Below are positions 1 to 56,204 of a DNA stretch of 56,204 bases, piece after piece. The notes beneath the pieces are model-generated. The model was not told where the DNA came from. It worked only from the letters and a program-made list of their open reading frames with translations, and did no database searches. The position numbers and the translations under genes are program-made. The DNA is from Moniliella sp. 'wahieum' (lineage: Eukaryota), in contig RSEE01000151.1 in the NCBI GenBank assembly GCA_003971905.1, forward strand, positions 62,001-118,204. The letters run 5' to 3'. Position 1 is the stretch's first letter, and every line of letters begins with the position of its first letter.

Positions 1-1387
1 CATATTCAACCTGAATCGCTATGCTAGTACCCCCTTGTTGTGGCCCCAGAAGCCCAGTTGGACAATGCCTCCCTCCGCCCACGCGTGCTGCCCGAAGCGC
101 AACGCCGCTTCCCTCCAACCCATCATTAACAGCCGCACAGTTAAAGCACCCCGCCCTCTCGGCAGCTCTGCGCTGGTGTGCAGTCTTTCTGAGGGTTCAG
201 TTGGCACTGCGACAATTCAGTGGCTACTCCAGAGCGTCTTGGAGCTGCGGGCGTCAATGGCTCAGTTGTGCTACTCTTTTTGGATGTTGGCCCGAGCCGC
301 CGGACTCGTGGCATCGTCCACATGCCCACCACCGTTCGAGAGAGAAGTACAAATGTAGAACAGCTCTTCGATTTACTCCAATTGATTTTCAGACTCGATT
401 CAACGTGTTGAGAGAGTTAGTACCCATCATGTATAATGTGTCGTTTTGTCCGGGCGCAGGTTACGGTAACAGGAGATGGGAGATGAAGTAGGGCCTAAAT
501 AGTGGCGGCGCAAATGGATTGCATGTCGGGACCAGGGGCGGAGGGCGATCCTTGAGGCACTGTGGCAGGAGGGCGGTGGGGTCAACGAAGAGTTGTTGCC
601 GTCGGAGATATCGTCCATCTTGGGGCCGGCCGCGTTGGGTTCAACGGCGCGGCAGTTGGACATGGGGTGGGAAGGAGTGAGGTAGGGCGGGAGAGAGATG
701 TCAACAAGGTGGGATGGGTGCCAGTTGGGCTAAAAAGCCAAGAAGGCTGAATGGGATCTTAAACCTAACATGTAACAGGAAATGGAGATGGGGCAAAGGA
801 TGAGGATCATATTCAGCGAGGGGAAAGAGGGCGAGGATATATGCATCAGAGAAGAAGAGAATATGCGAACCAAGTCGCACTAAGAAGGAAGGGGGAGCAT
901 AGTCAAACGGGAGAAACATGGTCTAGAACAAATCAGGGAGACCAGTCAACCGATGACTAGAAGTATGACCAGGTGGGTCCGATTCCGACACCATACGGCA
1001 CTTGCCAGACTTGTCCTCTACCAGTGCTCCTGTACAGCCTACTAGTACGCTACGACCTTGGACTCTCTTCGCACCCACTCGGACTCTCTTTCACACTTTC
1101 ATTCTTCCGCAGAGAACTCGAAATGGGGCACCTGGCCAGGCGGGGTACGGGGGAGGAGGAAGGGAGAGGTGGGGGCCAAGAAGGGGAGGGGAAACGAGGT
1201 CCAATAGCCTCTGGGTGGGATGCACCGGTGTGTGCGAGAGAGTGAGATGCGCATGTATACATTGTCTGTTCATCGAGGGCTGCGCCGCGTCCCATCTCTC
1301 CCAGCCTACGCACTTACCCGCCATACAGGCGACGTCTGGTGGGCGCACACGTGTCGATTGGTGCGGCTCGCTCTTACCGCTCAGGGC

Positions 1388-2452
1388 TCAGGTACGACAG
1401 GTGTATCCCAGACAAATGCCCAGGACAATGGCAGCGATGCATAGCAGAGTGACAAGAATGGCAAAGACAATACGCAAGACCAGCCATTTGGTCAGGGGGG
1501 GCGGCGCAGCGGGGAACCACGTCGGGCGGAGCTGCCAGCTGTGTATGGCAGACCGTCCTCGTAGCCTGGGCCTGGGCCGGGCCCTGTGTCGTGCGCTGGG
1601 ACGAACCTGGGCCCGGCTGAATAAACGGGAGCATGGGCTGACAGCTCACTCATCTCCACCGGCGTGGCAGACAGGAGGGTAGTGGACGGAAGAGACAACC
1701 GTGTGTCAGGCACAGCCGGGGGGTGGGGCTCGGGACAGGGGAGATGGCTAGGGCGGCCGTCTCGACGAGCGGAGGAGGGGGGCTACCAGTAGCCGTGTGA
1801 GATGTGCCGGGGACAGGCGGGAGAAGGAGGAAGCAGGGGTGTGGGATTGGACTTTGTAGGGCGTAGCGGCGCAGCGGGGGTAATGAGCGTCGCTTGGCTC
1901 GCCATGCCCATGGTGGAGAAGAGGGAAAAGAAGGACCCAGCACTGCTTGCGTTCCGCTTAGGGTGATCGGGGCGGACCGACCGGTTGGCCAGAGACCAAT
2001 CGCCAGACGAGCCAGGGTACGACCGAGGGATGAAGGACGAAGGCGGCGCACCACTTGCGCCCGGCACGGCCGGGGTGCAAGGGCGAAGCGTGGTAGGAGC
2101 GCAGAGAGGGTGGAGGGGATCGTGGGATCATGTGTCTGTGCGCGCACGGTGGTGCTGCTGCCGGCTCGGTCGAGATCAAGAGGGGAGAAGGTCAAGGAGG
2201 GTTCTTCGGGCGGGTCCGACAGCTGTTCCTGCAGCATGCTCCCCGAATGCCCCACATGGTGAAAGCCGTAAAACAGACTCGGAGGAGGAGAGCGTCTGCT
2301 GGGGGCGGGAAAAGGTAGAGGGGTCGTCGTGTCCGGACATGGGGGGCGCCGGGGTGGGCTGGCTGGCCTACCAAGGCTGAAGTCGAAGGCGGAGGCGAGC
2401 GCGCGCCCCGGGGCAGCGGCAGGGAGGTGGGGAGGGACGAGAAGCGGCCCAT
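1388..2452 (-). CDS. Hypothetical Pro/Ser-rich protein with a single C-terminal transmembrane helix (tail-anchored-like); frameshifted in this assembly
   Basis: Minus strand 1500-1388 reads LTKWLVLRIVFAILVTLLCIAAIVLGICLGYTCRT-stop (TGA 1390-1388). It joins ORF 1492..1713 across a G7 homopolymer and, further up, ORFs 1650..2255 and 2192..2452. A C-rich leader and TATATA (about 2558-2563) lie upstream. Start codon uncertain. Confidence 0.45.
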
Positions 2453-4107
2453 CTCAGCTGGCGTCGACAGGGGCGGTGGAGGGGCGGAGCGAGGGGCAGG
2501 GGCGGTGGTCGGTGCGGAGGAGGCGGAATGGCGCAGCGGCTGCTTTCCCGTCGCCCTCTATATATCTCTGCCCATGCCGGAGTACCGAGGCCCCGCAGGC
2601 TGCTTGCCAAATGCGGAGCACCCAGCAGGGTGCGGGGTAATAAATACTTCGATTGCATCAAAAATGCATCATGCAATAAACCCTTCAACATACCCAAAAG
2701 CCATTATATCGAGGAGCACATGCATGCTAAGTGTAGGGGGGGTCTGTTTCCAAGGCGCAGCCTTTGAAGATGATGGTAGACACCTGCCCATATGTTCACG
2801 CGCACCGTAGCCAGCACCGGGAGGGGGACTGGAGGGCGGCGACGCGGTCTAGGTTGGCGGATGGGCACATTAGTGTCGGTGGCGCAGGGGGATTAAATAG
2901 TAGAGTCTAAGATTATAATAGGACGAGAGACACGTGTTCCTCTCCGCCACTTCGGTGAGCAGCCAAGCGGGCGTCTCGTTTGTGTTGGGTCCCACGACCC
3001 GTACTTCGGACAAGGAGCCTATCACCCTTTGCCCGATATGGATCTCCGACGCCACCACGTGTATATAACACCGGCTTAGTGTTCAAAAGCCCCTCTTTTT
3101 TGCTATTAAAGTTCCAGTCACCAACAACAACAGGTGTGCTGGCAGAACGGCTTAGACCCTCAACCGCCCCCCTTCGATTGCATCGCTCTACATCTCCAGA
3201 GAGTCTTCACCCGGATCCATGAGTTCCTCAGTCCGGACTCTCAGCTTGGGCGCACACACTGCGTCGAGGCATGGGCAGCGAGCGTTTGTGAAGGCCATCA
3301 ATCGCTCTATAACAGCACGTCTCGCCTTTTCCTCTATATCCCCGAGTGACCGCGGGGATTCGGACTATGTCCTCATAGCTTGGGCCGTATCCGAAGATAC
3401 TCCACGGTGGCTTCGAATGATTTGGGACATCCAACGTCACGTCCTGGTAGTTCCTATGAGGCGTATACGAAGTGCGTGGGGGGTTTCACTTGTCCTTATT
3501 TCCGCCTAGCCCGGGTGAGATAGGCTGCGGGATGTTGCTTTGGGGCATTATATGGTTGGTGGGCTGGACTATGCCATCGCATCGCCCTCGGGGACCCATC
3601 GTCGGGACTGCAGATCTCGATTCAATTATTCAGACCTCATCGAACATCGAGTGGCAATCTGATTGGCCAAATACCAAGGGCACCTCCCGCCTGCGTGGCT
3701 AAGTCAATCCACACATCACGCGGCACCACTAGAACGTCCATCTGCCGCTTTAGTTGCTCTGTCCCGCTGTGTCTGTCTGAGGCACTTCCACCGAGCCGAG
3801 TAGATCTCAGACTTCTGCCTTCCCCAGCGCACGGAGCCAAGATCCAGATTCCATCCAGTGGGCCAAGGGAACCACGCGCCGCAACAAGTTCAAGAGAACA
3901 ATAGATGCATACATTGCCACCGGCCCCCAGCGCCATCTCCCCAGGGCCAACGCCAACGGCTCAGGGGGCACGATCAACAAAGAGAAGGGGGAAGCAGTAA
4001 GAGAGAGTCCATTCCATGGCTCGTATCCGCAACGGGGTAACGGGCAAGGCATCGCCTTGCGTCCGTCGGCCATGTCCATGTGCTCATGCCATCATGGCAT
4101 CATGGCA

Positions 4108-7100
4108 TCATGGCGACGCCAGCCGCAACTGCGAGTCGAGCGAGGAAGCGTACCGCGTGTGGGTGTACGTGTACGTAGGTGCCTGTGCCTGTGCCTGTGC
4201 CTGTGGGTGCGCATCGGCCTGTGCCCAGGCGCCACCAGGGGCAGGCTGTGGACCCGACGGCCGGCGGCGGACAGACCAGGGCGAGAGCGGGTGGGGCTCC
4301 AGCCGAGCCGGCGCCGGGGCAGGGGGCGAAGCGGAAACGGACATGGAGTGGTCGTGCAGGGAGAGGACGCTATCGCGGGTAGGGTACGTGTGGACCGACA
4401 TGCCATCCTCCTTCTTGTCCTGCTTGTCCTGCTTGGCTGATGGCGAGGCGGGGGAAACCGAGTGGAGCGAGATGGAGGAGGACGACGACGAAGGCGTATG
4501 CGGAGGCGAAGACCTAGTTGGAGGCCAGTGCGGCTGGGCCAACGGGTGGGACAGGCCCCCCCTGCGCGGTGGGATGCACAATGCCGGGTGAGGAGGACCG
4601 GGGCGGAGGAGCGCCAGGTGCGGATGCCTGAGCTGCAACGGGCGGGAGCGGGGTCGGGAGCTGCAGCGGGAGAAGGAGTGGGAGCCTGCGCCGTGGGCAA
4701 ATGTACGGGTAAGGGCGCGGGTTGGGGTGAGCCCCAAAGCGTTTCCAGCCCTTGCGTTTCTGCGGCGGGTTAAAAGGCCCATGGATCTGGGGAAGGTCCT
4801 GGCGACCATCCAGGTCGTACAAGTTGAGCTTGGTCAGTGCCTTGACGCCCCTGACCTCGAAAGGGTACGGATCCTTGCCCTGCGCCGCCAAGGCCATCGC
4901 CTTAGCTTCTAAAGCACGGGCGCGGCGAACGCGACGGCGCGCTTCGGCCTCCAGGCCGCGCATCAGCTGCGCATGCACCACCTCCTTCTTCTTGGTCTTG
5001 TTGCCGCCAATCCAGATAAGCAGGCCAGCCAGCGCGTTGCACGACAGGGAACACGAGATGATCATGGCGGTCAAGACGGTGGGCCGGTGGTGGTACTCGA
5101 TGCCCCACGTCACACCGCACAGCGCCCCTTGCAACAACGAGTGCATATCGGACAAAATCACAATTGCTACCGCCAGGTTGGCACTGAACGCGCGATGGGT
5201 CTCCGTCTCGTGGTAGCGGTAATAGTTGTGCGCCCAGCGGAACTTGCGTTGCTGGTACACCAGCTCACTCTCGTCCGCCAGCGACAACATCGCCGGCTCG
5301 GCATCGGCCGGCACGGCATAGGCCACCCGCCCACCCGGATTGTCCACCATAAACGCCGCTCCCGTCGCGAGCGCATCGGCTGTCCCGCCCACGGACGTGC
5401 TCGGGCTAAAGGAGACGGTGGCCAGGCGCGTGGTGCTTGCCGAGGCAGCGGAACCGAGGCTTTGGTCGTACTTGGCATTCGGGCTGGCGTTGGAATCGGG
5501 CGAGGCCAAATAGGAAGCTGCAGCACCGGGCACGATTTGAGGTGCACGGTACTCGGACCGAGACCGGACCAGCACATAGGGCCGTTCCGTCGCGGGCGTG
5601 CTGGCCCTGTCGGCACGACTAGGGCTGTTGAGGGATGAGGAAGCAAGCGAAGCATCTTCGTCGGGCAAGAGCGGCGTCGTGGACGGGGGCCGAGCGGGAG
5701 GCTGCACCACGTGCGTGTTGATCCTCTCCAGCGGAGGCCGGTCCGGGTGCGGGAGAGTAGACTGGCTTGGGTACGCGGCGGACCCGGACGAGGGCGGATA
5801 CTGGGCTAGGTCGCCGCCCTCAGCCAGATCGGGCATGGAAACGGCCACGGGCCGATCGCCCTGAGCCTCACGAGAAGTGAGCGGCGATGGCGGTGTGGCC
5901 GAACGGCGGTAGCGAGTGACAGGGGGTGACGACGCGAGGCACGAAGAAGACGCGAGAAGACGGAAGACTTGGGAGGCGCGTCTGGTGGCGCCGCCAAATC
6001 GACCGTCTGCTGGGCTGCAACCGAATTGATCGAGGTCAGAGATAGTCCCCCTCCCGTCCGGTTCGTAGAGTGGAACCCTCCCGAGCCTGAGCCCACCAGG
6101 CCAAACTCAGATGCAGGCAGCCGATGCCGACGCACTGTGCTGGGTCACCGCCACCGCCACCGCGGCCGCTTCCTCTGCCACGCGCATTTCCGCCTGCGCC
6201 GTGGTGTCATGGCGGACACGGTCATGGATGCCGGCTTTGTCCTGTGCTTGCTTTTTGCGATCTCGCCGCTGTTGCGCGGTCAGGGAAACCTTGCTCCCTG
6301 CTTTCTGGGCGTGGGACAGCTCATCCTGAGCCGCTTGAGCTGCCTCGGCGGGAGGCAGATGACGGCGACGGTTGGTGTCATACAGGCGATAGGCATACGA
6401 CCGGGGCAAGTCGTTGGGGTCCTGGAGCGGTGGCAGGCCCAGCTCTTTGCGCCGACGGAGCGCACGCAAACGGTAGCGGGTAATGCGGAAGATACGATAC
6501 GAGTCCCGGGCGCGGGAGGGTGCCAAGAGAAATCCGGTCAGGTTGAACAAGACACAAAGAATCTTGTCGCACCGCTCAATCCATAATCGTCGGTTGGGTG
6601 GGTTCCACCAATGCACAATCAAAATAAAGATGGCGATACCCCAGGAAGCGATAAGCAAGCCATAAAGAACCATCAAGAAACCCATGGCTGCAAGACGACC
6701 AAGAGTGTCAACGGGCTTGAAAACATGAAAAGAAGGGAAAAGAGGGGTGAGGGAAACATACGTGTTTTCAAATACCTGCCAAAGCCAATCAGCCCACGGC
6801 GGAACCGTTCACGAGGCGACATGAGGCGAGCAATAGCGGCTTCGACGGCTGCGTCTTCTTCGGCCTGTTCCTCGGCCAGGCGAGCGTCCTGTTATACTGG
6901 TCGCTGAGCAAAAGTGGCCCTTGACTCTCGTCCGGGCCAAAGTATTGGTGGTGCCCGACTCATCGGCAGTGCGGCCTTCCAAAGGAGAGCCGTCCTTGGG
7001 AAGCTGGGGAAGCTGGGTCTGCAAGATTTCGTCTGGCAACGGTTGCGGAGCAAGGCGAGGATTGGGTAGGGGGCATCGAGAGGCCGGGTAGTCATAGTGT

Positions 7101-7819
7101 CCAGGTCAAGAGAGACCTTGCTGTCTCCAGCATTCCCCTCAGGGGATAATGGGGTGCGAGGGCACCAATGGGTCAGAAGGGTGGAAAAGGCATGTTCGGG
7201 CATGGGAGTAAGAGGGTCAGGATACGGGACGGTTCGGTTGGCGCCAGCTGCGCTCGACTGACTCGTCCGTCGTCCAATGGATCCTTTGCGACGGCTAAAG
7301 GAGGGGGCGTGTGGACGAAAGCGTCCGTGATGGCTAGCTGTTGAGTTGCGGCGCGAGGAAGGCATGGATGGGTTGCCAGACACATTGCTCAGTCGATGGG
7401 CATCCTCCTCCTCCTCGTCCGCAGATGCTTGGGACCAAGTCGTTCCACGACGGGATCGGGGGCGGTGGAGGGAGGGCCCAAAAAGAACGCCTTGGATGTT
7501 GCTCCAAGTGTTCAGGGTCGCGTATGCGGGATCAACAACGTCCCCACATCCGCCTCCTGGGCACGCTCGGCCTCCGCATCGGCGGCGGCCTCGGCACGAG
7601 ACTCGTTGCTGGTATGGGCGCGAGTGCGCATGCCCCGGAAGCCACCGTGGCGGGGGAAGCTGGGGAAAGAGGAGGATTGGTCTGTGTGTTGGGGGCGTGG
7701 GGCGCGAAGTGGGGCGGAGCAGCCAAGAGGGAGGGGGTGGTGGGACTGGGGGCTTCGCTGGCAAGCTCCGGATCGGCCGGAAGCGGCGGGGGCGCCGGCG
7801 CCGGCGGGCTGACGGTCAT
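4108..7819 (-). CDS. DUF2985-family fungal integral membrane protein
   Basis: Splicing intron 6761-6688 (GTATGT...TTGCAG) gives YLKTPMGFLMVLYGLLIASWG...RRLWIE...LPPLQDPNDLP. The second half reads YQQRKFRWAHNYYRYHETETHRAF...SDMHSLLQGALCGVTWGIEYHHRP...SCNALAGLLIWIGGNKTKKKEVV, typical of DUF2985. Several frameshifts; start could be 7819 or 8017. Confidence 0.8.
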
Positions 7820-10800
7820 GGCGGTGTGGGGGGGGGGGGGAGGAGGGGCAGGCAAGGCGTGTGGCGGGCGCGCTGCCGGCCTGGCGTATGTGCCGCTGGC
7901 CCGGGGGTAGTAGGAGGGGGTGGGGGGGCGGAGCGGGAGTTGGAGCGGACAGGGAGGCGGTGGAGGGAGGGAGGGAAGGCGGAGTGGTGGCGAGGGCGGT
8001 GAGGATGGCAGCACCATCAGAGCATCATCACCCACCCAGAATCCGCTCGTAGGCGGACGCGTCAAGCGTCGCAATAAGGAGGCAGCCAGTACGCTCGTGT
8101 GCCTCGCTTGGGCCGCAGCGGCCAGGCACTAGCCCAGCCAGCAGTCACGCGTCATGCATCATGCATCGCTCAGCCATCCATAGCACCCTGCCTGCTCCCC
8201 CGCATGGCGCCACTGTGCGCCGGCCATGGACGGACTGGACCCTGCGCCGGCCGCGCTCAGCTGAGCAGCGCCCCAGCGAGGCACCGCTGGGCGCAGCGGA
8301 TGCTCCGGCAAAGACAATGTCAGCAACCTCAGCTGGCAGGCAGCCTGCCCCGCCGCTCTTCTCCTCTCGCCGCGCCAGCTTCCCCGCCGTCGTCACCGCA
8401 CCCATCGAGCGTCGCATCGGCTGATGCGCCCCGCCACACCCGCTGCAGTGGCCCCTCGCCCGGGCCGTCCGCGGTGGCGGCGTCTTGCGCCGGGCAGTCA
8501 CTAGCTTCACTCTAGCCATCCTAGTCATCGGCGTTTGGTGCTATCATTATGTGTCAGCGCCCAGTCGGCCCTCAGGCCCTCACGCCCTCACGCCCCAGCC
8601 CTCAGCGCCTCGGAGCTCAGCTCAGCCAGCGGGCCGCAGCAGCGGCCCTCCCACCGCCACGGGGACTAGGGACGGCTGTATGAGTGGGTGGGGGCATCGT
8701 GCATCCTCCTCTGGTTTGGAGAGCAGCTCTATCAGGCGGTGGGATACATAGAATGTGTTCTTTTTCTCCAAGGAGCAATATGCCCAGATGGACCTGTGGA
8801 CGTGGGTTGCTCGTGCCGTTACACACATGATGCATGATAGGTTGCACGAACAGGAACGTTGGTTGGCGCTTCGCCTGCTCTCTCACAGACCCGAAAGTGC
8901 TAGGGTGCTCAGCACTCCCGCTGATTGTTCCAACAGCGACCGCGTGACTGTAGTACTGGCACCGGAAGACTGTGTCATAGAAGGTCATAGCGTCCGGGTC
9001 ACCAGAGTTGTCGGTGACCGGTGAGCTTCACACGCCATTTTCCATTTATAAGTGCGACGGTCAGCCTGAACGCTCAGCCTGAGCGCCTGAGCTCGCAATA
9101 ACGCCCAATTCCTAAGGCCTACGAGCCGAACGGCCTAAAGCCAGAAGGCCCTCAGGGAATGAACTCACGGTGGCTCAGACCCAGGCCGCAAGCAAATGAG
9201 TCAGAGGAAAATGATTCATGACAGGCAAAAAGATGAAGGAAATTCATTGAATTCAAAATCACTGATCGATCTCATCGAACCCATCCATCAAAGGGGCCCT
9301 TGGGGCAACGCGCTTCCCCATGGTCAGTACGTCAGTGTCAGTGGGTACGTGGACCGTAGAGGGGGAGTCAGTGTGGGGAACACCAATGATTAATGAGCAG
9401 GGATGTGACGTTGACGCTGACGCTAACGAGCTCTTCTCTGAGATCTCAGCCCTGGGCTGAGCGCTCAGGCTGAGCACCCTACTGGGCCTGAACGCCTCTA
9501 TTGAACGTTGAACGTACTGAACGTTGAACACGCTCAGCTCGCCGAGCGCCCGAGCGCCTCTTGCCTGTGGCGTGGCCAGGTGGTGGGCAGCTTCATACCC
9601 ACCGCAGCAGTATTTATAGCAACCGACACTCGGAAAGGCTAGGCCTTGGAAATTGGACAGATACTTACTTGCACGGTACGGGCCCACTGGCTACGTACCT
9701 CGCCGACACACCACACCCTCTCGGGCCAAGCCCTACCACTGCGGTGACATATGTGCGGGTGACATGTGATGTGTGATATGACGTGACGGGCCGGAGCACA
9801 CGAGCCTCAGAGCGTCCAGCGGCTCAGCACTGAAACTGAACTCGGCCTCAGCGCCTCAGCCTGCGAGCCGCTCGGCCGGCACACCGCAGCACCCCACGGC
9901 ACACCTGGCCCACCAGCCCACCGTCGCCATTCCGCCTCCATTCCGCTGCCCAGCCCCTCCTCACGTGACCATCCTCGCTTTTTGTTAACTGCACCTGGAA
10001 TCAACCTTCAAGTCCAGCCTCAGGCTCCTCAAGCGTCAAGAAGCAAAGGACCACTTGTTGCGCCATCCCAAAAGGGACATGCTATACGAGACTTTCTGCG
10101 GGGTTCAACGTTCAGTTCAGCGTTGCTCACGCTACCAGGTGGCTGCGCCTCAGGGCGTGGGACCCTCAGGGCCTCAGCCCCAGGCCCTAGTCAAGCAGCC
10201 TCAGATCCTCTCAGAGCCTGCGGATCTATGTACCACAGTGACGTAATATCCTCCACCCCATCTGTCCAGCGCACATCCCCTTGGTCTCGTCCGTTTCCGG
10301 CTCAGAAATATATATACCCCCTCTCTGGGCCGTACATAGATGGGTATATGGGGTCCATTTGTTATCAGTCCGCATTGACCTCAGCCATCTCACGTCAGCT
10401 GGCTCTTTTCTCAGCCGGATATGTCGTTGGCTTGAGCTGCTGGGAGCACTGGGCGCTGAAGTATAACAGGGGGCGTATGTGTTGAACCGATATACGTGTT
10501 GAGCTTTTGAGATCTGAGATGAGTACTGAGTTCTCAACGACGTTGTCAGCTGAGTACACTGAGCACCTGAGTTATCCAGAGAAAAATCTGGAGTGATCGT
10601 GACCTATCGAAAGGGAATACGTAGAGAGAGGGAGAGTTGTATACGAAGGGGAAGCTAGGAAAGTCCGGAGTGCGATCTGCGATCAGATATATTGATGAGA
10701 TTGGCAATACAGTTGTGGCCAAAATCGTTGTCAGCACGACACACACATGACTGGAAGAGATCTGCAGTCCGGATGGTCCTCAAAGGCGATGCAAATCGCA

Positions 10801-10918
10801 CTAGTGATGGCGGTGGTCTAAGACCTAAAAGCCAAGCAGCAACGCCTACACAGGAACATCAAGCAAATAGCTGCCACCAGGGGCTAAGCTGTGCAAAACA
10901 AAAGGAGAGAGAGACAAT

Positions 10919-11724
10919 TGTCACGGGCCAAGACGGGCTTGGCAAGCCCAGCGAAGCCTACGCGTGTGCCCTCCTTCCTAACCCCGTCCCCAAGTTGGTC
11001 ATGGGGTCAGATCTCAGAGTCGATCTGATCCGATCTCAGACCTCAGCTGAGGCCCGTCCGCTCTGCCCAGCAATAGACCGCGCTCCCGGATTCGACTCAG
11101 TGTGTTCGATCGCGGCTGGCAAGACTGCCAGGGCGTCGATTCCCACAGTTCAATGTTTCCCTTTTCGTCCTTGTCTGGTTCCAGTGGTTCGTGCTTTTCC
11201 CATACGGTCCATTGGCGTGTCCCCCTACTACTACTCTCTCCTCCTCTCGCCAATTGATCAAGCCAGTACAGAAATATCCTCTCTCCTTAGTTGCTCCTCC
11301 AGCTCCCGTCTTCATCTCTCCGCCCCTCAGTCAACCCAGTTTGCGCGTGCCTCGCAGCCGTGCCACGCCGAAGTCCAGCTCAGTTGATGAGTCGCGTGTG
11401 ATCCCGTCTCCATCCACGCCGCCCCCACAGTCTCCTCGTCCAGCTCCAGTCCGGCAGGGTAGGTCCTCCGCTGCCACTCCGCTACCCTGAGCCCGAAGGC
11501 TTCACTGGACACGCTACTGCCGCCGAAGCGGGTGCTACGCAGCCTTGCCACACTGGCAGCCGCGTCTGCTTTACGCCGAAAGGCCTCTCCTTGTGCCTAG
11601 CCCCCGCTCGGACCCACTAATAAGCACAGCGCGTACCTACCGTGAAATCGACCTTAGGACCTCCGAGGGATTGCACCCCGAACCTCCCCGGGCGGTCTCC
11701 CTGGCGGTGCTCCGGTCCGTGACT
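10919..11724. mobile_element. Probable solo LTR (~806 bp)
   Basis: Starts TGTCACGGGCC and ends GGTCCGTGACT (inverted termini, 9/11 match, terminal CA decayed to CT). Flanked by near-identical 5-mers ACAAT (10914-10918) and AGAAT (11725-11729), consistent with a target-site duplication. No credible ORF. Confidence 0.55.
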
Positions 11725-11974
11725 AGAATAATGGAACTCCTAGGCCTGATGAGAAGGGACTGAAGGTACGTTGGCCAAAGCACACGAGCCACCCGATGGC
11801 CCAACACGACTGTTGAACCTTTTCTGGATCAACTACGAGATGGGGTTGAGCTTTTGGAAATGGTTTCCAAGAGGCCTTTTAGAAACAGTATATGTTTGGT
11901 TTTCCCTTCTGTCACCGCTTTCTTCACTCGTTTTGTGGGCGGGCTCCGACTCCCCCGGGGAGAGAGTAACCATC

Positions 11975-14900
11975 AGTGAGGACACACGGGAACTGGTGGG
12001 TGTGGGGGTGCTCGAGTGGTGGGAGGACAAGTTGTAGGCACACGCGGCCGTCGTCGAACCAAGTGGAATGCTGTTCGTCGAGGTAACAGCGGAGGTACTG
12101 TTCGAGGACCTGGTTGAGGCACTCGGTATGGGCGTCGGTCTGGAGGTGCAACGCGGGGCTGACGCTCGACTTGGTACTCAAGTCGGCACACAAGGCTTGC
12201 CAGAAGTGGCTCGTGAAGACCGGCCCCCGACCACTCACCAGATCTCGGGGAAGGTCATGGTAGCGAAAACAGGGTGTACAAACTGGGGTGCGACCTGTGG
12301 CGTGGTGTCCGTCGTGTAGGCGGGGGAATGAAGTGACCCATTTTGCCGAACCGATCCACCACACCATCAAAATCGCGTTCGTAACTGTTGGATCGGGGGA
12401 GCTGGGCAATGTGGTCCATCGACAAGTGGGACCACGGGCCTGGGGGAGGGAGGAGGAAGGGGCTGAAGGAGTCCGGCGGGATGGTAGCGAGGCGCTTTGG
12501 TCCGTTGATAGCGGTCGCACGAGCGCACGTAGCCCATACGTAGGCTGACAGGGGGGCCACCAATATTGAGCGCAAACACGGACCAGCGTCTTGTCACACC
12601 TTGGTGGCCCTCCAAGGCCAAGTCGTGGGCTTGATTGGGGATGGCAGCGCGGATCTGCGGGTCGCCGGGGATGTGGACCTGGATACAACGCCACAAAAGA
12701 CCTTCGCGGACCGTCAAGTCATCATGGCGGGGTGGATGTGGAGTCGTGGCAAACGGGACCAAGGAGGATCGCGGGGCACCAGTTGGGGAATGCGCTGTCG
12801 GATCTCGTCGGTAGACACGCGCCCCACCACCGGTGTACCTGGGTCCGCGGCCAAGAGATTGAGGGCGGCTGCAGAGCGCTCGGACACGGGATCCACTGGC
12901 AGTACCTGGGGTGCTGCGTTGGCGGGTCGGGACCCTTCAGCGAGATCGGGATGGCGCAACAGCCCATCCGCCGCACCATTCTTCGGTCCGGCACGGTACA
13001 CCATAGCAAGGCGGTAGGGGGACAGGGTCTGGGGCCATAGGCCCTGGCGGCGGTTCAACAGGCGCGGGGACGGAAGAAAGTAGCAATGACCTTATGGCCT
13101 GTAAGTACTTGGACAGTCTCAACACTTTCAACGTAGCGGTGCCACACATCCACGGCCACCACGATAGCCAGCACCTCCTTTCCGGACGGACGAAGTCCAG
13201 ATCCGCCACGGTGAACTTTTGCGAGCATGGCAGGCGACTAGCCGCCGACCACCGTTCACACATCCTGCTGGGCGAGCACCTCGCCAAACGCCACGTCCGA
13301 GACGACGGTCTCGAGGCGGAGGGGACGAGTGGGATCAAAATGTGGCAGAGGATGTGGGGCGAGGCAAAGAGGCGCTTGAGCTTCGCAAACGCCTCTTCGC
13401 AGGCTGATGCGGCCCAAGAACAAAATCGCTGGACCTTGCTGTGAGAGGTCGGACAGTGGAGCCGAGATATGGGCAAAAAACGGACAAAGTGACGGTAGTA
13501 GTTGGCCAAGCCGAGGAAACTGTACTTGAAAAGGCCTTCTGGGTGTTGGCCACGACCGAATCGAGTCGACCTTGAAGGGGTCCATCCCGACCCCGTGAGA
13601 CGAAACGGCGTAGCCCAGGTACTCGGGCGGGAGGTGTGGAACAGACACTTGTCGGGGTTGAAGTAGAACTAGGCCCGCTGGAGGCGCCGGAGGACCTCGG
13701 AACGTGGCACTCGTACTCCCTCTCGTTAGTCGAAAACATGAGGATGTAGTCAAGATATATATGCAAGGACCGAGACGTCGAGGGGGTTTTCGCGGAGGAT
13801 GTCTCGTTCATCATAATATATGCCTTGGAAGGCGGTAAGGGCGTTGCAGAGGCCAAACGGCGTCGTAACAAGGGATTCAAAGTGCCCGTCCCGAGTGCGG
13901 AAGTCAGTCTTACTCTCGTCGCCTTCTCCAACCCGCAACAAGTTATACGCGCCATGGAGGTTGAGCTTTGTGAAGATGCGGGCGCCGAGAGGATATCCAA
14001 CGAGTCGCTAATCAGAGGCAGGGCCAGCCGGGTTTTGACACCGTAACTGAGTTATGGAGCGCCCGATAGTCCACGCCAGGCGCAGCGAGCCGCCCTTTCT
14101 TTTTATAAAGGACGCCCGCGCGGAAGTGAGAGACTTGAACGGACGGATGAAACCTGAAGCTAGGTTCTCCTCGATCCATTGGGACAAAGCCTGCATTTCT
14201 ATCGTCCGTCGACAAAATTAAAGAGGAAGAGATGAAAGAAGATGGGGGGGGCGCTGGGGACAAGACCGATGGCTTGGTTTGCGGCACAATGGGCGGGAAG
14301 CGTCTTAGCCCCTGGCTTGGAAAAGGCGCTGCGGAAAGAGTGGTAGCGGGAGGGACCGTGTGGTGGTCGTGCTCGAGGTGCTCGGGTGTGTCAAACCGGG
14401 AACATCGGCTCGGGACCGTCAGCGACTGCGACGCACGAGAGAGACGGCCAACTCGGGCTCGGGCGGGAAATGGGACGTTTGCCATTGTCACAGTTGGGGC
14501 TAAGGCGAGGGAGACCAGGATCGGACTAGGCCAAGGGGTGTAGCAATCGTTCGTGAGGAAGAAGCAAGAACAGAGGACATGGTGCGAAGTGGAAGGAACA
14601 GGGAAGGAGCGAGACGCTCGAGACGAAGAAATTGGAAATGGGAGCGAGATCAGCCAAACTATGACAGCCATTGCCTCGGATTTCCTAACCATCCCGAGCT
14701 CAAAATGCTCCAGAGAGAGAAGGTCAATAGGCGGTCCAGACCGAGAAGGCAGGGACGGACGCGGGCCAGAGAGCGCAGAGGACAGGGGTAATGGGAAGAG
14801 GCTGCGTGCCGCGCAAGGGGGAGTGGGGCGAAGTGGGGAAGGAGGGGAAGAGTGGACGGGCTGGGAGGGAACCGTGGAGGAAAAAGGAATCGAGTTGACA

Positions 14901-16240
14901 GAGGAGGACGGGGTGGTGGTACATGGGGACGTGGACTTGGGCCGGGCCCGGGCTGATCCTGGTGCTGGTGCTAGTGCCGGTGCTGGTGCTGGGTCTGAGG
15001 CACGGTCATGAATAGCATATGGAGATATCACGACACTGCAACTTTATTATCAAAACGAAGAGTGTGCAAGGGGTAGTCGGCGCTGGGGTTGTGAGTTTCA
15101 AGGAAGGGGAGACCGAGGATGAGGGGGCGGTGGAGGGATGCGAGGGAAAACTCCTCAATCGACACATGCATGGGAGCCACCGCTTGGATCACCAGATCGT
15201 ATAGGAAATGGGACGCCCGTCCACCACCCTGACGACCAAATGCGCCGGCAGCGTGCGAGCAGCCACAGGCCATGCCGGCGGGCAAAGCCATGGTCCATGA
15301 AGATGCTGTTCAGAACAGAGTCGACCAAAAGGCGGTGACCGGCATCGGGACGAAGGGAGATGGAGACAAGGAACCAGGATATGCAGATGGACGAGTACCG
15401 TGAAAGACCGAGAGGAGGGGAACAGGGCCCCACGGCCGCCTCAGACAGAATCAGCCGGGCCGGGACCGGGGAGGCGGCGGGGAGACTTGAACATGTTGGG
15501 GCACTCGTCAATGAGGTGGTCACGGGAGCCGCAGTAGAAGCACGCGCATTGAACACTGCGTTCGGGGTGCGCCGGGCCGCCGCTTCGGCAGTGGTAGTGG
15601 CGGCGCTGAGGTCCATATGGGGTCGGTCTCGGGGGATGGCGGCCGAAACCAACTATGATTGCCGCCCGATTCCGAGGAAACTGCTGTACCGTGAGCGCCC
15701 AGCAAGTAGGATTGGTCCATGTCAATGGCCTCTGTGTGCAGTTCTGCGAAACTGATCCGTCCAAAGTGAGCCGGCTCGTGGTGGGAGGCGATTGCGTCAC
15801 GTACCCGCGGCTTCAAACCGTATATAGGAAGTTCCAGTAGCTTCCTCATCCGACACGTTGGAGTTCCAGCGACGCAGCAGGACCGTGAACGTATAGCGGG
15901 ATAGTCCACCGCAGATCCCGTCTGCCGGAGACGACGATACTCCTCAAACGCCTTCTGCTCCTGATTGCGCTCGCCCTACTGCTTCAGAAAGGCTGCACGA
16001 AACGCAGCCCATTATGACTGAAGGCGGGCGAAGTGCGCGCCTGCAGAGGAATAACCACATCCGAACCGAACCGCTCCACCCAACTCGGTCGTTGGCTCGG
16101 TAGGCAATGGAGATGGTATTATTGAAGAGCGATATACTATATACTATAGTATGAGTATAGACCTGAGTAGGCTGTGATAGCAATCAGACAGAACCGACTA
16201 TCTTCAGACACGGTCGAAGCTATAATCCCGAATCCCCGGC
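11975..16240 (-). mobile_element. Decayed Ty3/gypsy LTR retrotransposon (gag-PR-RT-RH-IN order), 3'-truncated
   Basis: Gag zinc knuckle CFYCGSRDHLIDECP (~15540); protease LLVDSVLNSIFMD (~15320); [47 protein letters not shown] and YLDYILMFS; RNase H LPHFDPTRPLRLET; integrase AHDLALEGHQG...YVRSCDRYQRTK...GLLQPLP, PWSHLSMD, NQVLEQYLRCY. Many frameshifts, stops and active-site substitutions. Possible LTR end ...GCTATCACA at 16173. Confidence 0.92.
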
Positions 16241-17812
16241 AGCTTTGACTGCGCACCAACCGCTGAAGGCACGGCCGTCGGTGTTACCTTGCCTGCCTAC
16301 CGGGCCCACCCGACACCAGCGCCACGAAGGCAAATCCCTCAGAAACTACAGCCCAAGCTCGGCGCCGCTCTGCTGGCGACGACAAGGGAGTGGAGGGCGA
16401 GAGCTGGCGGTGGGTGGCGGCGCCAGCGCGCCAGCGCAGGCACCGCCGCGAGCGCCTAGCGTTGCGGGACATTGAAGCGTATGCAACTGAGTGGCGGTAT
16501 AGGGCAAGTGTCCGGATATGACAAGAGCCACGGCGTCTCCGAAGGGCGGGTACTGGACGGTCGGCGATCCTGACGGCGCGTTGTGGCTGGCTGCGGCCAC
16601 TGAGTGTGAATGTAGCGCGTCCAGCTGGAACGGGTTCCCATTCCTGAAAAGCGTCCACGTGAGGGCACCGGCAGAGGGCCGGATGCACAGTGCGCGTCAT
16701 TGCGCTGTTGAGTGACCTTAGCGTCTGTGCCGAAAGTGCAAAGCCCCAAACAGGTGAGGGCTACATGCTGACGTGCGGGGTTCGCAGAACCAATCGAATC
16801 CCAAAGGGGCTCGATGTCGAGAGAGGCGTTTTGTCGGTGGAGCGTACCGATTGGATGGATGCGTCCCGCCATGCGCTGGTGTATGGGGATGCGGGGCAAT
16901 TCAGGCGGGCAGACGACATTGACAGTGTCGCTTGCACAGAAATTGGTGGGATCAAGCCTAAGAAAGGGGGCAGGTGATGGGTCGATTCCATCAGAGCCCG
17001 CTAGGGGGTAGAACAATAGGGGGTTAGGCCTTAGCCGGTTAGGCCTTAGGATAGACTAGCACCGGAGACGATCACGTGACACATCACGGACACATCACGG
17101 GATCGGTCCGATGCATGTGCGGGAGGGTAGTGTGAGGGTCCCCTGCACGGCTCTTAAGTTGATTGGTGGCATTTTACACGAGCGGAACACTTTCGACCGG
17201 TTAAGCGAGAGCGTCACCGATCCACTGAGGGGTACCGGGGAAGCCTATAGCACTACCCCCCCAACAGAAGCAAGCGGCGGCTGCGAAGGCACTAAGAATG
17301 TCATCCGATAGCACTTCCTCGTTTTACATGTGACGCTCGCCGGAGGAGTTGCGCTGGCAGGCTGCGATGCCCCCTGCTCGCTCCATCTCCCTCCTCTCGC
17401 TTCGGCCTGCTTCCCTACAGACACTGCTTGAAGACGTGTGGCTCGCACTCAACCCGCCAGGGGTCACCGTCACCCATCCCATGGGTCATGTGCCACACGA
17501 CAGACAAACGCGTGAGCTTTTGAACCCACTTTCGCCGAACTGATAGGTTCGTGAATATCGATGGAGCGATGATCGATGATAGATGACTTCCTTACGCTCG
17601 GATTTGGCCCTTACGTACTCGCTGCCCCCATACTGCCCATCTGCGGGCCGGCGCACGAAATTTTTTGAAGCCAAACGAATCCACACGAGTATACTCGACT
17701 GAGTGTACTGAGTCTCAGTCCTCACTGTGTACGAGTGCTGGCCGCTGCGTTTTATTTGGGACAGAGCAAGCGGCCCGAGCGCTGGGCTTGTTTCCTCCAC
17801 CCAACCACCACC

Positions 17813-19687
17813 ATGGTCTCTGCATCCAAGGCCAAGCGCCAAGCTGAGAAGGCAGCCAAGAACCCCAAAGACGCCAGCTCGTCCAAGACGTCCAAGTCCA
17901 AGTCTTCGAAGGCCTCCAAGAGCACCGATGCCACCTCTGCTGATGGCGCGGACGGTGCGGCCGACCAGATGAAGAAGTTGGAGCTTGCGACGGATCGCAA
18001 CGCGTCTGGTGTTCTTACATCTGACGTGCAGTCCCGCGACGTTCATATTGACAACTTCACCATGTCTTTCCATGGCCGCCTCCTGCTCGATGGCACTTCC
18101 ATCACACTTAACTATGGCCAGCGGTACGGTCTGTTGGGAGAGAATGGTTCGGGAAAGACAACGCTGCTTGAGGCAATCAATGGGCGTGACGTCGAGATCC
18201 CAGAGCACATTGACATTCACCTTGTCCAGGGTGAGGTGGAGCCATCGGAGATGAACGCGCTCGAGTACTGCATTGCTTCCGCCAAGGAGAAGGTGGAGAA
18301 GTTGGAGAAGCGGATTGAAATGTGTCGGCGTCGGACGATGTGGACGAATTGCTGATTGAATCGATGTACGAGGAGCTGGATGCGCTCGACCCTTCCACCT
18401 TTGAGGCGAAAGCTTCTTCCATCCTCCACGGCCTGGGGTTTACGGTCCAGTCAATGAAGAAGCCTACGAAGGACTTGTCTGGTGGCTGGCGTATGCGCGT
18501 CTCGCTCGCCCGTGCCCTGTTCATCAAGCCCCATATGCTTCTCCTGGACGAGCCGACCAACCACTTGGATTTGGGAAGTGTTGTGTGGCTGGAGGCCTAC
18601 CTGGCCAAGTACCCCAACATTCTCGTCCTCACGTCTCACTCCGCTGACTTTATGGACGAGGTGTGCACCAACATTATCGACCTGACGATGGACAAACAGC
18701 TGGTTTACTATGGTGGTAATTATTCCACCTATGTCCGGGTTAAAAAGGAGAACGAGGTGAACCAGATGAAGGCGTACTACAAGCAGCAAGAGGAGATTGC
18801 AAAGATCAAGCGGTTCATTGCCTCGGCGGGTACGTATGCCAACCTGGTCAAGCAGGCCCAGTCCAAGCAAAAGATTATCGATAAGATGGAGGCTGCAGGC
18901 TTGGTTCAGCCAGTACGCGAGCCTAAAAAGTTGCGGTTCAACTTTGAGGATGTGGCACGCTTACCGCCACCCAACATCGCTTTCTCCGACGTGGCCTTCT
19001 CCTACTCGGGCAAGAAGGAAGACTACTTGTACAAGGGTCTCGAGCTCGCAGTCGACATGGATTCGCGCGTTGCTATTGTTGGGGCCAACGGGACGGTAAG
19101 TCAACCTTGCTCAATCTCATGACCGGTGCACTGTCTCCCGTCGAGGGAACCGTCAACCGCCACCCACCATCGATCAAGTTGGCCAAGTACTCGCAACATT
19201 CGGCTGACCAGTTGCCGTACGACAAGAGCCCACTTGATTATATGGAATCCAAGTATTCACAAAAGTTTCCCAACAAGGATGTCCAGTTTTGGCGCGGCCA
19301 GATTGGCCGGTTTGGCCTGACAGGTTCCCACCAAACGTCGGAGATTCGCACGCTGTCGGATGGGTTGCGGAATCGGGTGGTGTTCTCCCAGTTGGCCATG
19401 GAATCGCCCCACATTATTCTCCTGGACGAGCCAACGAACCATTTGGACATGACCTCGATCGATGCCCTTGCCCAGGCCATCAATGAATTCTCGGGCGGCG
19501 TGGTGATTGTCTCGCACGATTTCCGCCTGCTCAAGGCAGTGGCCAAGGACATTTGGGAAGTTCGCGATGGCGGATTGTCAACCTGACCAAGGAGGAAAAC
19601 TTGGACATTGAAGGGTACAAGAAGCGCCTCCACGCCGAAACGGCCGAGCAGATCAAAAAGGCCGAGCTGCTCACCAAGCGCTCGTAA
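17813..19687 (+). CDS. ARB1: ABCF-family ATP-binding cassette protein (Arb1/ABCF2 orthologue), no TM domains
   Basis: MVSASKAKRQAEKAAK N-terminus; RYGLLGENGSGKTTLL (Walker A); LSGGWRMRVSLARALFIKPHMLLLDEPTNHLD; linker FIASAGTYANLVKQAQSKQKIIDKMEAAGL; second NBD TLSDGLRNRVVF...LLDEPTNHLD. Ends TAA 19685-19687. Apparent indels near 18320, 19100 and 19575. Confidence 0.92.
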
Positions 19688-21997
19688 AAATGCCTACCCC
19701 CCTCCTCCCCGGGACATCGCACTCCCACTGTAGCATTCCAACCCCGACATCTACCTAGTGCTGCGGCACATCAATACCATCCACGTTCTCTCTGCTTCCC
19801 TCATCCCCTCGACTCCTTCCTCTCATTCATCTTTCAATGCGATCGCCATCCGTAATCCCATCATCATGGCAGGTAATGCTGTGCCCTATACTAAGCAATT
19901 ACGGCAGTGACCGTGTTTTACCGTCATGAGGTTTCAGAGTACGTTCGGTCCTGAGTGTACTGAGCACTGAGCAGCCGGTTTCATAATCGGTAACCATTGC
20001 AGTAGACAAAGCGGACTCGGACAACCTCGATGGTGTGACATGTGAACATGCGCTTAGCTACACCTCGTACCGCCTGCGGCTCGCTCAGCTTCCGGGTAAC
20101 GTGCCGGCCGTAATCTGCTTCGATCTCTTGGAAGAAGAACACCTCCCAGCCTCACCAGCGAGCGAATGGGAGAAACACACTGAGGCGGGGCGCCTGCCGG
20201 TCACACCGGACCCCGGGTTGCCCGGGTCCCGTTGTCTTAGTATAATTTTGTGCAACTGACTGCCTCTGCCGTCATTGTGCGCTTTGGACGTGCGACCAGC
20301 AGACAGGCATACGTGCTGCGTCACATCCACCGCCACTGCCCTTTCGGAGAGGCCACAGGGTATATAAAGCCGGTATGATCTCCTGACGCAGGCAGAATCC
20401 ACATCCTCGCCCCCCCCCACGCACGCCTCTCCTCCCAAGAATCCCTCCTGCGAACGCGTTGTATTTTGGAGGGAGATCAATATGGCATTTGCAGCTGCCA
20501 TCTCGAGCAAGGCAAGCTGATCACGTGCAGTGCTCACTCAGTACTCACACGCAGTGTAGGACTACCTGGTGGGTCACGTGACCCCTCACCAGCTGCGGCT
20601 GAGCTGATGCACCGACGGCGCCTACGAAAGCTGGGAACCCGGAAACGTGAAACCTACGACAACCCTACGCGCGCCTCTCGGGCTCAATTGGCTAGGGTTG
20701 GCTTACGGGCCGGGTGCTCTGGAGCACCTGAGGCCCTGAGCCCTGAGGGCCTGGGCGAACGGAAAGCGATCCGGATGGCCGCCGGGTGCACTGATATGTA
20801 GATACGGGCTCGATCCGGCTCTATCGCCCAGCGGAGCAACCGCGGCAGCCCTGGGCGGACATAACATTTGCGGCGGCCACCTCGGCCACTGGCTCCAAGG
20901 CGGGGAAGAAGCGCGCCAACGCCCACAGCACGTTGCTGGAAAGCTGTCCTGACTGTGATGTTTCTTCCAGTGGGCTGGTGCTAGGCAAAGGGCGAGTGCC
21001 CGCACAGGAAAGGACCTGCGCCAGGGGCAGGGCGTCTGTGTTCGGGACAAGCCGCTCTGGTTGCAAGACAGGGAAAGACGCAGTGCCCGTTTGCGAGGGG
21101 GCGATCAAGCCCACGACGGCGTCAGCCCAGCGGCCTGCTCCCATCGCCTTATCAGTAGCAGACTGACTTGTGATGGGGGTGAGCGCTGACCCACATCGCT
21201 GGTGCGAGGGTGGGCGTCTACGCGGGGGGCACCTGCCCTGCGCCCCCAGGCGCAGCGAACCATTGTCCCGCGCAGTGTGACAAGCGGCGGGCGAGATGCT
21301 CCGATGGGTTTGGCCTGTTTGGGCGGTGCCTGAGCTTGGGGGAAGCACAGGGGAAGGGATGGAGTCACGCGTGACGCCAGAATTACCCGCTCTCTGGTTC
21401 TTCGAGCTCGCCCCTCGCCTGTTGGCATGTCTGGCACTGAAAATTGATCATCCACCGCACCAGCCCACAGGAGACGGTACGTCAAAATGGGTTTTGGGCG
21501 CCCCTCGCCAGCCGCCACAAGAGGGCTGTGGTGCTTGATCGGTTCGATGATTAATGATTGCAGAATGCGGCGCAGGGCTGGCGCTGGCCGGTGACGCGGT
21601 GACTGGGGATGCAGGAGATGCGATGAGATCGATGAGCAGCTCTATGAAGAGCACAGGCCCGGTGAAACAGACCAAGTCCAGGCCTGCCTTGGAGCGCGTC
21701 TGCACTTATCGCAGTTTGACTTGTGGGCTGCCCGGACATGGTCACCACCGCCGCCATTCCCTTGACCGTCCCCAAGCCCGCCGTCCATCTCGCCACCACT
21801 TGGCTGGATAGCCCTACGGCCTACACGCCAGGCACCGCTCTGACAACAGCTTCAGCCCACTTATCGTCCCTGGCGGCGTGTTCCTTTTCACCCCCCGCAC
21901 CTATATCTAACCCCCGGCAACACACATCTCCTCTTCTTTTTCGTCCTCCACCGCCACCCTTTTCTTCGCCCTCCCTCCCTCCCCCTCCACCGCCATC

Positions 21998-24062
21998 ATG
22001 GGCAAGGCCACCAAGGTCCTGAAGAAGCTCGAGGTCCGGGGCGCTCCACCACCCGAGACGAGCTATGCCGAGGCCTTCCTCACCAACGAGGACTTGGCTC
22101 CTGTCCCACCCGACCTTCGTACTTGGAACACATTCGACTTTTGTGCCTTTTGGATTGCTGACGGTGCCAACCTCAATACCTTTACCATTGCTGCCACCTC
22201 GGTCACGGACGGCCTGACTTGGTGGCAGGGCTGGCTTAGCGTCATTGTGGGCTACTCGATCATCGCGGGCGTCATTGTCCTCCAAAGTCGGCCATCGGCA
22301 ATGTACCACATTGGGTTCCCTGTGGTGACTCGGTGCGTATCCTCCCTCTTCCTTGGAGCTTAAATGGGGTGCAAGGCGCTGCATGACGCACATGCCTGGC
22401 GAGGAAGGGGAGCCCGATTGAGCCATCGAACGATCGAGCGGTCGAGCAATCGTTGGACCGTATTTACTGACTAAATGCCTCCTTTTTTGTGTATTTCCCC
22501 ACAGTGCATCGTTCGGTGTCTTTGGATCGGTCTGGCCTGTTTTACAGCGTGCTGTCATGGCTTGTGTGTGGCAAGGCGTTCAGTCCGTACTTGGTGGCCA
22601 ATGTGTTACTCTTGCGTTGCGGAGCATCTGGCCCTCCTACATCACGCGTCCCAGTCTAGCCAAGGAGTTTATGAATGGCTCGATCACCGGCTACGGTGTC
22701 TTGTCGTTTGCCATCTTTAACCTGTTCACCTTTGGCTTCCTGCTTCCCAAGCCCCAAAATATCCGTTGGCTCTTTCGCGTCAAGGCGTTCGTTACTCCGA
22801 TCGCCATGTTTGGACTTATGATCTGGGTCTTGGCTGATGCCCATGGAGGCGGAAAGGCACTGCGTGAGCCTGGCACGGTGCATGGGAGCAAGCTCGGCTG
22901 GCTCTGGATTACGGGGTGCATGAACTGCGTTTCCAACATGGCTACGCTCTCGGTATGTTCACAGCCCTATGCTCCTACAATTCTACTTGGCGCCTCAACT
23001 CGCCAACTCGAGCGGTAACTGACGTGTCTTTTGTTCCAGGTCAACATGGCTGACTTTGCTCGTATGGCCACGTCAGTGAAAGCCACCAAGTGGTCCCAGC
23101 TTCTGTCCATGCCCATCACCTTTGCTGTTACCAGTCTGATCGGTGTGATCATTTCCTCGGCGTCTGCAGAGATCTATGGCCACAAGTTCTGGAACCCGCT
23201 GGACGTGATGGGCGCCAAGCTGGACCAAGACCCGCACAAGTCCACTGCCCGCACCGGCGTATTTTTCTTTGCCTCCTTTTTTGTTCTGATCCAGTGCGGC
23301 ACCAACATTGCTGCTAACAGTCTGTCGGCCGGTAGTGACTTTACCGCCCTCTTGTCCCGTTACGTCAACATTCGCCGCGGTTCCATCATTTGCTGGGTTG
23401 TGGGCTTTGTCTACTGCCCCTGGGTCATCATGAGCAGTTCGAGTCATTTCCAGACCGCTCTCAGTGCGTTTGCAGTCTTTTTGGCGTCAATTGCCGGGGT
23501 GATGGTGGCACACTACTACCTTGTGGACCGCGGTTACATCAATGTTGCTGCGCTGTACAAGGTGCACATGGCTGATGGCACCCGTTCGCCCTACATGTAC
23601 GGGCCGGTGGGTATCCACTGGCGCGCCTACCTTGCCTACCTGATTGGCCTGGGCGTCAACATGGCTGGCTTTGTCCAGGTCGTCGGGAGCTTTGGTCCGA
23701 AGCCGTTGATCAACTCGACCGGCTTGACCAACTTCTACTCGATGGCGTACATTTGGGGCTTCTTGATCTCGGGCTTGGTGTATGTGGGTGTGAACATCTT
23801 TTGGCCCTCGCAGTACTGTGTTCCACTCAAGGAGCGCAAGGTGTGGCGCGAGCCCGCGTCGGGCTCGTGGGAGATGGAAGATTGGTCGGTTCCCATCTGG
23901 AATGCCGATGCCACGGTTGGGAATGGGTGGGTGGACGAGGGGCGCTTGGCTGTGGAAGGAGACATCGAGTCCGTCGGCCCAACCGAGTCGAAAGACAAGG
24001 ATTTGCTCGACAAGGAAGACGCTTACCTCGCCAAGCCTACCGTGTCCGAAGCACTCTACTAA
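21998..24062 (+). CDS. NCS1 family nucleobase:cation symporter (Fur4/Dal4-like uracil/allantoin permease); exons 21998-22332, 22505-22952, 23040-24062
   Basis: NEDLAPVPPDLRTWNTFDFCAFWIAD, YHIGFPVVTRASFG across intron 22333-22504, VNMADFAR after intron 22953-23039, GTNIAANSLSAGSDFTALLSRYVNIRRG. Both introns are canonical GT-AG; the spliced frame is open. Confidence 0.93.
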
Positions 24063-24389
24063 ATCGCGTCGAAACACTGTTTTCCTCCGCGTGTGCGCGA
24101 CAAACCAAGCCATGCGATGCCGGCATCCTGTTTCTTTATACGCCCTCTTCCTTATACGCCCCCGCCCCTTGGTCATCCTACTGTCTGCGCTTTAATTCTT
24201 AGTGTGGCTCCTCCACACTACCTCCATCTTGAAACACTCTTGTTGAAAGGACCCCCCTTTATCACTTTTGTATGATACACTTGCCATTGATATTGATGAT
24301 CCACTTGCCCCATCCAGCCCCGAAACATATGTTTATTAGATTGGCCTACTCAGTCCTCAGTACTCAGTCTCCTCAGTACACTCGGGTTT

Positions 24390-24935
24390 GGGAAACCACT
24401 GGAGGGCAACCAGTTATTGGTAGTGAGGTGCACTTTGTATACGTGTCTGAAGGCTTATACAAACTTAACTACTCTTGTGGGGCTAATAGTGACTATCCTC
24501 ATGCCCTCCAGGAGAAAGAATGCGCATGTGATCCTACTAGTACGGGAAGCAAAATGCACGAGAGGGAAACCGCCTTCAGTTGGTCTCATTATTCCAGCGA
24601 CACTTCATACCAAGAGCTCTCGGCGGCTTGGGGAATGAGCTGAGTGAACCTGGTGCTGGGAGTCATTGAACCAAATGACTGTGCGAGGATCTCGTAGAGC
24701 AGCGAGAGAAAATTATCGGATCGTTGACCTTGGAATGAGCCTACAATAAAAGCTACCGCTTTCAAGAAGTCCTCGCCACTGCAAAGCTCATTTTGCTCAG
24801 TAGCTGCCCCGCTCATTCTCTCCCCATTCCTGGACAAACTGCAGATGCTCTCACACGCGCTCTGTGGGCACCATACGAGCCACCTAGCACGCACAATTCC
24901 AGCGAGATATGATCATCATAGTACATGGGGATTCG
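24390..24935 (+). mobile_element. Possible very degenerate Ty1/copia RNase H relic
   Basis: AT-richer island between two convergent genes. Translated fragments ETAFSWS and YRFQEVLATAKLILL...IPGQTADALTRAL loosely resemble copia 'AISWSS' and 'Q.AD.LTK.L' motifs. Stops present; weak. Confidence 0.25.
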
Positions 24936-25192
24936 GCTGAGGTGTGAGCTGTGAGCGGTGAGCGGGTGAGCGGTGAAACAGTGTACAAGACATATAAGAG
25001 TAGTGATGGGATCGACGAAAATGCAGCCGCGTCGGGGGGCTAGGTTGATCGACAACCTGATCGACCAGGCCCCTGATCAGGGTTTGCCAAAAAGCCGGAA
25101 ACAAAACAACGCCCTGGAGGAACAGTGCCATGGACATTGGCATTGACATTGACATGGATCGAACACCCGGTGGCGCAGCCACGCGGGTCTGC

Positions 25193-28100
25193 TCAAAGTC
25201 CCACACGCTGGCCTTCCCAATTGGATGCAAACGAGGCAAGAAGATCGTTGAGCGAAGTTCGGGAGGGCGTGGTGGGGGCTCCAAGCCGGCCATGGGGGCC
25301 GTCCAACTGTCCAGAGCAGGCGGGCCGGCGTCCGGCGCGTCCGTCGGGTTGGAGGGAGATGGGGGTCCCGCGCCGGGTCCGGACCCAGCACCGTAGCTGG
25401 GGCGGCCGAGGCAGAAAACGGTGGGGCGAGCGGGGCGGCAGTGTTGGTCCAGGGATTGGTGGAAGCGGAAAGCAGTTGCGCCAGTCGGAACGGGTCTGTC
25501 GCCGCAATCGGAGGCAAGGCAGGTGGACCCGGTGCAGGCACATGAGATACCATCGCTTCGGCTGGAATGCCCAACGCCGCTTGCACCCATAACTCGGGTG
25601 GAGCACCACGTTTTCCTGCCCCCCCACCTCCTTCGGTCCACTCTCCCCTGGCCCACCAGCTCCATCCCCATCCCCACTGGCGGCCATGCCATACCCGGCG
25701 TCTGGGCCGAGCTCGGTGTCGAGCCCGATGGAGTCGAGCCCTGACCCACGCTTGATTTGCTCTGCATCAGGTCCGTAGGGGAAAATGTGTGCGAGGGCAC
25801 GGGATTTGTACGGGGCGTAGCACCCGACAGCAGGTCCCATCCGGGGGTGGGTCGAACGGGTTGGGGGGATACAAAGAGGCGAGAGTGGGCATGCTCGTGT
25901 CGCCCGACGAGGAGGCAGCGGGGCGCCATCGGCCCCCGGTAGTCCGGCGCCCGAGGTAGCGTCAGAGGCGCCGGCCATGGGAGGCCAAGTCCAGATATTG
26001 CCCATGTCCAGCCCCACATCCCGCCCCGGCTCAAGGGGAAGAAGGGTGCGGCCGACGTGCCATTGTCCAACGAGGCGGGAGATCCGTCCGAGTCGTCCTT
26101 CGTCGGGTCGGGAGCGACCGAGAGGGGAGGCGACCGAGCCGGTTTGCTCGCTGCCGCTAGCCGCGTCCGAGATATCGATGGGTTGGAAATTGTTAAAGAG
26201 GGCGACGACAGGGTCAGCAATTAGACTCGCTTCCAGATCCTGCTCATCCTTCTCGGGCGAGCTGACGGACGAGCGCTTGGACCGCGACAGTTTGCCTTGG
26301 TTGCTCGGACGGTCGCCGGCACCCGAAGCCGAGCGGGCGGCGCGGATGCGCTCCAGACGTGCCCGCCCCAAGCGGGAGGCGAGATATCGCTGCCGCAGCT
26401 CCTTGCGCTGGGTGCAGAGCCCATGGAGAAGCAACTGACACACCTGCGCCGAGCGATTGCCTTGCGAGCCCAACTCTTCGAAAAATTGCAGCGTGTCAAA
26501 GATTTTGGACGCAAACCAGTCGAGATCGCTCGAGGGCCAAGTATGCGGTCCGCTACTCCCGGCCGACGCGGGCCCATCACACTCGGCAGAGAGAAAGGGA
26601 ACAGCAAAGGTCATGGAGGCGGCCAAAAGGTTGTCAGGATTCCACACGGCGCTGCGACAGACACGTCGGTCGCTCGTTATGGCCCGAATGAAAGGGATGA
26701 TCTCGAGCACCTTGCGAGCGTGCACCAGCGCCGCAAACCGCAGATCCTCCGGCGCATTCGGGTCATCCAGCCAGGGACGTGCCAACATCGATCGTAGGGT
26801 ATACGCATTGGACCACGTATGGGTAAGGGAGCCTGCTCGAAAAGGGTCGTTAAGAGCACGAATCGCCTCGCTATCGTCGCCGCACCTGAGGCCAGAGGCG
26901 GCTTCGCTGGACTTGGGTGGGCTCCAATCTAGTAGCTGTTCTTGAGACAGTCCCACGGCCGACAGATACTCTTCAAACAGATACGCAATCAACGCGTCCA
27001 GTGCCCGCGTCTTTTCGGCAGCTTCCTCCCGCGGAAGCGTGGGCAGCACACTGGCAATCCATCCCGAAATCGAATGTCAGTCTCAGACCCAATAAACGAG
27101 GAACGACAGCAAGCAAAACGTACCGCAAATGAAGACTCAGCTGAACAAGCACATCTGTGTACACAGGTAACCCACCCTCTTTCGGAAGGAAGCGTCGGAC
27201 TCTGACGCGGGTATGCGGTCGGTCAATAGAGCGCCGGTCTCAGGGTCAAAGTCGTCGTCCTTGCAAAACAAAGGCGGTTGCACGTTGAAAAACGCAGGGG
27301 TGACCGACCAGTCGCGTTGGAATTGCAAAGCTTCCCACCGATCCACAAAGACAAGCTTATGGGCCACGCGGCGGCGGTACTCTTTTTGTATATCCGTCAA
27401 GTGGCGCCAAGAAATATGTTGCTCGTCAAACAGGTGGATCGCCTGCCCGCGGCGGCAGCCGGCACCCACCTTCTCCCACAACAGGTCGCGCGCACCGAGG
27501 ACCGAAGCGTAAAATGCAGAGATCAAGTCGGTGAGAACACGCGTAAAGAGATCTCCTGGGCGCGTGGGATCATGCGCTGCCCCATGGGCAATGTCGAAGA
27601 GGAAAAGGGGCCGTAAGATTGACCATCACAAATCTCCATCGCCAGAGAATAGAGACGTGGGTGCTGGGCGCTGGGAGGGACCGAGAAGGACTTTTCTGCC
27701 TCGCTGCCAGGCGTGATTTGAAGACCGACAAGGGCGAGTAGCAACAAGAACAGCGCCACGACCGACCGAGGAACCGCGCCGGTATCACCCTTGTCTGGCT
27801 TGGACGGGGGATAGGCAAAGTGACGCCAAACACGGTTCAGATCGCCCATTGGAATCACGCCCACTGTTCCATTCAAAAAGGTGACATAGTAGTGGAACGC
27901 CTGCTCAAAATCACTCGGAGGCGGCAGCACATCCGCCAACTCGGCCCACGTTACCGATCGTTCTCGCATCATCGCGCACACGTCGGCGTTTTCGAGGCAC
28001 ATGGCAAAGCGGGTAGGTTGGGTAGAAGACGCGCCTGAGTAGGCATTCCCTTCGCCTGATGCCGATGGGGCGGGAGCCGTTCCAGCAGCAGGCGCGCCTT

Positions 28101-29034
28101 GGACATTGGGGAACGTGTTGACTTCGGGAGGCAGGTAGCTGCCCGAGTCAAACAGGGTGGGCTGCCGGGCGGAGCGCATGACCACAACCGGATTCTCCGT
28201 CTCCGTGTCGGCAGTGGCAGGGCGCATGGCCGCCGCCACATGGAGGGACTCGGGGCCATACGAACCACATCGTAGAAAATATCCTTGGTCAACGTCTCCT
28301 TGCTAGCGCAGCCATGGGAGGGGAGAGGATCGTCGGAATCGCTTTCGTGGTCGGGATCCAGGCGGCCGGTTGCTTTGTCCCGATCGCGTTGCTCCACCAC
28401 CTTGAGCAGCGAGTCGAGACGATGCAACGTTCCCCGCACGCCCTCGAGTTGAGCACGGACCTTATTGACATCCAGCGACGCGCCACTGTTGGTCGCCCCC
28501 GTCAGGGCAGCCGAAATGTCGGAGAGCGAGTCGAGGGCATAGCCCTGCGGGAGGGGTTCCTTGCGTTTGCGCGGCCGGGGCACGGGTGTCCGCACGCGGC
28601 TGCTGGGCCGCAGACGAGGACGGAGGCGCGGCAGGCGCAGTACTGGAGGTGGGCTGGTCGGGGTAGCAGAACTCGGTGGTGCTGCGAAGCACACACGATG
28701 CACACGGTCGGATGCGGTCGCACTTGGTCTTGCGCCGCCGGCATGGCTCGCAGTTTCGGCTGTAGCGGGGCGCGCTGTTGGGGGCGGGCGGGACCGCGAC
28801 GGAGGAGGCGGACGTAGTGGCGGCGGGGGCAGGGGGCGGGGGAAGGGAGCTGGGGCTGGGCTCGAGGCTGGGCATGGCGGTGGCGGCGGAGGGCGGCGGC
28901 GGAGGAGCGGCAGCAGCAGAGGACGAGGAAGACGACGGAGTGGACGCAGAGCAGAAGCAGACGCAGCAGACGCAGACGCAGAAAGCAGACGCAGATGTAG
29001 ACGCAGCCGCAGCCGCAAACACTGGCGAGTGCAT
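25193..29034 (-). CDS. Zn(II)2Cys6 fungal-specific transcription factor
   Basis: RYSRNCEPCRRRKTKCDRIRPCASCVLRSTTEFCYPD (six-Cys binuclear cluster, ~28770-28665), then a coiled coil and a helical middle region (LPPPSDFEQAFHYYVTFLN...). Intron 27123-27051 (GTACGT...CTGAC...CCAG). Multiple frameshifts; termini approximate. Confidence 0.85.
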
Positions 29035-30684
29035 CGAGGCCAAGACAGAGCCGAGCCGGGGCCGGGCGGGGGGATGGAAGGAGGAGCTTGCTATCCTCGA
29101 CGTGTGTTCGAATGGCCTGTGTACTGCTAGCAGCTCCTCAGTCATCGGCAGCAGCCGGAGAGAGGGTGACAGCGCGTCATCTATCACATGAAACGTTCCG
29201 GAACGTACGCTTTTTGTTGCACGTCGTACCTCGGTCCCAGCCAAAACAGGCAAGCCGGCACAGCGCCAGTCTGGGCGCTGCCTCGCCTCTACCTGCAAGT
29301 CGTTCTTTCTGGCCTGGCGGCGTATGCTGCACCCAGCACACCCGAGCAAGTCAGCCCTCCGCCCAACAACCCCCCAGGTTAGGCCCAGTCGCCGTTCGGC
29401 CGCTCTACAGCGGCAAACCCTCGCGGGTGGCAATTCAGTCGGAATACGCCGTCCTCATCGGTGTCAATGAAGCTTCAAGCTTCAAGTTGAAGCTCCAAGA
29501 GGGCCCGCGAGATGCCAGTCGCCGTCAAGGCGGCGAAGCGTAGCGGGGCAAAGCGGTCTTTTACTTTCGCTACAGCAGCCATCCGGACGCTATCAGCACT
29601 GTGGCCCTGTACAGTCACATGTCACACGTCACCGGGTAGGGGATTGGTTGCATGGCAGGGGCGCGCGGAGCCTTGTTGCGGAGACCCGAAAAGCTTTAAA
29701 CCTCCTCAGGCCCCAAGCCGGAAGCTGGAAGAGGGGCCCGAACGGGACGTGGACTATAGGACGCCAGATGCGCCCACGTCCTGAACCACTGCACGTTGAA
29801 TCGCCCCGTGACTAGCATGACTCGACAGTGCGGCCGTTATTTGCTTCGCTTGCCACAGATTCCGCGGCCCCGACCCCGCAGTGGTGCAATCCCGGATATA
29901 AGTGCGGCTCCGGGCATAAGCATACCCCGCGCACCACAGGTGTACGTATGTAACGGAAGGGGGTGTACTTTAACCCGCGTCTTTCATGCCTATACGCGGC
30001 CCGCTGAAGCTTGAAGCACGCCAAAAAGCTCCGAAGCACAGCGGACGACAGTAGGACACGGCAGTGGCCACGTCGGACGTGTGGAGGCGCGGTACACTTG
30101 GCTTCAGGCCGCAGGCCTGTAATAGACTTACTCTGTTCTGCACGCCCCCAACCTTAGCTATACACAGGGTTACAGAGCAAGATGTGCCCTGACCGCTAAT
30201 AGCTACCACTGTGAGGATGGATCAACAGTGTCGATAACGCCCAATCTTCTGCTGTCCATATAGAGTGCACATGGACGTCATTCCAGCCGCGAGCCATACC
30301 ATAGTGTAAGACCGGAGGAACCCAAGGATTTGATTGGGTGGATAACCTCTGGAAATGTAGAGCAATGCAATCGCGGTGATAGTGGTTAAGGATTAAGCTG
30401 TCTGCCCTAGAGGCGACAGGGGTTCAAACAAGCCGGAGTATAAAAACGTGGAAACTTCGGAGGTCAAGTAAAGGGGCAAAGGGGGAAAAGGCGCCCTGGC
30501 CCATGTGCGGGCCCGTGGGTCCCAACACATAGAGCACACCTTATATAACAAGAAAATACCACACCGATTCACCCCGGACTGTAGTTTGCCGACGGACTGA
30601 AAGCGGGCGGGGAAGGCGAAGACGAAGTAGACGTGGAAGGCACAGCAAAGACAGGTGAGCGTGCGCCAGGCCAATCCAACTCGC

Positions 30685-33600
30685 TCAGAGTGTGAACAGG
30701 AAGCGCAAGTCCGACACACTCAGCCGTCCCATAGCGCTGTCGTCCTTGCCGATCGCGGCCTCGATCATGGCGCTCTTCTTGTTTTGCAGTTCGATGATGC
30801 GACTCTCAATCGAGTTTTCAATGATCAGTCGCTTGACCACAATTGGCCGGTGCTGGCCAATGCGGTGAATGCGGTCCATTGCCTGCGTCTCCACCGACGG
30901 GTTCCACCACGGCTGACACGAGCCCAATCACAATGTCACAATGTCAGTTCACTTCTTTCGTTACGCGTCACGGATTAGGTGCGCCAGAGGGTACTTACAT
31001 CCATCAGATACACCCGGCTTGCCTCGACCAAATTGAGTGCCACGCCACCTGCCTTGAGGGAGAGAGGAGAACGGTGGTGTGGGTGTTGGCTTGAAAGTGC
31101 TTGATGGTCTTGTCTCGCGCTTCGGGGGTCATGGAACCTTCAAGGCGGCAGATGGAGAAACCAGCGCGTTGGAGCCGGAACGCAATCAGGTCCAAAAAAT
31201 TGGTAAACTGACTAAACACAAGCGATTTGATCGTCGAATCCTCCCGACGGAGCGAGATGAGCTCTTCGACCAACGCCTCAATCTTGGTTGACGACCGCCA
31301 CTGATCCATGTTGAGACGGGAGAGGATGCCCTGCCGCGCAGTGTCGTACCCGACCGGCGGGGAAAGCGCCTCTTGTTCCAGATCAATCACAATCGTCGCA
31401 TGGCAGTAGGGGCAGTCGTGGGCATGCACATGCGAGCCCGGTTCCGTCTCGAGATATTCGCGAATGCAGAGGCGGCAAAAGACGTGCCGGCACTTGGACA
31501 GGATCGGGTCCTCTGCCACATCCATACAGATTCGGCACACCCGGTTATTCTGCTCCGCATCATCGGCGAGCAGGTGCTGCTGAATTCCGGTTTGGGAGCG
31601 AAGCACCAGGTCGGGGTGGTTGGCCATCTGACGCATGCGGGTAAGGAGGGTAAAAATGTTGCTGTAGTTGTTCAGTACGGTACCCTGGTTGAGATAGGTG
31701 GAGAATTTGCGGGTAGTGTCCTTGTACAAGCTTTCGTACAGATCTTCCTCCTCTTCGTTGAACTGGTCGCGCCGGACCAGAACCGTGCGAGGCGGTAGTC
31801 CCATATCGTCCGCACGCTCGAGTTTGGTGCGGCGGAGCATGATGTGCGCCAAGAGCGAGTGCAGACGACCAAATGCGTCTCGCCCCTCGCCCGAGTCAAC
31901 GCCACCACGTTGAATGGGTTTGAGAATCTCACTGTTCCAGAAAGCGGAATGATGCATGGGCGTGTGGCCACATTGGTCGCAGGAGCGCTTATCGCTGAAA
32001 GACCAGTGAAGTGACTTGCACTCGCACCGCAGGCAAAAGTAGAACGCGTAAGGGTCTGCCCCCAAGAAACGGATCATAGAGTAGAGCTCTCCCACTCGGT
32101 TCTGCAGGGGTGTGCCGGAAAGACACCACCGATAATCTCCTGACAGCTCGAACGCAGCCTTGGCCATGTTGGTGGTTCGCTCCTTGATGTTGTGCGCTTC
32201 GTCCAACACAATCCGATGCCATGGGTGCTGTGGAGGGGGCTGTCTTCAAAAATAAGTTCGCCATTGCGCCTCCACCCTTTCACCTGCTTGCTGAACGATC
32301 GTTCCATCGTTTGGTAGGAGGTCAACACCACATCGTAGTTCTTGAGCTCGTTCGCATTCCGTTCGCGTTTGAGACCATGCCAAAGAAGGACATTCATCCC
32401 AGGCGTGTACTTGTTAATTTCGTTGCGCCACTGCATGATTGCGACCGTGGGAGCAACCACCAACGCTGGGCCTTTTTCTCGTGATAGTCCGACATGAAGA
32501 GCCCGATCATCTGGATCGTCTTGCCCATGCCCATCTCGTCAGCAAGAATGCCACCGGCCCACTCCGACTTTTCCTGTTTGGTGAGCCAGTTGATGCCCTC
32601 GAGCTGGAAGGGAGTAGTTTGATCGTCATGCCTGGTGGCTGTTCAGCCTCTTCGACTTTCCGAACAGGGATTGGGCGAGGTCCTCCCAAATGGTAGTTAA
32701 CTCGGGGTTGATGGGGCAACAACCGTTCGCGCAATTGGTCGTACCGGGACCGAGTATCTTTTCGCTTACGCGCTCGCTCCCGCCTCCGCCGTTGGATTGC
32801 CGTCTCATAGCGAATGTCCTCGGCCATCGAGCCACGAGCCAAAGGAACATCGGACAAGGCACCATCAGCAGCGTTCGGAGCATAGGCAGTGAACATGGGC
32901 TCATCACTGTCCGACTCGGAATCGGCCTGGACGTTGCTCTGCGCGTCATCAACCCGAAAGTCACTGTCGTCGTCATCGTCATCGTCTTGTTCGCTATCAT
33001 CGATCTTGGCCTGTTTGGATGACCGCGTAGCACGCTTACGTGGAGGGGGGGGCGAGAGGGGGCCGAAATCATCGTCGCTCTCGGACTTGTACTTGCGCTT
33101 TTTCTCTTGCGGTGTGGTCCGTCCACGAATTGGGGAAGGCGCCTTGGCCTTTCCCTTTCCTTTCGCTTTGCCACCATTTGGGCCTGAGTGGTGGTGGCTG
33201 GGGAGAGCGGAAAGGAGGAAGAGGCACTGGCCGATTCCTTTTAACGGCAGATTTGGCTTTGGACCGAGTGGATGGAAGGGTAGCTTTGGAAGACATCAAA
33301 ACAGCATCAACTTCATCCTCTTCGGTAGTGTCCCCCTCCATATTAGCTTCGACAAGACTTCCTCCTCTCTTCCTCCTTCACCTCTCTTGAGGGAGGGGCG
33401 CCCCTGCGACCAGAGGTAGACCGAGCGGGTTACGACGAGAAGCCTGGGCCCGCTTGGCAGGTGTGGGGGGGAGAGAGGCCTCCAAACCGTCGCTGGCCGG
33501 GACCACTACGGTGGAGGCAGCTGCAGTCTTGGCCGCACCACGGCGGGTGGACGCACGGGGGGCGGGCGCACAGGGACATGGCGCGGAGAGGACCCAGGAT

Positions 33601-33816
33601 CTGAGTCGGTGAGGCTGTCGGATTCGTCCACGACCACGACGGAAGCCAGCTTGGCCGGCGGGGGGGACGGGTCGGAGGGGGACGGGGAGGAGGCGACGGT
33701 GTGGGCCAGACTGGTTTGGCCCGTCGAGGCGGCGGCGGCGGCAGGCGACGGTGTCTCCGACACGGCGCGCAGACGGGCGGAGCGGCGGGGGGGCCGGCGG
33801 AGGCGGACACAGCCAT
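30685..33816 (-). CDS. RAD16: Rad16-like SNF2 helicase with RING finger (global-genome nucleotide excision repair)
   Basis: [62 protein letters not shown]; Rad16-specific C/H insert ([13 protein letters not shown]...[11 protein letters not shown]); RING CRICMD...CRHVFCRLC...[39 protein letters not shown] across intron 30998-30913. Indels present. Confidence 0.92.
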
Positions 33817-34307
33817 GGCGGGCGCGGTGGCGGAGGTGGCGGGCACAGAGCGAAGAAGAGCCAAAGCAGACGCCAGAAAAAGCGAAGACAGCGTAATCGC
33901 CCTGGCTGCTTCCAGCTTGACGCTTAATTACCTGAGCGGCTTATCGCAACACTGCCGCCTGCCGGGCGAGGATCGTGATCATCGACCGTCGGATATGCAT
34001 ACGCCGCAAACAAAGTTAGCTAAGCGCCGGCGCCAGCCGCGGCACTTTAAGTAACGAGCGAACCAGCGCAGGCGGAACGCGTCACGCGCGTCGGCGTGTC
34101 ACTGTCACACATCACACGCACATCACGCCCCTTCCAGCCCCTTCCGGCTCACCGGTCACCGATCACCGGTCACCGGCACCACGCTTGCGCATATCCGGCC
34201 AAGCCGCCTGTGCGTGCTTGGCTTGCAGGACTATACGAGGGAGGGTGTGCTCGCTACAGGGTATGCATTCAGCCGGAGCGACCGGGCCGACCAGTCCAGC
34301 CCCGCGA

Positions 34308-35302
34308 TTAGGACTTGATGATTTTGAGGCGCATCGACTTGTGCAGGTCTGCCGCAAAGTGTCCACACAGCGTCAGTATCAGTACAGAGCGCAGCGATGC
34401 GGGCAGAAACAGACCCACTTTCACGCAAGTAATCCAGGTGCTTGATGTGCAACGCAGCGTGCTGCTTCACCCCCTCCCCACTCCATATGCGCCGGCGGGC
34501 GTCGTAGCCAAAGACAACCGTGCGATCCGGCAGAGGTCGAGCACGGGTGTGCTTGGCCCGGTCGCGGTCGAGCACGGACGTGCTGGGCTGGTCGCTGTGT
34601 CGTGGGTCGCGGGCCGCGACATCCGGCCCGGTGGAACCAGCCACCTCCGCACCTTCCGACTGTCCATCTGGAAACACCCACACACGAGGGAATGTCAGTA
34701 CGCCCACACACAACACTGGGAAGAAGGCGAACCCAGTTGAAGTTCTTCGTCAAACGCTTGCCTCAACATCTCCTCCACATCGTGGCCAGCAATGGGGTTG
34801 GGGTACACCGAGCATCCGGCCCCAATGGTGCAGTGGGAGGGAATGGCCATGCCGGGAGCGACAAAGCTGCGCACCTCAAATGTGTTGTTGGAGCCTACCG
34901 AGGCAGCTTCCACACCTGCAGGTGGCAATGGAGTCAGTCAAGTGAGTGCGGGGCCTGCAGCAACAGAGGGCAGAGGGGTCGAATGATGACACGTACGGGA
35001 TCCGACCTCAAAGTAGTTATAATCGCCGATGCGAAGAATGCCAGGCCCTCTGTTTGACCAGGCAAAATGAGGCAAGTAAGGTCAGGACTGACCGGCCAAG
35101 AAGGAAGAAACACGACATACCGATTGATAATGACCGCTTCTTCTACGAGGCAACCGGTGCCCAGGATAATGGGCGCGCCAAGCGCCAAGATGGATGCACG
35201 TGGATGCACAACAGATTGCGTGCCAATGCGTACGTTTCCCAGGATAACGGATTCCTCCGCAAGCGTCACTCGTGTGCCCACCGTGATCTTGTCGGCCACC
35301 AT
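34308..35302 (-). CDS. DCTN6: Dynactin subunit 6 (p27), left-handed beta-helix protein
   Basis: MVADKITVGTRVTLAEESVILGNVRIGTQSVVHPRASILALGAPIILGTGCLVEE; GSRVEAASVGSNNTFEV...CTIGAGCSV; LPDRTVVFG...HAALHIKHLDYLRENLHKS. Introns 35120-35050, 34996-34916 and 34418-34349; stop TAA 34310-34308. Confidence 0.8.
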
Positions 35303-36715
35303 GCGGGGTCGTCTGGCGTCAGTCGGGGTAAGGCGGGGCAGATGGAGACGCGGGGGCCGCATGATCGCTTGTGGCCGAGGGCGACACTTTGCGTGCCGGA
35401 GCAAAGAACTGTTCAGCACTAGCGGGCATGCGCGTGGTTAGCTGGCGAAGAGACAGCGCGCGTATTGCGGAGCGGCGAGCTCACCTCTTGCTCATGCTCT
35501 GGCCCGGGAAACGATAGCAATGTGCGTGTGGCGCGCCCGCCCCAGCAATTGCGACAGCCGACAGCAGCCAACCGGATTGCGCCAAGCGAGCCGGTGGATT
35601 ACGTAACACCCGTCTGCTCTTCCATCCACTGCAAGCTCCGCCGCCTTCTGTGACACTTGCTTCTGAAATCCCTTCAAAACTATACGCTCAACAACGTTCA
35701 CTCCCTCAAGGAAGAGGAGGCCTGAGGGGGTCAGCGAGCAGCCCCATCGCTCATGCGCTCATCCATCTGGGTCGGATCGAGCTCGTTCATCGATCCTTCG
35801 CCTTCGTTGGCGCCGATTCAGAAGCTGGACATGCGCACAAGGCGTTTCCAAAAGACGTCTCTCTGTCAGCACTTGTTCGCAGCAGCCAGCTCAAGGCTCA
35901 GCCTGGCTCAGCCTTCCATCGTTGCGTTTGATCCATGCGGGAAACGTCGATACGCTCAGTTAATGCTGGGTTCAACGAGCGCTCAGCCTGTTGGTTCAGC
36001 AGCCGCGAGCTGACACGCACACGCAATTGCTGGTTCAATCTGCTGAGCTAGAGCACCCCATAGACGCTCTGTTGGTGACGATCGCAGCCGTCGAGTCGGT
36101 GCTGATGCGCTGATGCGCTGATGACTTGGGTTCAAATGGACCACGGTGGGTCCAGAGCTGGGCATGGCCGAGGACCAGCTGGTGGCCGCCGTCGTGACAG
36201 AGAAGTCGAACTTGCGGCTGGGCTCACTTGGCACGACGCATAACCGGCCTAACCATCCATAACCTCAGCAGCACCGGGCGGGCACGGGGGAAGCGGGCGG
36301 GGCAGTAGGGTTGGCCCAGGGTTGCACTTGTTTGCGCTCACAGTTTAATTTGAGCTCGGGGCGCTGGCCGCAGGCAGGGGCGGGTTGGCGTTGAAAGGGC
36401 TGGTTGGCGTCGCACGGCGCCAGTGGCCGCACCCGGGAATAGAACCATGCTCCCAGCGCAGCGGCCGCAGCCCAGCGCACCCCGTCGCGCTGCCCCTCCC
36501 CCCACGGGCTGCCTGGCCCGGGCCCAGCACGGCGCCAGTGCTCCCACCCCCCTGGTTTCACGGCGCTCGCTGTAGCGCATCGCATCGCACGGACCCCCCC
36601 GCCCGACGCAGCAGCAATAAAACCCACTTTGCTTCCGCCCCGCCGCGCCCACACCTTCTCCCCATCACCTCCCCTCCCTCCACTCCCCCTACAGCCACAT
36701 CCATACTCACTCACC

Positions 36716-37474
36716 ATGGCACGCACTTTCTTCGTCGGCGGCAACTGGAAGATGAACGGGTCGATCGACTCGGTCTCCAAGCTCGTTGCCAGCCTCACTA
36801 CGTCCCAGCTCGGCAAGGGCACTGAGGTCGTCGTTGCGCCCCCCTTCCTCTACCTGCTGGATGTGCAGGCCAAGATTGCCGCCGCGGGCAAGTCCAAGGA
36901 GATCCAGGTCGCTGCCCAGAACGCTTACCCCAAGCCCTCGGTGCGTTCACTGGTGAGGTTTCCGTCGCCCAGCTGGCCGACGCCAAGATTCCCTGGGTCA
37001 TCCTTGGCCACTCGGAGCGCCGCACCTACTTTGGCGAGACGAACGAGATTGTTGCTGAAAAGACCAAGGCCGCCCTTGACGCTGGCCTCAAGGTCATCCT
37101 CTGCATTGGCGAGACTCTTGCCGAGCGTGAGGCCGGTAAGGGAGACTGTTGTGGACGAGCAGCTTGCCGCGGTGGCCAAGGCTGTTCCCAGCGACTGGGC
37201 CAGCCGCATTGTGATTGCCTACGAGCCCGTCTGGGCCATTGGCACGGGCAAGACGGCGACGCCAAAGCAGGCCCAGGAGTGCACGCGTTCATTCGCAAAT
37301 GGCTTGCCGACAAGCTGGGCGCTGCCGACGCCGAGAACACGCGGATTATCTACGGTGGCTCGGCCAACGCGGGCAATGTAAGGAGCTTGCCCAGCAGCCC
37401 GACATTGACGGCTTCCTGGCTGGCGGCGCTTCGCTCAGCCCGAGTTTGCCACCATCTGCTCGGCTACCCCCTGA
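36716..37474 (+). CDS. TPI1: Triosephosphate isomerase
   Basis: MARTFFVGGNWKMNG, ILGHSERR, IVIAYEPVWAIGTGKTATP, RIIYGGS, DIDGFLAGGASL. Catalytic K, H and E present. About 5 short deletions shift the frame (likely sequencing errors). Confidence 0.97.
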
Positions 37475-38158
37475 TTTGCCCTCACGACAATGATATTGAC
37501 CAGCAGCGCAATGACATTTACTGCACTACAAGGTCTAGTCATCTGGTCATCGATTATCCTGCTCTGGTAGTTATTTGCTGTCTCGCACGTTTGCAGATCT
37601 CTTGTGTTTCGTTAGATCGGCTCTACACTGTGTGTGCCGTATGCGTCGTCGCTGTCCTCTCAGGGAGCGCACTGCTGAAGGAGGAGTGGAATGGGGATGT
37701 GGTTCTGAGGAGAGGTACAGGAGGCTATGAGAAGGGTAGGGCCTTATATAGACGAGGGTACCGCGGAGCTGAGGAAGCTTCCGGGCGGGTAGAGGGGTGA
37801 TGACTATCACGCAGGATGGCGTGATTGGGGCATCGCCCCAACAGGCACTACTAGATGGTAGCTGAGAAATTTAGAACCCCATGGAATAGCCCAAACCGAT
37901 CGCGCTGAGATTATCGATTAGGGGGCTGCTGAAGGTCGGAAGATCGAGGTGCCGCAGCGCAGATGGCACTATTGAATCGAGGCCTACTCCTCAGCCGGGG
38001 GGCGCAAGGTGTGGCGCTTATTACGTCAGCATGCCCCCATACCAAACTCCCATGATTAAACGAATGAGCTCGGGCCACTTGCCTTGAGCATGGGCAGCTA
38101 GTTTCGTGCCTCTTCTCCCCTCCTCCACCTCTCTTTTGATCGCTGCACCATCTTGACC

Positions 38159-38793
38159 ATGGCTCCCAAAGTCCTTCTCATTGCCGGCGATGCGTCGGAA
38201 GACTTGGAGGTGTACTACCCCTACCAGCGTCTGCTCGAGGAGGGTTACGCAGTCGACATTGCCGCGCCAAGCGTCAAAACGCTGCAGCTCGTTGTGCATG
38301 ACTTTGTCCCTACCTTTGACACGTTTACCGAGAAGCCCGGTCACACGATCAAGAGCGACATGTACGTTGTTTCCTGGTGTGAAGGAGGGGTCGGGTGGCA
38401 GGCTGACCTCTTGGTTCGTTTTTCCTGGCAGTGCTCTTGACAATGTGAAGCCAGAGGAGTACGTGGCGCTCGTCGTGCCCGGTGGCCGGGCGCCTGAGTA
38501 CCTGCGCAACCACCCGGCCGTGCCTGGGATTGTTCAGCACTTTGTCCAGGCCAACAAGCCAATCGCGCATCTGTGCCATGGCGCTCTGATCCTTGCAGCC
38601 GCCGGGGTGCTCAAGAACGGCGTTAAAACGGCCGCCTACCCGCGCTCAGACGGACGTGGTCCTGGCCGAGGCGAGTGGGACGAGCAGTGCCCGTTGTGGC
38701 AAGAAGATTGTTAGTGCCCAGGCCTGGCCCGATCACCCGGCCTGGTTCCGCGCGTTCCTCGCTATCCTGCGCAAGGATGCGCCCCTCAACTAG
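38159..38793 (+). CDS. DJ-1/PfpI family protein (putative glutathione-independent glyoxalase III / deglycase); intron 38362-38431
   Basis: MAPKVLLIAGDASEDLEVYYPYQRLLEEG...VVHDF...DTFTEKPGH; spliced into IALDNVKPEEYVALVVPGGRAPEYLR; nucleophile elbow HLCHG; C-terminus AQAWPDHPAW. Intron GTACGT...GCTGAC...GCAG. Indels near 38640-38690. Confidence 0.9.
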
Positions 38794-39502
38794 ATCGGAC
38801 CGGTCCAGCTCGACAGGCCTGCGGCGTTGGCCCCCGTATCAGGTCCTGTACTCCCCTTGAGGCGGGATACACCGAGTGGCAGTGTACTGGACGCCGCCAG
38901 TGACACGTGCGATGTGAGTCCGCGACGTCGGAGCTCAACACACAGCTTGTGAGATTGGAATTGGAATGGTCCATGCTAAGAGCGCTAAGGGATGATTGGT
39001 GGGCGCTGCGTCGCGTGATATGTATATAGACACCACCTTAGTCATTTTTATTTCCCCCCCGGCTGCACTCCTGCTATCTCCCATGGCCAGGTGCTAGCGA
39101 GAGTCCCTTCCAGAACAAAGACAGTGTCGCATCCATGCTGCCTAGCGTGCCGGACCGCCGAGCTTGCCAGCTACAATCCGCCACATGGTTCGTACTTTTC
39201 CAGAATCCTCATTGCTGCCTCAATTGTTTACGATCAACGAGGCACGCGAATGCAGAGTCGATCCAGACTATCAAACTGGCTGCACTTGGACCTCTCTGTC
39301 GCATCCATCCTCTGTGCATGGTAGTGAACTGGCATGAAGATTTTCTCTCCAGACTGCCGAGCATATAACTCACTCGCTCACTAGTTTCGTTGATGGCAGG
39401 GCCATGGGAACGTTGGAATGCGTCGATTTACACCATATACAAGGCTCTGTTCTTCCAAGTGTGCACTGGTATCCGCTTAAGCCCGAGTCTCAGATCTCAC
39501 CT

Positions 39503-40307
39503 TTACCCAGCCGGTCTGAACTGGTGGTAGTACGCGCGCAATCGTGTTTCACATGTGGTAGGGAAGGACTCAGGCAGGCTAGCGATTTGGCGTCCTAAGG
39601 GAAGTATGGTAAGTAGGTTAGTTTTTGTGACGGCAGCACGAACAAAGGAATAAGGACGGCGGTTGCGCACCCGGTAGCCTGCCCTACAGTCATACTGGGG
39701 ACCATGGTATTGGGGCGAGAATGGTGCCGTCTAGATGACGGCCGATCCTTGATATAGCACCACCCCCCCCACCACGCAGTTTGCGGCCAATGTCGACATG
39801 GCTCCAATCGCCGAGGCCTGGAATGATGGAGCCAGGCCCGATGCGGACATAGTCGCCCATTTTGAGGGCAAAATAAAAAGGACCCTTGTAGGTCTTGTAC
39901 GGCGGGCGGAGAATGCTGCCATCGTCAAGAGACAGTACCGTCCGGTGGATATGACGACGCCAGAGCGCTGCTGGACGGCGGCAAGAGCAGCAGCTCGTTG
40001 GGCAGCTTGCTTGGTCGCCGCCGTTCCCGCCCCGTCTGCGGCCGTGTGAGCTAGGCTGCTGGCGGGTGGGGCGGCAATGGGCCGTTTGAGGTCACCACGA
40101 AGAATCACACCCTCTTGATAATGCACCGGCCACCGAGCATGATGTTGCTGCTGCCTTGGATCACGGCACGGCGAGAGACCTTGTTCCGGGTGGGGTTGGT
40201 GATGACATACTCGGACACATGGTACGCTGGCACCTGCTCGCCGCCCACGATGCATGGTCCGACAGGACGGCAGCGGCGGAAGCCATCGGGTGCTGGGATA
40301 CCGCCAT
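39503..40307 (-). CDS. DCTN5: Dynactin subunit 5 (p25), left-handed beta-helix protein
   Basis: SEYVITNPTRNKVSRRAVIQGSSNIMLGGRCII, GVILRGDLKR, ISTGRYCL, ILRPPYKTYKG, KMGDYVRIG. Last exon GRQIASLPESFPTTCETRLRAYYHQFRPAG-stop follows intron 39670-39595 (CTAAC branch). Frameshifted; start approximate. Confidence 0.85.
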
Positions 40308-42904
40308 GGCCGTACACACTGTGTAGGAGGCAGGCGTAGGAGAGAAGAGATAGAGAGAACAGTGAGAGGGTCAGGGCACTGCGAGGGGTGGAGATGGTGC
40401 GCGTGGTGGCTTCAGGCCTACAGAATGCGCTTGCCTGGTGGTGGGGACCCTTGTGGGTGCCCTGCAATCCTCCGTTGATTAATCATGGCCCGCGCCAACC
40501 CGCCCTGGAAATTTGTCCCAGGGCGTAGGAGGCGGAGCGCAGTGCTTGTCAGGGTCTCCAGGGATGGGATGTTAGTACTTAGTACTTGGCTGGTATATAA
40601 AGTTTCTCTACAGAGGCCGCTTTGGACCTTATCACAAAGAACAAGAGTGTGGCATTGATTCCCTCAGGGCTGAGCCTCAGCCTTACCTCGGTTTAGCAAT
40701 TGATGCAAGCTAAGGCAAGACCGAGGATATAACCATGACATGTGACATGGGACAAGCAGCGCAGCATTCTTCTTGAACAAGAAGCACACGAGAATGAGTT
40801 GAACAGAGCGCAACTAAGAGCAAAAGAGAAAAGTTGAAAGGGAAATGCATTTTGCTCAACCTCAGGAGAGGTGGGATGGGCAGACGTAGACAACAGTTAT
40901 CAAGCAGAGAAGAGTTTATACGCACTGGTGAAAACCCAAGGATATGCTAGGACAAGGGGTGCTAGGACGAGCAGCTGTCGGTACGAATGTAGCATGCCGT
41001 ATGCACGGGCGAAGACAGGCGAGCGAGCCAGTTGAACTTATGCGCCCCGGTTGCTTTCTGCGCCCCCAACCTGGTCAACCACTGAACCTATCCCCTCGCG
41101 GCTTCGACCTCACCCAAACGGACTAGCCAAAAACAGGCACGATGGCTCCACGGCCATCCCTTGCTCTTCGGATAGCCGAGGCATTGTTCCAGCCCAAAAG
41201 TAATTTACTCTCGAGCGGCGTTACTTCTTTGAGGAGTGGGTCCGCACGTAGGAGTAGAAGGCTGGGTGGGCGATAATCATGGAACAAAGAACGTCGAGTA
41301 TTCCGTTCGCCAGCGTGTGGGATAGTGGCCGACGGACGTAACCCTAAAGAGGGCCAGTCGCTGTGCTAGCACCACCGCTTGGGGGACCCTCAGTCATCCC
41401 TTTCCTATCGCAGTCGACAGGGGAAAGGTAGTACAGGAGATAACCTGCGTGGACAAGGGGACAATGTGTTGCTGAATTGCGTTGCCATCTCCCTCTGTCT
41501 AACAAAAGACGGATGTGAACTCAAATTGTGGTGCGGTGCCATGTCTTCCTAGCTCGCCAGTGGGGCGCATCTTACAAGACATCCTGTTTTCACATGTGAA
41601 AGTCAGTGATGAGCAAAAACGCAATGGTGGGGATTTACGCCAACCCCTGCATGCATACCGCCGAGCAAGCCGACGCTCGTCATGCCGTTGCGCCCCTTGC
41701 CTCACATCCTTCCCTCTTACCGGTATTGTCGCCCACATCGGCTCGTACCTAGGATCCTAAACCTGGAAGGGGAAAAATTGGACGAGGGGGGCGGGCGTAA
41801 AAGTATGCAGAGTGGTCTTGATGCTTCGCGCTCGGTTGAGACAAAGGGCGATCACATTTTGAACGTAGTAACGGGATGGATGGGAGGACTCAACAGCTCC
41901 TGCAAAAGAACATCTTCGTGTTACTCGTCAACCCTGCTTGCTTCGAGACAGACAAGACTGAGCACTGGCTTCGGAAATCGAACTCATCTTTGCAGCCACG
42001 AGAGCGCGAAAGGGCCCACACTGATCACGCCGCTGAGATCAGCGGGCAGCGCAGCGCCAACACACATGTTGAACATGGAACATGCTAGCAGGGAGGATGC
42101 CTTGGCACGAGGGAGAAGTGAGTAGTAGGCGCCTCGACGCCAGGCCAGTAGTGATGCCAACCCTGATTATGCACGTTTAACGGTACAAGGGCTGGGAAGA
42201 GGTCCGGGGCAATCCAGCACGCGAGGGTTGGGAATGCATCCTAAGCGACGTGTATCCAGTGTAGGGTGAACAGTGCCGAGTCCAGCACAGTAGCTCACGT
42301 ATGGTTGATGGCATGTTCAAGGGGGCGTCGCACAAAATGGAGAGGATGGGGAGTGTAAGACCAGACGAAACGCAAGAATTTGGATGGAGAACCTGAGGAG
42401 CATCAGTAAGCGTTGACAACCGTTCGAACACGCCGGAGCATGCACGCGTGGGCTTCGGAGGGAAAGAAGGGGACAGGGGGTGGTGACAAAGCGCTGCGGC
42501 CTGCAAACGGGACGCAGGTCGCAACAGGTAGAGTGCCTCTGGCGAAGGCAGGCGGCTGGTGCACAGGTGGGGGCGGGGCGTGGCTGCGTCCTGGTGGGCA
42601 GGAGCGACTGACGTCAGCGCGTCAGCGGTCAACGTGGTCAACCTGGTCCGCATTCCACTTTTCAATTCCAGCCGCCGAAATTTCAGGCTTCTCACCCTGT
42701 TCGACAACCGATGTGGGGGGCGGAGAGCGGCGGGTGGGGTTATGCAGCGTCGGGCGAATGGATGGACACGCGCCCTGCATGGCTGTGTTTTATATAGGCC
42801 TCCGCTGGCGCCACCCCCGTCGGGCCGCAGCAACTAGTGACGCCGACGGTACTGGCAGCGCCAGGCATATACAAGCGAGCACAACAATGGGTTGGGCAGC
42901 CTCC

Positions 42905-42910
42905 TATAAA
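42905..42910 (+). promoter_or_regulatory. Putative TATA box of the carboxylesterase gene
   Basis: TATAAA ~90 nt before ATG 42995, followed by a C-rich leader; a second TTTATATA lies near 42789. Confidence 0.45.
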
Positions 42911-42994
42911 CACACCCACTCCTCTCCCCCCCTCCCCCCGCCACCATCTCTCCACCCCCCCCCACTTCCCCACCACCCCACTCTCTCTCCCATA

Positions 42995-44899
42995 ATGCTC
43001 TCCAAGCACCTCTCCTGCCGCTTTGCGCACTCGCCATCCCCGTTTGCTCACTTCCTTGTTGCTTCTGCCGTGCTCGTTGCACTTCTCCTAGCAACACACG
43101 ACACTCACCTATTTGTCGCCGCCGCCGTCATTCCTCCCTCGCCCCACCCGTCTCTTTCAGACACGCTGATCGTTGATTTGGGCCACGCACAGTACGCCGG
43201 AGTGCTCAACGCAACGGCCCAGGTGGCTAGCTGGAAAGGCATTGCTTACGCCGCTCCGCCTACCGGTCCACTCCGCTTCTTTGCCCCGACTCCTCCGCTT
43301 CATCGCACCGCCGTCGTGGCAGCCACCGACTGGCCCGACCAATGTGTCCAAGGCAGCCCAGGCAGTCCAGGCATTGCCCCCAATAGCTCCGAAGACTGTC
43401 TCTACCTCAACATCTTTGCACCGGCCCACCATGCTCACAAGCTTCCCGTTCTCGTATGGCTCCCAGGCGGAGGTATGTGAGATGCCGTCTTTTCGTTACG
43501 CCAGAGCTCTGTGGGCCTCCTAACATGTCGTATTTTTGCTTTGTCCATCAAGGTTTTACTCAAGGTAACGCACAGCTCGATGCGACTGACAACGTTGTCG
43601 AAAGCAAACACAACGTGGTGATAGTTACCGTTCAATACCGTCTGGGAGCGCTCGGCTTCTTGCCGGCCTCCAACCTGACCAAGGCAGGCGCGGCGCTTAA
43701 TGCAGGCTTGCTAGATCAGCGTGCTGCTCTGTCTTTTGTCCGTCGCCATATCTCCAAGTTTGGTGGCGACCCCACACAAGTCACCCTCGGTGGGCAAAGC
43801 GCTGGAGGTGGGAGCACCATCTTTCATGTTCATTCTCCAGGATCCCATGGTCTATTTCACCAAGTAGCTACAGTTTCTCCCTTTGTCCTCATATATACCG
43901 CCCGACCGATCCTCTTCCTCAGCAAGCTCTTGCTGCCGTCGTCAACGCGACTAATTGCACTTTTCCCCTCCGGGAAACCCGGAAAAGGCCCTTGGCTGTT
44001 TGCAAAACGCTTCTGCGGAGCAACTTTTCCAAGGGAGCTTTACCGCCCAGATACAGTACCCTCTTGGCTTGGGGGGGCTTCCCGTTCTTGATAATAACAC
44101 TGTATCGCAGTATCCTTCTCCTCTGCTGGCCACCTCCACCTGCACACTCAATGGCGCAGTGCGATGGTTGGACACAATGCCGAGGATGGTCCGGCACTGG
44201 TGACGCAGCAGGTGACCAACGAAACGGCTTTCCAGTCCTTTGTCGCAACCATGTTCCCTCATCTGAATACAGATGAGCAAGCACGTGTGCGGAGTATGTA
44301 CCCGCTCGATGGGAACGTGCAGAACAATTATGCCACGGACGGCTTGACCACCCACCCCTTCGCGTCCACGGTCAATAGTGCCGCTCACGCCCATCAAGCT
44401 CGAGCAGACTTGGTATACGGAGAGGCGTTTGTGGCGTGCCCGAGCTATTGGCTGGCTAACCACTATACTAATAAGAACCGTTCGGCATGGGTATACCAGT
44501 ACTCGATTGTGCCGGCGTACCATGGTGCTGACATGCCCGCACTTTGGTCGAACGTGCACACCCTCCCTGGCCCAACGGTGGAGCCGCGGCAAGCTGACTG
44601 GCTCGGCGCACCATTCCAATCGCTCTTCAAGCACATCTGGAACCAGTATGCCATCACGGGAGAGGCCTACTCGAATGCATGGCCCCGGTGGACACACCAT
44701 GAACCTATGCTGCTCAATCTTAACCAGACTGGCGGCCAGCCCAAACGCTGCCCTTTTCTCGCCCAACGCTACCGTCTCCTACTTCACCTCCCCGGGACTG
44801 AATCCTTCCGTGTCGCATCATACGGCCAAAGACTGGGAAGCGGGACGGTACGGACGCTGCCAGGAATGGGCCAACTTGGCCGCAAAAGCCTTCTCGTAA
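42995..44899 (+). CDS. Secreted type-B carboxylesterase/lipase (alpha/beta hydrolase); intron 43473-43552
   Basis: Hydrophobic N-terminal segment FLVASAVLVALLLA; WKGIAYAAPPTGPLRF; SEDCLYLNIFAP; LPVLVWLPGG/GF; VTVQYRLGALGF; NAGLLDQRAAL; FGGDPTQVTLGGQSAGG (catalytic Ser); NAEDG (acid); YHGAD (His). Indels in the 3' half. Confidence 0.9.
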
Positions 44900-47800
44900 A
44901 CACATGATCGATAAACTCCTCTCGTTCCCTTTTTTGAGACTCTGTGTGTTATGGCTGATCGCCTCGGTCTTGTCCCACATATATGGCCAACGGTGCAGAG
45001 GCGCAGCTCCTCCACGGTTATTGGTGGGACGTACATGGGTATTAGCACGAAGTGTAGAAGGTAGAGAAGAGTACATCTGGACGGAGAGCGGCGGCGGGGT
45101 CATGGGTCTGGTTGTGCAGGGGAGAGTGTGTAAAGATGGGTGGTACTGTGAGGTGTAGCTGCTGAATGGTGTGGACGGTGGGGCGGGGTCTCTGAGTACG
45201 CAAGAGAGAGATGTAGGAGAGTCGGAGCATAGGGGGGCTGCATTGCTATATGGAGGGGAGACAGCAGCCCAGTACAAGGGCTAGTACGGGGGTAATTAAA
45301 TACTGCCCCCGTGCGTGCCCTGAGAGGATACTGCCTGTGTGGTCACAGTCCTGTGGATACGGAGGTATGCAATCGACGGTGAAGTATGCACTGTTCGGGT
45401 GTCAGACTCTCACTGTGCCAGGGGGGCTTGTCCCATTAGTAGTAGACCTGTATGGGCACTGTGATGTGGTTCCTATCTGTTCGGAGATCCTGTGTTCACC
45501 TCTCGACTGTCTCCAACAGTCTGTCCATAGATGTATCCACAATCTATCTGCTTCCCTTTCCTCCATCTCACGTTTCCTAACACCGGATGCTTGCCTCGGA
45601 AACACGGCCCGAGTCGCTTTCCTTAGTACCACAATATATTCATAAGACAGTATCTGCAGAAGGAAGTTAAACGATATACACACGTCCGAAGAGAGTCGGT
45701 ATAACCACAAGTCGGCACCCTACAGTGAGAGGTGCAGTGGGTAGACCAAGCGCCACAGACCTGAGTGGCGTCTATGCGACCTTGTCCTGGCTGTTATCGA
45801 AGCATCCCCAAGCCCGAGAAGCATGGCTGACAAGCCGATCTCTTTCATCCGTGTCTCCGTGCCAGCACATGGGAGGATGTTTTGGAGGGAAGAGGCGCGG
45901 GAAAGCGCGACATGTGGCTGGCGTTGGGCAAAGGTAAATGCGATGCGTGGACTCCGGCATGCGCGCGGGTTGACCCTGGGGCTGGTTAGTAGCCATAACA
46001 AAAACAAAAGAAGGGGCAATGGGAAACTGCTTACAGCTGATGTGAATGAGGCAATCCCCATCCTGCTCACTTGTTGACGAGATGCGGAAGATGGTGAAGG
46101 ACTGACCGGCGGCATGGCCTTTCCCGAGATGATGATGCCGGTGATGATGGCACAAATGGAAGGTTGACCAGGGGGGAACGACAATGAGATGGGAACGCCA
46201 TTAACCAAACCTGCGCCGTGGTTGGACGCCTTTTTGCCATCGTATCGCTCCCACTTCTTTCGCCGCTCGCTTAATCCGCGGGGATCGGCGATATACACCG
46301 AGCAGCCGCATGGGATGAACGGACATGCCTGGGATGCGGTGCCAGCACCGAGTTCCCCAATGAGACGCCTTAGATGAACGAAATGCACACGCAAACACAC
46401 GGGCAAAACAGCATAGACCCACTTCGGTCGAAAATGGCACGCAGGCCACGAAGATGGACCAGATTAACAGGCTGGTATACCCACCGGCCTGCTTCTCTTG
46501 GTCACGACCTGCGGTGCACAGGCGCTGGCGGAACAGTGATTGTTGCCGGACAGGCAGAACGAGACAATTCGGTAACTGACTGGGCCGGTGACAGCACAAA
46601 TCGTTGAATGCACAAGGGTATACCACAAAAGGCATATCAGGAGCCCGCCGTGTGGGCATCCGGCCTAGCGCCAACCGGCGGGGCTGAGGGTGGAGGCGGC
46701 GGGGACAAGGAGATGAGCAACGGGAACACAGCCCTGCTGCGAGTGGCAAACAGAAGATGCGAGGCTGAAGCCCTACCTTATCGCAGTTCACAGCCACTCG
46801 CGGCCCGGAACCGTTCTACGGGCACGGGGATAACGGGCAGACACAACAGAGCGGCATCGAATGGCCTCTGCTCCTCGGCAGCAACTTCGGGCCTTCCGTG
46901 TTGGCGCAGTCGCGGAGAGTGAGAAGTGTGCCTTGCCGTTGGCAGTGGTGCTGCCTCTGGCCAAGCGCACAGTGGGGGCACTCCCTCCTTTGGCACTGGG
47001 CACGACTGCCGAGGACGTTGTTGTCGCAACAGCTGCACGAATGTGGGCGCTCCGACTGCGTCTGGCCAATATAATGTCAGCAACTTGGGCCCGGCAGAAG
47101 GATACGAACCACGTACAGGTATCTCCACCAAATTGGCAAGCTGAGCCCATCTTGGGTCGGTAAGCCCAAGAGATGCGGGCACCGCGGGCAAGCGCATCAC
47201 GAAGGACACCCAGCAGCTGCACAACTTTTCATCCTGTTGGCCGCACACCCCCATGTAAGACCCACATTCCTCGGGCTTGAGCGAGCCGATCTGCAGGTGC
47301 GCGATCCCTTCTTCATCAGCACCAGGTCGCGGCAGAAGCCGGCCAAGATTCGATCTACATCTTCGTAATGGTCCTCGATATGTTTCAACGCCTGTCCGTT
47401 GCTCTCACCACCCCCACGCCCCAGGTCATCGTAGACAGCGGCTCTTGCCCAACCTGCCCCGCCGCCATTCGAGCTTGTCATTGCTTGGAGGGGTGTTTGA
47501 TCGTTGGCGGAGGAAATGCCTCTGAGTATAGGGAAGCGATCACTTGCTTAATCCATCGGCTATTCTCCTGCGCCTAGCGTATTGGTACCCGTTCAGCGCG
47601 CTGGTCAGTATGTCACTGGAGAGCAAGGGTTGGGTGGTTCCGCACATGATGAACAATAAGTGGATGTAGTAGAAGAAAAGAGCGAAACTGCATTGGCACG
47701 TCTCGCCCTTCGGGGCAGCCGTATGGCCGAAAGAAGGCGAGGGTGCCATAGGCGTGTCGCATGCGAACAGGAGCCAAAAGCGGACCGACGAGATGCCTCA

Positions 47801-48508
47801 CCGCCTCACAGAGTGCCTTGGAAGCGTCAACCCCCTTGGCCGCAGCACCACCACAGGGGACAGGTGCGATATGAGCCCAGTCGCATCAGGGATCCCAGCA
47901 GGCCCACTGTAATGGAATGCACCATATCCACCCCGTCTTACCAGTGCCTTGAATAGAAGCAAGCGGAATACCACCACTGTCGGCACCCGAAAGCCTAAGG
48001 CACCCACATGGGATGGCAAGGAGCAAAGAGCTTTGTCCAGCGGCAACCCTTGCAACGCGGGCGCAGAGCCGCCTGTGGCCCAACCCCAGCGCCGCGGCCT
48101 GGGGACGCAGCGTACGCGCCGACCGTCCTAGGACGCCTGCTTTGACCTGGCGGTGCGCACGCACCAAATCATCGATAGCTGGTGGCCAGGCCTCCTCGGA
48201 TCGGTCCTGAGGGAGGCCAAACGTCGACCGAGGAGCCTCCCTGCCAGCCGCCTTCTCAAGGAGCAAGCAGGTTAAACGCATCGCGGTCGTCGAGATGATC
48301 TAGATAGGTAATTACCAAGCGACCCGCGGCCTGCTTGAGGGGTTACAAGGGCATGCCCACCCCACCCATTCAGGGTTGAGACAACTTTGACTGGAAGACC
48401 ACGGGAGTGAGTTAGTTTGAGTAGCCCAAGGCTGTAGCTATCCACCCATACCACTCTCACTGTGATGCGACGCCTGGTCTTGGTGTGTCGGGGGGGTGTG
48501 TCAGGCAT

Positions 48509-48577
48509 GGTGGTGGGTGAGGGGGTGAGGGTTAGGGTGGGGTGGGTGAGGGGGGTGAGGGTTAGGGTGGGTGGGTG
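48509..48577 (+). repeat. Degenerate telomere-like G-rich tract (duplicated ~29-bp unit containing TGAGGG-TTAGGG)
   Basis: GGTGGGTGAGGGGGTGAGGGTTAGGGTGG at 48512-48540, repeated with one extra G at 48541-48570. Confidence 0.7.
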
Positions 48578-48643
48578 TAACTTTTGAACGGGGCGTCGGA
48601 TTGAAAAACGGAGGGCATATGCTGCATAGAGCGGACGATTTTA

Positions 48644-48774
48644 TAGCGAGCTATCGCCTCGGCATAACTCTCAACCCTTTGGGTAGCGAGCTATCGCCTC
48701 GGCATAACTCTCAACCCTTTGGGTAGCGAGCTATCGCCTCGGCATAACTCTCAACCCTTTGGGTACGAGCTATC
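48644..48774. repeat. 40-bp perfect tandem repeat, 3 copies plus a partial
   Basis: TAGCGAGCTATCGCCTCGGCATAACTCTCAACCCTTTGGG at 48644, 48684 and 48724; partial copy at 48764. No spacers. Confidence 0.95.
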
Positions 48775-48988
48775 TACCCTCGGCCCTCCCCTACAAGGGT
48801 GTCCGACCGGTCCACATTCAGGGGGGATTTTTGAAACTGCTATTTTTTATGTTTCTGATGGCCGGAGCGTGTGCGGCGGCACTGTACGAGTCTCATGGTA
48901 CCATTGGCTCACCGCCACCGCCACTGGTTGGCGCACCACACCCAAAATGTGTCATAGGGGGGGGTCACCCGAGTAGTGCGCCCGCTCC

Positions 48989-49315
48989 CCATTTTTTTTT
49001 TCGATACCGTGAACCATCCAAAGTCATCATCTGTTGCACTGGCTTCGTAGCTTTCCATTGATATAGGTCTCGCAGCGCCACGACGCCTGGGGGTCTCTGT
49101 AACTGTGCGCGAAGATCGTGCACCTGGGGGGGTCATGTACTTGTTCCGCCTTTGATACCCTCTGGCCATTTTTTTTTTCGATGCCGTGAACCATCCAAAG
49201 TCATCATCTGTTGCACTGGCTTCGTAGCTTTCCATTGATATAGGTCTCGCAGCGCCACGACGCCTGGGGGTCTCTGTAACTGTGCGCGAAGATCGTGCAC
49301 CTGGGGGGTCATGTA
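48989..49315. repeat. 177-bp-period direct repeat, 2 near-identical copies
   Basis: CCATTTTTTTTTTCGATRCCGTGAACCATCC...CACCTGGGGGGTCATGTA begins at 48989 and again at 49166. Confidence 0.92.
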
Positions 49316-49451
49316 ATTAATACGCAGTTAAGCGTTGAGCGCCCACCCCGCATTGGTGTTACGTAAGGGTTCATCATCGCCCGGTTGCCCAACCGGTGAC
49401 CGCTCTCCAGCGTCGATCGGTGGCGCACGTGATTATGGTCGCCCAGCCTCT

Positions 49452-49710
49452 ACGTTCAACGTTCAAGGTTCAACGTTCAACGTTCAAGCTTCAAGCTAAG
49501 GTTCAACGTTCAACGTTCAACGTTCAACGTGTTCAACGTCCAACCGTTCAACAGTTCAACAGTTCAACGTTCAACCGCTCAGCGCTCACAACCGCTCGAC
49601 GTTCAACCGCTCAGCCTTGAGGTCAAGCTTGAGGCTCAAGGCTCAAGCTGCTCAAGGCTCAAGCTCAAGCTCAACGGTCAACTGAACGTTCAACGTTCAA
49701 CGTGTTCAAG
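49452..49710. repeat. Heptamer microsatellite (TCA-ACGT)n mixed with (TCA-AGCT) and related units
   Basis: ACGT TCA ACGT TCA AGGT TCA ACGT TCA ACGT TCA AGCT TCA AGCT... from 49452, with further runs to ~49710. Confidence 0.9.
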
Positions 49711-50383
49711 CCAGGCCGTCGGCCCGGTGGTCCTCTCGCTGCTTTACAAGTTAGAAGCTACGACGTGCGCTTGAGCTATTCTAACCATGGAACAAGCGGT
49801 GGCTTGGGCCGTGCTCGCGCAGCCCCTCGATAGCCATCTCCGAGGCGCTTCCTGGGGAGTACCGACGACCTGCCATACATCTGCGACGACTCTGCTGCGC
49901 CCGTACTCATGCAACACCCCGGCACCCATAGTGTACCATCGCTATCAGCTTGGCCGTTATAATGTTGTGGGATCATGAGTTGCAGTGCAAGCGCGTGGTG
50001 GGTGGAGAGGTCCGAGAGGTCTGGGGATGGTGCAGGCGCATGCAGATGGCCAGGTGGACAACCATCCCGCACGCAGATTGACCAGGTGTTGATCCATTCA
50101 TCAGTCCCATCAGTGCATCAGTCCAGCAGGCCAGGAGAAGGAGACGGGGGGCGCGGGGGCGTGCGAGGGGGTGCGAGGGCAGTTGGGCCTGCAGGCACGC
50201 CCGCTGAGCGCTGGCCGAGCTCTCAAACACTGGCATCTGTCGGGTGTGCAGCGTGGCGGCGTTGCCGTTGTGAACGGCAGCAAACAGGGGCAGCGGGCGT
50301 AGCGGCGGTGCTCTGCGAGGCGGCAGGCGTTGTGGCCCCAGTCGGTGGTCTCTGCAGGGGGCCGTACGTGCAGACTGCCCGAG

Positions 50384-51025
50384 TGACTAGTGACATGTGA
50401 CAGCTCAGCCGTGCGGCTCTAGCGGCGGTGCGCTGGCCACGGCAGCACCAGCACTGAGTACGTTGAGTATGTTGAGTACGTTGAGTACGTTGAATGTTGC
50501 ATCATGCAGTATTCACCGGTCACCAGCGCTGAGGCGCTGCGGCGCAGGCGGTGGCAGAATTACCACACAGGTGCAGTGGCTGCACCTCCGCTGAGCCCGA
50601 GGCCCGGCGTTCGGAGCACTGGACCGCGGGCGTATGGATCATCGATCCATCGATCATCGCCGATGAGTCACCGAGCCACGCCGATGACCGAGGACGTCGA
50701 TCATCGAATCATCGAATCATCAATATAATCACGTACAATGATGTAATGGGTACTGAGTACGTACTGAGTACTGAGTACTGAGTACTGACGAGTGACGCGT
50801 GAGGAGTGACTAGTGACTGGTGACTAGTGACTGGCTTGGACATGCGTGGTACTGCGGTGGCTGGTGCGCTGATGCACTGATGGCGCGTGATATGTGACAG
50901 GTGACGCGTTGCGGTGATGCAGCGCAGGGGCATGCAGCATGCGCGAGTTGAATTTGACATGCGAGATGACATGTCCATGCATGCATGCTGTGTGGCCTGT
51001 GGCCTGTGGCATGTGACATGTGACA
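50384..51025. repeat. Cluster of mixed TGA-N4 heptamer arrays
   Basis: TGA CTAG TGA CATG TGA (50384); TGAGTACGT 9-mers (~50455-50495); ten in-phase TGA-N4 units at 50765-50834; TGT GGCC repeats and TGA CATG TGA (~50990-51025). Confidence 0.85.
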
Positions 51026-51339
51026 GTCGCGCGCATGGGCGGCACGGGCCGGCAGCGTGCTGCGGGATGCATGCTCAGAGACCAGTGCGGTGCTGCGCCG
51101 GCAGTGGCCGTGGATCGGGGATCGCTGATCGACGCTGCCAGGGACGCTGGCCTGGGGCGGACGCCACTGACTGTGAGCTGTGCCGTGCTGCGAGTTGCAA
51201 CCCCGCCGGCCAAGCACACAGCGGCTGCAACGTACAGCACACATCAGCTCCATCTGGGCGTGCTCCCATGCTCATTCCATCCTGGCAGCGCTCCTTTGGC
51301 CCAGATCCGACGTTGGAAACACTCAGATTGACCTCCTCG

Positions 51340-53640
51340 CACACACCTTTCAGGACAAACAAACCCCACTCGAAACGGTGCAGAATTGAGCTTTTGGCGC
51401 ACAAATGCATGTTTGCGGTGGTGCAGCTGGTGGTCGCCGTGTTGAATGCAGGTCCACTTCTTGTCCTCGTTGCATACCGTCTCGTCTACTTTTCGTCGGT
51501 TGCGAGCGCAACTGCACTCAGATCGTGCACGCGGCTGAGATCTTTCCAGCAAGCCAAACCGCACCGGAATTGGTTCAGACTGAGCTCTGTACACCCAATG
51601 ATGCTGTATGATGGTGCATCTTATAGCATAGCACAGTTGTAATATACGGTGTGCATCCGGTCCTCGTTGCATACCGCCCCTTTCATTTTTGGCCGCATAC
51701 AAGCGCAACTGCACTCAGATCGTGCACGCGGCCGAGATCTTTCAGGCAAGCCAAACCGCACCGCAATTGGTGCAGAACTGAGGTCTACACACCCAAATGA
51801 AGTTTGGGGATGGTTGAGATATACAAGTGTTGAATATATGATGCGCATCCGGTCCTCGTTGCATACCGGCACATCTCATTTTTGCCGCATACAAGCGCAA
51901 CTGGCCTCATATCAATCCCGCTGCTGAGATCTACTCGGGGAGCCAAACCGCACCGCAATTGGTGCAGAACTGAGGTCTGTACACCCAAATGAAGGTTGGG
52001 GATGGTCAGATATACAAGTGGTGAATATTGGTGTGCATCCGGTCCTCGTTGCAAACCGCCGGATTTATTTCTGGCCGCATACAAGTGCAACTGCCCTCAT
52101 ATCAATCCCGCTGCTGAGATCTTTCAGGCAAGCCAAACCGCACCGCAATTGGTGCAGAAATGAGGTCTGTACACTCAAATGAAGTTTGGGGTGGTCAGAT
52201 ATACAAGCGTTGAATATATGATGCGCATCCACTGCTCGTTGCATACCGCCGGATTTATTTCTGGCCGCATACAATGCAACTGCCCTCATATCAATCCCGC
52301 GCTGAGATCTTTCAGGCAAGCCAAACCGCACCGCAATTGGTGCAGAAATGAGGTCTGTACACTCAAATGAAGTTTGGGGATGGTCAGATATACAAGCGTT
52401 GAATATGATGCGCATCCACTGCTCGTTGCATACCGCCGGATTTATTTCTGGCCGCATACAAGTGCAACTGCCCTCATATCAATCCCGCTGCTGAGATCTT
52501 TCAGGCAAGCCAAACCGCACCGCAATTGGTGCAGAAATGAGGTCTGTACACTCAAATGAAGTTTGGGGATGGTCAGATATACAAGCGTTGATATATGGTG
52601 TGCATCCGGTCCTCGTTGCAAACCGCCGGATTTATTTCTGGTCGCATCGAAGAGCAACTGCCCTCATATTGATCCCGCTGCTGAGATCTGCTCGGGGAGC
52701 CAAACCGCTTCACAATTGATGCGGAACTGAGGTCTACACACCCAAATGAAGTGTGCGGGGCATGCGTTGGTACTATAATGGTCCGCGTCCGCTCGATGTT
52801 GCATGCACTCAGATTTATTTTTTGGCCGGATCGCCAGTTGGATGCACTCAGGTGGTGCATGGGGCTAATATCTTGCCGGGAAGCCAAACCCTTCCAGATT
52901 CGTGCAGAATTGAGGTCTGCACACCCACATGTAGTCTTGGCATGGGCATATTCGCCCCATATCGTCGAAGTTCCATTTTCCATCCGTTCGTGCTCTGTCA
53001 ATTTTCGTTGGATCCGAGATTGTAGACGCACACACGGTGCTCCTGGATGAGATCTTTCATGGAGCTAACGCTTGTCCCGGTCCTGCAGAGATGAGGTCTA
53101 CACACGCCCAAATCGCTACGTGATGGTGCACAGTTGGTCAAAATGGTCGCCGTCCAATGATCATTCCCGCCGTGCTTCTCCAATTTTGATCGGATCCCAG
53201 CTTGGATGCACTCCATTTGTGCGCGTGGCCGAGCTCTTTCAGGGGAGCCAAACCGCTCCGGGCTGAGTGCAGGACCGAGGCCGTGATGCTACAAAACCGC
53301 ACGCACCAGGGCGGAGCAGCATCAAACCGCGCAATGTACCCGCCGCCCGCACACCTCCCAACTGGCTGCCATGGTAGAATAAACACATGTAGCATGTACT
53401 CCCGATTGAGCTCTTTCAGGAAAGCTGAGGCGCTTGCGGAGTGGACCAGAGTTGAGGTCTGCACGCGTCCAAGTAGCCAAGGGTTGAAACGGCGCAGTGT
53501 CGCGCTTACTGCCGCTGGTGCTGCGCGAAATCTGAGCAGATTTGAATCGAGTCAGTTGCAAATTGTTCTCCCGAGTGATATCGTTCAGGGGAGCTGCTGC
53601 GGTTGCGAATTGGCCCAGAATGGGGGTTTGCACACGTACC
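51340..53640. repeat. ~190-bp tandem satellite, ~13 units, homogeneous core with diverged flanks
   Basis: Anchor GAGATCT(TTCAGG)...AGCCAAACC...TGAGGTCT..ACAC.CAAATG recurs at ~51343, 51537, 51734, 51926, 52116, 52304, 52493, 52683, 52867, 53049, 53231, 53408 and 53577. Confidence 0.93.
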
Positions 53641-54034
53641 TGTACGTGCGGGCGGGGCGATGGCAGGCCGGTGCGGCCGAGTGGCTGAGTTGATGCTGGC
53701 GGTGCTCGTGCAGTTGGGCTTGGAGTGGGGCATGGGTGGCGCGCAGGTGTGGGTGTGGGAGTGCTCGGTGCGATGCACGCGTGCGGGGTGTGGGGCGGGG
53801 CGCACAGGCGGCGCAGGGCGGGGTGGCGTTGGGTGGGTGCGATGGTGGGGCTGGTGGATTTGGGATGCGATGGGCGGCGGACGGATCGGCGGCGGAGGAG
53901 GCGTGGATCGCGTGATCGATGATCGATGAGCGACGACGCCTCCGAGTTAAACGGGAATCGTAACTAGTAATTGCGGTGCACGGACGTAGCGGACGGTGAT
54001 TGGGGTGGTGGATGGGTGAGCGTGTGCTGAGTTG

Positions 54035-54060
54035 GCTTGAAGCTTGAAGCTTGAAGCTTG
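54035..54060. repeat. (TGA-AGCT)n heptamer microsatellite
   Basis: GCTTGAAGCTTGAAGCTTGAAGCTTG. Confidence 0.85.
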
Positions 54061-54133
54061 GGTGGCGATCGCCGCAGCTGGCTTTGGCCCACCACCCGCC
54101 GCTGGGCCGAGCCGAGCCGAGCGTAGCCTGGCG

Positions 54134-54680
54134 CCCCAAGGTCTGTCTGTTGCCTCGTCATTCCCCGATCAGCGCCTCCTTTTCGCGTCTCCTGTGCTTT
54201 TGCCACGCCCGTCGGCCACACACTCACTCTCTCTGTTCTGTGTCTTCTGTCTGTCCAGCCCCTGCCCCCCTTCCGCGCGTCTTCCACTCCCACCTGCCCC
54301 CCCCCCCCCCCCCCCCTGCCGCCCCCCTGCCGCCGCCTCGCCCGCACCCTCGCTCGCGCCATCCCCACCCTCGCTCGCTCCATCCCCACCCTCCCTCGCC
54401 CATTACCAAGCGCACCATGCAGCAATCCCACGGCTCCCCATTCCGATGCGCCCGCCCACCTTCCTTTTTACCGTCCACCCTCTGCCCCCCTCGCCACCCG
54501 CCACCCCCCATCACCATCCCCACCCTCGCTTCGACCATCCCCACTCTCGCTCGCCCATTGCCAAGCGCACCATGCCAAGGTCTGTTGCCTCGTCATCCCC
54601 CAATCTCTGCCTTCTCCTCTCCCGTGCTTCTGCCATCCGCCCCAGCCACACACTGACCCCCCTGCTCTGTGTGCCCGTCC
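54134..54680. repeat. Diverged direct repeat (~105 bp, copies ~440 bp apart) in a C-rich tract
   Basis: CCAAGGTCTG...TTGCCTCGTCAT.CCC...GTGCTT.TGCCA...GCCACACACT at ~54135-54245 and ~54575-54676. Confidence 0.7.
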
Positions 54681-56036
54681 ACGCGCCTGCCTGTGCCTGT
54701 GTCTTCTCATTCCCCCCTGCCGCCCACTCGCCCGCCTGCGCTCCCTCCCCCGCCTCTCCCCGCCCTGGCCACGCCCACGTCGGCCCCCCCCCCCCCGCTG
54801 CGGGCATGTGCAGGCAGACCATGGTTCATGCCTCGTGGCCCATGCGACGGCGCTGGCGATCCGATCTGGGCATCCTCACCCGCTCGCCCGCCCCTCGTCA
54901 CACCCCGCCTTGCCCCATCACCCTTCTCGGCTCGGGCATGTGTGCTCTTGGGTATGTGCAGGCAGAACATGGTGCAGCCCCCTGGGCCCGTCTCTTCAGT
55001 GCCATGCCACGCCGCGTCTGCCGTGTCCCTGCCCTCACCTGACTCTCTCTCTTCTCTGCCGTCTGCCCAGCCACTGCCCCACCGGTGCGGCCAAGCTTGT
55101 TCGCTCATAGACACTAGCAATGATTCTATGGTGTTACATGTTGAGTCGCGGGCAAATCATAGTATTCCAGACCTGTACGCTTCGCGATCAGGTACTTGCA
55201 AGTTACGGTGACAAGGCGCCTCCCTCGTCGGCAAAGCCTCCATCGCACGGAAAATGAGTGGTTCTTCCTCTTCCCGCTCCACACTACGCGGCTGAGTGGC
55301 ACCCGTCGTTTCCTCCACATTGTCCCTCATTAAGTCGTCTTCGTACAAGATAGGACGGGGCTCTGCATGGAGAGCGAGGGCTGTACGCCAACTCACCCCA
55401 TACAAGCGCCATACGGCAGAAGCAGCTAAGTGGTGTTGTTATAATGCCTGGATGTGCACGTGTTGTCTCCCCCGTTTTAATACGGAAACGGTACTTGCGA
55501 CCATGGTACATACGGATTTGCGAACGTGGACGAAGGCTCGCGCACGGGGCCGACGTCGCTTTGGCCCGTTGAGGATCCACCCTGATCGGTAGTAGGTTGG
55601 TCGGTAGTAGGTTGGTCCCCACCGTACCAGCACCACTGTCCCCACCTTACCAGAACGCCCGCGACGACCTCGAGGTTGCACGACTCGACGCGCACCGCTG
55701 GATCTCATGACTCCCGCTGCACTTCCGGCAGGTGTTGAGCAGGGCCGCGGGTGCGTGGTTTCTAGCTCATCACCGGGACCAGAGGGCGGGGATGGAACGG
55801 TCGGGCGTAGGCCGGACACGCTCGATAGCCTCTTGATTCAGGTCCTCCTCTGCGTCACAACAGCATCCTCCATTACCTCCACCACATCGGCAAGGTCGGT
55901 GTCTCATGGACCACGTCCCGCTGTATGCCAGATGCTTGAAGCGCCTCAATGAGATGTTCCATCGCCACCACATCGGCATGGGAGATGCCACATGAACCAT
56001 CTCGGTATCTGGCCTGGCTTCTTGCCGCGCCCTGGT

Positions 56037-56153
56037 GCCACATCCATCACTTCTGTGCATCCTCGATCGGTGGCATGTCACCAAGGCCATGGTCTTGTAC
56101 GTCTCGGGCACCACATCCATTCCCGCTGGTGCATCCTCGATCGGTGGCATGTC
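56037..56153 (-). repeat. 74-bp-period duplicated segment, possibly coding (DMPPIEDA..MDV) in a degraded ORF running off the window
   Basis: CCACATCCAT...GTGCATCCTCGATCGGTGGCATGTC occurs twice (anchors 56057 and 56131). Confidence 0.6.
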
Positions 56154-56204
56154 GTCAAGACCGTAGTCAGCCCGCCTCTTGGATCGGCAAAGTGGCGTCC
56201 CGCG

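What the first reader, a model, noticed from the sequence alone, without database searches (positions are those of the whole stretch)
8145..54060. Window-wide intergenic 7-bp grammar: (TNA + 4-bp palindrome)n with interchangeable palindromic spacers
Seen directly: intergenic DNA carries short arrays with TGA/TCA (sometimes TTA/TAA) every 7 nt, separated by a 4-bp palindrome whose identity differs by locus. Examples: TCA CGCG TCA TGCA TCA TGCA (8145); TGA TTAA TGA (9387, 21548); TGA ACGT TGA ACGT (9502); TGA GATC TGA..TGA GTAC TGA (10508); TTA GGCC TTA (17024); TGA TCGA TGA (17570, 53913); TCA GTCC TCA GTAC TCA (24350); TCA CATG TCA CACG TCA CCGG (29615); TCA CCGG TCA CCGA TCA CCGG TCA CCGG (34149); TTA GTAC TTA GTAC (40572); (TCA ACGT)n/(TCA AGCT)n (49452); TCA GCGC TCA (49579); TGA CTAG TGA CATG TGA (50384); (TGA AGCT)n (54038). 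At least 13 of the 16 possible 4-bp palindromes are used. I saw no such arrays in the exons or the gypsy ORFs. Because T-N-A is itself an interrupted palindrome, each array is self-complementary except at one base in seven (hairpin/cruciform-prone). One dispersed repeat family cannot explain so many different spacers. Inference: a dedicated process writes these arrays in situ (fold-back/template-switch synthesis or hairpin-opening repair at TNA sites, or footprints of a TNA-targeting transposase/nuclease), or a TGA-N4-TCA-binding factor selects for them. I recall TCACGA/TCGTGA-rich heptamer tracts in Ustilago maydis intergenic DNA that would fit the same TGA-N4 period; that recollection needs checking.
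Basis: partly seen in the sequence, partly recalled or inferred. Interest (0 to 1): 0.82.

Follow-up and report, generated by a model that had tools for sequence, protein, structure and literature searches.

The report
Heptamer scars at TNA sites
The DNA between genes of this smut-related fungus is peppered with short 7-base repeats that look like repair scars left each time a break was made around a T-any-A site, so they record a mutational process rather than a regulatory code.

Summary
TNA + 4-bp palindrome + the same TNA occurs 55 times against about 1.5 expected. No other trinucleotide shows this. 13 of the 16 palindromes are used. None of the 35 direct clusters lies in a Pfam-supported exon.

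The grammar can be restated more simply. The unit is a direct duplication of a segment centred on TNA (ab-TNA-cd), with a junction predictable from the two outer flanks. The spacer is cd+rc(cd), rc(ab)+ab or cd+ab at period 7. One or two inverted nucleotides are added at periods 8 and 9. So the palindrome is an inverted copy of the local flank, which explains why it differs by locus.

This matches a 7-nt staggered break at nnTNAnn whose flank ends were hairpinned, opened 2 nt off the tip and joined. That is the pattern of excision footprints of hairpin-forming cut-and-paste transposons. 7-bp-TSD hAT7 and Kyakuja families are reported in other Basidiomycota (PMC12730594).

No transposon or transposase is present in the window, so the agent is inferred. 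No description was found in seven literature searches. Interest is moderate to high.

The parts
764..777 (.). CC TAA CATG TAA CA, R form (spacer = cd+rc(cd))
1379..1392 (.). GCTCAGG x2, plain 7-bp duplication with TCA centred (P0)
4090..4112 (.). CATCATG+G, period 8 (D7 + 1 inverted nt)
8143..8163 (.). TCA CGCG TCA TGCA TCA TG, mixed-spacer array; first spacer is not flank-predictable
8578..8592 (.). CCTCACG+C, period 8 (P1), inside the 8567-8611 array
8826..8839 (.). CA TGA TGCA TGA, L form
9013..9026 (.). GG TGA CCGG TGA, L form
9078..9092 (.). CCTGAGC+G, period 8 (P1)
9385..9398 (.). AA TGA TTAA TGA, L form
9500..9529 (.). two TGAAC GT TGAAC 12-mers separated by GTAC
9758..9771 (.). TGA CATG TGA, palindromic spacer not predicted by the flanks
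9846..9860 (.). CCTCAGC+G, period 8 (P1)
10103..10116 (.). GT TCA ACGT TCA, L form
10506..10531 (.). two abutting 12-mers: TGAGA TC TGAGA and TGAGT AC TGAGT
11005..11018 (.). TCA GATC TCA GA, R form
17022..17050 (.). TTA GGCC TTA ... TTA GGCC TTA GG
17568..17581 (.). GA TGA TCGA TGA, L form; about 100 bp upstream of the ABC-F ORF
17698..17713 (.). ACTGAGT GT ACTGAGT, period 9 (D7+P2)
19959..19972 (.). ACTGAGC x2, P0 with TGA centred
20034..20047 (.). TG TGA CATG TGA, L form
20536..20549 (.). AC TCA GTAC TCA, L form
21178..21191 (.). TGA GCGC TGA, not flank-predictable
21546..21559 (.). TGA TTAA TGA TT, R form
24355..24368 (.). TCA GTAC TCA GT, R form; about 300 bp 3' of the permease ORF
24943..24971 (.). 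TGTGAGC x2 (P0) followed by GGTGAGC+G (P1)
29473..29486 (.). CTTCAAG x2, within TGA AGCT TCA AGCT TCA
29613..29631 (.). TCA CATG TCA CACG TCA
30003..30016 (.). TGA AGCT TGA AG, R form
34147..34174 (.). TCA CCGG TCA CCGA TCA CCGG TCA CC
36101..36123 (.). GCTGATG+C x2.9, period 8 (P1)
37909..37922 (.). GA TTA TCGA TTA, L form
39488..39501 (.). TC TCA GATC TCA, L form
40570..40587 (.). TTA GTAC TTA GTAC TT
40734..40749 (.). TGA CATG TGA CATG
42612..42642 (.). CGTCAGC+G (P1) then GGTCAAC GT GGTCAAC (D7+P2)
49452..49703 (.). largest array complex: (TCAACGT)n, (TCAAGCT)2, GTTCAAC+GT, GCTCAAG x2, GCTCAAG CT GCTCAAG, TCA GCGC TCA
50099..50124 (.). CATCAGT three times with fillers cc and g
50382..50402 (.). 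AG TGA CTAG TGA CATG TGA CA: both spacers predicted from the two flanks (L + R)
50455..50493 (.). (TGAGTACGT)4.3, period 9 = GTTGAGT + AC
50511..50524 (.). TCA CCGG TCA CC, R form
50700..50721 (.). (ATCATCGA)2.75, period 8 = AATCATC + G
50750..50834 (.). 10-TGA chain: GTACGTAC spacer (P2P2), (TGAGTAC)4, then CGAG/CGCG/GGAG/CTAG/CTGG spacers
51010..51025 (.). CATG TGA CATG TGA CA
53911..53931 (.). TGA TCGA TGA TCGA TGA
53959..53972 (.). TAA CTAG TAA, not flank-predictable
54035..54060 (.). (TGAAGCT)3.7

Best explanation
The arrays are mutational scars, not a code.

Shown from the sequence:
- Each unit is a direct duplication of a short segment centred on T-N-A (ab-TNA-cd).
- The junction is built from the local flanks. 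It is usually cd followed by its reverse complement, or the reverse complement of ab followed by ab. Either gives TNA + 4-bp palindrome + TNA at period 7.
- Rarer junctions are a plain 7-bp duplication, or one with 1, 2 or 2+2 inverted nucleotides (periods 8, 9 and 11).

Inferred mechanism:
- A symmetric enzyme cuts the two strands 7 nt apart around TNA, so each end keeps a copy of nnTNAnn.
- The flank ends pass through covalently closed hairpins that are opened about 2 nt from the tip, giving 4-nt self-complementary 3' overhangs (P nucleotides).
- One overhang is ligated to the recessed 5' end of the other side.
- That adds 2 nt on one side and removes 2 nt on the other, so the period stays 7 and the spacer becomes a palindrome of the local flank.
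- Once a TNA is flanked by a palindrome, every junction type gives the same product. Perfect heptamer arrays are therefore an absorbing state. They can grow by further events or by ordinary slippage.

Most likely agent (inferred, not seen): repeated insertion and excision of a cut-and-paste transposon with a 7-bp target-site duplication and flank-hairpin chemistry, of the hAT, MULE or Transib type. A less likely agent is a transposon-free, possibly domesticated, nuclease of that type.
For: 1. Specificity for TNA. X3-pal4-X3 is enriched only for TGA, TCA, TTA and TAA (55 vs about 1.5 expected). D4+P3 forms that lack the first T are not enriched (4 vs 5.0).

2. Duplication. The same N is present in 55 of 68 hits.

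3. Centring. Among maximal exact 7-bp direct repeats containing a TNA, it sits at offset 2 in 5 of 8 with no filler and 4 of 6 with a 2-nt filler. That is 9 of 14 against 0.2 expected per case, P = 4e-4.

4. The spacer is templated by the flank.
- 21 of 24 isolated 10-mers extend by 2 nt or more on at least one side, and only 2 do so on both sides.
- The extension on the other side is 0, 1 or >=2 nt in 16, 3 and 2 cases. Unrelated sequence would give 15.8, 3.9 and 1.3.
- The partial neighbour copy lacks exactly its 2 distal nt in 12 cases, while every other mismatch pattern occurs once or twice.
- 12 of 20 exact D5+P2 hits are TNAxy, and the other 8 are close to the chance level of 5.7.

5. 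Unified test: the spacer is predictable from the outer flanks for TNA cores. P0 18 vs 0.07, R 34 vs 0.03, L 28 vs 0.10, P1 8+8 vs 0.03, P2 4+2 vs 0.03, P2P2 1 vs 0. 49 of the 55 same-N pairs are flank-predictable, and there are 49 loci in all.

6. 2-nt fillers between exact D7 copies are P-consistent in 5 of 8 TNA-centred loci. For units without TNA the figure is 2 of 33 phase instances (Fisher P = 0.0014).

7. The mixed array 50382-50402, AG TGA CTAG TGA CATG TGA CA, is exactly L + R events on an ancestral AG-TGA-CA.

8. Established knowledge.
- hAT, Transib, MULE and RAG all form hairpins on flanking DNA. Host nucleases open them and end joining then leaves footprints (PMC5499845, passages read).
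- hAT7 (Pucciniales) and Kyakuja (Agaricomycotina) make 7-bp TSDs (PMC12730594, passages read).
- Galileo makes 7-bp TSDs with an odd-palindromic consensus (PMC2775673, passages read).
Against: - No transposon with an nnTNAnn TSD is present in the window, no terminal inverted repeats with TNA flanks, and no transposase, RT or integrase domain (0 of 325 ORFs).
- The density is very high for footprints in a genome that looks transposon-poor: 49 loci in 56 kb.
- In rice, natural excision scars are messy. Only 8 of 94 are perfect TSD pairs (PMC4423477, passages read). The regular forms dominate here, although my searches can only see regular forms.
- The known hAT 8-bp target consensus (recalled, not checked in any call) has T and A further apart than nnTNAnn. 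The TSD consensus of hAT7 and Kyakuja could not be read because it is in a figure that is not held.
- The 1-nt filler test is weak: 9 of 11 for TNA against 8 of 12 in TNA-free controls.
- Six palindromic pairs are not flank-predictable.
- Long inverted CTSAG palindromes are not explained by the model.
- Paralogous satellite copies show no such indel, so no event was caught in the act.
- All counts come from a single 56-kb window.
Confidence: 0.5

Rival explanations
1. A transposon-free host process. A TNA-specific, hairpin-forming or staggered-cutting nuclease, for example a domesticated transposase, breaks intergenic DNA. Its repair writes the same scars without any element ever being inserted.
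For: It predicts the same sequence signatures as the best explanation. It also fits the absence of any transposon in the window and the very high density in a transposon-poor context. A domesticated hAT transposase that makes hairpin-capped breaks in a yeast is known; this is recalled (Kat1 of Kluyveromyces lactis) and was not checked in any call.
Against: No candidate gene was seen. A 7-nt stagger in which both ends keep a copy is the hallmark of strand transfer by an inserted element, not of a simple nuclease. Frequent germline breaks would be costly.
Confidence: 0.17
2. Ordinary replication slippage. Heptamer microsatellites expand preferentially when the unit is self-complementary because hairpins promote slippage, and a still unknown bias favours TNA.
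For: - Short tandem duplications of every period are in excess: period 6, 52 vs 12.4; period 8, 16 vs 0.9; TNA-free period 7, 8 of 16.
- Long homogeneous arrays fold well as single strands (z = -6.4 and -4.2).
- Higher-order duplications occur inside arrays, such as the period-14 repeat at 50806-50834.
Against: - It does not explain why only A...T-closed 6-bp palindromes occur. C/G-closed palindromes, which would be more stable, are not enriched.
- It does not explain why the basic unit is a 12-mer with one unrelated flank rather than a full 14-bp duplication.
- It does not explain why neighbouring units keep TNA but carry different palindromes.
- Mixed arrays do not fold at all.
Confidence: 0.15
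3. Selected cis-elements. The arrays are binding sites for a factor that reads TGA half-sites 7 bp apart, or three-frame stop barriers, and are kept by selection in promoters and 3' regions.
For: They lie between genes, some within about 100-300 bp of ORF ends (17568, 24355, 29473). TGA every 7 nt puts a stop in all three frames of one strand.
Against: - The spacer is set by the flank, not by a consensus, and 13 different palindromes occur.
- The arrays occur upstream and downstream of genes and in a satellite-rich, gene-poor block.
- Orientation is mixed: 27 TGA and 22 TCA hits.
- Variants of periods 8, 9 and 11 follow the same junction rule.
- Palindromy of the spacers has no role in this model.
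Confidence: 0.08
4. Footprints of an element with a 3-bp TNA duplication (PIF/Harbinger-like or CACTA-like). In this model the 4-bp palindrome is the last 2 nt of each terminal inverted repeat, as in Tc1/mariner scars.
For: TNA with the same N on both sides looks like a 3-bp TSD. CATG, which would be CA...TG termini, is the commonest spacer (9 of 45 clusters). TTA GGCC TTA at 17024 resembles a Tourist-type scar; that resemblance is recalled.
Against: - It would need elements with 13 different terminal dinucleotides.
- It predicts no relation between spacer and flank, yet 49 of 55 pairs are flank-predictable.
- It does not predict plain 7-bp duplications centred on TNA.
Confidence: 0.05
5. An assembly or base-calling artefact.
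For: None was found. The reads were not available.
Against: The structures are locus-specific and obey a flank-dependent rule. They are absent from exons. They include single 12-mers as well as arrays.
Confidence: 0.02

Closest known systems
Excision footprints of hairpin-forming cut-and-paste transposons (hAT, Transib, MULE) and P nucleotides of V(D)J coding joints
   Same: Both show two direct copies of a target segment joined through a short inverted copy of the adjacent flank. P additions of 0, 1 or 2 nt occur, with a matching loss on the other side. Flank-hairpin chemistry is documented for these families (PMC5499845).
   Different: No element is seen here. The scars are extremely dense and regular, they are centred on TNA, and they build tandem arrays. 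Reported natural footprints are mostly irregular (PMC4423477).
hAT7 (Pucciniales) and Kyakuja (Agaricomycotina): basidiomycete DNA transposons with 7-bp TSDs (PMC12730594)
   Same: A 7-bp duplication in Basidiomycota. hAT7 groups with Ac and Tam3, which are hairpin formers.
   Different: They are reported from other subphyla, and 'Ustilag' does not occur in the paper or its supplement. Their target consensus could not be read. No homologous sequence is present in the window.
Galileo (P superfamily, Drosophila): 7-bp TSD with the odd-palindromic consensus GTAGTAC (PMC2775673)
   Same: A 7-bp TSD with two-fold symmetry around a central base.
   Different: It is an animal element with a different consensus. 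P-type excision is not known to use flank hairpins (recalled).
Tc1/mariner footprints (TA + terminal nucleotides + TA)
   Same: Both have the form of a duplicated target flanking a short palindrome.
   Different: In Tc1/mariner scars the palindrome comes from the element's ends and is constant for each family. Here it comes from the flank and differs at each locus.
Tn10/IS10 target GCTNAGC (recalled)
   Same: A symmetric target centred on TNA.
   Different: It is bacterial, makes a 9-bp duplication and forms hairpins on the element ends. This is recalled and comes from no call.

Membership tests
Transposon excision footprint (hAT/MULE/Transib type) | Two direct copies of a fixed-length target-site duplication | tested here: met
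   TNA-centred exact 7-bp repeats: offset 2 in 9 of 14. P0 form 18 vs 0.07 expected.
Transposon excision footprint (hAT/MULE/Transib type) | Junction nucleotides that are inverted copies of the adjacent flank (P nucleotides) | tested here: met
   R 34 and L 28 against 0.1 or fewer expected. 2-nt fillers P-consistent in 5 of 8 vs 2 of 33 controls. The 1-nt test is inconclusive (9 of 11 vs 8 of 12).
Transposon excision footprint (hAT/MULE/Transib type) | An element of the family, with the same TSD, present in the genome | tested here: not met
   In the window only: no TIR pair with nnTNAnn or TNA flanks and no transposase domain in 325 ORFs. The rest of the genome was not available.
Transposon excision footprint (hAT/MULE/Transib type) | Empty-site and occupied-site alleles at the same locus | not testable with these tools
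   No second strain or species was available. Paralogous satellite copies show no such indel.
hAT7 / Kyakuja | 7-bp TSD | tested here: met
   for the window. PMC12730594 for the families.
hAT7 / Kyakuja | Target consensus equal to nnTNAnn | not testable with these tools
   The TSDs are shown only in Figure 1 of PMC12730594, which is not held. The supplement holds consensus sequences only.
PIF/Harbinger-type 3-bp TSD scar | A 3-bp TWA/TNA duplication flanking remnants of the element ends, independent of the flank | tested here: not met
   The spacer is predictable from the flank in 49 of 55 pairs. TSA-TSA at spacing 0 is not enriched (48 vs about 50).
Slippage microsatellite or minisatellite | Whole-unit tandem copies with random phase and uniform decay | tested here: not met
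   The isolated loci are 12-mers with one unrelated flank (16, 3 and 2 against 15.8, 3.9 and 1.3 for unrelated sequence). Truncation pattern: 12 cases against 1-2 for any other pattern. Long arrays may still grow by slippage.
Transcription-factor site array (inverted TGA-N4-TCA) | Inverted half-sites with a constrained spacer | tested here: not met
   Direct pairs 49 vs inverted pairs 8 among TSA hits. 13 different spacers.
One dispersed repeat family | Similarity extending beyond the motif between loci | tested here: not met
   Self-BLAST gives 13 HSPs and none links separate loci.

The most novel reading that the evidence does not exclude
This fungal lineage carries an endogenous, TNA-specific, hairpin-forming DNA-breaking activity that acts without any resident transposon. 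It could be a domesticated hAT- or RAG-like transposase. It repeatedly breaks intergenic DNA in the germ line, and V(D)J-like repair writes palindromic heptamer arrays genome-wide. This would be a self-reinforcing mutator that creates its own preferred targets.
Probability: 0.15. Interest if true: 0.85.

Novelty: new variant of a known kind. Interest (0 to 1): 0.64.

Why it matters
If the reading holds, several things follow.
- Ordinary intergenic DNA of a transposon-poor fungus keeps a dense, decodable record of DNA breaks at TNA sites. From that record the target, the 7-nt stagger and the 2-nt hairpin-opening offset of an unseen enzyme can be read off.
- It shows how footprint repair can seed tandem repeats and then lock them in. 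Palindromic heptamers are a fixed point of the process. This would be a route to microsatellite birth that differs from slippage.
- It gives a concrete search image for the responsible element or nuclease: 7-bp nnTNAnn duplications.
- It gives a marker class for strain typing in Ustilaginomycotina.

If the agent proves to be a host nuclease, it would be a rare case of V(D)J-like chemistry acting genome-wide in a fungus.

Tried and rejected
- Terminal-inverted-repeat elements flanked by TNA, by any inverted repeat or by identical nnTNAnn 7-mers. Only chance or within-array hits were found. One 10-bp pair at 23116/26613 starts inside the permease exon and matches the roughly 0.4 pairs I estimated by hand for chance (no call computed this).
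- Pfam scans for RT, integrase or transposase. All 173 ORFs of 120 aa or more were scanned, plus 150 of the 173 ORFs of 70-119 aa that lie in unannotated regions, out of 282 ORFs of that size in the window. None matched.
- Rfam and tRNA scans: nothing found.
- Alignment of 9 copies of the ~190-bp satellite, to catch a heptamer insertion between paralogues: none found.
- k-mer enrichment: only modest signals, so the effect lies in the periodic structure and not in composition.
- General palindrome excess: near expectation, apart from TSA-centred palindromes.
- A crude codon-usage map was too insensitive to use.
- Protein search with a translated array, looking for the same arrays elsewhere: no hit.
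- Literature: seven text searches found no description of such arrays. PMC7218506 ('palindromic microsatellites') concerns mitochondrial A/T palindromes and is unrelated.
- Models rejected on the data:
  - a 3-bp TSD plus element-end remnants;
  - a 7-bp duplication of a pre-existing odd palindrome followed by decay;
  - D4+P3 without the first T;
  - independent keeping or trimming of the two overhangs (P2P2 seen once; TSA-TSA at spacing 0 not enriched).

Full report
**What the window is.** It is nuclear DNA with 59% G+C from a member of the Ustilaginomycotina. A RAD16 ORF (31004-32245, minus strand) is 74-75% identical to Testicularia, Thecaphora, Kalmanozyma, Sporisorium and Ustilago proteins. 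It is 91% identical only to unnamed database entries.

Pfam-supported genes:
- DUF2985, 6.1-6.8 kb, minus strand
- ABC-F, 17.7-19.6 kb, plus strand
- purine/cytosine permease, 21.9-24.06 kb, plus strand
- Zn2Cys6 factor, up to 29.45 kb, minus strand
- RAD16, 30.7-33.3 kb, minus strand
- triosephosphate isomerase, 36.4-37.8 kb, plus strand
- DJ-1, 38.2-38.7 kb, plus strand
- carboxylesterase, 42.4-44.9 kb, plus strand

None of the 325 ORFs scanned has a reverse transcriptase, integrase or transposase domain. There is no tRNA and no Rfam hit.

All 16 cited sites read as quoted.
- TSA-N4-TSA occurs 114 times against 44.8 +/- 5.8. With a palindromic N4 it occurs 57 times against 3.1 +/- 1.8 in order-3 shuffles, or 7.4 +/- 3.0 at order 5. 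No other spacer length stands out.
- The pattern X3 + 4-bp palindrome + the same X3 is enriched only for TGA (27 vs 0.68), TCA (22 vs 0.70), TTA (4 vs 0.10) and TAA (2 vs 0.05).
- There are 68 hits in 45 clusters. The two TNAs share the same middle base in 55 hits and differ in 13.
- Thirteen of the 16 palindromes are used.
- Exact period-7 tandem duplications number 37 against 3.7 expected, and 19 of them are self-complementary but for one base, against 0.5 expected. Periods 5, 6, 8 and 9 show no such bias.
- Chains of three or more TNA at period 7 number 20 against 2.8. In these chains TNA is kept while the spacers differ, and 34 of 54 spacers are palindromic.
- None of the 35 direct clusters lies in Pfam-supported ORFs, where 6.7 would be expected. 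TGA being a stop codon makes part of this trivial.
- Self-BLAST shows no dispersed family linking the loci.

**A simpler rule underlies the grammar.** Four findings lead to it.

1. The isolated 10-mers are really 12-mers.
- 21 of 24 continue the 7-nt periodicity by 2 nt or more on at least one side, and only 2 do so on both sides.
- On the other side the extension is 0, 1 or >=2 nt in 16, 3 and 2 cases. Unrelated sequence would give 15.8, 3.9 and 1.3.
- Starting instead from perfect TNA-centred odd palindromes, the partial neighbouring copy lacks exactly its two distal bases in 12 cases. Every other mismatch pattern occurs once or twice.
- The unit is therefore TNAxy + y'x' + TNAxy. That is a 5-nt direct repeat separated by the reverse complement of its last two bases, with an unrelated sequence on the far side.
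- Twelve of the 20 exact hits of this form begin with TNA. The other eight match the chance level of 5.7.
- A 7-bp duplication of a pre-existing palindrome followed by decay does not fit these patterns. A 3-bp duplication with element-end remnants does not fit either.

2. When a 7-mer containing TNA is duplicated exactly and no further, TNA sits in its centre. This holds in 5 of 8 cases with no filler and 4 of 6 with a 2-nt filler, so 9 of 14 against 0.2 expected per case (P = 4e-4). Examples are GCTCAGG x2 (1379), TGTGAGC x2 (24943) and GGTCAAC GT GGTCAAC (42627).

3. Write the site as ab-TNA ... TNA-cd. The spacer can then be predicted from the outer flanks far more often than chance allows:

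| Form | Spacer | Observed | Expected |
|---|---|---|---|
| P0 | cd+ab | 18 | 0.07 |
| R | cd+rc(cd) | 34 | 0.03 |
| L | rc(ab)+ab | 28 | 0.10 |
| P1a, P1b (period 8) | one inverted base added | 8 and 8 | 0.03 each |
| P2a, P2b (period 9) | two inverted bases added | 4 and 2 | 0.03 and 0.00 |
| P2P2 (period 11) | two added on each side | 1 | 0 |

- 49 of the 55 same-N pairs are flank-predictable, and there are 49 loci in all.
- Two-base fillers between exact centred 7-mers are inverted flank copies in 5 of 8 loci. In TNA-free units the figure is 2 of 33 phase instances (Fisher P = 0.0014).
- The one-base test is not informative: 9 of 11 against 8 of 12 in controls.

4. The mixed array AG TGA CTAG TGA CATG TGA CA (50382-50402) is exactly one L event plus one R event on an ancestral AG-TGA-CA. 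At 10506-10531 two complete 12-mers abut out of phase.

**Mechanism.** The following is shown by the sequence:
- a duplication centred on TNA;
- a 7-nt register;
- an inverted copy of the 2 flank bases at the junction.

The rest is inferred.
- A symmetric enzyme cuts the two strands 7 nt apart around TNA, so both ends keep nnTNAnn.
- The flank ends become hairpins, which are opened 2 nt from the tip. This gives 4-nt self-complementary 3' overhangs.
- Ligation of one overhang to the recessed 5' end of the other side adds 2 nt on one side and removes 2 nt on the other. That produces exactly the R or L form at period 7.
- This also explains two negative results. 'Both overhangs kept' is seen only once, and 'both trimmed' (TSA-TSA abutting) is not enriched (48 vs about 50).
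- Opening at or nearer the tip gives the P0, P1 and P2 variants.
- Once a TNA is flanked by y'x' and xy, all junction types give the same product. Perfect heptamer arrays are therefore an absorbing state. Slippage and higher-order duplication (period 14 at 50806-50834) can then enlarge them.

This chemistry is established for hAT, Transib, MULE and RAG: hairpins form on flanking DNA, host nucleases open them, and end joining leaves footprints (PMC5499845, passages read).

Seven-base duplications are reported for hAT7 in rust fungi and for Kyakuja in mushrooms (PMC12730594, passages and a supplement search). Galileo shows that a 7-bp duplication can have an odd-palindromic target (PMC2775673, passages).

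The most likely agent is therefore repeated insertion and excision of such an element.

**What argues against this.**
- No such element, terminal repeat or transposase is present in the window.
- Forty-nine loci in 56 kb is very dense for a genome that looks transposon-poor.
- Natural footprints in rice are mostly irregular; 8 of 94 are perfect (PMC4423477, passages).
- The target consensus of hAT7 and Kyakuja could not be read.
- Six palindromic pairs are not explained, and neither are the long inverted CTSAG palindromes.
- No event was caught between paralogous satellite copies.
- Everything rests on one window.

A transposon-free or domesticated nuclease would give the same scars, and I keep it as the main rival.

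**Other rivals.**
- *Pure slippage driven by hairpins.* It does not explain the restriction to A...T-closed palindromes, the 12-mer with one unrelated flank, or mixed arrays that do not fold (0 kcal/mol at 50380-50410; only the long homogeneous arrays give z = -6.4 and -4.2).
- *A binding-site code.* It is contradicted by flank-dictated spacers, by direct rather than inverted half-sites (49 vs 8 among TSA hits), by mixed orientation, and by occurrence on both sides of genes and in a satellite block.
- *A 3-bp TNA duplication with element-end remnants.* It would need 13 kinds of termini and predicts no link between flank and spacer.

**Novelty.** Seven full-text searches found no description of such arrays. 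The one 'palindromic microsatellite' paper concerns mitochondrial A/T tracts.

I rate this as a new variant of a known kind. The scars are footprint-like and carry P nucleotides, but here they are centred on TNA, unusually dense, and self-organising into heptamer arrays.

**Confidence.**
- About 0.5 that the arrays are hairpin-type repair scars left by insertion and excision of a 7-bp-TSD element at TNA-centred 7-nt staggered breaks.
- About 0.17 that a transposon-free nuclease made the same scars.
- So about two in three that the arrays are such scars, whichever agent made them.

Noticed in passing
48512-48577: Degenerate telomere-like repeats (GGGTTA/GGGTGA units) lie inside the window. They sit at the start of a gene-poor, repeat-rich block that also holds the densest heptamer arrays.
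   Followed up: partly
48644-48774; 48989-49315; 51463-52759 (degenerate copies to about 53.6 kb): Three tandem repeat families: a 40-bp unit x3.3 (98% identity), a 177-bp unit x1.9 (98%), and a ~190-bp satellite x6.5 (about 88%). No protein domain is present and no heptamer indel distinguishes the copies.
   Followed up: partly
8255-8266, 9071-9085, 9438-9449, 9445-9461, 9457-9468, 11041-11052, 17707-17719, 40668-40682: Perfect 12-17-bp palindromes built from inverted CTSAG pairs, for example GCTCAGCTGAGC and CTCAGCCCTGGGCTGAG. Palindrome arms of 6 bp or more are in mild excess. They are not explained by the R/L junction rule. They might be longer inverted copies made by the same process.
   Followed up: no
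7.8-11.9 kb: A 4-kb stretch without any Pfam-supported ORF holds 14 of the 49 TNA-centred loci, together with many CTCAG/CTGAG-containing short repeats.
   Followed up: partly
54289-54560: A poly-C run (31 bases) and C-rich 11-21-bp repeats. GC skew is -0.24 over 54-56 kb.
   Followed up: no
whole window: Short tandem duplications of all periods from 6 to 9 are in excess even without TNA: period 6, 52 vs 12.4; period 8, 16 vs 0.9. So there is also a general background of small duplications.
   Followed up: partly
49471-49499 vs 54032-54060; 50634-50661 vs 53900-53927: Heptamer arrays in opposite orientation bracket the satellite block (inverted repeats of 83% and 79%). This may only reflect the near self-complementarity of the arrays. 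A foldback-like element was considered but not supported.
   Followed up: partly
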